Shown: positions 1 to 64,000 of the stretch, one piece after another
Layout of the letters: each line of letters opens with the position of its first letter
Numbering within the stretch: the stretch's first letter is position 1
DNA from: Magallana gigas
Taxonomy: Eukaryota
Assembly: GCF_963853765.1 (NCBI RefSeq)
Contig: NC_088859.1
Location: forward strand, 18,724,001-18,788,000
Reading direction: 5' to 3'
Length of the DNA: 64,000 nt
Position numbers and translations under genes: made by a program
The notes under the pieces: model-generated
The model's database searches: none
Told to the model about the DNA's origin: nothing
What the model saw: only the letters and a program-made list of their open reading frames with translations

Positions 1-543
1 CCCAACCGTACCACTTCTAGGTACTATACCATTTACAGAACCAGTTCTCGACAGAAAACTGCCACTTCCAGCTGGCACTCCTCTAACACCCTGTATACCA
101 CTTGCAGAACCAGTGCCCACTGGGAAGCCTGCGAAATTAACACTTCCACTCGGTATAACACTCGCAGAACCAGTGCCCACTGGGAAGCCTGCGAAATTAA
201 CACTTCCTCTCGGTATACCACTCGCAGAACCAGTTCCCACTGGGAAGCCTGCGAAATTACCACCTGCACCCGGTATACCACTTGCAGAACCAGTTCCTAT
301 TGGGAAATTTCCAAAATTACCATTTAATGGTCCTTGACCAGAGGGAAAATTTCCAGCTCCTGGTGAGGGTACGCCGGAAAACGGGCTGATCTGACCGAAC
401 CCTAACGGCTCGTCAAGACTCGACTTCAAAGTTGGTCTTTGGAAACCAGCAGGCAGAGACTGTTCGTTCTGGGGATCCTCAATAACTAAAGCGTGGACTA
501 AGGTCCCTAGAAACAATACTAAGGTAAGTCTGACCTGCCCCAT
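1..543 (-). CDS. Secreted Gly/Ser/Pro-rich repeat protein, 5' part (runs off left edge; 181 codons without a stop)
   Basis: ATG at 543 opens MGQVRLTLVLFLGTLVHA|LVIEDPQNEQ (signal-peptide-like), followed by 20-aa repeats NFAGFPVGTGSASGIPxGxx. The frame is open to position 1. A possible acceptor (ctcatttag) lies just upstream of the ATG. Confidence 0.8.
   Translation of the reverse strand, partial: MGQVRLTLVLFLGTLVHALVIEDPQNEQSLPAGFQRPTLKSSLDEPLGFGQISPFSGVPSPGAGNFPSGQGPLNGNFGNFPIGTGSASGIPGAGGNFAGFPVGTGSASGIPRGSVNFAGFPVGTGSASVIPSGSVNFAGFPVGTGSASGIQGVRGVPAGSGSFLSRTGSVNGIVPRSGTVG
92..320. repeat. Coding tandem repeat, 60-bp unit, about 3.7 copies
   Basis: Unit c(a/c)ct(t/c)gcagaaccagt(g/t)cccactgggaagcctgcgaaatta recurs every 60 bp; it encodes the 20-aa repeat. 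Confidence 0.9.
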
Positions 544-2269
544 ATTAAGTTAGTTACTAAATGAGGGACACCATTAAGCTTATTGAGAAGGAGACATTTG
601 AGAATTTGACGTCAAACGCATTACACGCTCAAGTGCAAAAGATCTATCACGTTCAAAAAAAAAAAAAGACGGATTGTTGTATAAGAGGTAGAGATGCCTA
701 GTTCTGTGACCGTAGCTTGATGTTTCCTTTGATGATAAGGAAGTATTTATTTTCTTATGAAAGTATAATCGCGTGTACGATACTTGTATGGTGGAATTCT
801 ATTGTTTGTTGACAGCTGTTTTGAATTTACATACATAACTGATTGTGACCTACATGTACAAGGATTGATAGATCTTTGTTAAATGCATATTTTTAAAAGT
901 TATTTTCAGTTTTTCCCTTCTTGTTTCTTCATGCTAATCAATAACATGCGGGTTCAACACATGATAAAAAAGTTTTGATAGCTAACAATTTATGTTTAAA
1001 CGATTTAACAAGTAAATATCGAGAAAAAAAGGTATAAACTCTTTTGTGAAGTCGTTTAATTTCATTTAGATAATAACTGTATCATTATAATAAATAAAAT
1101 ATGTAATACTAGTCATTCGTGGATCTAGAGGGGAGTGATGGGGGTGGGGTCGGAAAATTTTAATCTACATATTATTAAATTCACATAATACATTTACTAA
1201 ATTTACTTAGGACCCCCCCTTTCCCGGGCAAACAAAAATGTATTCAAATCATAGTACATGAAAGATCCTTAGGTACAATAACTGCACAAAAGCCATCGCT
1301 AAGGAATATGTATATAATTGTATAGGTTGATAATATCAACATACTTTTCAAAATTTAAAAGCTTTGGAAACACCATAGCCATCAACACCATTAAAATTGT
1401 TCTACATGTGATAAAGTTAAATGAAAACTTTGTTTTTAAATTGCTCACACTAAAAGTTCAACCGCAAATCAATCAAAACAACGAAACACATAAGAGGCAT
1501 CTCGATTGAGTTCGTTCGCTGATATTTTAATTGAATAGGTTGATGTACATTTTAATGAATGTCTTTACGTACATTTACGTATACATTGATCAACGGAACA
1601 ACAATTCATATACATGTATGAATCATCAATAACAACTTGTACATGCGAAGAAATAGTTTTGAGATCAGTTTCAACTCTTACATAGAAAAAATATTCAACA
1701 GACGGGCATTCGACAACCTGGACTTTATCCCTTTTTAGGCAGAGTAATATAAAAAAAACCCAAACTTTTATTACGTTCAGCGTCTTTCAAAAGGGTTCTA
1801 AATGAGAAATTAAAATAAAAAGGTCAAAAATGGTGCCTTTGTTTTGTACCTTATCAATTGCAACTTCTCGAGCCGCTCCAAGAAGCGGAAAACAAAATTC
1901 TAATTAAATGTTTTATTTACGTATATACGTGTATGCGTCCATGACATCCCCTTTCATTACCATCTATATAAAAGGGCAAAATGCATGCACAGGGTGTCCC
2001 AGAATATCTGATACCATTTACTCCTTGAATAACTTTTGAATAAATCTATTAAAAAAAATATCAAATGCATTTTCAGAAATGTACATGTATATGATGTAAA
2101 TTTCACGAACATTTATAAGTTTTTGTTAAATTGAGTTTATAAAAACACAACAAATTTAATGAGAGTGCTCCAAATGACACCTTTTTTTAATGAATAACAA
2201 CAATACGACGATGAGTAAAATTCTACTCAACAGCCACTGCACGGATCCTTTTCTTCAAAGTTCTCACTA

Positions 2270-2463
2270 TACTGTGGAATCATTAAAATTCGTGGGGGCC
2301 AATTTTCGTGGATTGCTGAAATTTTATAGGTTTGTGGGAATGTTATTTCGTGTATTTCCTTATACCCTCCAAACGAAATATGACTTTATAACCCTAATTT
2401 ATTAATTCTTGGAGGATGTTAACTCGTGGTTGAGAGGTAACCTAATCTAATGATTCCACAGAA
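2270..2463 (+). mobile_element. MITE with 14-bp TIR CTGTGGAATCATTA (TA-target, Tc1/mariner-type), copy 1
   Basis: tactgtggaatcatta ... taatgattccacag with internal TTCGTGG motifs; two more copies at 30456 and 30735. Confidence 0.85.
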
Positions 2464-3115
2464 TTAAAAAATATGCCGTATGTTGGGAAGTTTTCCCCTA
2501 AAATATTCTTTTTTCATAATTCGTACAACTATTTCGTCTGTGTTGAATAATACAGTTTGACAACGGAAATGCCTAATGTCTTGTCCAATTCACCTCGATT
2601 AAATTCATTTCAACCACAGATTTATGTGGCAATTTGGTTCATTATTATACAAAGAACAAAGTTTTTCTCCCCAACATTTTTGTGGAAAAAAAAATTAAAC
2701 TATTTTACTTTTTATTTGAGTCACAATTGATTTCGGCCAAATATAATAAAAATGTAATTTATACGAATTTTAAATGGAATCAGATATATATTCTGGGACA
2801 GCCTGTACTCTGTTGAGATTTGATTTAAACGTTTTCAAATTCAATAATATAACTTAGGATGGGTATACAGACGACACAGTCATGGCTGTCTAACTTCTAA
2901 TTGATGGAGAGCGACTCCATTTTGCATTTTAATATCCGTATATTACACCCGGGGTGTATTTCCAAGCTTTGCTGAAAATGAACGATAATCTGCGATCTGT
3001 ACCTACAAGGTCGAGTGTCTGAGATTCAACCATGCCATTATTTGCAGCGGGCAGTTTTGTTTTGGTTTTTTTTTTTGGGGGGGGGGGGGGAGTAATATAC
3101 GTAATTTCCTGTCGC

Positions 3116-3370
3116 TTAGGAACATGAAAATCGCTTGGACTTGATATTCATCCGCGTGACTCCGCACTGCTTCAGAGCCTGACTACTTCTCTTGTTGACC
3201 GGAGCGTCACACATGTGTGGCACCTTGACATTATCGTGCTCACGTATGAAGACTTCGTCTAACATGTCCTGGTGAATCATACATGACTGCCTCACTTTGG
3301 ACTTCTTGATTTCTGCGTAGATGTGGAGAAATTTCTTGGCGATTATTTGGTCCTCTTGTCTAATATCATT
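3116..3370 (-). CDS. FAM167: FAM167-family (DUF3259) protein, exon 2 (terminal)
   Basis: Acceptor tacgtAG|AAT at 3371. Translates NDIRQEDQIIAKKFLHIYAEIKKSKVRQSCMIHQDMLDEV...LKQCGVTRMNIKSKRFSCS*, matching the FAM167 C-terminus (..MRLQDQQLARQL..C..H..ML..; LK.IGVTKMNINSRRFSLC). Length 255 nt, phase 0. Confidence 0.88.
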   Translation of the reverse strand, partial: NDIRQEDQIIAKKFLHIYAEIKKSKVRQSCMIHQDMLDEVFIREHDNVKVPHMCDAPVNKRSSQALKQCGVTRMNIKSKRFSCS

Positions 3371-4696
3371 CTACGTAATAAATATAAAGAAAATATATAC
3401 ATCTAAGCAACCCAACTTAACATGCATAAAACAGTCATTATTAATTTGAGCATTGTAAAGCAATGAATTAAATGACATTTATCCCCACGGCAAAAGAATA
3501 TATACATTATGTATAAACGTAACCTAAAGAAAATATGGAAATAACCGTGATCTGCGGTGTACATTTAAAACTTATTTATATCGCTGATTAGCTTTATAAC
3601 CTTGTAAATTAATCACGATAAACTATCAGGGCCTGAAAAAAATTAATAACAAAAAATATGTATAGTTTATGTGTATTGAGTTTTAATGATTAACGTCCAA
3701 TAGCGAGCTTTCATCCGAATTTATTAACAACTCTCGTATATATAAAATTATGATGTACTTTTTATTTGAATTTAAAGATGTAAAAATTTCGTGCAAAACT
3801 AAGATTCAGCAAGTGCATATTAAAAACAGTCTCTGAAAAAGTCCTTACTTCTCTTCCGCAAAAATAAGCGCAATTATCTTGCCCTCTCTCTTCAATCTAT
3901 TATTCTTTTGTCTTCATTTAATTGTTTTTGGATATTAACAAATAAAGTAGCACGTGGACAATCACAGGCGAGGTAATTCAAAGCTTTAGTTTTTGGTAGA
4001 GTCAGTAATTCATTTTTCTAAATATCCCCGAAATACGATTGAATAAATTTGTATTATTTGTGTGAAAGTTATTACAGTAACTGATACTCCTTTATATAGT
4101 TATATTGAAGAAAAATGCATTATAATTTTCTTTATAAAAAGTATACCATTATACGCCTCTGGGGATTTTTTTATCTAGAGAAAAGTATTTACTAAAATTT
4201 GATCTTTTTAGACCAAATATTGTTAAATTTAACGAGCACTTTTCCTCAAACAACGTGAGCTTATTAAGCAAGTTATGTAAATTTATAAGTATTGTTAACG
4301 AGAAGGCTAAACCTCCTGGTTATTAATCTACATAAAAAATTGTACTTTAATACTTCATATATATATATATTTTGTAGAGAACCATTATAATTGTTTATTT
4401 TTTTTTTTCTCTACTCACGCATAAAGTATATATTGTGTATACGTTTGTAATATTCTCTATGTTGTAAATTACAACCAAAGAGATAAAATAAACTGTTCAA
4501 CTGTTCAAATGTTATCCGTATAATTGTGTCATTAGAATGAAGGTAATCAACCTAATGAGGCGAAACTGTACATTGTATATGTAAATTGATATACTCGTAA
4601 ACATTGAGAACTTATGTCAATTTTATTAATTATTCAAATTACAGATGCTATTTTTGAAAAGTCATATAGTGTAAGATAATCACAGCTTATACTTAC

Positions 4697-5053
4697 TAGG
4701 GTTTTGAGTACATACTGCAATTTCTGCTCTAGTGACATTCCAAAGGTCGGATCATTCGTAGTGTTTTTCTCACTTTCCACACATTCCGTGACGTCAGCAA
4801 GAGACCCTCGAGTGCACGAGAACTTCTTCCGCATTACAGCTGCGGGGATCACCTCGGATCCATCCGAAATCACGTCCCGAGAGCCTCGTCTTCGCATTGC
4901 ATATTCGGTTATTTCTTCTAGCAAGTCACTGCTCGAGGCCCTCCGAAGAGGTTTCATCAGCCAAGAGTTCTTGATCGACTCAATGTCGTCTTTCGGTTGA
5001 AGTTTCAATTTTTTGGAGATCTCGATCAATGCGGACAAATGATCCTGGCTCAT
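4697..5053 (-). CDS. FAM167: FAM167-family protein, exon 1 (MSQDHL...LQYVLKTL); about 203 aa with exon 2
   Basis: First ATG is at 5053 (the ORF-track start at 5068 is GTG). Donor CTA|GTAAGT at 4696 is phase 0 and compatible with exon 2. The ORF-track tail VSISCD... is intronic read-through. Confidence 0.85.
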
Positions 5054-5193
5054 GATGGATCCACACACAACGTTAGCACACTTGTGGGGAGATTGTTACT
5101 CATATTTATGTTTACATGGGCGAGATTTTCTCGAGCTCGATCCGGAGTTTCCGGAGAGACAGGAAGAGTTTTAACGATGAATAGACAAGAGCC

Positions 5194-5204
5194 TTTATTA
5201 TATA
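5194..5204 (-). promoter_or_regulatory. Candidate TATA box for the FAM167-like gene
   Basis: TATATAATAAA on the minus strand about 140 bp upstream of the ATG; motif match only. Confidence 0.3.
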
Positions 5205-6012
5205 CATAATGAGCGTGTGTACTCTAAATGTACTTCACAAGATAGTCGTAAGTCGGACGTTGATAATCTTAAGTAGTCGCACTTTGTTTTATGGGAAAGA
5301 AAGTCAATTATGAGTCAGCAATTAAGTAAAAATGTGTAACGGAATAATACAATTTCGGATACATATGTTATATGTATAACATGTATATTATTTGAACTAA
5401 CCGCCCACTTGTCTATATTCCTGACTGTTTACAACTTCAAAGTAATCATTTTTAATTTCTATCAATTGAAAAAAATTGTTACTTATATTGCAGCTACAAT
5501 TAATTTCTCATAACTCCCTGTACATGTTGTTTAGAGAATACTAACATAAGTACGTGTGTACTTGCATTTAGACTCATACATGGTCGAATAAGCACGAGGG
5601 GTGGGGGTGGGGGGGGGGCACTTTGCTGCTGTTCTTTCTTTTAGATATATCCTGTGCCTTTAAAAGAATATTCTTTAGCTTTTAAAATAGTTAATCATTC
5701 ATAAAAGGACATTTTAACATTCGTAATTAATTTAATAGGTACATGTAACTGTTAAATTATTTATTCGTATAGTACAATAAACTGCAAATGTATATGCAAT
5801 ATTTGAAATGTCGTTTTAGCAATATTTAATCACACTGATGTTTAGTCACGTTGGTTTGCATTTAAACTGAAAACATAATTGTTGTTCTTAACGGTCATAG
5901 CCGGTAACCTACGAGTGATTTACATCGCTCCTCTGTATTTTGCAGATTTAGAAATGTAGTTTGCACCAACGTCTGTACCTACATAACGTAACTTCCGAAT
6001 TCGAAAATCGAA

Positions 6013-8745
6013 TCATTCAGAGGGGGCTTCTCGAGAATAGATAACATCAGATCCTTTTTCGCAAATAGCGACTTTTAGTATATGCTCCAACAACCCTGCA
6101 AGTTGTGCAAATTTCTCCGGTTCTTGCATCGCGTCGTTCATCGTCTCAATGCCGAACAGGTTTTTACTTGGATTGAAAAACGATGGAAGAAATCGTTTCT
6201 CTATGCTCAGTTTGTATCGTTTTAAGATTCTTTCTGCCCATTCCCTTGTCGTTTGATCCTTGTTCTGTTCTTCCTTTATTTCCGGTCCGGATGATGTCTT
6301 GTGACAGCTGTACCACTCGTGAAGAAGACAGGTTTTTAGGTGATAGGTGGTGACGTATCTTTTGACAGCCCTGCCATTATCATGGTCCACAATTTGCGGG
6401 AAATATCCCGATTCTATTAAGATTTTCAAAAGGATGTATCCCTTTTTAATTGGATATGGGATACTTTTGACGATGCTCTGCTCCAGATACGCAAATGAGA
6501 TTCGATAAAACAGAGTGAAGTCTTTCACATGAAATCGATCCGGTGTCTTCATGATCGCTGAAAAATTACTTTGTGAGATGTTTACACAGAAAACCTCGTC
6601 TAATTTTTGAAAATTTTTCGGTAACCAATTGTCAAATTCAAGAGCAGGAACAATGTCTACCGATGTTTCAAACATTTTCGCTTCGTGTCCGAAAACTAGA
6701 AATCTGAAACTCGAGATACTGCACCATATTTCTTTCAAAGATTGTAGAAGTGCAACATGGTTGAAAGATTCCTGTTCCTTCAGAATCAAGAGCAACTCTT
6801 CATTCGCAGTTTTATAGAAATCAAGAAGAAACAATTGGCTGTCAAGAAAGCCGTCTTCCGTGATATATTTTGCATATATAATTTTTTCTTCTTCTGATTT
6901 CAGTTTCACCATCACGAAATTTTCTGGGTACTCTTCATTTTCAACAGGTTCGAATGACTTCGATAAATGTGACAAAATGAATAAATAATCAAACTCGTTT
7001 GGGATTTTAACTTTAGTTCCTTCGTGCATACTTCCCGCAAGCTTCAAATGACACGAAAATTGAGGATTTTTTGCACCTAGTCTTTCAGCCAACAAATTGA
7101 ATAATCGATGGAACATTTCTGGAATCCAATGATTGTCTTGTAGAGGATAGAACAATCCCATCTCGGTTAAAGTCAGGGCTTTTTGCCAACAAGATTGAAT
7201 GGAAGTTTTGTGCAAATTCAGGTGATCGAGATACATTTCATGGTGTAATATCTCATTTTCTTTTCTCATATATCTCAAGTGGGGACAGGCAATTAATGGA
7301 TCAGCGCCACTGCATTCTAGATTAGGATACTGCAGTTCAAGGCAATCCAGATCCTTAAATCGTTCTTCTTCGATTAACCAAGAAAAATGCGAAAAATTTA
7401 ACATTTCTGCAAACATTGCTGGCGTGTTACCAGACTTATCCTTTATAGTATAATCACAGCCAACTTGCAATAAGGTCTGCGCGGCAAATTTCTTCTTGAA
7501 CCACACAGCCCAATGCAGGGCGGTGGATCCGTAGTCGTCCACTACGTTTAAGTCATGGTTTCCGTCCAGATAAAAATGAATGGTAACATGTAGCATGTTG
7601 TAGTGTCTAGTTGCCCAATGAAGGGCTGTAGCACCAGTTTTAGTCCTCTGCATGACGTCAGCACCACAGTCGAGCAGGGCAACGAGAATGTCCAACTCGT
7701 TCGTCAAAGTGGCCATATGAAGAGGTGAAATCCCGTCTGTACTTCGTTCATTCACACTGACGCCGGCTTTGACTAGGTACGTGATAACCTCTGCCCTACG
7801 TTCTAGTTCGGTTTGACTATATTCCATGTCCACTTGTTCTACGGCACAGAAAATTTCATTTTTCCCTCTCGCATCTTTGTTATTCACGATCACACTTCGT
7901 TTCAAGAGTTCTTCCAGCGTTTCAACTGTTGTATGTTTCGAAATGACGGCGTGATGGATCACTGTTTTACCGGAATCATCTTTTCCGTTGATATCGAGTC
8001 CTTTTTCTATCAGCATATCCAATATCTCTTGAACACCTTCTAAATGTGCATTTTCTGCAAGGTAGTGAAATATCGACTCTCCCAATCTGTTTTTGACGTA
8101 GATGTCGGCTCCATTTTCGATAAGATATATCATGGACTCGGCGTCTCCAACACCAGCCATGATGTGTAAGGGAGTGTCGCCATTATTGTCCCTACTATTC
8201 ACAGGTACACCCCTTTCTAGCAATTTTTTCATCAATGAACATCTATCTTTTTCTTGACACTTTGAAACCAAATGTAGAAAACTTCCTCCGGTAAGGAGAT
8301 CTTTCTCCAAAACATTTAACACTCTGTCTATCAATTGCACCAAAGCAAGATTCGGGAGTACGCCTTTTGAGAAGAGATGAAGAAAGTCCGTTTGTCCGTT
8401 GATGTTCTTGTAATTGATCTTGGCTCCATTCTGGATAAGAAAGTGTACGATTTCTGTTGTGATTTCTGAGCTGCTTTTTCGTTCACCGAGAGCTTGTAAC
8501 AGAACCGTTTGTTTGAAACAATCAGTATGGTTAACGTCTGCTCCCGCTTCTGTTAGCTGACGAACGAGATTTACCGTGCGATTTGGAGAAATAATGACGT
8601 CATAAAGCCCTTGTCCAAGAACACGAGTCTTGTCTCCTTGAGTCATATCGTCGCGTACATCTCGTAATGATTGGATAAGGTGCATAATTTCCTTGGTATC
8701 ACCCGTGGAGATGGCTTCCTTGAAATTGTTTTTGAAATCCTCCAT
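6013..8745 (-). CDS. Ankyrin-repeat cGAS-like receptor (cGLR; Mab-21/cGAS nucleotidyltransferase), 910 aa, single coding exon
   Basis: About 11-12 ANK repeats (GDTPLH, GISPLH, GATALH, GSTALH; about 7390-8620). These are followed by AGSMHEGTKVKIPNEFDY (GS-x11-EFD), VDIVPA (third carboxylate), RISFAYLE and TYHLKT of the Mab-21 fold. An acceptor ctttaAG lies 5 nt before the ATG. Confidence 0.93.
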   Translation of the reverse strand: MEDFKNNFKEAISTGDTKEIMHLIQSLRDVRDDMTQGDKTRVLGQGLYDVIISPNRTVNLVRQLTEAGADVNHTDCFKQTVLLQALGERKSSSEITTEIVHFLIQNGAKINYKNINGQTDFLHLFSKGVLPNLALVQLIDRVLNVLEKDLLTGGSFLHLVSKCQEKDRCSLMKKLLERGVPVNSRDNNGDTPLHIMAGVGDAESMIYLIENGADIYVKNRLGESIFHYLAENAHLEGVQEILDMLIEKGLDINGKDDSGKTVIHHAVISKHTTVETLEELLKRSVIVNNKDARGKNEIFCAVEQVDMEYSQTELERRAEVITYLVKAGVSVNERSTDGISPLHMATLTNELDILVALLDCGADVMQRTKTGATALHWATRHYNMLHVTIHFYLDGNHDLNVVDDYGSTALHWAVWFKKKFAAQTLLQVGCDYTIKDKSGNTPAMFAEMLNFSHFSWLIEEERFKDLDCLELQYPNLECSGADPLIACPHLRYMRKENEILHHEMYLDHLNLHKTSIQSCWQKALTLTEMGLFYPLQDNHWIPEMFHRLFNLLAERLGAKNPQFSCHLKLAGSMHEGTKVKIPNEFDYLFILSHLSKSFEPVENEEYPENFVMVKLKSEEEKIIYAKYITEDGFLDSQLFLLDFYKTANEELLLILKEQESFNHVALLQSLKEIWCSISSFRFLVFGHEAKMFETSVDIVPALEFDNWLPKNFQKLDEVFCVNISQSNFSAIMKTPDRFHVKDFTLFYRISFAYLEQSIVKSIPYPIKKGYILLKILIESGYFPQIVDHDNGRAVKRYVTTYHLKTCLLHEWYSCHKTSSGPEIKEEQNKDQTTREWAERILKRYKLSIEKRFLPSFFNPSKNLFGIETMNDAMQEPEKFAQLAGLLEHILKVAICEKGSDVIYSREAPSE

Positions 8746-9014
8746 CGTTACTTAAAGAAATTCAGTTTAATGAACTATTACATAATTATATACAAGTAAA
8801 AGTACAATCTGCATATCTCATTATTTAACTTGCAACGTTTTATTATATAGAAAACAGCAATAATGTGCATATGTTTTAGCCAGTCATTAGAAACCTCATG
8901 AATTTTTATCGTCTTTCCTCTTTACATTCTAAACTCAATATATAACTGAACTCTTATGTACACTGTAATATAGACGTTTCAAAAAATGTAGACGTAAGCA
9001 AAAAATTTCAATTA

Positions 9015-9251
9015 TTAGGCCAAAATAAAATTATTGTTTGTGTAGAATTGCCTCCCGGCTCATTAAAATACCCCCGCTGATAATTTTTTAGCAAAATATA
9101 AAAGAACTTTTTTATATATGGAGATTTCTATTTCTTACCATTTTTTAAAATTATTAATTAAACTTTAAGTTTGAAAAAAAAAATCCCTCCTGGGTCTAGA
9201 AAAACCCCTAGGCGGCAATTCCAAACAAACATTTTTTAAATGATGGCCTTA
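9015..9251. mobile_element. Degenerate short TIR element (MITE) upstream of the cGLR
   Basis: ttaggccaaaataaaattattgtttgtgtagaattgcc versus ggcaattccaaacaaacattttttaaatgatggcctta: an imperfect inverted repeat of about 40 bp. Confidence 0.45.
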
Positions 9252-9605
9252 GCCTACGATATGTATATGGCAGGGTTTTTCAAGTTCAGTGAAATCGTAC
9301 ATGCATATTTTATTTACTAATGAATAAAGTTCCGTGCCAATGATTTTAAATCAGGCTTTTAAACGACATCTATTTATAAATATGGATATTTTAAACACGC
9401 TTTACTGTTCAACGTACAATGTACATTTTGGTTTGCATCTGCAAGAATTGATTATCATCAAAACACTGAACAATTATGCCAAAAACCGACTGCGATTAAA
9501 CAAACATATTTTACTTACCGTTTCACTTTGAAATGGAAAGTCTCTTAGAAATGAGTCATGGGTCTGGATACGGCAAACAAAGAAGAGTAAGACTCCAAGG
9601 AAGGA

Positions 9606-9751
9606 NNNNNNNNNNNNNNNNNNNNNNNNNNNNNNNNNNNNNNNNNNNNNNNNNNNNNNNNNNNNNNNNNNNNNNNNNNNNNNNNNNNNNNNNNNNNNNN
9701 NNNNNNNNNNNNNNNNNNNNNNNNNNNNNNNNNNNNNNNNNNNNNNNNNNN
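9606..9751. other. Assembly gap (146 N)
   Basis: Run of N. Confidence 1.
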
Positions 9752-10715
9752 TATAATTCAAAACGGAATCTCAAATTTTTTGTTTAGTTTTACTAATATC
9801 TAATCTGGTTTTGTATCATAGTCACATGCGTCGTTTTCAAGATCCATCTCAACACGCTAAGCACATGTATATAAAATGTCAAATCACGCGTACCATAATT
9901 AGTATTTGTTAAATTTAAAACAAGGGATGTAAACTGACAAGTACCACTTTAATCTTTATACTCATAGAGAGCATTTTTTACTTACATGTTGTTGGTGTTT
10001 GTTTGTTTATTTTTTGTTTATTTTTTTTTGGGGGGGGGGGGGGTTTACCATTTAACGCTTTCCTTATTGTCATTTATAACAAGATTTAATGCACAGGTTG
10101 ATGAAGTTTGATGAACGGAATTTAAAAAGGAATTATTTAAAGTATTGTCTCAACCATGCCCTTTTTACCACCCTTTCTTTCAGAACGATTTTTACATTAT
10201 GCAAAGATAAATAGAATAGAGAGTCCCCCTTCACTGGGTTAGACCCCCCCCCCCCCCCCCCCCCGATAATATTATCATATGGTTTAAAATGATTAATTTC
10301 GTTCTCAAAAGTAATGTTTGTGCGTATTTGGAGAATATTTTCACCTTCTTTTGACCACTTTTTGTCAAAGTTCAATTAAGACACGATTTTTTACAAACTA
10401 AAATGGGACCCAAACACTGTTCATGGGTGTGACTACGCCACTGCAAATAGTATCATAGAAAACAATTGATACCATGTTTTGAATGCTTATTTTATCATTT
10501 GCTTAAAATTGAATTTAAATGAAAAAATCTGGTTCCATGTGATGACTTTGGCAAGATCCCCACTGAGAATAGCTGATAACAAGAAGCACCATCACTTGAC
10601 GATTTGCAGAGCGATAGACAACACGTACTTTTCCAGTGTGGATAAAAGACGAGAATTACCGCTCCGCAAATTCATTAAAGGAGAGGTAATAAGAACTCTT
10701 ACTATTTTATTTTGA

Positions 10716-10985
10716 AAAAGCCGCTGAGGGCTTTTCTGTCGCTGAGGACAGATCTGGAGCTTTAAGTTAATGCATGAATTTTTTTTAAAAAGCCGATGAG
10801 GGCCATAAGTTCTTTCTGTTGCTGAGGACAGAACTTATAGTTAATGTACTGAAATTTAAAAGCCGCTGAGGGCTTTTCTGTCGCTGAGGACAGAGCTTAA
10901 AGTTCATGCATGAAATTTTAAAAAAGCCGATGAGGGCCATAAGTTCTTTCTGTCGCTGAGGACAGAACTTAGAGTTAATGCATGG
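10716..10985. repeat. Dimeric (ABAB) minisatellite, about 65-72-bp monomers, about 135-140-bp higher-order period
   Basis: agccgctgagggcttttctgtcgctgaggacaga at 10719 and 10861 alternates with agccgatgagggccataagttctttctgt(t/c)gctgaggacaga at 10791 and 10925. Confidence 0.88.
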
Positions 10986-11369
10986 GAATTGTTTTTGGCT
11001 ACACTCCCATGCAAGTAATTAAACACACTCGCAAATTTGTCTACGTCACCTAGACGTACGTTTGTCAATACTTTGCTCTACGACAGGGAGTCAAACGGCT
11101 TGTGTGAGTCTACTTTGCGTGACCTAGTCTATCCGCAAATCCAAAGCGAGCAAATTGCTGGTGCACTGTCTTATTATGACATTGTAGGAGTTCTTTGTGA
11201 GTTCTATATAAAAAAAAATCTGTTGGTGGGCAGCAGATCTTTTTTTTGTGCAATTGAAGTTATACATTTCTTTATAACAATAAAGTGTTAATCCGCTCAA
11301 TTTGCCGCTAAATGTATTTTGTATATAGCGTAGTGATTACAAAGATAAAATCGAAACAAAAAGAAGTCA

Positions 11370-11850
11370 TTTTCCGATGAATCGGGAAAAGGGCGCTATT
11401 GGTTATTCTTAACACGTATGTACTAAAATGCTATGCAAACAGTTTAAACCAGCGATGACAACATTACGTATTCCTACTTGCCTTTGTTGCGAAATAAGCG
11501 CATGTAATTTAGAATTACCTCCCTTAAACGCATGCATTTTTATCATGATTTATGTAATAAATGCTTTTAAAGAATATATTTTTTAACTTAAATAATTCAA
11601 GTATTAGTTTTATACGTTTCGTTATAAAATGTTTATAAAAGTGTTTGTTTATTTTAGCTTTTATAATACGTACAAATCAATATTTTTGAAAAACACTCGA
11701 AAGACGTCGTATATGTAATGGTATGTAAATCGATGTTGCTCCGTGCGCGGTATAGCATCTGAAATTCATGGACTAAAGATATTCATGGATTCTGTAATAT
11801 TTGCAACGTGTTCAGAGTAATCGACGGGTTACGGCTGAACACGTCAATAT
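11370..11850 (+). repeat. Diverged duplicated block, copy 1 (copy 2 at about 13315-13760)
   Basis: Shared collinear motifs tttcc(c)gatgaatcgg, aaacagtttaaacc, acctccctt, atttatgtaataaatgc, aacgtgttc and cgacggg. Confidence 0.6.
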
Positions 11851-12099
11851 AGAAAAATTAAATAGGCAGATCACATAGGAATAATGTGTACGACAGGAAT
11901 GATTTGGCATCTCTATTGGAAGGGTGTGAGCACATGTCCTACAGCTGTACGAAAATTTAGGGGAGTATAATAAGTTATGACTATTACACTTCTGTTTTGC
12001 GATTTAGAGAGCTTTTGTCGTCCATCCAATTCTGTAGGCAATATATCAAATTGTAATTTTATAGGATTGCTAAAATGCCATGAATAAATCCATCAAATT

Positions 12100-12800
12100 T
12101 TAAATTTATAGGATTGATATATGATGCCATGAATAAATCGATTTTCCTTGTTTGATATTTCATGTGAAAAAACACAGAGTTAGAAAAAATTTCTTTGGCC
12201 AAGTGTCACAATTCGATTGGCATAAATTTCCAAAGGAAGAGAAATTTGTAATTTTCGAGGGTCAATTTCTGGTGCTTTGGAAGAACATTGAGAACATAAG
12301 TGATTCAGTTCTACATAGATTAGGAAGAACTTGCGAATTTTCGCAAATAAAGTGCTGAAGTTTGTTAATTAAGTTGTTGACGATATGACTGATTCGTGTG
12401 TTTCCAAAGTTCGCATTCGTAGAGAATTGACAGAAGGACTATGGGCTGAAGAAGGTGGGACATTGTCATGGGATTAAAATATTTTGATTCTATAACAGAT
12501 AATCCATAGTAGGGTTTTTGGCTTTACTCTTGCTGAACGCTTCCGGGATCGTAGTTGACAGTTTGATTTTTGAATGAATATTTTTAATGCTTAAAAATAC
12601 ATGTGCACTCAGGTGCCAAAGTATGTCAATATTTTTTTTCACTTTATATTTTATTGAAAACCAACATTTTTCGAAGAACGGTAAAAAGTATCCAATGGAC
12701 CGATTTTTAAAAGACTTGAATTGATAAATTTTGTATTTCTCTAGCATTTCTTTTTTTTGCATCATATTTAAATATTTTTCCAAACTCTGGTTTAGGCTTG
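12100..12800 (-). pseudogene. Decayed non-LTR retrotransposon (L2/CR1/RTE-like) ORF2 C-terminal fragment
   Basis: Broken minus-strand translation KP-YYGLSVIESKYFNPMTMSHLLQPIVLLSILYECELW...HLAKEIF resembles the LINE post-RT motif (LNP.T...Y...V.P..LYGCELW); multiple stops and frameshifts. Confidence 0.55.
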
Positions 12801-13314
12801 CATAATGCAAGAGATATATAGCAGAGCTCTTACAAAATATCTTTGTGTTGTGTTTGAAATAACAAATTTTACAAATGAGTTGTCAAAAAACTGTTCCAAT
12901 GCTTGTTAAAAAATTCAAATGAATCTACTTTAATCAGATTAAATTTCTTCAAATCTGACAAAAAATTACAACAGAAAACCATTTTAAGATAAGTCTTGTT
13001 TTCAATGAAATATATAGGGGAAAAGAAAAAAAATTGACATACTTTTGGCACGCGAGTGTAGTTTTACAATTTTCCTCTCTAGTAAATGTAAAACGAGTTT
13101 GGCCAAGATACATGTTTCGTATGAATTTGATGTCCAGGTTATTGCTATTTGCAGGGAAAATCAACACACAGGATTTCGGGGACGACTACAGTTATATCAT
13201 TTAATTTAATTATTTATGAAAAATTCAATCTTAATGGCATTAAACTTCTCATTTTTTAATTAAGAAAAATTTAAATCTATACCTAATATTGCTTTAAAAA
13301 AAAAAGGGAAACAT

Positions 13315-13760
13315 GTGTTTCCCGATGAATCGGAATTCGGCGCTATCAATCATTCTTATCGTGGTGTCTATACCCAAATGTTATGTAAACAGTTTAAACC
13401 TACCTTTGCGTAGTATACACATACGATTTAGAGTAACCTCCCTTGAACGTATGCGCTTTTATCATAATTTATGTAATAAATGCTCAATCAAATTATATCT
13501 TTTGTTTTAAATAATCCAAGAATTAGTTTTAAACGTTTTTGTTACAAAATAATTACAAATATTTATTTAATTTAAGCTTGTTTAAAATGTTTAAGTGAAT
13601 AGTTTATTAAAACACTTAAGAGACTTGATTTAAGTCTTAGTATATGAATCAATTTAACCCAATTCCACCTCGCATTCGAAATCCATGCAAGTTTGGTTAA
13701 TTTTGAAACGTGTTCTAGGAACCGACGGGTGACAACGAACACGTAAAATCAATGGAAATA
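13315..13760 (+). repeat. Diverged duplicated block, copy 2
   Basis: Collinear similarity to 11370-11850. Confidence 0.6.
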
Positions 13761-16183
13761 TTAGATGTTAGAAAACGTGACATAATATACACACCGTATT
13801 GTAATGAGCCTTCCTGTCATACTTATCGTCAATGTTGTCACTGGCTTTTTCTTAACGTTGCACTGTTGTTACTTGTTACACGTACTTGATTAAAAAAAAC
13901 GGGAATGTAGAAGACAACAAAGTAGAATTTTAGTATCACAAGTCGGAGATCTCTTGAAAATGAGAACGTTGAAGGATATAAAACCTAAGAAAAGTTATCA
14001 CGCCTGAAACTGCAAACTCGATGTCTGCATACCATAAATTAAATCGCAATATCTTATTTTGACCTGCTTGATTTGAGGTAAAATCCGAATATTGTGCAAT
14101 TCTCACGAAGAGAAATACCCGGTATTAAAGCTCTATTATATATAAAGATCGAATGATAGAGATGCATTTTTTTAAAAATATGCATGTATGTAAATTAAAT
14201 CGGTATACTATTAAACACACTGTGTAAGATTATAGTAACATATATATTACATGTAATGATCACAATTTTCTCTAACAAATATAATAAATTATATGTTAAT
14301 AATACCTCGTTATTTTTAGATATGCTTGGTACGTGGTGGTAAAATTTATCGGTTTTCACACGTGTGCTATATACACGTAATCAGCTAATACGGTGTATAT
14401 GCACGTCTTCTTTCTTAAAAAAAATCAGGGGTAGTGTGCTGGAGTAGTTTCTTCGTTTTATATTTATATGAATTCTCTAGCTGGTCTTTGAGTACAGGGT
14501 GTAAATAAAAAAGGTAAGTCTTTCACCCCAGATGTCAAATACAGCTTGCCCACAACATTATAACAATGCAAGGCAATTAAGTCCTTAAGAATTCCCCGGG
14601 GGGGGGGGGAGGCGGCAGAATTTTCCTGGATAATGCAAAAACATAGGCACATAGGACGTGTCAAATCCGTCGCACCCAGGATGTTTATACGAAAAATGTA
14701 CCTGTCAATCTTTATACGAAGGCATCCGTACACGTGAGATGAAGTACTGCTTTCTCGGACAAAACAACAACGGCACATAAATACATGTACTTACTTTTCT
14801 TTTTTGTTATAGCTAAAATTTTATTTTCTTATCAGTGCAAGTTTGTTTCAGTGCTAGCGATATTGGCATTACAGGCCATGAACACTATGTATTTGTGGTC
14901 TTTATTAGCATGATCATAATTTTCAGTTTTTCAAAATTATCCTTTTTTGTGTTAAGAATTAAAATTTTGTTAGTGTTTTCAAAAAAAGTGCAAGCGCAGA
15001 AATTTGATTGAACACGCCCATCATTTAAGCATGCAACCATTCCCTTGCTCTTAAGGTTTACCACTCTGCTACAAAATTCTCAAAATAATTCTTTGATGTA
15101 AATTTTCACAGGTCACTATATTTTGTGATCAAAAAAATATATTTATTTGAATGCCTAATGCGGTTCTTGTATTCTCAAAAAATTGATGATCAGCATATTC
15201 ATGATAGGAAGAAAACATCACACACTGTTCAGAAAAAAAGAACTATATTTTTATTTTCAGAGAATAACATGAAAAACATACCATATATAACATCAATAAA
15301 TGGTATCACAATCAATAAAATGTAGGGAGGCGGTGCTTCTTATGTCATAATATTTCCTTTAATTTATTTAACGTTTATTTGTACGAGTTACCTCTCCTGA
15401 AAAACAAAGGTAGAGAAGTTATATCATGATATAAATGAATATATTTATTTTCTTTGTAAAACGAATATAAACACCATTTTGGCCATATTTTTCTAAATGC
15501 TTTTTCTAAATAATGACACCTGATAAAGATTTTTGGGCTGTATTTCCGGAAATTAGGTTGTTTGAAACAAGGATTATCAAGGTTCAAGTTTAAATTACAT
15601 TATGTGACCTGCTGCAGCGCTTTACAGTCTTCAAGTGCATCGTATGTGGGATTTTGACGTTCAAAATACAAGAAACTTTACATCCTGATACTAGCTATCC
15701 GAAGAACGCTAAAATGTAACAAGATCCGCATTTATCTTTAATCTCTCTTATCGGAATATCTAACCTTAAAGATAGTGTGTCTACGTACAAGCCTTCCGTT
15801 TTCACGCTTAGTTACAAATACATGTACATCATGCACGCTCATCACGAGGAGCTTAAATTTTCGAAAAAGTGAATATCTTTTGTTGGTTGTTAAAGAGTGT
15901 ATAACAAGGATGTTAATTTATTGTGAAAACACTTATTTTGATCGATTTATGCGTCTAGACTCCATTAATAAAAGGACTGAAAAAACTTCTATAACTAAAC
16001 GCATTTTCGTATTAAGTCTAAAATGCTAAACCCATTTATACCTAAATTTTTCAAGTTAGCACGGCTATATGGTAACCTTAGTGTTGAAAATTTCGACAAA
16101 AAATGTCATGTTGCTAAATGACATCTATAACTTGTATATATAAATAACAAAAGTTCGTAATTTAAATTGGCCTCATTTATACT

Positions 16184-16187
<4 letters not shown>

Positions 16188-16239
<52 letters not shown>
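16188..16239. repeat. (TA)26 microsatellite
   Basis: Direct reading. Confidence 0.98.
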
Positions 16240-16240
<1 letters not shown>

Positions 16241-18381
16241 TAAGATTGCTTCCCTTAATTTCTAAGGGAAATTGATTTTAATTCATACATGCTTGCCTAT
16301 AGTCTGTATCAAGATATTTGTGCAGCACATTTTCGTAAAAATTATTTGGTATTTATAAATATCTCAGGGTTCAAACAAAATTTATTCAATAGTAAGAACA
16401 AATCCAAAGATTTTCGTCTTTGAAACGCCCCCTCTAGCTAGTCAAGTTTCTAAACACGGCTAAAAATAAAAAAGTCTTTGGGGATTTTATATTGCAATAG
16501 AAATGAAAGTATCTGTCTGATAGAATTGAAAACTTTTGCGAGGTATTCCGAGTGACTTTTGAATAGAGAAAAGATGTACAAATTTCCCATTTTAAATATC
16601 GGGAAGAAATCTGCCTTTGAATTTTCCGAGTGAAATTTAAAAAATAATGTGTAAGTGAAGATAAATTGGATTTTTCCCTTTTATTTTATCAATTTTCTAT
16701 TAATTTAATTAATAAATAAGTTGCATAAATATTTTGGGAAAGAAAGTAGACAGAAATATACGCGATCCATAATCAAGTTGTCTGCTTAGAAATTTCTGCA
16801 GTCTTTTATTTTCAACACCGTTGTAGATGCATTACTTAGCTTTTAAGATGTCAACTTAAATTCAAGCAGCAATAATTTATCATTCTACATCCTTCACCGA
16901 TGACTTCCGTATACCTTTGTTACATGTATAAGTACTCATTTCTTTCTTGATTGATCGAAACTAAGCTCAACGAAGGGCTATGATGAAGCTATCATCGGAG
17001 AAAAAAAATGGGCTGCGTATTATTTCTCTGCAATGCAATGCTTATCTACCTTCATACCCACATGAAGCACAAAATAAACCATTTTATCGTGTAAATATCT
17101 AATTCAAACATGTGTATAGACCCTACAAGAATAAATAAGACTATCATTACTAGGTGTGGAATCGTTCGTCTGTATTTTCCATATAAACCAATTTTAAGTT
17201 AGAAAGTTATAAACTTTCGCCTATTAAAATTATTTACACAAGCAGAATAGGTCTGTTTTCAAAGTTAGAAATATTTAAAGTATATAAATATAATTTCTTA
17301 ATGGGCATACAAAAAACCCCCGTAATGCATCATTTGAAGGTTTAGGAAAAGGAACCGTTTGGTTTCGTCCCCCGAATGTTTGGATTTATTCAACCCGCAT
17401 GTTATGCATCGATTGTCAAGAACACAACCTTCAGATAGTATAGTGAAAAAATGTACACAAGTTTATATTTGATTTTCCAGAATATTATTCATATTGAGAG
17501 TATGTTAAAAACCATGTCAAAGTCGTTCTACAATCATCCGAGCCCCGACGTCAGGGGAATTTCAACGTGAGGCGAAGTAAGTCGTTTGTTTTGTAAAAAG
17601 AATATAAATTTGTACATCATTTTTTTCATTGAAATATGGCTTAATTGACCGGAAAAACTACTGCAATGTCTATTATTATACACATAATCAGCAAAACCAA
17701 CGTTTAAAATCGTTCACAAAATTTGATATCAAATCATACGAAGCAGCTTTAAGTAATCAATGTTAAAGCAAGTTGCCTTTTCTGACGTTGCATATCTGTT
17801 AAAATTCAAATTGATATTTAATCCATTTTTGGAAAGTCCTTCGACATACCTCGACGATTCGAACTGAAGGCAATGGAATCAGCCGAGTTATATTTAACTT
17901 TTTTACAGTATGACGTCAGTTCGTGAAGCCCGTGCAGTTTGTGCAGTCCTCACTCTAATGGTAGCTTATTATAAACTAGATGGAACACGAAGTAAGCAAT
18001 TTAATATATACCCCTCAAATGTAATAAATCATAAAGTAAGACAAAGTTTGAACAAATTTAACATTATTTACTGAGTATTTTAACATAAACATTATCACAT
18101 AAAAATAACATACTGCTAAAAATTGGTTTGAAGCAATACGTTATATAATTTATCACAAAAACATTTACCATACTACAGTTACATGCATTCGTAAAATGTT
18201 TTAAAAACAATAAAATCTGACCGCATTTGTAATAAAGTTTAACATGTTAAAAGAATATGAAAAGAATGTTCTATAAATACCAGATCTTGCCAGTTTGTCA
18301 GTTGAGTCAAGAATTAAAGAATCTTTTTGTAAAAAGAAAAGAAAACACACACAAACAACTAGGTAAATTTTGTCTCTAGAG

Positions 18382-18449
18382 CATCGTCGCAAACCACGGT
18401 TTTGAGATGGAGAGAATCGATGTGAATCACACGTGGGTCACCGACGATG
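18382..18449. mobile_element. 68-bp mini fold-back element, CATCGTCG termini, 9-bp TSD
   Basis: catcgtcgcaaaccacg ... cgtgggtcaccgacgatg, flanked by tctctagag / tctctatag (8/9 match). Same terminus family as 61843 and 56171. Confidence 0.7.
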
Positions 18450-20091
18450 TCTCTATAGAGACCTATAGGAGATCTTTTTATAAAATCTCACTTACATTAG
18501 ATACATTAAATTTGGACACCTGATGAGGCTTACATTACTGTCGTAACACTCTACAACTACCATTATAACTACATGTATTTCTTCAATATTATCATGATGC
18601 AACATTCAGGTGTGGTTTAGAGTGTCGGGTCCTAATAATTCAATATCAAGTCTGGTTGATTGATGTTGTTTATTTTAGACATATTTTCGTTTAAAAGATA
18701 AAATCCTAAAAAATAAATTTGCCGTCTCTCATGATCTTAAAACTTGGTTTTCGTTTTATCAAAAACTTTGTATGTTAATACATGTATTTGTTTAAAAAAA
18801 GAATAGATAAAATGGAAAAAATTAAGGACAACAACATACAAATAACTGCAAAGAGCAATATATTTGAAGTGACAAGTTATGGAAGAAAAGTGACATGTAG
18901 TGATATTATCAAACGGTGGCGCCGTCTTTTGAAAATAGTGGGCAGTTTATTAAAACCAGCACCTTGAATATATGGCGTGTTTCCAAGGATCTGTCTTAGA
19001 GGGGGCTGAAATAAGTAATATAATACGGCAAGTATCTAAGTAATACACCAAAACAGCAAGATTAAAAACCCGTGAATGACATTTATCATCTCGTTGCAGC
19101 TTATCATTATTAAGAAATGCGAATAGTTAAAAAACAAACATGGATGTAACTTTGCTTTCCATTTGGAAACACTAAAGAATTTGATATTGTTAATCAAACA
19201 CGTGTTTGAATATAAGTTAGACGTTACTTTCTAAAGGTTATGCAAACAGATAGGCAGTTTTCCAAGTTCCCCGAAGTTCAAGTTGCTCAAAATAGACAAC
19301 ACACCAACAGTCAAAGGCAAAGATAAAATTAAAAACTGCCTGGTTGAGGTGAGTGTCAGCGGTTTGCCCCTGAAAACGGTCGCTTTGTCCTGATTCTGTT
19401 AACGTAATAAGGGGCACCTCTTGATATTGATGTGGAAAAAGTACATTTTCAGCATTTTAGAATTTTTTAAAATTTACAATATTTGACCAAAATATATGTA
19501 TAAAAAAATTTCTGGAGAGGTCAAATTTAGCAAAGCAACAACGTGTATTTCGAAATAATGACATACAAATTCGTAGTTACCGATCCAACCAATCGGTTGG
19601 GATTTCTTTTTAATATATAGAATATCAATATACTATTTTATTGTTTATTTCGATATATAGGAAATATGTCACACTATGGAAGTGTCCCATTCCATCTTAA
19701 AAATCACGCCATTCGCGGGGCTAAATATGACAAATACATGTATCACCCTTTTATATATTCTACCATGAAACGAAAGAATAATTTCTTTCAACGAGAGTTA
19801 CCCCTTTTTCATAGGATCATTGCACCGCAAGTCACGATGACAAATGAAACAAATTAACCTGGTTCCAATTGTCGGTGGTACGAGGTAATAAGTCCGCTGA
19901 CTAAATACATATGTAGATGTCGCTGAACCGGAAGTTGATGTAGAATAAATGTTTCTATCACTTTAATAGTTATGAATCAAACAGCGATATCGATAATATT
20001 TGATAATCTGCATTGTCGTTGTATTATTACATATTTGTATTGAACGTTATATAATATCTAAATATATTCGATATCTTTGTCACGAATTTGT

Positions 20092-21043
20092 CTAAACTTC
20101 AATTTCTTCATTTTGTTTGTTCGTTGTACATGTCGAACAGCAAATGTTTTTTATGGCTGTAGTGGCACTCTTTAAATGACGTTGAACACGCAGTACCGCT
20201 ATGAAATATATGAAAGGACTCAAAATAGAGTTTATTAACCAGGCAAACTGCGCAGCCACCAGAAGTTTCCCCTCCAAACTTCGTAAACTGTGCAACGACA
20301 AAATATAACAAAGCAGAAACAGAATGGCCGAGGACATGTAGGAAAAGAGAATAACAGAGGTCACCAGAGACATTTTGATGATATTGTTTTCAACGTTACG
20401 TTTGTTAATAGATCGTTGTTCCAGTTTGCGGGTCTTCCGTACGTGGAAAGCCACAATCAGGAGGGTAGGGATGATAATAAGGTAGACTCTAAATGTTACG
20501 ATCACGTAGATGGGTGACTGTATACCAGATTCATATCGAAGCAAGAAGTACAAAACAGCAAAACACGCACTCAGAATCCACAACACTGCTGATGCCCCAA
20601 TTAAGTGTCGCATGGTGATCTTGTTAAACTTGATTGGCTCTGAAACCATGTAACTTCGGAGTCCGAACAGCAATACCACGTGGGCTGCGCTCGAATGAGT
20701 GGCGCCATAAAAGACGATCAGAAACACCTTGCAGGGTAGATCTCCAAGCGTAAAGTGGGTGTCATCTATTCTTGCATGAATGAAATACAGACACAAGTTC
20801 ACGAGATCCGTGAATATTATAGAGCCGATGACATAAAACACCGTGCGATGATATGCCTTGTCGAACACGATTTTAGAGAGCGTGAGCACATTTCCGACAA
20901 TTCCAAAAATAGATATAACGAGGACCATCTGAATATGAAGATCATTTTCGCTATGGAAATAAACTGGTATGTTTTCTGAAAGATCTACAAAACTCCAATC
21001 GGTAAAGGAAGAATTTGTCATGTTGTATGTACTGTTCAGATCA
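20092..21043 (-). CDS. Rhodopsin-like (class A) orphan GPCR 1, exon 2; 321 aa with exon 1
   Basis: Seven hydrophobic segments with GN (TM1), D (TM2), C3.25 exactly 25 residues before R3.50, W4.50 and N..SPFIY. Acceptor ttttcAG|T at 21044 is phase 2. Confidence 0.92.
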
Positions 21044-21845
21044 CTGAAAATAAAGCAGAAATTGATGACATTAATATTTTTAATGAATGTTCATTAGTAA
21101 AACAAAATAAAAAAATTTTTATTTTATGGATGAAAGTTTTTTTTATCTGTTTTTCAATGTTTTGCAGGAGGTTACATAAAAATACTGAATAGTAACATTT
21201 CTGAGAATCATACATTGGAATTGTGAATTACAACTGAGACAAAAATGTGAACTATCTTAAAATGTTTACATCATGTAGGGGAAAATATTCTCAATATGAT
21301 TTTTTTTAAAAATTTTACATGTATATTAACTAACAAAAGTGGTTATATGGCTCTAAAAGTCAAAGTTACATGCATATCTATCCTATAGCACACGTGTAAC
21401 GTTGACTTAATTTTTTACAATCATTTGGAAACTGCGCCTTACAAAAGTGAAATTATGTAGTACATTTTTAAGGTACTACCATTTGTGATTAAAAAAAAAA
21501 AAGCAATATGATATTAATCGTGATGATCATAACTTCTTAAAATCGTGAAACTCCTCCCCCAACTAAAAGTGGGGCCCGAAAGTGAGCCAAAGTTTATCAT
21601 ACAAATGTATAAAATAACCCAATCATGCTAAAAAGTGCAATAAAATCGGAATTAACCTTTTCATACACGCATATCTTACATTGTAAATATTATATCAAAC
21701 TAGAGAAAAAAAACCAAGCATGTATATATTGGTATGAAAAGAAAATAGATATTCAATATCACCCATGCAACAACTTGTTTCCATACCTCGCTGAAGGTGC
21801 AGAGAAAACAAAGAGGGTATGTAAAATAAGTTTCGAGTTTTTCGC

Positions 21846-24121
21846 TTGTTCTGTTCTTTTCTACTTTTAACATATTAGCAGAGGTTTATAAAAAAGACCA
21901 GGGATAGAATACAAGAGAAAAAAATCTACTTACTTATATTGAAGCATGGTAAAGCTGGTATAATGTGTATCAGAACAAATTTCTACTTCACAAATCGTAA
22001 CACTCTATGTCTGTGATGCATATAAACACTGGCAGCTGATGCAAAACGAGATATATCGTATAAGAAAAAAACCTTCTCTGACGTAATCGATTTTAATCTG
22101 ACAGCGCATCATAGATTATTTTCCCCGTTTTAGAATTCAATACCAGACTTCACATCGGAAAAACATCGATTATATTTTTTTTCAACTTACAATATAAATG
22201 TATGACATTTTGATTATCAGCTTATTGATTCTAAACTTAGATATACTACATAGATACCATATTAATTTTCTTGCCTATACATGTAAAACGAGTGCAAATA
22301 ATGAAGAATAACAACTCAGAATTAAAATATACTGATTGTCATTACGTATTAAACCAGCAACATTTTTGTCCTGCAGCTCTTTTATGATATACATTTTTTC
22401 TCGCGTAAATAGTTATCAAGCAGTGTTCATTGGTTTCGCTGTATATAAATGAAAATGTCAGTATGTTAATCTAAAGAGTTCAGATAGCGATAGTTGATTT
22501 GCAATTGAATAATAACACATTAATACGATGAAGGGCACCATGAAGTATTGCTTTTCATAAACTTGCCGAGAATTGGTGGATAATGCCATCAATATTATTT
22601 TCATTGGTCAGTCATTCAATTTTCCTTTTTTATATTAAATATTACGGCTGCAACATATTTACTGTAATTAACAAGAAAATGGAAAATAAGCTTCATGAAC
22701 GAGTCTATCATACTTAATTAGAGAGGTCAAATGGCTGAAGCAATTTTTTTTTAGACTATTTTAATCTCCTTAGAAAGAAAAGCTCTGTACTTCGATGTAT
22801 AAAATGTAAAAAATTATAACATAAAATATTCGAATATTTTCTTTACTAAAATATTACTTACGGCCAAAATTAATCCTCCTTTTCCTTACCCTGGCACAAT
22901 GATGTAGCGGTTCATGTTACATAGAAACCGACAAGTATAGGACATGTACACTTGTGATGTCTGCATGTATTCTAAATGATTCATTTATAGGTCATATCGC
23001 AGATGTATGCAGCTTTATACAACACCATCTAGCAAATATATTAGTACAATGAACACATTTACACCACCAAAACGTGATTCGCGTCTTACTAGCTTATGCT
23101 AGTTGTCCAAAAATATATTAAGTTTGGTAATTCAGCGTTCAAAATTGAGATCAGAAAGATATTTTCACCAAGCCCTTTAAGGATATTGTACTTTGAGGGT
23201 AATATAAAATCGTCTTGGTAGTAAGTAAAGCACAGCACCAATTGTAAATTAATTCGTTAATTGATTGTTGACAAAAACTTATCAAATTGAGTCTCGTTAA
23301 AGCTATGCATGCCCAGATGATTTATTAAGTTTGTTTACAGCTGTTGAATATTTGATAATTCTATGTCACTAGTAATGTAAAGCAATGTAATTGTATTGAA
23401 TCTGGGACCAAATGGTTGATAAACATCTAGCATATGCATGCGTTCAGTGAAAATCAAATGGGAGTGAAAGCAAATCCTATGATACTTTCACCTGCAGGTT
23501 TATAGAAATTAAGAGAATATGCTAATTAAATTGATGGAACCGAGGACGCTAAAGATAATAAACATGAAATCAATGAAGAAGTACATCAAAGACATCTGTG
23601 AGTCACAGAACTAATCATTTATAGGGTAGCCGACATTCCCACCAACGTCCCAAAATGTCAGGTATATTAATGGCAATAAAGGCGCAATGGAAATTATAAA
23701 CCCTTTGAGTTCATACGAAGATGCCATTAAAGACCATCATTTAGAATCCCTTGAAAAAGAAACAAAAAAATTGTCATTCCCCAAGGAATTTGGAAGACCA
23801 TTGGACAGATTACACTGCCAATGCCAGAAGTAGCCCGCTTAAAAATACCAAATGACAAGACGTAATGGCATACAATAGATAACGTTTTTTCTGTTAGCTT
23901 TGACGTCATTATATTCCAAGCAGTTTTGATTGCGAGGTGGGTGTACTTTGTTTTGTAAATCAAAAAACACAAAAACTGTTTAATTTGATTATTGTTGAGC
24001 CCAATGTTCTCGACATACTTAATGCTGCCGATCACTATGTACTTATAAGATTCGCACAATGAAGTTAACTTTATCAATTTTTCCATGGAGAAGGTTTACT
24101 GCTTCATACTTGTGGGTTGTA
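21846..24121. repeat. Segmental duplication block 'GPCR upstream', left copy (paralog about 43920-48750)
   Basis: Collinear similarity, e.g. ggtttataaaaaagaccagggatagaatacaag, cactggcagct, ctctgacgtaatc, agaatcccttgaa and gattcgcac...gttaactttatcaatt. The right copy carries an extra ~2 kb near 46400-48300. Confidence 0.85.
21934..21947 (-). CDS. GPCR 1 first coding micro-exon (14 nt, MLQY-N)
   Basis: ATG CTT CAA TAT AA|GTAAGT; phase 2 joins T GAT CTG AAC in frame; 890-bp intron. Confidence 0.8.
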
Positions 24122-24660
24122 GACGTCACAAATTGATATAAACTGTTTCAAGGATGAATCACATATAGAAGAATTTGGGGGCCCAATAAACAAAAAATCG
24201 TCCAAAATGTGTACCATCCGAGGTATCCCAAACTTTTTACAAGCAATCCACTCTAAAGCTGTGCTAAAGGATTCAAATTTGGAGCACGATATAGAACACC
24301 CCATTGGGAGACACTTGTCATAATAAAACCGGTCTTGAAACTGAATTCCTAGAAGTTCATGGTCATCTGGATGAACGGGTAATATTCGAAATCCTGATGC
24401 AATATCCGTTTTTGCTAGCAAACATTCTCTTCCCATAGTTTTAATAATACTAATTGCATCATCCACAGTTGTATAGAACACTGAACATAAATCGTCTGGT
24501 ATAAAATCATTTATAGAACTGCCCTCCGGATAAGACAAATGATGAATGAAACGAAATTCATTTACCCCTTTTTTAGGAACTAAACCAATTGGCGAACACT
24601 GAAGATTTTTGAAAGGAGGAACAACAAAGGGGCCTGCAATTCCGTTCATGGATATTTCTT
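24104..24660 (-). CDS. Reverse transcriptase fragment of a tyrosine-recombinase retrotransposon (Ngaro-type DIRS)
   Basis: GIAGPF, SPIGLVPKK, FRFIHHLSYP, KTDIASGFR, LPMG and HILDDF motifs. Truncated at about 24122, with no RNase H or YR downstream. Confidence 0.9.
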
Positions 24661-25079
24661 TTTGTAGTGTTGTTTTTTATCTTTACATTAATCTGAGCCG
24701 CTATAGGAGTTGATAACAATTGCTGTTCATCGTCTGAATCTACCTCATCACTATCACTGGAATCTGAACTATCTAAGCCAGATTCACTTTCACCCGAGGA
24801 GGTACCTGATGAGACTGATCGTACACTGTCCCTTTTTCGCTTACGGCCTCTCTGGCGACTGCGACCCCGTTCCTCAGTGGGTGTCTCTTCATTTTTCTCC
24901 TCCTCATTTCTCCTCTCTTCTCTCAAAGCTTGCTGTACGTGCTCTGTTACTGCTGCCACCAGCTGGGGTTGAATCGTCTCCGCCTGATTTTGTGCTGCCT
25001 GTTCTGCGGATCCAACTGCAGCTTCCACGTTGTTCACTCTCCTTCCCCTCGGACGCCTTCCGCCGGATGGGACACTCAT
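24660..25079 (-). CDS. gag-like ORF1 N-terminus of the same element, fused to RT by an internal deletion
   Basis: Basic, then Ser/Asp-rich, then PIAAQINVKIK (resembles the DIRS/Ngaro ORF1 P..x.V..KIK motif). It abuts LQKEISMNGIAGPF in another frame. The ATG is directly preceded by gcattttAG. Confidence 0.6.
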
Positions 25080-25493
25080 CTAAAATGCATTATGTACACA
25101 CTAGTATATTCGAATGCAATTAATAAAAAGCGATATACACCATGTGCCAGACACTTGAAGGAATCAGTATTTAGCGTATAACTTATTATATGTTGCCATA
25201 AATAAACAAATGCATAAACTATTAAAGTTTCTCAAATAATTGCATGTACTTCACCAAGTTCAAATAAAAATGTAATAAACATGCAAACATTAAACTGATC
25301 ATTTGTATCAAAGAAATGCTATCCTATCAATTAGTATGGCATGGCATAACACTTTACTCTGATGTCTTATGAATTCCTGCTTATAGAGGAATTTGCCAGC
25401 GCAAACTATGTATTACGCAATATAAGAACTCTAACATGTATTTTAGAGTCTAAACATTAATTGATTTACAAATCTGGTTTGTTGCATGTTAAT

Positions 25494-25750
25494 TTAACAG
25501 TTATGCCCCAACCATTTAGGGGACATTAATAGCCATGCCCCAACCATTTAGGGGACTTTAACAGTCATGCCCAAACCATTTTGGGGATTTTAACAGTCAT
25601 GCCCCAACCATTTAGGGGACCTTAATTAACAATAATGCCCAAACCATTTAGGGGACTTTAACAATCATGCCCCAACCATTTAGGGGACTTAAACAGTAAT
25701 TCCCCAACCATTTAGGGGACTAACAGTCCTGGTTCAACCATTTAGGGAAC
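25494..25750. repeat. 32-bp minisatellite, about 8 copies (ttaacagtcatgccccaaccatttaggggact)
   Basis: Period of 32 at 25503/25535/25567/25599 and onward; each unit has a CCCC-9nt-GGGG mini-stem. Confidence 0.92.
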
Positions 25751-25912
25751 CGAACCCATTTTGGTGACTTGTTATAGGACAATGTTAAAACATAAATATA
25801 TGCTAGAAGGCCTAACAAATTTAACTGCTTCATTCATTCGTAAACAAACAAATCAGCAACATTATTTACTCTACATCTATAAGCCTCAGTCCATGTACAT
25901 TACATAACCTAA

Positions 25913-26539
25913 CTACCCACCATTGTCTATGGATTTTAGGCAAGACACAATACTGGCCCGCAAATTGTTATAATACTTTATGTTACCCTTGTCATTCAAA
26001 TGGACCCCATCTGGGAGAAAAACCAGCTGCTGGCTCTCTTTAGACCAAAAACCAGTCAGACAAAAGAAAAATGTGCCATCTACATTCATAAGGTAGCTTG
26101 ACATCGTTCGGTTTAATTCGTCCACCCTAGAATTGAACCATGGTGTGTCCACCTTGTAACGTACCGGAAAGGTAGGAGGTAGCCTATACAGCGTTTGTAA
26201 CACTTCCACTTTTTTAACAGATTTTCCATATCTCAGGGTAATTACAAAGTCTACCAGCTCCCTAAATATGTCATTCAGAGATTTATTCCCATCACATACC
26301 GGTAAGTCATTTGATACCCCTCGTATCAAAACAACACTGGTCTGTAGTTGAGTGACGTAATCTAGGCCAAGCGCGCGATTCTGCTGAAGGGATGCTCCTC
26401 TTTTACCCACGAAATGGACAGCAACTTCATCTGTGCTTAAATTAAAGTTATTAGATACACGATGGTCATCACTCCTCGCGATAAACTGTTCCAAACGGCA
26501 GACAAATGAATGTCCAAGAATTATAACACAATGCGGCAT
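25913..26539 (-). CDS. SGNH/GDSL hydrolase, 208 aa, retrotransposon-borne
   Basis: Block I LGHS, block II G, block III GVSND and block V DGVHLN. The ORF is intact and co-oriented with the gag/RT fragments. SGNH ORFs are a known accessory of animal Ngaro elements. Confidence 0.85.
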   Translation of the reverse strand: MPHCVIILGHSFVCRLEQFIARSDDHRVSNNFNLSTDEVAVHFVGKRGASLQQNRALGLDYVTQLQTSVVLIRGVSNDLPVCDGNKSLNDIFRELVDFVITLRYGKSVKKVEVLQTLYRLPPTFPVRYKVDTPWFNSRVDELNRTMSSYLMNVDGTFFFCLTGFWSKESQQLVFLPDGVHLNDKGNIKYYNNLRASIVSCLKSIDNGG

Positions 26540-27254
26540 CTTGTAAACAGAATGCTGGCAGCGGTCTCTGCGGGGAGTAAAAGTTAAAGAGTTCCATCCG
26601 CTTGCGCTTTGTATTCAATGCGATTGCATAAATATACTTACATTAATTGAAGATTAAAGAGCGAAAAGTCAGTTTGTCTGTTGACAGTCACAACAAATAA
26701 TCGACTGGACCGTACAATCAACAATTTTTCCTTAGTAAATTAAAGCATGCTTGTTTGAAATACTAAATGGCGAGTAGTAAACAACTAAATGTATGTTGCT
26801 CAAAATATTCCGGAAACTAAAAAGAAAACCGAATACTTAACAGTTAATGATAATCCGGACAAATAATCAAATAATTTTCTGCAATTATGAAGGCTGGGAT
26901 AGAGTAAAATTTAGATAAAGTATCAGACAATTGCAAAAAAGCCGAATTAACATAGATTGTAACAAATAATTCAAACTCATAAATTTGGAAGCATATTCGA
27001 GGAAATCCAGGACAATTACAAATTCAAACTTTCAAGACCCCGTCTTTCAGTACTCTCAGTACTTTGATTATCGTAAGTGTTCAAGACCCATTTCTCGACG
27101 GAGTTACAAGAGTTAATTTACCGGTTACAAGAGCTAATTTAACGGTTGCAGTCAGCAAATAAGGGGCCGATCCTGTCAGTGGAAATTATTCACGGTCGAT
27201 GTAATTAAGATTAATTATTCAATGATAATTTACACCTATGGTAGCATGGTCTTG

Positions 27255-27450
27255 ATATATGGTATCAACATCTAATGCTGGAATTCCCATGGGTACCAAT
27301 TTAACAGATATTTTTTGTATTCATGTAAAGCAGAATTTGTTCAAAAACTTGTATGAAAAAAAAATAACTCACTTGCTTCTCCCTCATCATTTGATAAATA
27401 TGATTAGAAAACGAGAACTGGATACTCAATTAAGTTACTGTCTTTCCACA
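27255..27450 (+). pseudogene. Penelope-like element RT fragment
   Basis: GIPMGTN-LTDIF resembles PLE GIPMGTNCAPLLADIFL with a deletion; a YD.K..-like remnant lies downstream. Confidence 0.5.
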
Positions 27451-27480
27451 AATTTATTTAGAAATTAAATTTGTTGTTGT

Positions 27481-27740
27481 TTTTCGCTTCTATTTGATCA
27501 CGTGTGCTACACTTATAATGGGGAAAATAGTTCTTGAATGACACTTGAAAGAAACTTGTATAAATTATTTTAAAGTATATTAATTATTTCCTTCTACTTT
27601 GGATTACAGCCACGACAGATAGGTCACTGATCTACGTCAGTAGAGCTGAAAGAGCAGACATAGTCACACCAAGCGAGTGTCATTCAAGAACTATTTTCCC
27701 CATTATAAGTGTAGCACACGTGATCAAATAGAAGCGAAAA
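27481..27740. repeat. Perfect 65-bp inverted repeat with a 130-bp spacer (fold-back element)
   Basis: 27481-27545 is the exact reverse complement of 27676-27740. Confidence 0.93.
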
Positions 27741-27769
27741 CAGACGTGTCATTACCTTATCAATAAAGA

Positions 27770-28960
27770 AGGAAACGGTGCAAAAATTCAATTTCGTGTT
27801 GAATAGATCCAAGAGGGTGAAAAAAACCCCACTAAATTCTTTTTCGGGACTAAAAAAACATCATCAATCAAACAATGTGATAAATGAAATCGAAAGAGAT
27901 AAAAAAGAAATTTGCTCTACCTCCTGTGATATTTCAGGGGAAATGTGCAAATTTTACAAAACGTTATACAATTCTAACTCGATACCCGGAAACGAAGTAA
28001 ATTCATATCTCGGCGACTGTGAAATAAAAGCCTTAATTAACATGAAATGATAGAAAACTTGTGATAGTTTTCCAACACTTTGAGAATGTAAAGATGCAGT
28101 GATGCATTTAAAAACAAATGAATTCCCAGGTCTAGATGGAATACCAAATGAATTTTATCAATTGTTTTGGAAAGATTTTTCTACCATGTTCTATATAGTG
28201 TAGTGAAACAAACATACATAAATATCGTAATGGGCTACATACAGAAACACAATCATTTCATAAAAGTACAGACCAATAAGCTTAACAAATACGGACTATT
28301 AAAAATAGCATGTTATACAAAATATTGGATGAAAGTCAATCCTGACATTGGAAGACTGTTTGTCTCGGAAGAAAAAAAGTTCCACTTTTCGGAAAATGCT
28401 CTATAAAAATTACTCAAGCAATCCCTAAATTAATATATTTATACACAATTCTAGAACTACCGGCAGAAAACTTTATCAAAAATATGAAAAAAATTAATTT
28501 TTATCTTCATATGGAACAACCATTATAGGAAAAAAAGGAATACTGTGATAGGGGAAATAAAAGACGGATGAATAGGTTTAATAGATATTGAATCAAAATT
28601 AGGAGCTTTAAAAAAACAGCATGGGTACCTAAATGTAGATTATTAGAAACTAAACATGTTTTAAATTACTTAGTGGACAGTTTTTTCAAAGAATTAAATA
28701 CATGTATAGACATTCGTTTCATCTCAATCACACCAGACACAACTATTTTAAAAATCGATAATGTTAAAAAAAGTGCCCACCTCTACAAGGCAGTCTTTTC
28801 GTGTTTTTTGTATGTGCAAAGCAAGGTCTTAATTTAAATCAACAGAATCTACTGAATAAATTGTTGATACAATTTGGTCTAATAGCTTTTTTACGTCCAA
28901 GGGCAAAACTGTTTGTTTTAAAACTAAAATTAAGTTTCAATAAAAGGGGTTACATGCAGT
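27770..28960 (+). pseudogene. Decayed Tx1/L1-clade LINE ORF2 with the RT core deleted
   Basis: GEKNPTKFFFGLKK, KTNEFPGLDGIPNEFYQLFWK, then LFGKC..AIPKLIY...IGEIKDG*IGLIDIESKL and IWSNSF..KGKT; many frameshifts. Confidence 0.8.
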
Positions 28961-30455
28961 CCCTGTTCTCCCCTTCATACAGGATTGCATAAGTATTTCG
29001 GCTTGAAGATGATTCCACGAGTGACGAAATTTTGAAAGGACATAGTCGATAAGGTTGAAAGTATTGGGGTGGCCATTTGAAACTGAGGCAATTTGACTGC
29101 GGTCAACTCACCTGCAATAACTTCTAGTTGACGAAATCGATTTACCCAAAAGGGATTGGTGAACATTATAAAACCTCCACGTCCATAAGAAGATGCCATG
29201 TAAACACCTTCGATAAAAATCCCTTGTAAAAGACGCAAATATTTGTGCCGGTCATTGTTCAAAAAGTGAAGAATTGGAAAACCTCGGACGGATAACACTT
29301 CCTCTTGCCTTTATCTTTATAGGTTTATATTGTTATCAACTTTTCATAAAAATAGGTTCACTTCTAAAGAGGGATATTTTTTACCAATGCAACTGTATGT
29401 TACATATAAATAAACTAGTGTGAATTACTCAATTAATACAAGAAGAATGTTTGTGTTGGATATCTACTGAGTCTTATGTCAAAATCAACACTCTGTGTTT
29501 TAACACAAGTTTAAGACACATTTCCTGACCGAGTTGCAAGAGATGATTTAACGCTTTAACTTCCAGTCTGCAAATCACGTGATCCAGTGCAAATTCATAC
29601 GATGACCATTCATGGTCGATGGAATTATTATTAAATTATCCAAATACAATTAACATTGATTGTACCATGGTCAAAATACCGTATGTTCGGTTATTTTTGC
29701 GATTATCTAATTTTCGCTTCTTTTTCCTGATATCTTTCAAATTGCAAATAATTCAATACGCAGTAACTGTATCCTTTATCATTTTTATAAGAAACTTTTT
29801 AAATCGCAAGAAATGAAAGATGTAAATTAAAAATGTTACAAATTTTACGCCATTTTCGCAAATTTTGTGTCTGATATAAAAAAACAACAACCTGATAAAC
29901 AGTATCCAATTCTATTCACGGGAATGTACTGTCAAGAGTATTATGCATGGTCAAATTAATGAAGACTCATGATCAATGTCTTAATCGATTCTGTATCCAT
30001 TTAATATACTAGTATTCCACTGTATAACAATTTCGTATACTCTTGTACAAAATATATTTTCTAAACAGAGATTACATTGAAAACAATGAAAAAGACAATT
30101 AAAACAGTATGTTTTAGTATCTGATATGCATGAAAATGTAGTAACTGTTAGCTCGTAAGTAATATTTGTATAGTACTATTTACATTAAAATCAAACTTTG
30201 CAAACAAGTGCTGGGTTTAAACCTTGATCTAGCTTATATAAAGGAGAGTTATCAGTAATAAAAAAAATATATAGAACGTTACTAGTATGCAGTAATTGGC
30301 AGAAGTTATTGATCATCACATTTTTTTTACTATCATGCATATGTGTACAACGTCACATTTCTACCAATATCAATTTCATAGGTCCCATATTGGGTTCACT
30401 CTGTTTATAAAGGAAGATAAAAATATCAGCATTGTTCTACAAATACAAAACAACA

Positions 30456-30677
30456 TACTGTGGAATCATTAATTTTCGTGGGGGCCAATTTTCGTGGATT
30501 GCTGAAATTTTATAGGTTCGTGGGGACGTAATTTCGTGTATTTTCTTAAACCTACAAAATGAAATATGACTTTATAAGCCTAATATATTATTCGTGGAGG
30601 ATGTTAATTCGTGGATGAGAGGTACCTACGAAATCCACGAAAATTGAACCACCACGAAATCTAATGATTCCACAGTA
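30456..30677 (+). mobile_element. CTGTGGAATC MITE copy 2 (218 bp plus TA TSD)
   Basis: TA|ctgtggaatcatta...taatgattccacag|TA; absent at the paralogous site near 50530. Confidence 0.9.
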
Positions 30678-30734
30678 TTTAAGGTTTTCTCAATATTAAA
30701 AAAAAATACATTCTTTATTATATATTGATACATG

Positions 30735-30956
30735 TACTGTGGGATCATTAGATTTCGTGGTGGCTCAGTTTTCGTGGAATTCGTGGGTACCTCTCAACCA
30801 CGAATTAACATCCTCCACGAATTAATAAATTAGGGTAATAAAGTCATATTTCCTTTGTAGGTTTCAGAGAATACACGAAATTACGTCCCCATGACCCTGT
30901 AAAATTTAAGCAATCCACGAAAATTGGCCCCCACGAAATTTAATGATTCCACAGTA
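30735..30956 (-). mobile_element. CTGTGGAATC MITE copy 3, inverted relative to copy 2
   Basis: Reverse complement of the same family with TA TSDs, 57 bp from copy 2. Confidence 0.9.
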
Positions 30957-31663
30957 TATATAAAATGTTCTAACCAAAATAAAAATAGTCTTAATCGACA
31001 GCAGCCATAAAAATAACATCTGCCTTATCGCGATGCGCAATATCTCGGTAGATTTCAAAATCATCTTCCCGTTTCACACCCATCAATTCAATTTGTTTTG
31101 TTATTCTTGTTGTGCAAAGAGATATTTTACATGTGAATTGCACACAATTTTAGTTTACACGCAGAGCTTTTGAAAGGAAACTTATTTTAACTCGTCCATT
31201 TACTTAGTATGTAGGATAGAGTAGTTATAAGAAATATGTATTGTACATTATATTATTTTTATTCATGCATATGTTACTGGTTATTATATCGTAAACGAAT
31301 TTCAAGAAGTCATGAGACAAGTTCACAGATTACATACCGGTGCAGGAATAAATATAACAAAGAAACTCTTTGTTCCTGAATCACTTCGTGAGTTTAGTTA
31401 TGTCATAATGAAAAGTGGTTAATTATAGGTCCTCAATTTTGGATGCTAATGGTCATTAAATTGTTAGAGGAGTTTTAAGTTCCTTTAAGAAAATAAGATA
31501 CATATATTACGTTTCTCTATTTCGTAATATGTAGTACCCGTTTTAGGGGTGATTTTGGACCCCTCCATATTGTGACGTAAATCCTAATGAAATAAACAAG
31601 AAAATCAAGCTTAAGTATACTTTTTCAAATATTTTCTTTCCCAATATACTTTTTAATTAATAA

Positions 31664-31730
31664 CGTGGCGCAATGGGTTGAAGCATTTACTACAAATCAT
31701 GAAGTCATGAAGTCGAATACCGCTGGGGCT
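31664..31730 (+). mobile_element. Degenerate tRNA-derived (SINE-like) head within a ~300-bp insertion downstream of GPCR 2
   Basis: Box A-like TGGCGCAATGG and decayed box B-like GAAGTCGAATACC; no complete cloverleaf; absent from the GPCR 3 flank. Confidence 0.4.
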
Positions 31731-31934
31731 TTTATAAATGTTACCTTTCATAACATTTTTTGAATATATACTTAAGTCAAATATTCTAAAAATTGAAAAT
31801 TATAAACTGGTGAAGGTATCTTAATTATGATGAACGTTTATACACATTAATATTGACATGATGTGACTTTTGAATTGATCTTTTCATATTGATAATTCTT
31901 TGTAAATCAAAGCTGAATTGAAATAGTTCAGGTT

Positions 31935-32832
31935 TCATAATTTATCTTGTATTGTTGTCTTGATGTATTTAAAACAGTTACAAGCGCGCAGTGCCGCAAT
32001 GAAATATACAAAAGGGCTCAAAATACAGTTTATTAACCAGGCGAACTGTGCAGCTACCAGAAAGTTTCTTTCCAAGTTACGTAAACTGTACAACGACAAA
32101 ATATAACACAGCAGAAACAGAACGGCTGAGGACATGTAGGCAAAGAGAACGACAGTTGTCACCAGAGACATTTTGATCAGATTGGTTTCAACGTTGTGCC
32201 TGCTCATAGATCGCCTTTTGAGTCTATGCATCTTCCTTAAGTGGAAAGCCATAATCAGGAGGGTAGGGATGATAATAAGGTAGACCCTGAATGTTACGAT
32301 TACGTAGGTCGAAGACTGTATGCCAGATTCATATCGAAGCAAGAAGTACAAAACGGCAAAACATGCACTCAGAATCCACAACACTGCTGATGCACAAAAT
32401 ATGTTTCGAATGGTGATCTTGTTAAACTTGATTGGCTCTGAAACCATGTAACTTCTGAGTCCGAACAGCAATACCACGTGGGATGCGCTTGAATGAGTGG
32501 CGCCATAAAAGACGATCAGAAACACTTGACAGGGAAGCTCTCCTAGCTTAAAGTCCGTAATTTTTATTCTTGCATGAATGAAATAAAGACACAAGTTTAC
32601 AAGATCCGTGAATATTATAGTGCCGATGACATAAAACACCGTGCAATGGTATGCTTTGTCCAACACGATTTTAGAGAGCGTGAGCACATTTCCGACTATT
32701 CCGAATATAGATATAACGACAACCAAAATTTGAAGATCATTTTCGCTATTGAAATAAACTGGTATATTTTCTGAAATCCAACTCACTTCGATTGAGGAGG
32801 AATTTGTCTTGTTGTAGGTACTGTTGAGATCA
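31935..32832 (-). CDS. Class A orphan GPCR 2 (chimeric), exon 2; 303 aa with exon 1
   Basis: 7TM paralog. Acceptor tttgcAG|T at 32833. The Met seen in GPCR 1 is AAG here, so an upstream exon is required. The ORF-track extension (TTG start at 32945) is intronic. Confidence 0.9.
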
Positions 32833-33150
32833 CTGCAAATAAAGCAGAAACAGATAACATCACTTTTTGATATAAGACATTTTATAAAAAAAATGGTTCG
32901 GGGAAATTCTTTAATAACTTTATTATTTATGCATTGGTACTTCAAGCGCTAAACATAGCTAAGCTGGTTAGGGAATCAGTTTCAGGTGTTTACGCACATA
33001 TTTGCAGGGGCTATTGTGAATATAAAATTCGGGCTATTGTGAATCTAAGGTGCAGGGCTTACGTACATCATTGCAGGGGTCGCCACGCAGTGATGAGGAA
33101 ATATAATGCCTAAACAGAAGCTGGAATATAGAAAAATCAAATCGATTCTT

Positions 33151-34140
33151 CTAACTAAGCTTGCACAAAGTAAAAGGACGAGTGCACTTATGGGCCCCGG
33201 TAAAAAGTGAAAAAATGAAAATTAAAATTCAGCATATTTTTCCTCTAACATCACCTATTGATATCTATTCCATAAGAATTAACAAGCTTTAGCGCTCAAT
33301 TTTTGTATATAAAAAAGCACGAAGCTTTAATTACAACATAGTAGGGGTCAGCCGACATTCGTGATTTTGTATAGTAAATCGAGGACCACCATTTCAAAGC
33401 CTCTGTTTACTGTCAGCCTAACCGAGTACAAACTTGTGAAAAAGACAAAATACGTATTATACATTTAGAAAACTGTAAAAATAAGAAGTTTGTACTACAT
33501 TAGGCTGGTACCTAAAAAATGAAAAACGTATGAAAATTTCAAGGTTTTTCCTATAGCAAGCGAAAGCTATTACATGCGTGATCCATGTTTGAACCTACGC
33601 ATGGAATAAATTATTTCAAACAATCACGTGGGTTCTATCCAGGTAGACGTTTGTCAAATGTGCTCACTGTAAAACATTGACACGTTTTAAATCGCTTTCC
33701 TTCAACTTTGTATGGTCAGGAATGTTTGTGTGATCACTATGGTAATATGCAACTTCATAGCTTTATTAGATTTTTTTCAGACGTAAAATAATGCATAAAG
33801 TATAATTCAGCAAACGCGCCAATCGATCCACCAACAGAATAATGTTGATTTAAATGTCTCCTCCCTCTGATTTAAATAGACACAATTCAAGTGAGTTCGG
33901 TTCGATTTTCCGGATTTAGATTATTTATAGGCATTTAAAAATCCTCAATTTTTTTAACTGTATTCTAATTGTGGTAAATTTAAGCGTGCAAATAAATCAG
34001 AAGTATCCATCAGTGCTTAACTATTACGAGAAAAAAGCAATTTGTTGATATTTTCTACATAAAAACGGCACTGTAAAAAGGGCCCATTCTCTATAGCTTA
34101 AGTGCACTCGTCCTTTCCTTTAGAACCAAGCTAGATTAGC
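33151..34140. mobile_element. ~1-kb non-autonomous TIR DNA transposon (Kolobok-like termini)
   Basis: Perfect 18-bp TIR aaaggacgagtgcactta (33173-33190) / taagtgcactcgtccttt (34099-34116) with imperfect extension; TSD decayed. Confidence 0.65.
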
Positions 34141-35724
34141 GCTTTTCAGTACTATCAGTACTTTAATTCCTTCTGGTTTTTATCGTTATCCAGGAGGTAA
34201 TATACAATATACTAAGAATTAGCATTTGTGAAAAACGCTCACTTAAATTGTACATGCATCATGTAGAAAAACAAATCTTCCGAACATAATTTACCATAAA
34301 AGTAAATATCTCACCCATCATATTAAAGGTTATATGCTTGCTAACACAAACTCATGTCTAAAGCGGTTTGTTACTTTTCAAATTAATGTGAATTTTAAAA
34401 CTTTGCTCTAAAGGGGTGTAATTATCTGGCAGTTTCTTTTAAAGATTCTTATTATAATGAATAAAGGAATCATGATGATAATTGTGTAGATCATAACTTC
34501 TTTAAATCATGAAACTCATCCCCCGACCAATAGTAGGATCCAAAAGGTATCCAAAGTTTAATATAAGATTACGAAAGAAAACCCTGGACTTTTGTTGCTA
34601 TAGCAATAAGTAGGTGTTCCGTTCTTATAAACATTTAATGGTCTGTAAGAAATCGTTTCTTTTATGTAGAAAAAAGAATAATTGATACAAGGTTTAGGTG
34701 AAAGAAATTTTCAGAACTGAAGCTCATGTAAAATTACAAAAAAAAAATTAAAAAAATTTCAACTACTTTTTGTGACGACCAGAAGTAACACCGATTCTAA
34801 CAAAACATGTTAAACATAATATGTATCTTCATTCATGTCTATCTTTCCTTCAAGTTCGCCGTTGAAGTATTTGCCAAATTTGGGATCTCAATGAGACAAG
34901 GATTTTTTTGGATCGAAACAGGCAAAGGGATTGCTCAATTAAAAAAAATGAAATTCTTGAACATTTTCATAATGTACATTATTGTTTATTAGGCTAGCTT
35001 AAACAATCAAAGAAAAACATTAAAACTTAAATTTAAAAATTTGATTGTTTTAACGATTCCGCTGAGAACCGGAAGTGATGGTTAACAAAATGATACCTGT
35101 TAAATATATTTCCAATCAGATGTCTATCATTTATTAAAGTTTCTTTAACTTATCACTTACGTATTCTGAGATTTCGCGCTTACAATATTTGAACAAAAGA
35201 AAGCTAGTAAGGGTATTTAAAATATCTCTACAGAAGTAGAATTCATTTGTTCATTCTACATTGCATTGATGGCATTTGTTTTCCTTTGTACTAAAATGGA
35301 ATTCCATTCAAAATTATTTTAAAGTACTCTCTGTGACAACCGGAAGTAATGCTAAACATTTTAATTAAATCTACATACATGTACATAGGTCTTTCAACTC
35401 ACAAAATTGAGTTGTTCAAGTCATAATCGTAATAATAATCCTCAAGCCATAATATTTTTTTTGTCTCGGAGCCGGAAACGGAAAACGAAAGTGTGCAATA
35501 AAAATTAAATATTTTCATTCTTGTACATTAACCTAATGTACTCTATTGTTTATCAGGATAATCAAAACAGTGAAAAAACAGACGAGTAAATGCTGCCGGT
35601 GTCGTATAATTTAAGGTCCGCCCCGTAAAATGGTCCGGCCGGACCTTTAATGTTAACATTTAAGGTCCGGCTTTCCCTTATAAGAAAAGGTCCTACCCGT
35701 AGTCATTGTTAAAATTTCTCTTAA

Positions 35725-36529
35725 AGCTATACACGCTATAATTTACGTCAATTTTGAATGACAGTGAAAACGCATGTGTTTGTCTACTTATAAAAGTTAT
35801 CCTTAATCTGTAAATTACAATGGTGAATTCCATCTCGTTACAAAGATATAGAATTTTAATTGTTTATTTTCCTGCCAGGAAAATATACCTTTTCATGAAT
35901 ATTGATGAAGGAAGAGCGAAACCGACCTCATTGCGCATGTCCGCGGAGAACTAGGTGGTCGTTATTGTTTGCCTAATTAAATATCCAACTTGATTTTTAA
36001 TATGCTTAACAGTAGTTAATTTGAAATACATACATGTATAATGAGTAAAATACGTTTTGTCATTCACGATACCCTTACTTCTGCATTAACACTTATAGGA
36101 TCTATAAATAGCACATAGGGGAAAAACACAGGTCTAAGTCATTTTTTTAAAGGAAGTATTCATATCTACTCACAGGCTTGTATTTTTTTTCTTTTGTTTG
36201 TACTCGTATATCGGACAAATTTATGCTTTACTGAAAATATCCTTTCCTTTATGATACTATCACAATTATGAAGATGTTGACCCTTCACCAGTTGTGGTAT
36301 GATAGACTAAATTTAGCTGTCGATATCACGTGATAGATTGATATTCACAAGGAGGCATTACTTTCCTGGCAGGAAAATAAATATTTTTTATTGTTTAATA
36401 TTTGATATATTTGTTACGTGATCGAATTGAGCATTATAATTAACAGCATTAAGGTAACTTTTATTAGTAATCAAACACATACATTTTCCCCTTTATTCAA
36501 AATTGACGCAAATTATAGCGTGTATAGCT
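35725..36529. mobile_element. 805-bp Kolobok-like MITE nested in the Ginger-like element
   Basis: TTAA|AGCTATACACGCTATAATTT...AAATTATAGCGTGTATAGCT|TTAA, with an imperfect TIR of about 165 bp. Confidence 0.85.
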
Positions 36530-37420
36530 TTAAAGTAATTGTTCTTTTTGCTCGTGTACTTGTATTTTAAATATGTCTTTGTTTACATAATCCAGTCGGC
36601 CATTTGCGTATTACTTTGTGGAATATAAAATATTCATAGCGGATATTTTGACCAATTTTTTAAGAATCTGAAAAAAAGAAAACCAAGAGTATTTTGACAA
36701 TTATTTGTACACACCATTTAGTCCCTTTGTTTTTAAATCTCTTCCGGTGTATATGTATTAGCAGAGGGTTCCATGACAGGTAAACACGGGTAAAAGAAGC
36801 CCTGCAGGCATTCACACCTGTGTTACACCCCTTAACTGAGAGAGAAAAAATGTCTCCGCTGTAGTGCTCTACGCAACTAAGATTGGCTTTTTAACTTTTG
36901 CTTTGTTTAATTTTCAGTAGATCAGAAACTTATGATAATATACTTAGTCTAATAACTTATACGTCTCTACGTAGATTTATCACAAGTTTAAGATAATTAA
37001 TAAAAGGTCGCAGATGTGGATTACCGTAACAGAGGGTATACGTTGACACTATAGTGTAAACATGTACGTACTGTGGTACAGTATTCGATCACCTCATTAT
37101 TCTAAAAGACTTATTCCCTCTTTCTTTAATCAAACGTACAATACTGTTATATGTATATAATGATGCATACATGTAATTAAGCAAGGATTTGGAAACAAGT
37201 AAACACTAGTCTTATTATAAGTAATATAAATCCGCCTCCATCGATAATGTTTAAATTCTATATCACAAAGCGCTTTAATGCAGAAATATATTTGTAAACT
37301 GCCTAAAAAAATCCTTGTTGATTTAAGAAAAATTTTGTATATCCATGGAGTAAAATATTGACGTCCTTATCAAATGGATAGTGTCTAGAGTAGCAATCTT
37401 GCATTGGTATAGATTAATAA

Positions 37421-37443
37421 CTCTCTCTCTCTCTCTCTCTCTC
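37421..37443. repeat. (CT)n microsatellite
   Basis: Direct reading. Confidence 0.95.
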
Positions 37444-37564
37444 CATGATGGTGAAGTGCCTAGTTACATATCCTTCGATGCATCAGTATCATTGGTATAT
37501 AGGAAAATACTTAATCAAGTTGACACTTGTATTGACTCTAATTTAATGATGATCTTTTGTTTCA

Positions 37565-37960
37565 GTGGGTAGGACCCAATAATAAAGTTAAAGAAATGGT
37601 CCGCCACGTTGAAATACTGAATGCAGATAATTAATATTCATATGATAAATATTCGTATAAATACTTGTTTTGATTTATCCCTATAATCTTTTAATTTAGG
37701 GCTAGGCCCTAATGTTATGGCACAGAAAAGGTCCACTTGTTGAAATACCCAATGCAGAAAATTAACAAAATTTCATATTGATACTTGCTTTGATTGACCC
37801 CGATGTCCTTTTAATTTAGAGATAGGACCTAGATGTAATATTATGGCTCGTTTAGAAAAGGTCCGCCCCATTGAAATACTGTTTGCAAAAAATGACCTTT
37901 CATTTTAGAGGTAGGACCCAATATTATAGTTCAAGAAAAGGTCCGCCTCGTTAAAAGAAC
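37565..37960. repeat. Diverged ~100-140-bp internal tandem repeats of the Ginger-like element
   Basis: Recurrent taggaccc...aaaaggtccgcc..ttgaaata motifs. Confidence 0.6.
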
Positions 37961-38515
37961 TGCATAGTCATGCATGAATGTAGTGAGTTTGTTATAGATT
38001 TTTATTGTGATATTTTTCAGTTGAACTGCGAATGTTGGAGTGGACATGAAACTGACTTCAGTGAAGGTTTTATTTTTTTAAAATGTACTCAGAGTTGTAA
38101 CACATTAACTGTAATAATATTTATATAAATAATTTTCATCGTAAAATATTTCAATTAAAGGGGCGAGACCAGATACATGTACATTTATATATATACATGC
38201 ATTGTGTCCTTAAAAATTAGTGTAATGTTAAGTAAAAGAAGTAGTGAATATATTAAAATTGAGTTTTATCCTATGACTTTTAAAAATGTGACAAACGCAT
38301 GAAATTCGTTGCAAACGGTTGTCCGTTTCGTTGAAATAATCTTAAAATATTAAGGTAGGTTTGTCCTTTATGTCTGACGATATCGATTTTCATCTAATGG
38401 CAATAAGAAATATGTGGGGGAAATAATGAATGATATTAGTGGGGGTAGCAGGCAGGAATCTAGAGTACCATTTTGCCGGAGTGTGAACATTTGGCTTTTT
38501 CACACAAATATTTTC

Positions 38516-38820
38516 CACGGGTGCACGAGGACAACCCCCCAACCCCCCCCCCCCCCCCCCCCCGTCTGAACCTTTGGTGAAGTTGACTTTTTTTGGATAG
38601 AAATTCTTTTACTTAAAGTCATGTACACAACATGTTCAATTTTAAATATCTAAAAATTAGTGGAAAATAAACGATTAATGTACCCCCCCCCCCCACCATT
38701 GCAAATGAAAATGAAAAGAGCATGTTGTGTACATGACTTTAAAGGAATTTCTACCAAAACAGTGTCAACTACCCCAGGGGTCTAAATTCGGGGGGGGGGG
38801 GCTGTCCTCAAGCGCCTGTG
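38516..38820. mobile_element. 305-bp MITE with ~100-bp imperfect TIRs containing poly-C/G
   Basis: cacgggtgcacgaggacaacccc...taaagtcatgtacacaacatg versus catgttgtgtacatgacttta...ggggctgtcctcaagcgcctgtg. Confidence 0.7.
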
Positions 38821-39092
38821 TTATTTTTTTTCTAAGAAGAAAATCAGATCCCTTTAATTTTTTTGCCAGCAGCAAAATGCATATACAGCCGAAGGAATAG
38901 GGCTTTTTACTAATCTTACATGTATGTTTTTAATTTCTTATAAGCAAATCAATTCCTTTGGATACTCCCCTTCCTTGATTATTATAGTCCTATCCAAATA
39001 TAAAGTTTCAAATAGAAAGAGGGATTGAAGAACTGAATAATTTATAATAATTAGCATAACTTTCACTTACAACTGTAATAATATGCCCTAGT

Positions 39093-39200
39093 CATAGGGG
39101 CGTCGTATCCCCCCCCCCCCCCCACTCTATCTCTCTTTCTCTATAAAGGTATTATTTATATATATGTCATAGAGAGAAGAGCGGATACGATGCCCCTGTG
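39093..39200. mobile_element. 108-bp mini-MITE with 7-bp TSD ccctagt
   Basis: cataggggcgtcgtatcc / ggatacgatgcccctgtg, with ccctagt on both sides. Confidence 0.75.
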
Positions 39201-39827
39201 CCCTAGTGCAAATAAAAAGTAGCAATGATATCGCTTGCATGTACCGTTGGAATTGAATTGTAAAGAATATTTGATTTTAAAAAGGGTAACGTTTTTAAGC
39301 GTGTATCGTATTGGAAAGATGTGCAAAAAGATGACGTTGGAAATGTCCATTGTTTACATGATTATTTCAAACAGTCAAACATCTGAAGGTGTGAACCCCT
39401 CACACCTGCAGGGTGGTGTGTGTATACAGCACCTGGTTCAAGCCATTGTTTAATTAATGACACCAATCAGTTTCATTTCCTGTTTATATAAGATAGACCG
39501 GCAAAACTAAAGTTAAAATGAGAATCCAGTTTTAAACAGTAATAATTTTTGTGATTTATTTGTGTTCACCAAGCTACATGTATAAGTATTTTCATTAAAA
39601 CTCTGGATTTGCTGAATATTTACTGACTCACCTCGGGTAGGTACTCCTTTATAAGAATTACAAAATAATACCACTTACTAAGTATTTTGTAACAAATTAG
39701 TCGAAATTGAAAAAATATAAATGAAAAAATATACCCCGGACCTTTAATGTTAGGCGGACCTTTTCTTATACGGGCCGGACCCTTTTAGAGCAAAGGCGGA
39801 CCCTAAATGTTAACATTAAGGGTCCGC

Positions 39828-39905
39828 CCGGACCATTTTACGGGGCGGACCTTAAATTATACGACATGTCGTATAATTTAAGGTCCGCCCCGTAAAATGG
39901 TCCGG
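39828..39905. repeat. Perfect 78-bp spacerless palindrome (right TIR plus an extra left-TIR copy)
   Basis: 39828-39866 is the exact reverse complement of 39867-39905. Confidence 0.93.
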
Positions 39906-41734
39906 CCGGTGAGAACCGGTAGTGACTGCTGATAAAACGGCCGACAAACCGACACATGTAAAAACAGCTTTAAACAAATGTCTTTTACCTTTAAAAAAAA
40001 AATAGTGTTGTTTCTGAGAAATCACGAGTACACATTTGTAAAATATACTAATCTTAATAATATTAATGAAATATTTTACCGGAAGAAGTAGAATTTTTAT
40101 TTTTATTTTTATTCTTAATTGCATGTATGAAATAATTTATGCAATTGTTTATACTGAAACGTTAATTCCATGTCAACTTACGAAAATAAAAAATAAAATT
40201 TAGGACCGCCTGTGACGACGAAAGTTACGAAAGTTACGACGAATCAAACAAAACAATCGAAAAACATCTCCATACATAGGTCAATCATCCCACAAAGTTT
40301 AGATAATTAATTTGTACTGTTTCTGGGATCTCGTGTTTGTCACGGGTCAGGTAAGGACGACCGGAAATGAAAAAAAAAACACATCGAGATACATGTATTA
40401 TCAATTTCTGTCATTCATGAAAAAATCAGGAAAATATATCCGGTCATCTCTGAGAGACTCTACCAACAAAAAAGGGAGAAAAAAAAGAAGAAAAAAATAA
40501 ACTACCACCACTATAAGGTTTCCCGTCGGAAACGAAAGACCTTAATAATGCTATAATTTGTGATAATATTAGATCAATGTATATAAACATAAACATGTAC
40601 CCTTATTCATGTATATCATAAATAATATATCAACTAGAAAAAAAACCCATTATGTCTTACAGAGATGAAAGAAGTATAAGCTATTCAATATTTCACATAT
40701 GCAACCCTTGTTGACCTTGCTGTACGTGCAAAGAAAACAAAGAGGGCGTGGGGAATCAGTTTCGAGTTCTTAAGTACAGGTTCACGTAAGAATCAGGCAA
40801 ACAGTGATAAGTCATATATTTCATATTGAGATGATAATTTACTTTGAGAACAGTATATAAAAGTGTTCTCAAAAAATGATAAAATTTTTAGTGAATCTTG
40901 CATAATTGTGAAGCTGTGTTACTAAAAATAGATCCACTCTGTCACAGTTTTTAAACACAATGAAAACACTACGGTATGAAGATCTGACAGGATTTTCAGA
41001 AATTCAGTGTCAATTCATTTATTCAAAAATGTTGGTATGAAGAGAAGACAATGCCCTCTTCTTTTTTCTAATGTTAAAGATGTAGTATCCCATTGGTTTC
41101 CATGGCAACCACGACAATAATGAGCCATACAGTCTTTAAAATTAGAGAAAAACGATCACTTTTATGTCTCTTTTTAAAAAAAACAGCAAACATATATGAC
41201 TGTGTATTATAAATAAATGAATAAAGGATATTCAAATTTCCCCCCATGCATCAAAAATTTTCTGGGGAAAACACTGTATGTAGTCCAAATAATGTAGCTA
41301 CCATCATGGTAATTACATAAATACAAATATTAGTAATTAAAGATGAAATCATGATATATCATGATAAGTACATAGTATTTCACTAGTTATCTTATTATAT
41401 AAATATCATAGCATTCTGAGATTCTTTTTTTATATTAGAAATTCAATTAACTTAATCATTAGTTATTGTTCTGTCTTCCTTGGTTATTAACCATGCAGCT
41501 AAATTTGTCTTTCTTAATGCTAATTACACATAATTTTTCTTGAAGTAATGAGATATAAAATTTCTTTCTTCTTTCTATACATGTATAATGGACAATCAGT
41601 GAGAAAGGGACATACATATATACTTATCTTCTACATAAATTAGTTATACATGTACATCTTATTACTGTTATATATATTAACATAGTTTTTTGACATTGAA
41701 AAAATTTGAGTGTGAAGTTCAAAGTTAGTTATTT

Positions 41735-41902
41735 CCTCATATACATGTAGCTTGTAAGCTCTTTATCTGTTGGAGTTGTTTTAGGTCCTAACATAATCAA
41801 TTGTTTTAATTTCTCTGATTGCCCTGGTGCAATCAGATTAAGCACTGAGTCAACACATTCTTCGACTTTTCTCTTGTTGAAACATTCCGTAAGATATATT
41901 CT
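41735..41902 (-). pseudogene. Coding remnant inside the TTAA element
   Basis: Open frame RIYLTECFNKRKVEECVDSVLNLIAPGQSEKLKQLIMLGPKTTPTDKELTSYMYMR, downstream of acceptor tttcAG at 41961; upstream frames are broken. Confidence 0.45.
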
Positions 41903-43244
41903 GCCTCATCAGTTCAGTTTGATGTTATGACAGGGTCTATGATTGTCAAAGTTCTGAGCCCTGAAATAGAAAGATTTAAAAACTAGAAATATTGTTACTT
42001 TTCATATGTAATGTAAAACAACATATAAATATTAATACACCAGTCAGGTCAATAAAGCCTAGATAAAACATTGATTCCTATTCCAGTCTGAAAAGAAAGA
42101 ATCAGTAGATAGGGAAAGTTGATGGTTGGGTGGATTGGTCTATGTTAGTAAAATTGAAGGTAGGGCCAATTGTGGAACCCTATTAGACACTATTAAATCA
42201 ATGTAATCTTAAATGAATTAATCAAAGAAGATTTGAACTTCTGCAATGGGATCTCAACCCATGACCATTTATGATACACTGAATGGTTTGGAATAGGGAA
42301 AAACAACAGGGGATACTTGCCAAACCATTACATAAATTAAATAGATCTTCAAATACCAGCAACAAATATAATTGTTAAGGGTTGGGGTGTAAATTGACCA
42401 ATGAATTATAAAAATATGGGATAAAAGATAACCCCCGGGCATTTGCATACCAAAGTAATCGCCACGTCTTATCATGAGCTGTATCAAAGAATTTACATGT
42501 ACCCGTACATTTAGGGGTGGGGATCTCTACTGGAACACAGCGAATTACCAGTATATATTGAGGGGGTGGAAATGACCTAATCATTATTTTAACCTTTGCA
42601 ATTATTTTATAAAATTATATTATTGGTCAAATATTGTTAAAAAGAAATTTCTAAAAGAGTGAAAGTGTTTTGATTATAATATACTTTTATCCACATCAAT
42701 ACCGACAGGTGTTCCATACCCCCAAGTTTAGTGAGGGGAAAAACCCCACCTTATTTTTACCCCACAATGAAAACAGCTGTAAAAAAAACCTACAATGTGG
42801 AACTTTTCATTCAAGATTGACTGGTGTTTTGTTTCAATTGAACATATATTAGTTTCTAATATACATGTACATGTAGGGATAAATCATTTTTCAATGTATC
42901 TGAAAACAAAGGGCAGTGTAAGGCTACTGCAGTACATTTATTCAAATCAAGATATGAATATAAGTTATAAGAACGCGCCTTTTATAATTAGACTTGTAAA
43001 TGAACAGATGAAAGCATACATTCGTAAAGTATGCAGTTATATTTGAGTGTCCGGATAATTGCCAAAATCAATCGCTTTGATGTTCTAAAAATAGATTCGG
43101 GGAAAACCAGTATGATCACCGATACATGTAGTGAAATATGCCAATAAAAACGAAAACTTCACTGCAGTTGTTAGTTAACTTATATCACTGTTTGAAAAAG
43201 CTTATTTCATTCAACATGTATAGCGTGGATATGCAATAATATAC

Positions 43245-43464
43245 CTGTATATAATGTGGGGTATGGCTTCCTTCGCTGTCCGCGGCTGGGTTGACAGGTT
43301 GTTTGTCGGCCATCACTAAGTTTTAAACTTTGCAGATGTCTTGTTATGTCTCTGCAACAATTACAAAGGGTCACTGGAGTTGTTTATTCTGGATCGGCTT
43401 TATACAGACTTGTGAAACTGTTTGCGTAGTGTCCCGAAACCGTGTAGTCTTCTCGAACTTCCAT
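43245..43464 (-). pseudogene. Putative first exon of the TTAA element's gene (one internal stop)
   Basis: ATG at 43464: MEVREDYTVSGHYANSFTSLYKADPE*TTPVTLCNCCRDITRHLQSL..., with donor G|GT at 43244. Confidence 0.4.
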
Positions 43465-44013
43465 TTTCGCGCACTAGCGTATGTAGCAACGAGACGCCAT
43501 CTAGCGACGATATTGTGAATCAACAAGGAAAGACAACCAGATTTCACTCGAATTTGCTAATTTTAACGGCAATTTTAACTCAAAACTCAAACTTTTCAAC
43601 ACTTTTTAAAATTGGAAATCATTGTGCTGAGTGAGTTTAGTTACTATTTATAATCAATTTTTCTCGTAAGGTTTGCTGTTTTTAGTAATTTGATAAAAAT
43701 ATATGCTATTTTACTAAGACTTGCACGGCGTCAAAATTGAGCGCCTTGTCAATATATCGGGCCCGTATTCAAAAACGAAACGGAATATTTCAGAATAATT
43801 TGGCATATACATTCTAAACATCCCAGTTTCTTGCTGGGTAAAATTTCGTTTTATTTTGCGTCTTATCACTTATCACAAAATTTCGATATTGCCTGATTCT
43901 TACGTGAACCTGTACTTAATTGTTCTGTTCCTTTCTAATCTTTACATATAATTAGAGGTTTATAAAAAAAAAAAGACCAGGGATAGAATACAAGAAAAAA
44001 AATGTCTACTTAC

Positions 44014-44027
44014 CCATATTGTAGCAT
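44014..44027 (-). CDS. GPCR 2 first coding micro-exon (14 nt, MLQY-G)
   Basis: ATG CTA CAA TAT GG|GTAAGT, paralogous to 21934-21947; phase 2; the intron 32833-44013 is 11,181 bp. Confidence 0.75.
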
Positions 44028-47000
44028 GATATAGCTGGTATATGTATATCAGGCCAAAGGTCTACTTCACCTATTGTAACACTCTATGTTTTTAGAGCAC
44101 ACACACTGGCAGCTAATGCAAAACGAGATATCACGGGAAACGTTCTCTGACGTAATCTATTTTCATCTGAAAGCGTAGAAATCATTTGCGCTGTTTCAGC
44201 ATTCAAAATCAGATAATCCTCTATCTCAATCTGCAGTGTAGAGCGAAAACGTCTATAATTATTTCATTAACGATTTATAAAAGAATGGATACGTGTTGCT
44301 TCTATATGAGTGTGCTCATATTTTTCTATAAGATTTTACATCGGAAAAACATCGTCAGCAATTTTTTGCAATTGAAATTTATGACGTTTTGATAATAAGT
44401 TCATTGATTCTAAATTTACAGATACATAATAAATCCATCACTAATTTCCCTGCATGTACATGGTAACGAGTGCGTCATGTTTATGCGAATTATAAATAAA
44501 TGAAAAATATAACCTCCAGATATAAAAATCACTTACATTTTTATCATGCAACTCTTAATCTGCGTGAAAATCTTGGTTTTTCTCATTTGAATAGTTACCA
44601 AGCAATGTCTTTTGGTCTCACTGTATATAAATGAGAATGTCAGTAAGAGTTAATATAGTTTATTTGCAATGAAATAATAACACATTACTGCGATAAAGGT
44701 CACCAAGAAATAAATGACTTCATTGATTTTCATAAACTCGCTGAGAATGTAAATTATGTAGAATGATGCTATAATTATCATTTACATTGGTGAATTATTC
44801 AGTCTGCATAGTTTTCTTTTAGATATCAAATATCACGGCAGCAAAATGCTTAAATAAATGGAATTTAAAGGAAAATGGAAGCTAATCTCCATGAACAAGT
44901 CAGTCATATTGAAGAGTGGCCGACGGTTGTGGCTAATTTTAAGACCATTTTAATCTTCTAAAAAAGAAGAGCCCTGTACATCGATGCATGAAAATGCTGA
45001 AAATTCAAAGTTAAAATATTTGAATGTTTTCTTCACTGAATAATCATTTACAGCCTAAAATAATCATAAAAGAATTTTTACAGTAGATATGATTAATTTT
45101 TTACCATCTAGCGTTCGTTACCGTGTCTGGCACAGTGATATAACGGTTCAAATATATAACAACCGACAACAATAGGACAAGTACATTTGTAATGTCTGCA
45201 TATACTTTAAATGATTCATTATTAGATCGTATCGTATGCAGCGTCAAGTCTTGCATCTAGCAAACATATTAGTACACTGAACATATTTATACCACTGCAA
45301 CATGATTAGCGTCTTACTGTCTTATACTAGTTATCCAACAATATATTCAGTTTGGTACTTTTACGTTCAAAATTGAGACCAGTATGATATTTACCAAGCC
45401 CGGATATTGTACTTTGCCCTTAGAAAAAAATCGTTAATTGATTATTAAAAAAAAAAAAGCTAACGTATTGAGCCTCGTATATGTATACCCGGATGATTTT
45501 TATGCTGAAAGTTCGATATTTCAATTTCACCAGTAATGTAATACAATGTAATGTAATGTAATCCTAATGTATACAGGACCCTGAATGTTTGGAAAACGTC
45601 TATCATATGTATGCTTCAGAAAAATTTAAAAGAGAGAAAATTCTATAATACTTTCAGTTGCAGGTGTTTTGATTTAAGGAATACCGGTAATAAAAATATC
45701 TTAGTACATTTAATGGAATCGAAGATGAACATGAAACCAATAAAGGGGTACATCAAGGAACTCTGTGTGGCACAAAATTAATCATTCATTTTGTGGCCGA
45801 CCTCCATACCAACGCCATAAAGTCAGCTATATTTATGACACCCATTTTAGTCGAAATATGTGCAGAAAGAGAACCTTTAAAGTTAAAAATTTCCCTCAAA
45901 ATTTATACTTCTTAAATAAAACGAAAGAACTTATGATCTCATTTCGCAGAAGCACGAGGTCTCTTACCAAATCATGGAGGGTGAAGATATTGAACGATTA
46001 AACAAAACAAATTACATGTATTGTACGTATTCATTAGCGACGTCCTTAAATGGGATGTGATTGGGAAAAACCTCTAAACGACTTTTTTGACCTTCGTAAA
46101 TTAAATCATGCAAATGAAAAAGAATTGGTTCGAGTTTATAAAGCACAAGCGAGAACAATCTGCGAGTACGCATGCCAAAGGAGTCACCTCACCTGCCAAA
46201 ATATCTAATTGACAATATCAAATCCATCGCAAAATAGTGTTATGGAAATTATAAAACTTTTGCGTCCTTATGAAGATGTCATTAAAGACCTTTATCTAGA
46301 ATCCCTTGAAGAAAACACTCACAAAATCTTTCATTGTCATTCTCTAAGGTTTTGGAAAATCTCTAGGACAGATTAAACTGCCTTTGATTTGCCGAGAAAG
46401 TAAACAAGCAGTATTATAAGTTGATTAATTTATAGCTCTCTAATATTCAACAATCTAAAAAAAATAAATAAAACGTTTTAGCAGTCAGAGTTAGATTGCA
46501 ATTCTTTTTTTATATAGATTGATTGATTTTAAATATTCCTTATAAAATGATTTAAAAATCTTCTGGTACTTATACTTAAAAATAATATCAGTATCTAGGT
46601 TCCAAAAACACATCCCGAAACAGTTTCTATCATCATCATATGGCACATGTATTTCTAAGGTGTATTTAGATATTTGCAAGCAGGTTTCCTGGTTTAACCA
46701 TACTGATAGTAATAATACTTACTTGATCATCAGATACTAGTATCGGTCATTTTATATAGATTATATCAGAAAATATCATTATTATAGATGTCAGCAGATC
46801 TTGCTCTGAGTATATTACTTATTAGACCTGGTTTACGTTTCTTTAATGTGCATTCATCCCGATTATGTTTCAGTATACTAGTAACTAGAAAAAAAAACCT
46901 GTACAAAATATTATAATTCAAGATTTTAAGGAAAGGATGCAACGTATTTGAAAATAACAGCAAACTTATTTTACAATAAAAATAAAGTTAATCAATCGGG

Positions 47001-48505
47001 ATGTATATTGGTGTACTGATTACTAGAATGACATTTTATGCATGTTCAGCTTGCAAATGAAAAAAAACTAAGTAATGTAAAAAGTTATATTTTAAGAAAA
47101 CTTTACCCAATTGAGCTCAGTAAACAAAAATTATATGAGTCATACAGAATTATAACCTGTATTTTATTTTATTAGATCTATTTATGAAATGTCGACGTCT
47201 AACACACCCCTTTCATTATCAACATTTGTCAAAGTTTGACCATAGCCACCTTCATAAACAGACATGTTATCCAAATTGATAGAAATTGGAAATCATTGAA
47301 AAGGTATCACAAATCTTTTTACGAATTTAGTTGCACATTCATGAATCTCAAGACCATTTGAATATCTAATTCAACTAAATAGATTTAATAGGAAACTGGG
47401 GCGAAATAACCCATCTGTTGCTGTACTCTGATAAAAAATGATATATTTTTATCAAACTAAGCTGCTATTTGAACTCCAACAAACAGCTGGCATATCGAAG
47501 GTCTTCCGTTTCCAACGAAATACCTTAGAAGCGAATTTTAAAGAAAGGATATATCCCCCCACACTTTTTTTGTCCAGAGTATTTCTCAAAGATGACTTGG
47601 CAGATTTTTCTGAAATTTTTATAATGTAAGTGGTAAACAATAAAATTCCTCTGGCGTTTCTTGTTCATTTTCTTTAAAATTTGCTTCTGTTTGTCCGTTT
47701 CCGGTACCAAGTCAAAAACGTTGTTCCCTCGAGATCTCATCTTCGCTTGCCAAGCGTTTTCGGTCCACTCTGTTCCCAACATGGCTTGTGAGGAGAGTGC
47801 GGATCAGAAACCCTTCACTTGGGAAGATGTCGAGATCTTAGAGATGAACTTGAACATCCAAACTGTGTGGGTTATTAGACATATGTATGTAGAAGTGTTA
47901 AAAGTATATTGTTTGATTCGTCATAACTTCTGGTCGGTACATCAAGTACTTGAAAAAACTTATATGAATGATAGACATTTGATTGAAGATGTATTCAGCT
48001 GGTTTTATTTTGTCGACCGTCATTTCCGGTTCCCTTCGGCAGGGTTCAAACAAATCAAGGTGTTAATAGGTTTAACTGTTTTTTGGGGTTTTTTTGTTAT
48101 CCTGATAAACAATTATGTTCACTTATATACACGAGGATAATGTACAAGAAATACATAGAATCGAAACTGATATTCACCGATATCTCACCAGAAACGGCAA
48201 AGAATTGAACAACCGAACTTTGTAGAGTGATAGCCCTATGTATGAAACTGTGTTCAAACTAATTTGTTTAATTTGTCATAACCTCCTGTCGTCGAAGGAA
48301 ACTCAGAAATTGATTTTTGTTTCAATTTTTCTTTTACTTTGAAATTTACCTTTACATTTTCCTTTTATTTTTTTTTTTACATGAAAAAAGTATTTTAATA
48401 TAGAAAACTGCATGTACGTATCTGGGAACGGAAGACTTTGTTTATATGACAACAAGAGTCTAGTTTCTCATCTTTTCGTGTGTGTATGTATGTGGGGAGC
48501 AATTC

Positions 48506-48647
48506 NNNNNNNNNNNNNNNNNNNNNNNNNNNNNNNNNNNNNNNNNNNNNNNNNNNNNNNNNNNNNNNNNNNNNNNNNNNNNNNNNNNNNNNNNNNNNNN
48601 NNNNNNNNNNNNNNNNNNNNNNNNNNNNNNNNNNNNNNNNNNNNNNN
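48506..48647. other. Assembly gap (142 N)
   Basis: Run of N. Confidence 1.
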
Positions 48648-49427
48648 TTTGCGGCTGGGAACAATATATACTTGTATGATTCGCACGATGATGTTAACTT
48701 TATCAATTCTGCCATGAAAAAGGTATACTGCTGCATACTTGTGAGCTGTGATAATATTATTGATGCTCGCTCTTAAAAGTGGCAATGTCAATGGCAAGCG
48801 AATGTTATATATTATTGAAACTCTATAGTATACAATACTCAATTAACCCCAAAAAGTCTGTTTGTGTTGGATATCTCCCGAGTGTTTTATGTCTTTTCCC
48901 CGCTCTTCTTGTGTCAAAATTAACACTCTGTGTTTTAACACGTGTTTAAGACACCATTTCCTGACCGAGTTACAAAAGATTATTCAACGGTTGTAGTCAA
49001 GTCAGTACAAATTCATTCAATGACAATGTATGGTCGATGGAATTATGGTTGAATTATGCGATTACAATTAACATCGATAGTACCATGGTCAAGATACTAG
49101 CATCTAATTACATTCATGAAAATTCACGGTCAATGGCATTATGTATGGTTAAATAAACTAATGAAAAGTCATAGTCACTGATTTTAATTATTCTGTATCG
49201 ATTTTGTTTTCTATTGTATAACAGCGTGGTGTAATTTTGTACAAAATATTATTTATTTTCAAACAGATTTTATAATGAAGAGAGTGAAAAGAGAAGTACT
49301 CTTTCGAAGCTGATATACATGAAAATGGTAGTAATTGTTAGCCCTGTAAGTAATATATGTATCGTATACAATAAATCAAAATATACAAAAAAGTGTTGTG
49401 ATTAAATCTTGAACTAGCTTGATATGC

Positions 49428-49733
49428 AACAAGAGATGTTTGTGAAACACTTATGCCCCCCTCCCTTGGAAACATCCACAAAGAAAATGAACGTAAACTG
49501 CAAATAACTGGATTTTTCTATGTCCAATGGCCATAACTCTGTCGAAAATTGCTCGATCGTACCCAATATCGAACTTGACCTAGATGTTATCATTATAAAT
49601 CTGTATACCAATTTTATTTCAATATGTTCATCCTCTGCGAAGAAAATGAACCGAAACTGTTGGTGGACCGACCGACCGACAGACAGCAGCAAAGCAATAT
49701 GCCATCCCTTCTTCGAAGGTGGGGGCATAAAAA
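49428..49733 (+). mobile_element. Oyster 'pearl'/HINE-type non-autonomous Helentron with one Cg170-like satellite monomer
   Basis: aacaagagatgtttgtgaaac start, sub-TIR ttatgcccc/ggggcataa, (GACC)/(GACA) microsatellite and 3' hairpin; empty site in the paralog near 30235. The family name is from recognition. Confidence 0.8.
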
Positions 49734-49908
49734 TGAGTTATCAGTTCAGCTATCGAAGATGTGGATTTTTACAACTTTGGCAAGAATATCATTTCTTTCT
49801 TTCGTTACACAGGGGCCACGCCCGTTTTGACATTAATTTCAATGCTATGGTTACTAATACATTGAAATTAATGTCAAAACGGGCATGGTTCCAGTTTTTT
49901 TTTTATAG

Positions 49909-50037
49909 TAGCAAATCGTAAATGCAGAAATTGGCAGAAATATTGATCGTCAAAAATACATTTTTATCTGTTATAATAGCAAATCGTAAATGCAGAAATT
50001 GGCAGAAATATTGATCGTCAAAAATACATTTTTATCA
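49909..50037. repeat. 68-bp tandem duplication (2 copies)
   Basis: tagcaaatcgtaaatgcagaaattggcagaaatattgatcgtcaaaaatacatttttatc at 49909 and 49977. Confidence 0.9.
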
Positions 50038-50079
50038 TGCATACATATGTACAACGTCACATCACTATACCCATAACAA

Positions 50080-50425
50080 TTCATATCTCCCACTTCGGAT
50101 TCACACTTACTAAAAGTTTTAAAAGATAACCATGATAAACACAATAATAATTCATCATATGTTCAGACAAACAATCAATTATAATCAAGTTTACACTAAT
50201 CTTGTATTTCCGAATTCCTCCGATGATCAGAAAAATAATGTACATCTAACACTTCATATCTCCCACTTCGGATTCACACTTACTAAAAGTTTTAAAAGAT
50301 AACCATGATAAACACAATAATAATTCATCATATGTTCAGACAAACAATCAATTATAATCAAGTTTACACTAATCTTGTATTTCCGAATTCCTCCGATGAT
50401 CAGAAAAATAATGTACATCTAACAC
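50080..50425. repeat. Exact 173-bp tandem duplication (2 copies)
   Basis: The ttcatatctcccacttcgg... unit starts at 50080 and again at 50253. Confidence 0.92.
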
Positions 50426-51328
50426 TTCGGAAGGTTGGCATGTCGTTTTGTTTTTAATGGGAGATAGGGATACTTGCATTTTTTCATTAATGGGGAAATA
50501 AAGATATCAGCATGATTTACAAAAACAAAACATATATTGCAGGTTTTCTTAATAAAATGATATTTCTTTATACCTACATCTATTACATAATCTGTAAAAG
50601 TGCAATGCGTCATAAAAATATTAATCTTATTATAGATCTACAATACTCGGTATTTCATTAAAACATTCGAACATTCATTAAAATATTGAATAATTCACAG
50701 CAACAAAGAAAATTACGTCAGCTTCCACTTCATGCGGTAGATTTCATAACCATTAGGCTATTTCACACCCATCATTTTGTTTTATTATTCCTATTGTTAA
50801 AAAAAAATGTTTACGTATGAACTGCAAAAAATTCAACATACTCTTAGGGCTTTTGACAGGAGACGAATTTTGACTCGTCCATTTATAAAGGATTTGTAAA
50901 ATAGTAATTAAAAAAAAAAAGTGTTGTAATTATAATTATTATATATGTTACTGGTCATTGTATGGATCGTAAACGAAGTTCAAAAGGTCCTGGGACGGGC
51001 TCACAGATTACGTGTAGGGGCCCTATACCGGAAGTTTGTGCAGGAATCTATCAAATCTTGGTGGACGAGTTTTATACTATATATAGTACCGTAATCATGA
51101 ATAATATTTGATATTAAAGGCCATTAGATAGTTTAAAAGGTTTTTACACTTGTACCTTTAAAAAAATGTATTAAGTATTACACGTTTCTTTATTTTCAAT
51201 ATACTGTACCCATTTTAAGTCGCTTAATTAAATTATACGTTGTTGCAACATAAGTGTGTTCTTTTATTGTTCTTTTCATACTAATTGTTCTTTTTTAAAA
51301 TCAAAACTGGGTTGAAATTATTCAGGTT

Positions 51329-52229
51329 TCATAGTCTGTCTTGTATTGCTGTTGAGAAGCGCTTAAAACAGTTACGAGCGCGCAGTGCCGCGATGAAATA
51401 TATAAAAGGGCTCAAAATAGAGTTTAATAACCATGCGAACTGCGCAGCCACCAGAAAGTTTCTTTCCAAGTTACGTAAACTGTGCAAAGACAAAATATAA
51501 CACAACAGAAACAGAACGGCCGAGGACATATAGGCAAAGAGAATGACAGATGTCACCAGAGACATTTTGATCAGAGTGGTTTCAACGTTGTGCTTGCTCA
51601 AAGAGCGCCTTTTGAGTCTATGCATTTTCTTCACGTGGAAAGTTAAAATCAGAAGGGTAGGGATGACTATTAGGTAGACCCGGAAAGTTATGATTACGTA
51701 GGTCGAAGACTGTATGCCAGACTGGTAACGAAGCAAGAAGTACAAAACGGCAAAACAGGCACTCAGAATCCACAAAAGTGCTGATGCACCAAATACCTGT
51801 CGTTTGGTGATCTCGTTAAACTTGATTGGCTCTGAAACCATGTAACTTCGGAGTCCGAACAACAATATCACGTGGGCTGCACTCGAATGAGTGGCACCAT
51901 AAAAGACAATCAAAAACACCGTGCATGGTACATTTTCCAGCTGAAAGTTCATATTCTCTGTGATCGCATGAGCCAAATACAGACACAAGTTCACGAGATC
52001 CGTGAATATTATAGAGCCGATAACATAAAACACTGTGCGATGATATGCCTTGTCGAACACGATTTTGGAGAGCGTGAGAACATTTCCGAGTATTCCAAAA
52101 ATAGATATAAGAACAACAAAAATGAGATGGTTGTCTTCCAGATAAACTGGAACATCGTTTCGTACACTCATCAGAACAGAAGTATCATTTAAGAAAAACA
52201 TTGCCTTCTTTGAAGTGCTGTTGTGCTCA
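51329..52229 (-). CDS. Class A orphan GPCR 3, exon 2; 304 aa with exon 1
   Basis: 7TM paralog; acceptor ttacAG|T at 52230, phase 2. Confidence 0.92.
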
Positions 52230-52427
52230 CTGTAATATAAAAAAAAGACATACACTACATTTTAAAAAAAGAAGAATATTTTTGTGAATTTGCATGTCGA
52301 CTTACATGGAGGACAATATACATGCGCGGATTTTTTTTCAGGGGATGGGGGTGGTCGGCGTGTCTGGTCCCCATTTTGGGAAATTTAGATTTCTTAAATT
52401 TACTTATACATTGAATGCTTATTTTTT

Positions 52428-52914
52428 GGATGCCGTCGGTCCTTGACACACCGAGCGGTGCAGACAAATTGAATACTGCGCCAACGCACGGTATTATATA
52501 AATAGTGCCTGTTTGGGAGGATCACAGTTGAAATTGACACCCCGAGGAAACCATTGTCAACCGATGCGAAGCGGAGGTTGAGACAATGGTTTTCGAGGGG
52601 TGTCAATTTCAACTGTGATCCTCCCAAACAGGCACTATTTATTTTATTTTGCTGAATGTCTTAATTTTAGAGAAATTTTCACTGCTTTTATTTAGAAATG
52701 ACGCGAATTCTACGGTGAACCGTACGCGCATAATTTACGCGCATGTAACAATTCGTTGTGTTACCCGTTGCTAAGTGTGTTGCTAACGCTGAGGGTAAAA
52801 GAATTAACAGATTATCGACTGCGTCTAAACCAATCAGATTTCAGTATTTAACATGAAAGTATAATAAGATAATTTAACTGCACCGCTTGGTGTGTCAAAG
52901 GACCGACGACATCC
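52428..52914. mobile_element. Small MITE (36-37-bp TIRs) split by an inserted hairpin element
   Basis: ggatgccgtcggtccttgacacaccgagcggtgcag versus ctgcaccgcttggtgtgtcaaaggaccgacgacatcc. Confidence 0.75.
52500..52640. mobile_element. Palindromic end of a probable non-autonomous Crypton-like element (element extends to about 52866)
   Basis: Perfect 44-bp arms (52500-52543 / 52597-52640) around a cgaagcggaggtt core, a core I associate with Crypton derivatives. Confidence 0.55.
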
Positions 52915-53516
52915 AAAAATTAACATTTAAAGCGTATATCTATATTTCCATACTGATGTCTATTTGTATGAAATATTTTTGATCGCCGCTATAAAGCCAA
53001 TTTCACGCCCTCAGTCAAGGATATGAAACATACATGGAATAGCCATATTAACATGTTATTTAGTTAGCTTCCGCGACAAATTAAAAATATTATTTTATAC
53101 TTTTTGGATTATTAACTATTAGATTATACTTTTTGGGAAAACATGTAATTTTGCAATATACCCGCCGCCTTTATACATTGTACCCGATTCGTGCACTGAT
53201 TCGGATTTTTTTTCCGGTCGTGGAATGTTGGCTGAAGGATAATTTTGTTTGCCAATGGTAGTGATTAAATACATATTGTAGTCAACTTTATTACTTGAAT
53301 TTGATGCGTGTTTTATTTTTATTTTCATGGTTCACGCTATCTCCACCAAAACGTCCTTAATCTATCATCGGAAAACAATATATGTAGAACCCACAAATCG
53401 TAACATTAAGGCCTTCTGTTTTCGAGTTTATCGCTTTTTCGTCAACTTTAAATCATCTGTTGAACTTTTTTTTTACCATTTTGTGATATCAGAAGTTGGG
53501 TGAAAAAAAACCTTAC

Positions 53517-53530
53517 CTGTATTCATACAT
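53517..53530 (-). CDS. GPCR 3 first coding micro-exon (14 nt, MYEY-S)
   Basis: ATG TAT GAA TAC AG|GTAAGG; same length and phase as the other two micro-exons; 1287-bp intron. Confidence 0.72.
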
Positions 53531-55218
53531 GATACCTGAGGGGTATATACATGTATATCAGAATCGAGTACTCCTTCACAAGAATTAAATATATGCGTCC
53601 TGACGGTAATTGTGGAACTACTAGCTTTATAGATCACAGGCTGGTAAAATAGAAGATTCATGCAGTGATGTGGTGGTTGTTTTCTAAAGCGTTGCATCAA
53701 ACAGACTCAGAATGTTATCTCGACCTTAAAATCGGGCGTAACGTCTGCTGCGATATCTCCAATGCACATCAAGTATTAGATATTCTGAAATATTTTCTCT
53801 GTAGAATGGGGTATTAACCTCATAATCAGTTTTGAAATTGGTTTTATGAAAAATTCATGAAAGAAGATATTCATTCTGTAGAGTTGGAAATGGACGCATA
53901 TGCATCTGACTATAAATTGATGTTGTTTGTAGATCAAAGCAAACGCAACGTCTAAAAATGTGAAAGTAAAGTACGTTCTCACTGTGATAAATGTTTCATT
54001 TTAAATAACTTTATTTAATGCAATATTCACATAGCAATTTACTTCTTAAATGAAGACGAAAACAATATATCATAACATAATTTATATACTCAATCTTTGT
54101 TTACAAAAAAAAAACCCGATTATTTTTAATAAACTGTTGCAAGTAATCGTTTCTGTTGGCGTTGGAAAACCAATAAAGAGATTTAGTTGGAAGCAAAATG
54201 ATAACACAATCGTTCAATCTGTACAAAAATTGTTTGCTTTATTTTCGAACCTTTGTTCTGTTATAATTACTTACATGTGCCTGTAATTAACAATTTGTTT
54301 TATAAATCTTATTTAAGTTTGTAATACCAAGATGCCACCGGCAAAATATATCTGAAGAATACTGTTTTCATGATAAATATTACGCAGAAGAAAAAAGGTT
54401 GGGTAATTAGGTTAACGAGTAAACACATTATCATTTGAGTTCATATACATCTTATGATTTAGCTTTGTTCATAATGAATCTGGTTCCTATATTTAATTGT
54501 TAGCGAGCGCAGCTCGCCGGCGCCGCGAAGCGAGCTCTAAGAACCAGTGTGCGCGGGAAAAAGAACGAGCTAAACCTACAGTTCATCAAACAAAATTTTT
54601 TGTCTACGTCCCATAATGCTCTCTAATGTTTTCACCCATGGTGCTATGCCAAAAATGGCCGACTTTTAACTCGTAATTTACGGTGACTTAAAGTTTGAAG
54701 ACACGTTTTGAGTACCGCATATGCTTTGGCGAGACTCAAAGAATTTATTACATGCTGTCATACCTCCGTATTGAGTCGAGAAACATAAACAAAGACGAAC
54801 AAAGTTATGGATGACGTCACAGTGCACTCGCGCTATATTTCCCGCGATAAATTTAGAGGTGGATCAAACATCTGTAATGAGTGTACTGGCTATTTCAGTA
54901 TAGACTGCGATACCTGCCTCATTGACATATGATTTGTTTTTATTTTTTTTTTTAATATAGAGATTTTATGCATATATACTAGCAAGAGTTATACTTTACT
55001 GTCATATCGATCCATTTTTAAGCTAATTGTGCATGCATGTATAGTAGGCAGTTAAGTATATGAGTAGGGAGGAAATAAACAATAGGAAATTTTGAACAAA
55101 ATAAAAAGGAATAAAATGAAAAAATAAACAGTTAAAAAAATTATGTAGATATTGTTTATACATGTAGTCAGACCATTAAATTTAAAAGTGGAATTACACA
55201 TTTACAAACAGGTACCGG

Positions 55219-55248
55219 TCTCTCTCTCTCCTCTCTCTCTCTCTCTCT
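55219..55248. repeat. (CT)n microsatellite
   Basis: Direct reading. Confidence 0.9.
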
Positions 55249-56170
55249 TGGTAGGGTGTTGCACTGTATGTATCATAACCATCAAAATTAGTACCTTTGG
55301 CATACTTATGTAGAGCAATACTCTCTCAAAAATTCTTTGACGTTCGTTGACACTTAAATAAAACTATAAGTTGACAATGATGCATGTGTAATTCTTGCTG
55401 CGCTCGCCAGAACGGTAGCACCGTAAAACATATTATTTCATCAACATAGATTTAAAAGATAATCAGGGAATGTAACTGTGATGTCTGCATATTCTTTTTT
55501 ATGACTCATATATTTTGGTATCCCTTACAGACTTACACTAGCTGTTCGTCGCATAGATATCACGTTTACGAAATGTGACGCGAGTGCCGCCTCAGACAAT
55601 AATAGCGTGAACATGCTCGTTTACTCAAATTGAGATTTCTAGTGATCAATTGCAAAGGCCCCATTGGGGCCTTCAGTGTGTGGTTAATATTTTACACATT
55701 TTCTTTGTACTTCGACAAATCAACCATAAGTAATTACTTAAGTTCTTAGGAGGAAAACCAATTTTTGGTTCTATATGAGTTTATGTTCAAAAGTAATGAA
55801 CCCGTAGATATTGTAGAGATAGTCGTAGATATTGTAGAAATTGAAAAATAAACACACCAGAAACGACTGTACAAATGAAAGCATGAGGAAAAATGCGTTT
55901 TGACATTATCACCACAATAAGGTTTGAGTGTTTTGTGAATGTTAATTCTCGTGAATTGGTATGCTTAGCCTCATCTTGTCTGAAGTCACCGGTATGTTTA
56001 ATGCTTATCTTGGTCAATTTGTATCTGATTTTATACCTCTCTATGACGGGAAGGACAGACTATTAAGCAAGGTGCCACGTTTAATAAGATGTATGACTCT
56101 CTACACGTATAACCACTGCTTTCATACACTCCGAAAACGCAAACGCTTATACATAATCTTACCTAGAAGG

Positions 56171-56186
56171 TGGGTTTCCGACGATG
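56171..56186. mobile_element. Solo terminus of the CATCGTCGGAAACCCA family
   Basis: tgggtttccgacgatg is identical to the right end of the 61843 element; no partner end was found. Confidence 0.5.
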
Positions 56187-56473
56187 AAAAATAAAATAAA
56201 TACTTCATACACTTTAAGAGTACATCTACTCAGCTACACAAGTTTAATAATATCCATCAGTTTGCATTTATCGAACAAATATTGGTAAAAAAAATAGTTT
56301 ATGCGTAACTCTAAAAATTGATAAAACATTGAAAATCAAAACAAAAATTCTAGCAACTCCAGAAAAAAATTCAAATTAAGACAATTTGGCCAAAAACGGT
56401 CGTAAAAGAAAATACTGAGTAATAAAAGTTTGTTTTGCTTCCTCTTTGTGACCAGTGTCAATGCTACGTCTGT

Positions 56474-58019
56474 TTATTCCAGGTACTTGTAAACCCTGAT
56501 CTCGTTTGTATCAACATCCCCGATCCACAGATTACAGCTATCATCTACTCCTAGGGCTCGAATCCTTCTCTCTAAGCTGGAAGATGGAAGGCGCAGAAGA
56601 AGACAGAGGAATCTTCCGTCTTTGTCCAGCATGTGGACGCTATCATCCGTGTGGTCATTGTTGTCGCATACCAGGATGTTTCCCAAGACATCGGTGCAGA
56701 TTCCACTGGGTTCAAAAATGGTTCCCGGTGGGTGGCCTCCCTCTGCGTCGTAGTCAAAGCGGTGGTTCCCGGTTATACCTACGGCCACCACCACTTGTTT
56801 CTCCCAGTCGGACACCACGATGTCACCGTTGATGTTCTCAGAAAGATAATGTGGTCGGCTGTACAGTCGCTTCTTGCTGTCTTCGTGGAATTCGTACGTC
56901 TTCAGTTCCTTCCCCGAGGCGTCGTACCGCACCACCTTGGCTCTCTGCTGTGTGTCGTCCATCATTCCTACCAACAGGTCGTCCGTGGAGTGAGAGACGT
57001 GAATACTGATCGGTGTCCATTCCTTGAATTTTATCAAAGTCTTCTTCTTCCTCCCTGAGAGTAGTTTGGAAATGCTGTCATCATACTGGTCGATAAACAG
57101 CAGCTCGTCTTCCAGGGTCACCGCGTGGAAACCTGTCGGCTGCTGCCTGAAATGGTGGGTTTTTATTTTATGGAGCTCGTTACCCTTCGGGTCGATTTCC
57201 ACCAGATTGCCCAACTCATCGCCCACCCAGGTTTTGTTAGATTTCATGCAGGAAATATGGCGGCACCTATCGATATCTGGAACGTGAATGGCTTTCACTT
57301 TCTGGATTCTCATAACCAGTTTGGGTTTCTTTGGGTGAGTTTTCTGTATGGAATTTTTTAGATACTTGGGAACGGTTAATTTTCCAAACAACGCCTCCAA
57401 GGTTTCGGCGTCCATTTGCCCGGATCCTTCCTGGAATGTTGGGTGGTCGTGGTGGAGCTTCAGGCTGGGGATTTCTTTCAATTTCTGGATCCTGTTATAT
57501 ATACCCATCAAATCACCGGACTCCATGTGCTGTCCTTTCTTTTCAAACTCGTCCAACACCTCTTGTAGTTGAGCAAGGTGTTCGTTCATCTTGTGAACCT
57601 CATCCTGGTACTCGTGCATCAAAACGTGTTCAATATCCGTCAGTTCCTTCATATTATTAGACAAAATGTCGTCCAAAATATCCTTCATCTTCCTGATTTT
57701 AGACGTCATAGTTGTTCTGACCTGCGACAAAAGATGCTTACTGGTGTCTTGGTTTTTACCAAGTTCTTGTACCACTAGACGACAGTTTGGAATGATGGTG
57801 TCCTTGATTTTAGCAATCTCCTCGTGGCACTTATCTCTCATGGACACGACCATTTCACTTGCCGCCACAAAGGAATGGCCGTGGTGCTTCTCGGTGCTGA
57901 TGCACTTCATACATACTGGCATCTCGCACTGTTGACAGCACAGCACTCCGCTGTCTTGGTCGGGGTGGACTTTGCACTTCATTTTCTGAGTTGGTAAACG
58001 ATCGTCACTTACACATAGC
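56474..58019 (-). CDS. B-box type 2 / coiled-coil / NHL beta-propeller protein (RING-less TRIM2/3-like); ATG at 57982 gives 502 aa
   Basis: CKVHPDQDSGVLCCQQCEMPVCMKCISTEKHHGH, a heptad region, and NHL repeats (RPHYLSENINGDIVVSD, PSGICTDVLGNILVCD). Acceptor ctttgtAG at 58020; the ORF-track start at 58069 is intronic. Confidence 0.92.
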
Positions 58020-58730
58020 CTACAAAGAAAATAATTGATAGGTCTATCATAATTATTCCTGAATTGCAATACTGTGTATCAGCTTGAATATCCAAAGACC
58101 TCATGAGTTTCACTTAAAACAATTTAATGTCGACTTGCAAACACGATGAATTATGTATTTAGAAAAAAGTTCGTGTAAAATCGATATGTTTATGAAATTG
58201 TCTAGAATATGCTCAATTTTTATATCTATATAGAGGGAAAAGTGATCAAGTGAAGCCGTCTAATGCAGAAATCGATTATGAGTAGAATGAATACAATGAC
58301 GGAAGTTTTGCAATGCTAGCATTTCCAGATCCCTTTATTTCCGTAACTAAATTGCATGCATTTTCAAAAAACCTAGCAGTACAATTGAAGATCGATTTAA
58401 TATTCACACTAACTAAATTGCTCTATATGATAAATCACCGATCATTCCCCAAAATACTGAGTATCATAGGGTGAATAAATTGTTATAGTCTAGAAGAAAA
58501 AAACATTATAGGCCTAGTCCATGATTATTATGTAAATTGAACAAAAAAACTACAACAATAACAGGTTAATACATGTATGATGATGTAAATATACAGTACT
58601 GTACAAACTCAAACTCAAACAAAACTTGGGTTATGAGAATTCAACAACTTTTTAACACTCGGGTGATCTGTTTGTAAATAATTAAGAATTCCGGTGACAC
58701 CATGACGGGGGGGGGGGGGGGGGGGGTCGA

Positions 58731-58894
58731 TATTCTCTTTTGAGAAGTGGACAGGCCTAGCCTACATATTCTCAGAAGAGAGAATATGTAGGCTATGCCT
58801 GTCCACTTCTCAAAAGAGAATATGTAGGCTATGTCTGTCCACTTCTCAAAAGAGAATATGTAGGCTATGCCTGTCCACTTCTAAAGAGAGAATA
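58731..58894. mobile_element. 164-bp fold-back element with a 9-bp TSD, built from one inverted and three direct 36-bp units
   Basis: gggggtcga|TATTCTC...GAGAATA|gggggtcga; unit gagaatatgtaggctatgcctgtccacttctcaaaa at 58780, 58816 and 58852. Confidence 0.88.
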
Positions 58895-59502
58895 GGGGGT
58901 CGACTGAGTGTGTCCAAATTCTCTGATGAATTTTACATAGTAAAAATTACCAAACAGCATCCCTCATCCCTCCCTTGTAAAAAATAATTCTGAACACCCG
59001 CAAGAACAAAGTACGCAAGTTTACCTAAATATGTAACTGTTAGGAAATCCTCCATTCCCCCCCCCCCCCCCCCATCTTTTTTCGTTCGTGACCATTCCAT
59101 TGGCCATTGAGGGCTATGCTTATATGCTTGATAAATAGTGTCTTAATGTAATTAACTAATTGGCACTAAGCATCCATGGGTCATTTATCAAACAGATCAC
59201 CATCATTAATCATGTTTACAATGTCTCGTTGGAGTGGACACTGCCCATATTGATTTCATATCTCCCTCTTTGGGGTCACTGTAAACAAAAATTTAAAATG
59301 ATAAACCATGATAAACAATCCAAATTCCGGATCATCGATCATGTGCAACTCTATGGTGAACAAATGCTTAAATTTGCACTTTTCCCATATCCCATAATGC
59401 TATTTATAATTGATATATACCCACCTTATTCTTTATCGTGTTGAAATTTGAACATAACATCGCAAAAAATATGTTACTGCTTGTCTTGATCGACTGTTTA
59501 CA

Positions 59503-59518
59503 CCGGAAGATGACGTCA
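59503..59518. promoter_or_regulatory. Adjacent ETS (CCGGAAG) and full CRE (TGACGTCA); candidate promoter of the TRIM-like gene
   Basis: CCGGAAGATGACGTCA. A minus-strand donor AAG|GTGGGT at 59424 could define a non-coding first exon spliced to 58019. Motif-based only. Confidence 0.3.
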
Positions 59519-61628
59519 CTGTGCATAACTTTTTTGCAAGCAGGGAAAAGGGGGGGGGGGGTGCGGTGTATCAGTGAATAAGTGTCTAACTTTTCATTTT
59601 ACTTTAAATGCAGCATATTATGTAGAGGTATATTTCAACAGCTGAAAAAATCCCCACGGATCTCTGAAGTAAAATGTTTCATTTATAACTGTGCATTGTT
59701 TCTCATATTGTACAGCAATATTCAAGCACCCCCCCCCTTTTGTTCCTATATACCCGTGATTCAACTATATAGTCTATTACAAAATTAGACCATGTCTTGA
59801 GGAAAAAAGAATTTCATGTGGTTTTTAACAGTTTAAATGGGTCTCGCAGTATACAAAACATTTAAAAAACACATAAAAGATTAAATTTGTTTTTCTTTAT
59901 TTTCAATTCGCTGAATGCATCCCACACACATTCAAAAGAAATACATATATCATATCAATTTCAGAAAGAATTATCAAACATCAACACATCCATGAAATTA
60001 TAACAATAGATCAGTATATATTCCTGAATTTAGAAGCAACAATAGCTCAATTAACTTGTCAACAGTCAGCAGGTATATATATTCAATATCCAATCAAATA
60101 TATCCTTTAATCAAGTCTTTCATAATAACAAAATATCATTATTTGAAAAAAAAATTGGTCCCGTTTAATGGAAATTTTTGACATGCATTGTTAAAAGTAT
60201 ATATGTTCTGGTTGCTTAAAAATATGGATCCTATAATTAAGTCTTTGGTCATAACAAAATATTTAGTGAAAAAATGGTTCCATTTTATGGAAATTTTAAC
60301 ATGTATTGTTAACAGACTGATGCCTTAAAAGTATGGATGAAAATAACATTATCATAATGCCAATTTGGAATGATTGTTACAGCAATAAAAATGAACACTA
60401 AATTTACAGTTCTGTTGAATAATTGATACAAGTATCTCAAAATGACTGTATCTAAAAGAAGGCACCTGCCTCCAAGTTGTGGACATTTTTGACATCAATA
60501 TATATAAATTATGTTCATAATTTTTAAAATTATAATAATACTTTTTTTTTTGTTTTTATAATTCAAGCTCAAAAGGGACCCTGGAAATAATGGAAAAAAA
60601 TATAACTGTGACCAATAAATACAACGGCTATTGGAAGACACACTAGTAAAAGTATAAATATGTACACTGTCCCATAGCATTGACTGGTCAATATTATTTT
60701 GTACTGGTTTTGTACAATCTCCTGAAAAATAAACTTGTTTTTAATATTTTATAAAATTGTCTCTTTACCAAATTAAAATATCAAATTAACTCCAAGCCTT
60801 ACTTTTTATGAATGCGAAGTTTATATCATTCAGTTTTATACGGAAGGGGGTGTGTTATTTTGTGTGGTATAGGAGTGTTACATGTTTGAGTGTTCCATAA
60901 CATGATTTTCCTTTTCAAAACTGACTGAAAACTTTGTTGGAATGTTTCAAATTGAACTTGTTGAGTAAAGAAACACTCAAGTAGCAGAGAAAGTTGCATA
61001 AAGAAAACTAGTATTTCCATGACAGTCTGAAAAAGATACAATGTAAATTGATAACAGTTTTTCTAAATAGGAAAGCAACTAAAATGTTAGGGCACAATGG
61101 ATGTCCTGCTGATTTATGCACCATTTGTAAACGTAACAAGATAATTAACTGCATAACGTCTAAAGATTCAGACACATTCTTGGTACCAGTAGATTAAAGA
61201 CACATCAATGATGGTATATATGCTATACTGCTACCACTAAAGCATCGAAGGCTAATTAATAAAAACAATATTTAATGTTGTGTTACTCTAAACAGAATTT
61301 GTTTTAGAAATAACTAAATTTATAAGGCACTTAGAATGCATCAGAAATTGCAAACCCCACTTCCCCCATCCCCCATCCAAAAAAAAAATACAAAAAAAAA
61401 TGATGATAAATGCTACAAAAATATTAAAAGATATTATTGCACTAAACTACCGTAATCAAAATGTGATTCATACATACAAGTATTCCGTGAACATCCAAGT
61501 GGAATCAACTAATGGGTATGTGCAAGTACCTAAGAACACGACAAGTGTTGCATAGTATATAACATTAGAGTCCCTATCCTTTCATAATTTTAGAAAATTG
61601 GAAGAACGATAATATATCCTTTGGCAAC

Positions 61629-61663
<35 letters not shown>

Positions 61664-61664
61664 G
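61629..61664. repeat. (AG)n microsatellite
   Basis: Direct reading. Confidence 0.95.
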
Positions 61665-61842
61665 GAGGTTAGGAAATGCAACAAATGGCATCTTTGTCAA
61701 GGTTTAGCATTATTTACTACTTTATTCACGTCAAGGAAATATATACAGGTAATTATATATACAAATTTTAAACTGGTTTAATTCCTCTCTCAATCACAAA
61801 TACGATTATTCTATCTCTATGCTTATAAATCCTCTTGGAGGT

Positions 61843-61989
61843 CATCGTCTGAAACCCACGGTCGGTCTCGCTTCTCTTACCTCGAGGTAAGAGAAGCGAG
61901 ACCGACCGTGGGTTTCCGACGATGCTTGGAGGTTACTTCGAGGTAAGAGAAGCGAGACCGACCGTGGGTTTCCGACGATGATTGGAGGT
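61843..61989. mobile_element. 82-bp spacerless palindromic element with 9-bp TSD plus a duplicated right arm
   Basis: 61843-61924 is a palindrome (1 mismatch) flanked by cttggaggt on both sides. The right arm is repeated at 61940-61980 and followed by attggaggt. Confidence 0.88.
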
Positions 61990-63177
61990 TAAACTACACT
62001 GAAAACAGTTATATTACCAATTAGGTCCATCGCAGTTGTATCATCCTTTTGTGCGAATTACTCTTTTATATCCCTCTAGAAACTTTGTAGTGCTGTAGAT
62101 TCCTTATTTCACGCAAGTATTTAAATTTGTGATTCAACGGTTTTGCATCAAATAGCAAGAATATAAAATTGCTAAAGTCAAATTTTTATCATAATTCCAA
62201 ATAGTTTTGCATCTGTCCAAAAAATTAAGGTGAGATTTTTAAATCCATGAAATGTGCTTCTCACAATTTAAAATGAATATTAATTCCTCACATTTATTAA
62301 GGAATTTACAGTGTATGCATATTAAAATATAATCACCCCTGTATACACTATAGAAACTATTACACACCAAAACAAATGTCTCATCTGTACATATTCACAG
62401 GAATATTTTAAAGTTCAAATCAAAATTCAATTACCATTTTACATACACATATTCAAAAAGTACAATAAGAGAAGGAATTCATTAGAAGAGACAAAATACA
62501 CTTAAATGAAGACAGCACAAACAAATCAATATATATATATAGGGGCATATAGACATATAAGAATATATATCTATCTACATTGTATATCACAGGCACTTTT
62601 GTTCCCAAGAAGAGAAATGCTGAAGAATGAAAATCATATAATAAGGTATGAAAAATGATGTGCTTATTAATGCTTTAAAAATGGTGGTACAAAAAACAAT
62701 CAACATTGGGAATCATATATATACACGTAAATTATTGCAACAGACAAATAAACAAGAATAAAAAACCTTTTATAATAATTAAACATTTATAAAATCATTG
62801 TCACACCTGGCGAAAGAATCGGCATCTAATGTTTAATGGAGAAAAATCTTGTACGAAATCCTTTTCACCCCAAAAAATTGAAAAATTACTGGTACATATA
62901 CTTACAACATTTCCTTTTAAATGGCAAAAAAAAAATATTTACATGGATCCTTATAAATTGTACATGTAGTAAAAAAGAGCTCTTCAAAATATTTGGCATA
63001 TTTGCACCATTTTTGTTTCTAAGGTCCATTCATATTTTCGCCTACAGATATTTCAAGCTGCCTGGCAAGAATGGTTTCAAATATAACAGAATTTATAGCC
63101 TTTTTTTGTTAAATATATAAAAAATATCATTTTCATGATAGAGCAGTGTATAATACAAGCGTGAGATCCTTTCAGTT

Positions 63178-63349
63178 TCTGGTGTCTGGTGTACTGCTAC
63201 AAGCTCGCACACATCTCTTCACTGGGGTAGAGATTATTCTGGTGTCTGGTGTACTGCTACAAGCCCGCACACATCTCTTCACTGGGGTAGAGATTATTCT
63301 GGTGTCTAGCGTACTGCTACAAGCCCGCACACATCTCTTCACTGGGGTA
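63178..63349. repeat. 60-bp minisatellite, about 2.9 copies
   Basis: ggtgtctggtgtactgctacaagc(t/c)cgcacacatctcttcactggggtagagattattct at 63181, 63241 and 63301. Confidence 0.95.
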
Positions 63350-63539
63350 CAATTTACAGTGGACGGATTTAAATCTGTTAACATATAGAACCATTTTGTT
63401 TAATTTTCATCCTTTTGAGAATGACATAAACACTCTAGATTAAAACATGTATAAGTAAAAAATATAATTATCATCTTTAGTGCTTGTTATCTTCAGGAAT
63501 CTTGTTGAATTATTATATTTTTTGGTAGCATCAGTTAAT

Positions 63540-63909
63540 TTAGCTGCAGGTCTGTATAAACTGGGAAGAACGACCTGAGAGCTATAATTCTGTAACTGTT
63601 AAAAATCTTAACAGTAATTTATTTTCACTGGCAACACATTTTATTTTTCAACAATTCTATTAGTATCAGATTGATACCATGATGTCCCAGTAAATAAAGA
63701 GGATCTCTTCTGTCATACAAAGGAGTTGTCTTGGGGGGGGGGGGGGGGGGGGGGAGGGGGGGGAGGGGGAGCTAGAGGTCTCGGGATAGGGGAGGGGGGG
63801 TGTTGGGGGGGGGGGTGTTCCCTTTATAATTTGGTTACCTTGTAGGATCATCCTTCAGACTAAACCCTGGAACACTGGCCACATTCTGTTCATTGTAACT
63901 CAGGGTTAT
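63540..63909 (-). CDS. Probable last three coding exons (63839-63909, 63678-63709, about 63540-63574) of an unidentified gene entering from the right edge
   Basis: Phase-compatible AG/GT pairs give ITLSYNEQNVASVPGFSLKDDPT-R-RDPLYLLGHH-GRSSQFIQTCS* (an alternative last acceptor gives VTEL*). The product is not recognised. Confidence 0.4.
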
Positions 63910-64000
63910 CTACAAAATCAGGGACATTCATATTTCATTCATATCTAAATCTTGCATAATCTTAGTACCAGTATTGTGTAATACTGTAAATTCCTTATAT

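Follow-up and report, generated by a model that had tools for sequence, protein, structure and literature searches.

The cGAS-like receptors (cGLRs) of bivalves are known to form an expanded set, some members of which carry ankyrin (ANK) or TPR extensions (Li et al. 2023). Proteins that join ankyrin repeats to a cGLR have already been catalogued in that work (its Fig 1C, Fig S2A, and Table S2). Every cGLR ligand identified to date is dsDNA or dsRNA, and two oyster dsDNA sensors are among these cases (Li et al. 2023). Nucleic-acid-sensing cGLRs have isoelectric points (pI) above 8.5, and acidic cGLRs have been proposed to sense ligands other than nucleic acids (Li et al. 2023). Of 140 cGLRs screened, only 15 proved active in vitro and were chosen for in-depth analysis (Li et al. 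2023), so an intact catalytic motif does not in itself imply measurable activity. Activating ligands have been identified for a minority of animal cGLRs, and no biochemistry of an ANK-cGLR, including its ligand or product, was found in the literature searched. The shrimp proteins LvMab21-1 to -3 were reported to bind neither dsDNA nor dsRNA, to make no cGAMP, and to activate IKK-epsilon directly (PMC12928593).

A preliminary description of a 64,000-nt stretch of Magallana gigas DNA (hereafter the window) proposed that positions 6013-8745 encode an ankyrin-armed cGLR that has an intact catalytic triad and lacks a vertebrate-type Zn thumb. Its background statement, that bivalve cGLRs are expanded and in part extended by ANK or TPR repeats, agrees with Li et al. 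(2023). Sequence, profile, and fold evidence agree on the proposed identity, and an open reading frame indeed occupies these positions. According to the ORF list and its translation, this frame lies on the minus strand and is single and unbroken over 910 amino acids. A frame of 910 codons in DNA of ~33-40% G+C, combined with the Pfam E-values given below, rules out a chance feature. The whole ORF is covered by strand-specific polyA RNA-seq reads and by RNA contigs, one of which spans both the ANK and the enzyme halves, and the 5′ UTR is spliced. The gene is therefore transcribed, a point on which the preliminary description had let its proposal depend. Thus, the oyster gene is genuine, intact, and transcribed.

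The interior of the coding sequence is free of read joints, and the coding sequence of the C. virginica orthologue is likewise a single exon. At the upstream end, matches to contigs L001 and X7 both stop at 8825 and are followed by 24-25 unmatched letters that are identical in the two contigs. This places a splice acceptor at ~8826-8830, where CT at plus-strand positions 8829-8830 reads as AG on the minus strand. The upstream exon carrying the 5′ leader was searched for within the window and not found. At the downstream end, read and contig depth persists to ~5692-5743 and is zero over 5170-5517. Contig L001 is collinear with the window from 8825 to 4480 at 96.6% identity, and so extends past the read-supported 3′ UTR. 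The features of the gene and its product are collected in Table 1.

Table 1. Features of the oyster ANK-cGLR gene and its predicted protein, given in window positions
Feature	Positions	Strand	Evidence
Complete single-exon CDS of ANK-cGLR	6013..8745	-	910 codons plus stop at 6013-6015; ORF list and translation
5′ UTR portion of coding exon	8746..8828	-	RNA contigs L001, X7
3′ UTR, minimum extent by reads	5700..6012	-	Read/contig depth; contig L001
Ankyrin array, residues 1-465 (N-cap, ~11 repeats, C-cap)	7351..8745	-	Pfam Ank_2, AF2, Foldseek, phmmer
Hinge, residues 466-481	7303..7350	-	pLDDT
Subfamily-specific N-terminal extension of enzyme, residues 482-515	7201..7302	-	AF2 domain model; conservation
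Mab-21/cGAS nucleotidyltransferase core, residues 516-765	6451..7200	-	Pfam PF03281; PDB profile search; fold
Mab-21 C-terminal helical lobe, residues 766-895	6061..6450	-	Pfam PF20266; motif TTYHLKT
G571-S572, activation loop	7030..7035	-	Invariant in 12 orthologues
E584-F585-D586, first two metal-binding acidic residues	6988..6996	-	Invariant in orthologues
D697, third catalytic Asp	6655..6657	-	Aligns to 'svDiVPa' Asp of Cv-cGLR1 and porcine cGAS
TTYHLKT motif, Y801-T805	6331..6345	-	Aligns to SYHLK/SYHVK of cGLR1 and cGAS

Comparison with other copies indicates that the gene evolves under purifying selection (dN/dS 0.18-0.24). The higher value was obtained against an allelic RNA contig, and the lower against L002, a more diverged copy at dS 0.23 for which every segment remains below 0.35. 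We also considered whether the binding surface of the array evolves under diversifying selection and rejected this, given that putative surface positions are only slightly less conserved than framework positions among oysters (0.76 versus 0.85), and that dN/dS is below 0.35 in each ANK segment against L002. The putative binding-surface positions are neither hypervariable nor markedly conserved.

The genomic surroundings do not constitute an immune gene cluster, as no further cGLR genes and no STING genes occur within the window. Its other content includes a B-box/NHL ORF, a GPCR, and retroelement fragments, and an Rfam scan of the window gave no matches. The neighbors of the C. virginica orthologue (two adh_short genes and TMEM220) have no convincing match in the window. 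The ANK-cGLR gene itself looks to be single-copy.

Structure modeling shows the C-terminal 395 residues in a predicted cGAS/cGLR fold with all metal-binding and NTP-contacting motifs intact. Pfam recognizes the Mab-21 nucleotidyltransferase domain (PF03281) at residues 574-760 with an E-value of 7.8e-9 and Mab-21_C (PF20266) at residues 773-866, both above the gathering cut-off. The best match in a profile search of the PDB is C. virginica Cv-cGLR1 (8gjw, E 3.4e-17). The AF2 model of the enzyme half has a pLDDT of 81.9, and its Foldseek fold match has an E-value of 7e-16. Overlay on cGAS and cGLR structures, a check suggested in the preliminary description, gave a Z score of 28.1 with mouse cGAS (4o6a; VIA-align, rmsd 3.3 Å over 335 residues) and 26.1 with Cv-cGLR1 (rmsd 3.5 Å over 337 residues).

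The active site is complete by the cGLR pattern (G-S, [E/D]-h-[E/D], then one more [E/D]), and its residues align with the catalytic ones in cGLR1 and cGAS. The pattern GS-x11-E-F-D reported earlier, with its third Asp at 6655-6657, is found where it was placed: eleven residues separate G571-S572 from E584-F585-D586, and D697 completes the triad. None of the catalytic residues varies among 12-13 homologues from oysters and mussels, and Y801, K804, and T805 are likewise invariant in the orthologues. The Zn-thumb insert H(X5)CC(X6)C is missing: in the profile alignment with porcine cGAS it is precisely this stretch that falls in a gap, and residues 697-800 contain just one Cys and two His. This upholds the original claim that there is no vertebrate-type thumb.

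In front of the enzyme lies an array for which Pfam Ank_2 gives an E-value of 1.3e-38. In the AF2 model, 13 helix pairs precede residue 465, mostly at pLDDT 80-95. The array comprises 12-13 repeats, and the earlier count of about 11-12 is consistent with this once the caps are included. The ankyrin array has a pI of 5.6 and, by Foldseek and phmmer, resembles generic ankyrins, namely ankyrin-R/B and DARPins. Residues 468-481 are predicted to be disordered (pLDDT <50). Docking of the array against the enzyme is hinted at by a single measure, the full-length model's pTM of 0.78. A search of the ESM Atlas for the inter-domain arrangement of the full-length protein gave no full-length match.

The segment joining the two halves had been described as a Cys/His-containing linker (LECSGADPLIACPHL...HHEMYLDH), and this text is present at residues 476-508. 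In the domain model, residues 476-515 fall outside the part that aligns with cGAS, and their pLDDT is ~80 except over the first ten. The subfamily-specific extension within this segment, ~35 residues long, is modeled as a beta-hairpin and two helices and is the best-conserved segment among oyster orthologues (74-78%). A conserved Zn-binding motif was considered for the Cys/His linker and rejected. The subfamily keeps C487, H508, H512, and C565 without exception, but C478 and H489 differ even between mussels, and most of the wider clade lacks the linker segment. As judged from these alignments, the linker is not a conserved metal site.

Intact orthologues exist in other oysters and in mussels, and an exhaustive search recovered 177 sequence clusters of relatives at E≤1e-30. 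Long N-terminal extensions are the rule among these relatives. ANK arrays were found in 53 of 53 sampled clade members, Pfam detects both ANK and Mab-21 domains in all 12 homologues scanned, and the named members are all bivalves. Word-index searches with the domain and with its profile, run to find close relatives in which the enzyme half stands alone, gave ANK-fused proteins or fragments. The lone exception was a distant protein (P0103, E 2.6e-5) with Mab-21 domains and no ANK match. Across the clade, identities of the ANK and Mab-21 halves are correlated (r 0.69), and both halves average 23-24%. Because the halves diverge in step, the fusion is old and obligate, and domain shuffling was rejected on the same correlation and the equal mean divergence.

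The catalytic motif is retained in 129 of 141 clade representatives, although their Mab-21 domains are only ~24% identical on average, and this argues for catalysis. Among representatives covering each site, conservation is 141/141 for the Gly and 135/141 for the Ser of G571-S572, 139/141 for E584, 137/141 for D586, and 143/145 for D697. In the C-terminal lobe the corresponding counts are 115/120 for Y801, 117/118 for K804, and 142/142 for K774.

The best explanation, which we consider probable when taken as a whole, is that the protein, one of a large clade of ANK-cGLRs that spans the bivalves, synthesizes a messenger and is triggered through the ankyrin array by something other than a nucleic acid. 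No signal peptide or transmembrane segment is predicted, and the protein would be cytosolic. Once activated, the enzyme half would produce a cyclic di- or oligonucleotide second messenger, for which a STING-type receptor is the most plausible reader. Activation is probably not through dsDNA or dsRNA because the enzyme half is acidic and has no Zn thumb. The Mab-21 half has a pI of ~6.0 (5.1-7.3 across homologues); pI serves as no more than a rough indicator, and the C-terminal lobe taken by itself is basic. Our best guess, from sequence features, is therefore that the trigger is a protein or other non-nucleic-acid partner bound by the ankyrin array, with the conserved last repeats and the linker extension coupling binding to the catalytic lobe. 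A more specific version, in which the ankyrin groove captures a protein, whether a factor from a pathogen or a “guardee” of the host, and the last repeats and linker relay the signal, is put forward only tentatively.

The preliminary description had offered three roles for the array, which sequence cannot separate: a protein-ligand sensor in place of nucleic-acid sensing, an autoinhibitory clamp, and a reader of the enzyme's own product. The acidic pI and the missing Zn thumb favor a trigger other than a nucleic acid. We regard it as rather unlikely that the array is mainly a clamp, whose last repeats and linker would hold off the activation loop until released by modification, cleavage, or a competitor. 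This possibility draws on the conservation of the junction, where ANK residues 321-465 and linker residues 466-515 are 70-78% conserved among oysters versus 58-68% for the catalytic core, and on the pTM, which despite the disordered hinge hints at a fixed domain arrangement. Moreover, in 4rlv and 5y4d, the ankyrin-B structures that match best, the groove is occupied by the protein's own autoinhibitory segment. However, rigid coupling of a sensor to its enzyme predicts junction conservation equally, such that the alignments would fit a regulatory clamp and a fixed interface between sensor and enzyme alike. A clamp and the best explanation could also hold together.

Alternatively, the Mab-21 domain might bind dsRNA or dsDNA while the ankyrin array localizes the protein or recruits partners, and we likewise think this unlikely. 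In its favor are the precedent of the cGLR ligands identified so far, those of two dsDNA sensors from oyster included (Li et al. 2023), the dsDNA-sensing Cv-cGLR1 as the closest solved relative by profile, and the pI of 8.95 for the C-terminal lobe by itself. These points are countered by the acidity of the Mab-21 half and of its NTase lobe (pI 5.3), which contrasts with values >8.5 in nucleic-acid-sensing cGLRs, by the absent Zn thumb, and by an identity to Cv-cGLR1 of only 18-19%.

It seems quite improbable that the protein is a nonenzymatic scaffold that acts through protein contacts only, with the ankyrin array as a docking platform. The shrimp Mab21 paralogues provide a model for such a protein, as they reportedly activate IKK-epsilon yet neither bind nucleic acids nor make cGAMP (PMC12928593), and the majority of cGLRs screened in vitro were inactive (Li et al. 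2023). Nevertheless, a scaffold has no need of a metal-binding triad, yet G-S, E-x-D, the third Asp, the Tyr of the SYHxK motif, and K774 are near-invariant.

In the OAS pathway, the ankyrin repeats of RNase L bind 2-5A. By this analogy, which is the one point in its favor, the array could bind the nucleotide product of its own enzyme and thus combine sensor, synthase, and reader, but we consider this extremely improbable because the array matches generic ankyrins and DARPins, with RNase L missing both from the 50 Foldseek matches listed and from the 60 best that phmmer gave for the ANK half, because there is no effector domain for product-bound repeats to switch on, and because a diffusible messenger read by its own synthase has no obvious signaling logic.

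With a protein-binding module on an acidic enzyme, ANK-cGLRs are obvious candidates for sensing ligands other than nucleic acids. The oyster gene is a convenient entry point because it is transcribed and held by purifying selection, with clear orthologues in species from oyster to mussel, and its intron-free coding region should be easy to clone. The wider clade supplies a natural series in which variant ankyrin arrays are joined to a constant catalytic core. If the ankyrin groove does capture a protein, the oyster receptor would be the first defined protein-sensing animal cGLR.

Among known systems, RNase L also pairs an ankyrin array with nucleotide second-messenger signaling. Its array is on the effector, whereas that of the oyster protein is on the predicted synthase, and the similarity detected between them extends to the generic ankyrin fold only. 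The shrimp Mab21 proteins are also invertebrate Mab-21 family members, and are proposed to act via protein partners, outside nucleic-acid sensing (PMC12928593). They were reported to make no cGAMP, whereas the clade of the oyster protein has kept its catalytic site despite deep divergence, which argues for enzymatic signaling. Vertebrate cGAS has in common with the oyster protein the bilobal Mab-21 NTase fold, the GS...ExD...D triad, and the SYHxK motif. Because the oyster protein lacks the Zn thumb and the basic disordered N-terminus, and its surface charge is acidic, it is not a cGAS orthologue. Cv-cGLR1 has the same fold and catalytic motifs despite its low identity, but belongs to a basic, DNA-responsive sensor class; the acidic oyster ANK-cGLR adds a conserved N-terminal extension and 465 ankyrin residues.

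The closest parallel is with the ANK-cGLRs of Li et al. (2023), which have the same N-terminal ankyrin array, C-terminal cGLR core, and complete active site. One of their Table S2 entries with Ank_2, CAC5408938.1 of Mytilus coruscus, is a family member 31% identical overall to the oyster protein. That work only lists the architecture and singles out neither the oyster gene nor its orthologue group; the old model of the C. virginica orthologue, a 401-aa fragment, was not found in the parts of the supplement searched. The picture drawn in 2023 is unchanged, and our contribution is a well-validated candidate together with family-level numbers. The architecture was already known in bivalves, and the oyster gene adds a sound, uncharacterized member.

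The ankyrin-cGLR (ANK-cGLR) gene of the oyster is an unbroken 910-codon open reading frame running from ATG to stop, by a wide margin the longest in the window's ORF listing, and its G+C content (40%) compares with about 32-36% in its surroundings. The preliminary description had reported an ankyrin array joined to a nucleotidyltransferase core carrying GS-x11-E-F-D and a third Asp. Translation places every residue it named exactly where it had been located, which confirms that observation. Neither a signal peptide nor a hydrophobic segment was found in the protein.

Features of the ANK-cGLR gene and of the remaining window (identities are to oyster orthologues)
Feature	Window position	Residues	Strand	Evidence or remark
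ANK-cGLR ORF	6013-8745	1-910	-	ATG to stop
Ankyrin repeats		N-terminal half	-	Pfam Ank_2, E 1.3e-38
First ankyrin repeats		1-160	-	identity 52-53%
Last ankyrin repeats		321-465	-	identity 68-74%
Linker extension		466-515	-	identity 74-78%
Linker text LECSGADPLIACPHL...HHEMYLDH		476-508	-	translation
NTase core		516-765	-	identity 58-68%
G571-S572	7030-7035	571-572	-	translation; exactly 11 residues, then E584
E584-F585-D586	6988-6996	584-586	-	translation
Mab-21 nucleotidyltransferase domain		574-760	-	Pfam E 7.8e-9, 36.3 bits (cut-off 24.1)
D697	6655-6657	697	-	translation
Mab-21 C-terminal domain		773-866	-	Pfam E 6.1e-6
Separate expressed exon	4634-5131		-	overlaps a 144-aa ORF
Short patches of RNA reads	9000-9350		both	loose ends at 9101, 9133, 9210, 9249
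Masked N run	9606-9751			
Reverse-transcriptase fragments	24104-25079		-	
GDSL-type esterase match	25913-26539		-	
Rhodopsin-family GPCR ORF	51329-52255		-	intronless, 308 aa; 7tm_1 E 2.5e-9
B-box/NHL ORF	56474-58069		-	single ORF, 531 aa; local G+C 44%

Structural modeling agrees with this assignment. A full-length AlphaFold2 model built with 12 homologues (mean pLDDT 81.9, pTM 0.78) shows 13 helix pairs through residue 465, then a hinge predicted to be disordered (468-481), and then the enzyme; its pTM hints at a defined arrangement of the two domains in the predicted structure. Folded alone, the enzyme half (residues 476-910; pLDDT 81.9) superimposes on mouse cGAS with Z 28.1 (rmsd 3.3 A over 335 residues) and on the oyster dsDNA sensor Cv-cGLR1 (8gjw) with Z 26.1, and Foldseek E-values reach 7e-16. 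A search with the family profile reached Cv-cGLR1 with E 3.4e-17, and many cGAS entries scored around 1e-11. In the profile alignment, the catalytic residues are matched by the three acidic positions and by TTYHLKT, the local form of the SYHxK motif, and the family has a gap exactly at the position of the cGAS zinc thumb. Between D697 and residue 800 there are just one Cys and two His, so the absence of a vertebrate-type thumb that had been noted earlier holds as well. The so-called Cys/His linker (residues 476-515) lies outside the cGAS-aligned core; its model, with a pLDDT of about 80, consists of a beta-hairpin and two helices.

The gene is transcribed. Coverage of the ORF by raw reads from polyA RNA-seq and by RNA contigs is complete, with nearly all reads in one orientation and no joints inside it. 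L001, a public RNA-derived contig of 4,324 nt, encodes a 910-aa protein 97% identical to ANK-cGLR and follows the window collinearly from 8825 to 4480, its first 25 letters being unmatched; a second RNA contig stops matching at 8825 with the same unmatched letters. Because of this shared break and the lack of internal joints, the coding sequence is read as a single exon following a spliced 5' leader. A search of all 64 kb for the 24-25-nt leader of these two independent contigs, allowing two mismatches, gave nothing beyond a chance-like 13-nt match at 14347. The exon that supplies it may be hidden in the masked N run, may be polymorphic, or may fall outside the window. The dN/dS ratio is 0.24 against L001 (dS 0.05) and 0.18 against L002, a more distant RNA-derived copy (dS 0.23), with every segment at or below 0.35 in the latter comparison. 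ANK-cGLR is an expressed, constrained, cytosolic protein.

Several observations concern these transcripts and their neighborhood. In L002, which is 92.6% identical and belongs to the P0006 cluster (25 members, several 720 aa long), an additional base follows codon 712, at CDS position 2136/2137 (about 6609 in window coordinates), and puts the Mab-21 C-lobe in an ORF of its own. Past the shift dN/dS against the window is still 0.04, so the additional base is either an error that recurs in assembly or a frameshift that arose very recently in a paralogue or sister species. In three of four RNA runs compared, coverage peaks at the separate expressed exon just downstream of ANK-cGLR, on the same strand; a loose end common to its reads at 4697 suggests a splice site, and its ORF has no Pfam match. 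L001 passes collinearly from ANK-cGLR into this exon, which may reflect read-through or a long 3' UTR. On the other side, the patches at 9000-9350 have reads in both orientations and many loose ends on both sides, and an RNA contig joint omits 9039-9158. They look like a dispersed repeat or small mobile element and not part of the gene.

Within the 64-kb window, ANK-cGLR stands alone, with clear one-to-one-looking orthologues and no other cGLR or STING genes. The remaining ORFs are a TRIM-NHL-like protein, in which a B-box zinc finger is combined with an NHL repeat, a rhodopsin-type GPCR, and remnants of retroelements. Among these remnants, the esterase match lies upstream of the reverse-transcriptase fragments on the same strand, an order reminiscent of a decayed LINE whose ORF1 bears an esterase.

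Word-index searches returned only ANK-plus-Mab-21 proteins as relatives. Identities to the window protein, taken over the Mab-21 half or full length, are 66-68% in Crassostrea virginica (XP_078318936.1, cluster of representative P0002), whose CDS is also a single exon, 58-60% in Saccostrea cucullata, and 29-44% in several species of Mytilus; Pinctada imbricata has a 535-aa model without part of the enzyme core. Across the oyster and mussel homologues from these searches, there is no variation at the five catalytic residues or at Y801, K804, and T805. Because the claim of an obligate fusion partly depends on the absence of stand-alone relatives, an exhaustive HMMER search was run with an enzyme-half profile, yielding 1,689 representatives at a cut-off of E<=1e-3, of which 177 reach E<=1e-30. 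Among the best 150, at least 250 residues precede the enzyme in 98 of the 146 newly returned representatives (median 416), and the N-terminal parts are ankyrin arrays in all 53 sampled clade members. Five of ten representatives looked up bore a species name, in every case that of a bivalve: Sinanodonta woodiana, Ruditapes philippinarum, Mercenaria mercenaria (two), and Mactra antiquata. The two halves are equally diverged in the 53 sampled members (mean pairwise identity 23% for ANK, 24% for Mab-21) and their divergences are correlated (r 0.69), which points to one old fusion that then co-diverged and disfavors repeated domain shuffling.

Two clam members of the clade exceed 2,200 residues: P0132 (R. 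philippinarum, 2255 aa) and P0140 (M. mercenaria, 2287 aa). The enzyme-half profile matched two stretches in each, the best at about 1560-1940 and 1810-2175, respectively, and a Pfam scan covered residues 1-650 and 1-783, which precede the first Mab-21 match. Their architectures are accordingly much larger and perhaps multi-domain.

What might activate such an enzyme? Sensors of dsDNA and dsRNA among cGLRs have a pI >8.5; in acidic members of the family the groove is negatively charged and the trigger is probably not nucleic acid (Li et al. 2023, PMC9980059). The Mab-21 half has a pI of 6.0 in the window protein and 5.1-7.3 across homologues; the NTase lobe is at 5.3, and only the C-lobe is basic. 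This acidity and the missing zinc thumb favor a non-nucleic-acid trigger, as judged from sequence. Because an ankyrin solenoid is a protein-binding module, the array would be the natural candidate site for receiving it. The segment identities fit a conserved ANK-enzyme coupling interface and a more changeable distal ankyrin end, and an array acting as an autoinhibitory clamp fits this pattern equally well; canonical ANK binding-surface positions give no signature in either direction. The protein could instead be a scaffold without enzymatic activity, the role reported for shrimp Mab21 proteins (PMC12928593). This role is hard to reconcile with the metal-binding triad: G-[S/T], [E/D]-x-[E/D], and the third acid are kept in 129 of the 141 representatives covering all five sites, in a clade so diverged in its Mab-21 domains. 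The functional speculation in the preliminary description is partly plausible. Its suggestion that the array reads the enzyme's own product finds no support, RNase L being absent from the 50 Foldseek matches listed and the best 60 sequence matches of the array.

cGLRs are a large receptor family with an extreme radiation in bivalves (Li et al. 2023, bioRxiv 10.1101/2023.02.22.529553; PMC9980059). Single-domain proteins make up 87%, and in some members TPR or ankyrin modules are added (Fig 1C, Fig S2A, Table S2; PMC9980059). CAC5408938.1, listed in that Table S2 with an Ank_2 domain (Li et al. 2023, PMC9980059), is P0011, which belongs to the family studied here, so both the architecture and the family had already been catalogued. 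Our literature search found no ligand, product, or role assigned to any ANK-cGLR. The oyster protein is a well-validated example of this published architecture. By model it shares the fold of vertebrate cGAS, whereas the zinc thumb present there is absent from it. RNase L reads 2-5A; the oyster ankyrin array is instead nearest to generic ankyrins and DARPins among the matches listed.

Follow-up and report, generated by a model that had tools for sequence, protein, structure and literature searches.

The middle gene of a tandem array of three oyster class A GPCR genes, G2, is a mosaic whose 5′ part follows one neighbour (G1) and whose 3′ part follows the other (G3), just as a preliminary description of this DNA had proposed. 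Its breakpoint is located, its two halves and the duplicated spacers are of equal age, and the array is conserved between Magallana gigas and C. angulata. Very probably, a single unequal crossover within a pair made up of G3 and G1 gave rise to G2, and growth of the spacers and short conversions followed.

The window, 64,000 nucleotides of the M. gigas genome, contains three paralogous GPCR reading frames on the minus strand: G1 (20092-21021), G2 (31935-32945) and G3 (51329-52255). All belong to two-exon divergent class A GPCR genes, extending over 51329-53602 (G3), 31935-44089 (G2) and about 19436-22013 (G1). The window is colinear with M. gigas OY970751.1, where RefSeq models match G3, G2 and G1. 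RefSeq annotates all three in M. gigas and C. angulata, under mutually discordant names (GPR183-like, S1PR2-like, PAR2-like, 5-HT1A-like). Pfam 7tm_1 is passed by G3 (37.8 bits vs a cut-off of 30.5); G1 and G2 give no match to it at E<=0.01. The family resembles orphan class A GPCRs: its profile matches class A receptors across TM1-TM4 (E 4e-6 to 1e-3), the nearest solved relatives by profile being GPR183, 5-HT1A/1D and GPR84; these matches are weak and carry no orthology. Seven helices and a helix 8 are predicted, with boundaries taken from a low-confidence model. In the protein alignment, the position of the DRY motif reads LRS/LRC-Y and that of NPxxY reads SPFIY. Relatives of the family were found in oysters only (Crassostrea, Saccostrea, Ostrea).

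Table 1 Features of the receptor array, in window coordinates.
Feature	Position	Strand	Description
G3 exon 1	53517..53602	-	5′ UTR and 14-nt coding micro-exon; ATG 53530, MYEY + 2 nt
G3 intron	52230-53516	-	phase-2
G3 exon 2	51329..52229	-	coding sequence minus first 14 nt; short tail ...IQDRL*; from ORF
Spacer S2 (G3-G2)	32946..51328	-	second copy of ancestral G3-G1 spacer
Assembly gap (N)	48506..48647	.	within S2, upstream of G2 exon 1, outside all exons
G2 exon 1	44014..44089	-	5′ UTR and 14-nt coding micro-exon; ATG 44027, MLQY + 2 nt
G2 intron 1	32833..44013	-	11.2 kb; counterpart of G1's 890-nt intron; from self-BLAST and gene span
G2 exon 2, G1-derived part	32231..32832	-	N-terminus and TM1-TM5, P0015 residues 6-205
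Secondary G3-to-G2 gene-conversion patch	32298..32327	-	30 nt with G2 = G3, inside G1-derived part
Putative crossover interval	32216..32236	-	MaxChi optimum between 32232 and 32230, i.e. K205 and M206, at the predicted cytoplasmic end of TM5
G2 exon 2, G3-derived part	31935..32230	-	TM5 cytoplasmic extension, ICL3, TM6, ECL3, TM7, helix 8, truncated tail ...IQDKL*
Spacer S1 (G2-G1)	21022..31934	-	ancestral G3-G1 spacer copy; 3′ end holds exon 1, intron and promoter of G1
S1-specific retroelement insertion	24121..29384	-	reverse-transcriptase fragment, acidic gag-like ORF, GDSL-type ORF
G1 exon 1	21934..22013	-	5′ UTR and 14-nt coding micro-exon; ATG 21947, MLQY + 2 nt
G1 intron	21044-21933	-	890 nt
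G1 exon 2, coding part	20092..21043	-	from ORF; long ancestral-type tail ...ICCSTCTTNKQNEEIEV*

Separate spliced transcripts exist for each of the two parent genes. L006 matches G3 (RefSeq XP_011418533.3, P0019) at 52234-51152 with 97.5% identity, and its positions 3-88 match exon 1 at 100%. L005 matches G1 (XP_011418534.3, P0023): positions 1-80 agree with exon 1 at 100% and positions 81-1681 with 21043-19436 at 98.8%, so that the 3′ UTR extends to 19436 or beyond. The RefSeq model of G2, P0015, starts with MLQYG and spans 12,093 nt. Its micro-exon at 44027-44014, ATGCTACAATATGG followed by gtaagt with an intact GT donor at 44013, is the counterpart of ATGCTTCAATATAA followed by gtaagt at 21947-21934 in G1.

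In the 5′ part, protein and DNA trees alike join G1 and G2 in a clade supported at 100/100, and the AU test rejects a grouping of G2 with the G3 type (p 0.021 and 0.012). Synonymous distances, with codon-bootstrap intervals, are 0.28 (0.18-0.40) for G1-G2 vs 0.53 for G2-G3, the parents being 0.52 apart. Homology of G2 to G1 runs from exon 2 upstream through two intron islands (21488-21596 with 34451-34560; 21684-21842 with 40619-40771) and the micro-exon to the promoter; exon 1 of the G1 transcript matches the homologous exon of G2 at 84%. The intron of G2 is larger than that of G1 because copy-specific insertions expanded it. Every motif listed in the preliminary description is present in the protein alignment; FNKIT and RYESG are probably ancestral rather than diagnostic, since they also occur outside G1 and G2 (in L002 and Ostrea).

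The 3′ part follows the other neighbour. Here dS is 0.23 (0.11-0.38) for G2-G3 vs 0.61 for G1-G2, in 400/400 codon-bootstrap replicates, and 0.61 between the parents. A 38-nt deletion in the C-tail, with an early stop, is common to G2, G3, L002 and L004, the long tail being retained by G1 and L003. Past the stop codon, the homology of G2 and G3 is continuous along the whole 3′ spacer, a colinear 3′ flank of ~10 kb. Of the separate trees that the preliminary description envisaged for the two halves, that of the 5′ part joins G2 to G1, but that of the 3′ coding part (297 columns) does not by itself reject G1+G2: this clade is 6-8 lnL units worse, with AU p 0.12-0.20 for DNA and 0.24 for protein. 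Many of the 3′ sites at which G2 equals G3 are changes specific to G1, holding no grouping information, and the 3′ branch of G1 is long (0.24-0.25).

These observations would suit a history free of recombination, with G1 and G2 sisters throughout, a faster 3′ third of G1 and a faster 5′ part of G3. We nevertheless hold it to be very unlikely: the excess distance in the 3′ part is also synonymous, dN/dS being similar (0.38 vs 0.35), and the relative-rate tests speak against it. Under the chimeric topology both halves behave in a clock-like way (unique changes 29 vs 31 and 10 vs 15), whereas G1 and G2 as sisters in the 3′ part require 53 vs 15 changes (p 4e-6) or, with the second G2 ortholog, 58 vs 6 (p 9e-12; p 0.02 for synonymous third positions). 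A history without exchange is also contradicted by the tail deletion, the 3′ UTR and the long 3′ flank, which G2 has in common with G3 and not with G1.

G2 agrees with one neighbour only at 178 sites, of which 84 are G1-like and 31 G3-like to the left of the breakpoint, vs 10 and 53 to the right. The maximum chi-square, 53.4, falls between 32232 and 32230 (permutation p<5e-5) and stands with third codon positions alone and with the conserved core alone; the main switch had been placed at about 32230-32250, which the breakpoint test bears out. The lnL gain from separate topologies is highest at columns 600-648 (10.5-12.7 vs 4-5.5 elsewhere), and sites polarised with the relatives set the conservative bounds given in Table 1. 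The junction is fully in register between the paralogs: no base is inserted or deleted, and the frame is kept. This is expected of homologous exchange and unlikely for end joining. A replication-based or end-joining copy of the segment from mid-G3 to mid-G1, made without a meiotic crossover, would give an identical gene order and spacer duplication, and the enzymes involved are not readable from sequence alone; given such a junction, we consider this origin extremely improbable.

Both spacers are copies of one ancestral intergenic region, as first suggested: S1 and S2 align in 10 colinear blocks (21488-31333 vs 34451-51011) over 3142 nt, at about 80% identity and a K2P distance of 0.24. S2 is the longer because of its own insertions at 34561-40618, 40772-43919 and 46383-48658. 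At the site of the retroelement in S1, the flanks in S2, 48749 and 48789, lie only 40 nt apart. The Pfam matches of this element (RVT_1, Lipase_GDSL_2) are weak; the insertion is common to C. angulata, and L001 matches it at 98-99%.

Followed along transcription, the genes run G3-(G1 5′/G3 3′)-G1. A single unequal crossover in a pair of G3 and G1 leaves this order as its anti-Lepore product, in agreement with the A-(B5′/A3′)-B arrangement originally described. It also predicts spacer copies as old as the two halves of G2, and the K2P of 0.24 fits dS of 0.28 and 0.23. If G2 were instead a full copy of one neighbour, half overwritten by long conversion from the other, two events would have to share one age. 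Moreover, the switch in affinity outlasts the gene, the likeness to G1 reaching the promoter and that to G3 extending over the 3′ UTR and all of the spacer, and a tract abutting the duplication junction would be indistinguishable from a crossover at 32230. Short tracts do occur here, however: the ENA ortholog lacks the patch at 32298-32327, differences cluster at 32586-32661 and 31940-31982, and G1 and G3 are 93-97% identical across TM1-ICL1. On balance, duplication with subsequent conversion appears unlikely.

The G3-identical patch that had been noted near 32300-32327 is real, with six consecutive G3-like sites at which G1 differs, but it lies outside the crossover event. In L010, an independent ortholog of G2, five of the six sites have the G1 state, and its absence from a G2 ortholog makes the patch a later conversion. 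Conversion after the event has also blurred both ages and the exact junction, as the ENA ortholog of G2 is nearer to G3 in its 3′ part (dS 0.095) than the age of a single event predicts. Between 32586 and 32661, 8 sites set G2 of M. gigas and C. angulata apart from G1, G3 and the ENA G2, a cluster that is beyond what one crossover alone explains.

Given the high heterozygosity of oyster genomes and the assembly gap separating G3 from G2, the array might be pictured as divergent haplotypes or a misjoined scaffold set in tandem, with no three genes on a single chromosome. Such an artefact is scarcely credible. Divergence among the copies is 14-16% for coding sequence and about 20% for the spacers, against 1-4% for allelic or sister-species copies, and each spacer carries its own transposon insertions. 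No exon or reading frame spans the gap; homologous blocks of the gap-free S1 flank it, with order and orientation kept (23687-23819 with 46242-46382; 24030-24120 with 48659-48749, the latter beginning 12 nt from the gap edge), and this colinearity on both sides supports the scaffold join. In the independent chromosome assembly of C. angulata, CM046785.1, G3 (36748982-36752149) and G2 (36779953-36781557) have the same order and orientation, with flanks 96-99% identical to the window; G1, placed by accession order, comes next among the RefSeq protein accessions of that 56-Mb contig. The initial view that these are not two haplotypes collapsed in tandem is thereby upheld. No two-gene haplotype or reciprocal crossover product was seen.

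We propose the following course for the unequal crossover. The ancestral state would be a tandem, same-strand pair of paralogous class A GPCR genes in which G1 lay downstream of G3 and divergence had already reached about half of the present synonymous distance. By meiotic NAHR, as we infer, G1 of one chromatid mispaired with G3 of the other, and a single in-register homologous crossover would have fallen in exon 2, in the codons of the cytoplasmic end of TM5 (about 32216-32236), giving the array G3-spacer-G2-spacer-G1. G2 would therefore have inherited from two parents: promoter, micro-exon, intron, N-terminus and TM1-TM5 from G1; TM5 extension, ICL3, TM6-TM7, truncated C-tail, 3′ UTR and downstream spacer from G3. 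In age, the event exceeds the gigas/angulata split about tenfold. Afterwards, transposons would have enlarged each spacer independently, and gene conversion would have moved tracts of a few tens of bases among G1, G2 and G3.

The frame of G2 is open in M. gigas, C. angulata and the ENA ortholog, with ATG, GT donor and AG acceptor present, and its dN/dS is 0.35-0.42 vs each parent. With frame and splice signals intact in three lineages, G2 is probably still a working receptor. The micro-exon is identical in C. angulata; the annotation there has a different first exon, which counts against our explanation. Among the Logan-derived cluster members, which include G1 and G3 transcripts, there is none of G2. 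The swap had been read as joining a ligand-facing half to a G-protein-coupling half, a division that does not hold so simply, because TM6, ECL3 and TM7 are also ligand-facing and come from the G3 side.

The closest parallel is haemoglobin anti-Lepore, in which beta/delta globin fusion genes lie between two normal genes. Alike are the single unequal crossover between adjacent paralogs, the order A-hybrid (downstream 5′/upstream 3′)-B, the in-register junction and the duplicated spacer. Globin anti-Lepore genes are rare human variants, with ages between a few generations and a few thousand years; the oyster G2, in contrast, is a receptor gene, fixed, old (dS about 0.25, about ten times the gigas/angulata divergence) and present in at least two oyster taxa. 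In the human red/green cone opsin array OPN1LW/OPN1MW, exchange swaps blocks of transmembrane helices and alters receptor properties; its parents share about 98% identity, and their exchanges fall in introns. These opsin hybrids are likewise class A GPCRs made by unequal homologous recombination in a head-to-tail array, but the oyster parents were far more diverged, and their exchange took place within a coding exon, where TM5 meets ICL3. Hybrid opsin genes via unequal crossing-over are mentioned in PMC6488792 and PMC3449122. A review describes unequal crossing-over as NAHR among neighbouring paralogs, and has one duplication that takes in parts of two adjacent genes yield a chimeric duplicate at once (Katju 2012, PMC3449122); the oyster locus is consistent with both statements. 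The mechanism itself is not new, and G2 offers a clean, fresh case of this textbook route to new genes. Most catalogued chimeric duplicates, such as Drosophila Sdic, join unrelated genes, whereas both donors of G2 are paralogs and the product is therefore a full-length, colinear receptor.

All three paralogous receptor genes, G1, G2 and G3, are transcribed from the minus strand, with G3 upstream, G2 in the middle and G1 downstream. RefSeq models exist for the three of them in Magallana gigas (XP_011418534.3, XP_019920235.3 and XP_011418533.3), as well as in C. angulata, according to cluster look-ups. In OY970751.1, which represents the same M. gigas genome and was consulted as a gene table only, their spacing equals that of the window exactly. 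Exon 2 was searched separately, and the database models P0023 (G1), P0015 (G2) and P0019 (G3) served as full-length proteins.

Coordinates of the receptor genes and of their exons in the window
Feature	Position	Strand	Description
G1 ORF	20092-21021	minus	paralogous receptor
G2 ORF	31935-32945	minus	paralogous receptor
G3 ORF	51329-52255	minus	paralogous receptor
G1 exon 1	21934-22013	minus	spliced Logan transcript
G1 intron	21044-21933	minus	spliced Logan transcript
G1 exon 2	21043 down to at least 19436	minus	spliced Logan transcript
G2 micro-exon	44027-44014	minus	ATGCTACAATATGG, then gtaagt
G3 exon 1	53517-53602	minus	spliced Logan transcript
G3 intron	52230-53516	minus	spliced Logan transcript
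G3 exon 2	from 52229	minus	spliced Logan transcript

In both G1 and G3, exon 1 supplies a 14-nt coding micro-exon. Exon 1 of G2 is 84% identical to that of G1, and the promoter-proximal block ahead of the G2 micro-exon matches G1's block. In M. gigas RefSeq, model P0015 (MLQYG...) includes this micro-exon, followed by an intron of 11.2 kb. C. angulata has an identical micro-exon, but its annotation takes another predicted first exon; we favour the M. gigas model, which starts MLQYG and has a first intron of 11 kb. The cluster members include several transcripts of G1 and of G3 and none of G2.

A CRE-like motif, TTACGTCA, is conserved in the promoter block shared by G1 and G2 (22060-22100 and 44130-44170), some 60-90 nt ahead of where the known transcript begins. 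The array is flanked by genes for a B-box/NHL (TRIM-like) protein (56474-58069, minus strand) and an ankyrin-fused cGAS-like receptor (6013-8745, minus strand). UniRef further lists a 247-aa M. gigas protein, P0014, in which the acidic ORF of a retroelement from the G2-G1 spacer is fused to TM1-TM4 of G1 (24573-25079 + 20092-21021). It is probably a gene-model artefact, with the transposon ORF spliced onto the receptor.

In a three-way alignment, G2 is G1-like over its 5' part and G3-like over its 3' part, the switch of affinity that the preliminary description had noticed from the sequence alone and for which it suggested a breakpoint test. At 178 sites G2 agrees with only one of its neighbours: to the left of the switch, 84 are G1-like and 31 G3-like, against 10 and 53 to the right. 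The maximum chi-square, 53.4, falls between 32232 and 32230 (permutation p<5e-5), and third positions or the conserved core, each taken alone, give the same outcome. This optimum is single, the alignment passes the junction without an indel and the ORF is uninterrupted, as for one in-register junction. We bound it conservatively at 32216-32236, its exact position being blurred because short-tract conversion continues in the array. The protein motifs cited for either parent are all present in the alignment; relatives have FNKIT and RYESG too, which are therefore probably ancestral.

A triplet test cannot tell recombination from uneven rates, so relatives were added: the C. angulata G2 locus (L001), a second G2 ortholog from an ENA contig (L010), G3-like transcripts from other samples (L002-L004), and Ostrea and Saccostrea outgroups (L007 and L008). 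A GARD-like AICc scan was dropped because the N-terminus and the TM core evolve at different rates, which confounded it (best split at column 184). In its place we compared common with separate topologies, branches unlinked; the comparison peaks at columns 600-648, by about 11-13 lnL only. Separate trees by half, also proposed beforehand, differ in their resolution. In the 5' part, G1 and G2 form a clade at 100/100, and placing G2 with the G3 type is rejected (AU p 0.021 and 0.012). The 3' part gives a polytomy, where G1+G2 is 6-8 lnL worse, at an AU p of 0.12-0.20 for DNA and 0.24 for protein; the test stays non-significant with L010 included. This 3' topology test is the weak point of the hybrid case.

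What settles between recombination and uneven rates, and supports a hybrid of G1 5' and G3 3', is the flip in dS, the relative rates, a 38-nt deletion and the flanks. In the 5' part, dS is 0.28 (0.18-0.40) for G1-G2, 0.53 for G2-G3 and 0.52 between the parents, G1 and G3; in the 3' part the same values are 0.61, 0.23 (0.11-0.38) and 0.61. Over 400 codon bootstraps this ordering recurs in 99.8% for the 5' part and in every replicate for the 3' part, and dN/dS is similar in both parts. The chimeric topology is clock-like in either half, with 29 vs 31 and 10 vs 15 unique changes, whereas the alternative topology requires 53 vs 15 (p 4e-6), or 58 vs 6 with L010 (p 9e-12). We also considered G1 as the mosaic instead of G2, and rejected it: G2-G3 divergence itself differs by half (0.53 vs 0.23), and both flanks of G2 switch.

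The 38-nt deletion, whose frameshift leads to an early stop (...IQDKL*), is common to G2, G3 and the transcripts L002 and L004. A long tail, ending like the outgroup tails, is retained in G1 and in the transcript L003, and its remnants are still visible in the 3' UTR of G2 and G3. Beyond the coding sequence, the 3' UTR and flank of G2 are those of G3; G1's are unrelated. Altogether, the 5' part is assigned to the downstream parent by trees, dS and the promoter, micro-exon and intron that match G1, and the 3' part to the upstream parent by dS, relative rates, the deletion with its stop, and the 3' UTR and spacer, with a non-significant AU test on the 3' coding columns.

The spacers date from the same time. 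The G2-G1 spacer (S1) and the G3-G2 spacer (S2) share 10 colinear blocks totalling 3142 nt, with a K2P distance of 0.24, close to both gene halves (dS 0.28 and 0.23) and about half the distance that separates the parents. Both are, as had been proposed, copies of a single ancestral intergenic region; they are as old as the gene halves. From a G3-S-G1 pair, a single unequal crossover would yield, in the direction of transcription, the duplication product G3 - S - (G1 5'/G3 3') - S - G1. The array order is exactly this one: upstream parent, hybrid and downstream parent on the same strand, identical in M. gigas RefSeq and as the preliminary description had expected from a single event.

If a duplication had been followed by long-tract conversion abutting the junction, the outcome would be indistinguishable from crossover, and both routes are known (Katju review, PMC3449122). 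Such a history is less parsimonious, calling for two events of the same age. The main switch never reverts: G3 likeness extends downstream and G1 likeness upstream, for ~10 kb each way. A short tract after which the recipient sequence resumes, as in interlocus gene conversion, is seen only in a patch at 32298-32327. When the G1-type 3' third was searched for in a collection with few oyster genomes, no protein with a G3-type front and a G1-type back, the reciprocal hybrid, was returned, and no G1-type gene or 3' half outside gigas/angulata. Unequal crossover, the reading we prefer, is a known mechanism, and none is new here.

That the array is an assembly artefact, made of divergent haplotypes placed in tandem or of a misjoin, is very improbable. 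Between paralogs, divergence is 14-16% in the coding sequence and ~20% in the spacers, against 1-4% for allelic and sister-species copies. Each spacer carries insertions of its own: in S1 a retroelement (24121-29384), also present in C. angulata, and in S2 the segments 34561-40618, 40772-43919 and 46383-48658. The C. angulata chromosome CM046785.1 holds G3 (36748982-36752149) and G2 (36779953-36781557) in the same order; its G1 carries the following RefSeq accession for that contig and is placed by accession order. Collapsed haplotypes, named beforehand as a finding that could overturn the hybrid, are not borne out. The assembly gap, a run of N (48506-48647), falls between G3 and G2 in intergenic sequence, ahead of G2 exon 1 and outside any reading frame. 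Gap-free S1 is homologous on both sides of it, in the same order and strand (23687-23819 with 46242-46382, and 24030-24120 with 48659-48749), and these blocks support the scaffold join. In sum, the original sequence observation on G2 is confirmed and its interpretation as a hybrid supported, with corrections.

Mobile and repeated sequences are found around the genes. The first intron of G2 contains a 4.3-kb element (35601-39906) with terminal inverted repeats of ~100 nt (35600-35701 vs 39769-39866, 86% identical) and CACCGG-like duplicated flanks at its ends. C. angulata is without it, the orthologous site being uninterrupted; the element has the look of a recently inserted DNA transposon. S2 also has young tandem duplications at 50074-50428 (173-nt unit, 2.1 copies, 99%) and 49903-50036 (68-nt unit, two copies, 98%). 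The second G2 ortholog has a full-length Ty3/gypsy-type retrotransposon (L010:1007-5992), with a 1661-aa pol containing RT, RNase H and integrase, at most ~0.8 kb upstream of the exon-2 acceptor; the window is without it there.

One correction concerns exchange after the main event. The second G2 ortholog is 94.8% identical to G2 and has G2-specific changes in common with it. The small G3-identical patch of the preliminary description is real, spanning 30 nt at 32298-32327 with six sites at which G1 differs, but it is not part of the crossover: L010 has the G1 states at 5/6 of these sites, so the patch reached G2 from G3 later, by conversion within the gigas/angulata lineage. Eight sites within 32586-32661 set gigas/angulata G2 apart from G1, G3 and L010, half of these sites being ancestral-like. 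The 3' end of L010 is closer to G3 (dS 0.095) than the age of the event predicts. Taken together, these three observations indicate that short-tract conversion continues. Separately, the transcript L002 (Logan SRR29413221) has G1/G2-type states through TM4-TM5 (columns ~460-650; NKITIRH, RYESG, VIVTF...VAFHVRK) and ends G3-type. It could represent another mosaic of the receptor family, or have retained ancestral states.

G1, G2 and G3 are probably divergent class A GPCRs. Only G3 passes Pfam 7tm_1 (37.8 bits vs a cut-off of 30.5), with no match for G1, G2 or full P0015 at E<=0.01; the family profile reaches the structures of GPR183, 5-HT1 and GPR84 at E 4e-6 to 1e-3. The canonical E/DRY and NPxxY motifs are replaced by G-L-R-S/C-Y at the end of TM3 and S-P-F-I-Y in TM7, variants common to every family member. 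With G2 exon 2 as the query, protein matches came from oysters only. In Saccostrea echinata, a further member of the family, P0013, lies ~10 kb downstream of P0011 (L008:20755-21163), and in Ostrea edulis a 7tm_1 gene adjoins P0012 (L007:15564-16643). From such neighbourhoods, tandem arrays of this receptor family seem to be general in oysters.

An AlphaFold2 model of G2, built from a 16-sequence alignment and used for approximate helix limits only (mean pLDDT 44.6), predicts helices at 36-62, 66-92, 106-136 (broken at 116-122), 146-173, 179-211, 216-252 and 256-288, plus 291-302. The junction is at K205/M206 of P0015, the cytoplasmic end of predicted TM5. The N-terminus, TM1-TM5, ECL1 and ECL2 of G2 are G1-type; the TM5 extension, ICL3, TM6, ECL3, TM7, helix 8 and truncated tail are G3-type. 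Differences between G1 and G3 are concentrated, on the extracellular side, in the N-terminus and ECL1 and, on the cytoplasmic side, in ICL3 and the tail. Given where these differences fall, the earlier idea of rewired signalling appears reasonable.

The G2 frame is open and its splice signals are kept in three lineages, dN/dS is 0.35-0.42 against each parent, and 17/46 G2-specific changes are synonymous-like, all of which point to constraint. We tentatively raise the possibility, with doubt outweighing confidence, that selection maintains G2 as a natural domain swap, in which a G1-type extracellular face (N-terminus, ECL1, ECL2) is joined to a G3-type ICL3 and truncated tail. Under a G1-type promoter, such a receptor would answer a G1-type cue with G3-type coupling or desensitisation. 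It would be a fixed rewiring by one crossover, roughly ten-fold older than speciation, in an oyster-restricted orphan family whose array still exchanges short tracts.

The locus offers a natural experiment, with both parents adjoining the hybrid, a junction of ~20 nt at TM5/ICL3, an age obtained in three independent ways and integrity in at least three lineages. It is suited to asking if a swap of ICL3, TM6-7 and the C-tail alters G-protein or arrestin coupling in an orphan GPCR family of lophotrochozoans. It also shows unequal crossover and gene conversion jointly shaping tandem receptor arrays, which are common in bivalve genomes. A literature search found no published paper on this locus. 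G2 belongs with the anti-Lepore and opsin-type hybrids, of which it is a well-resolved example.
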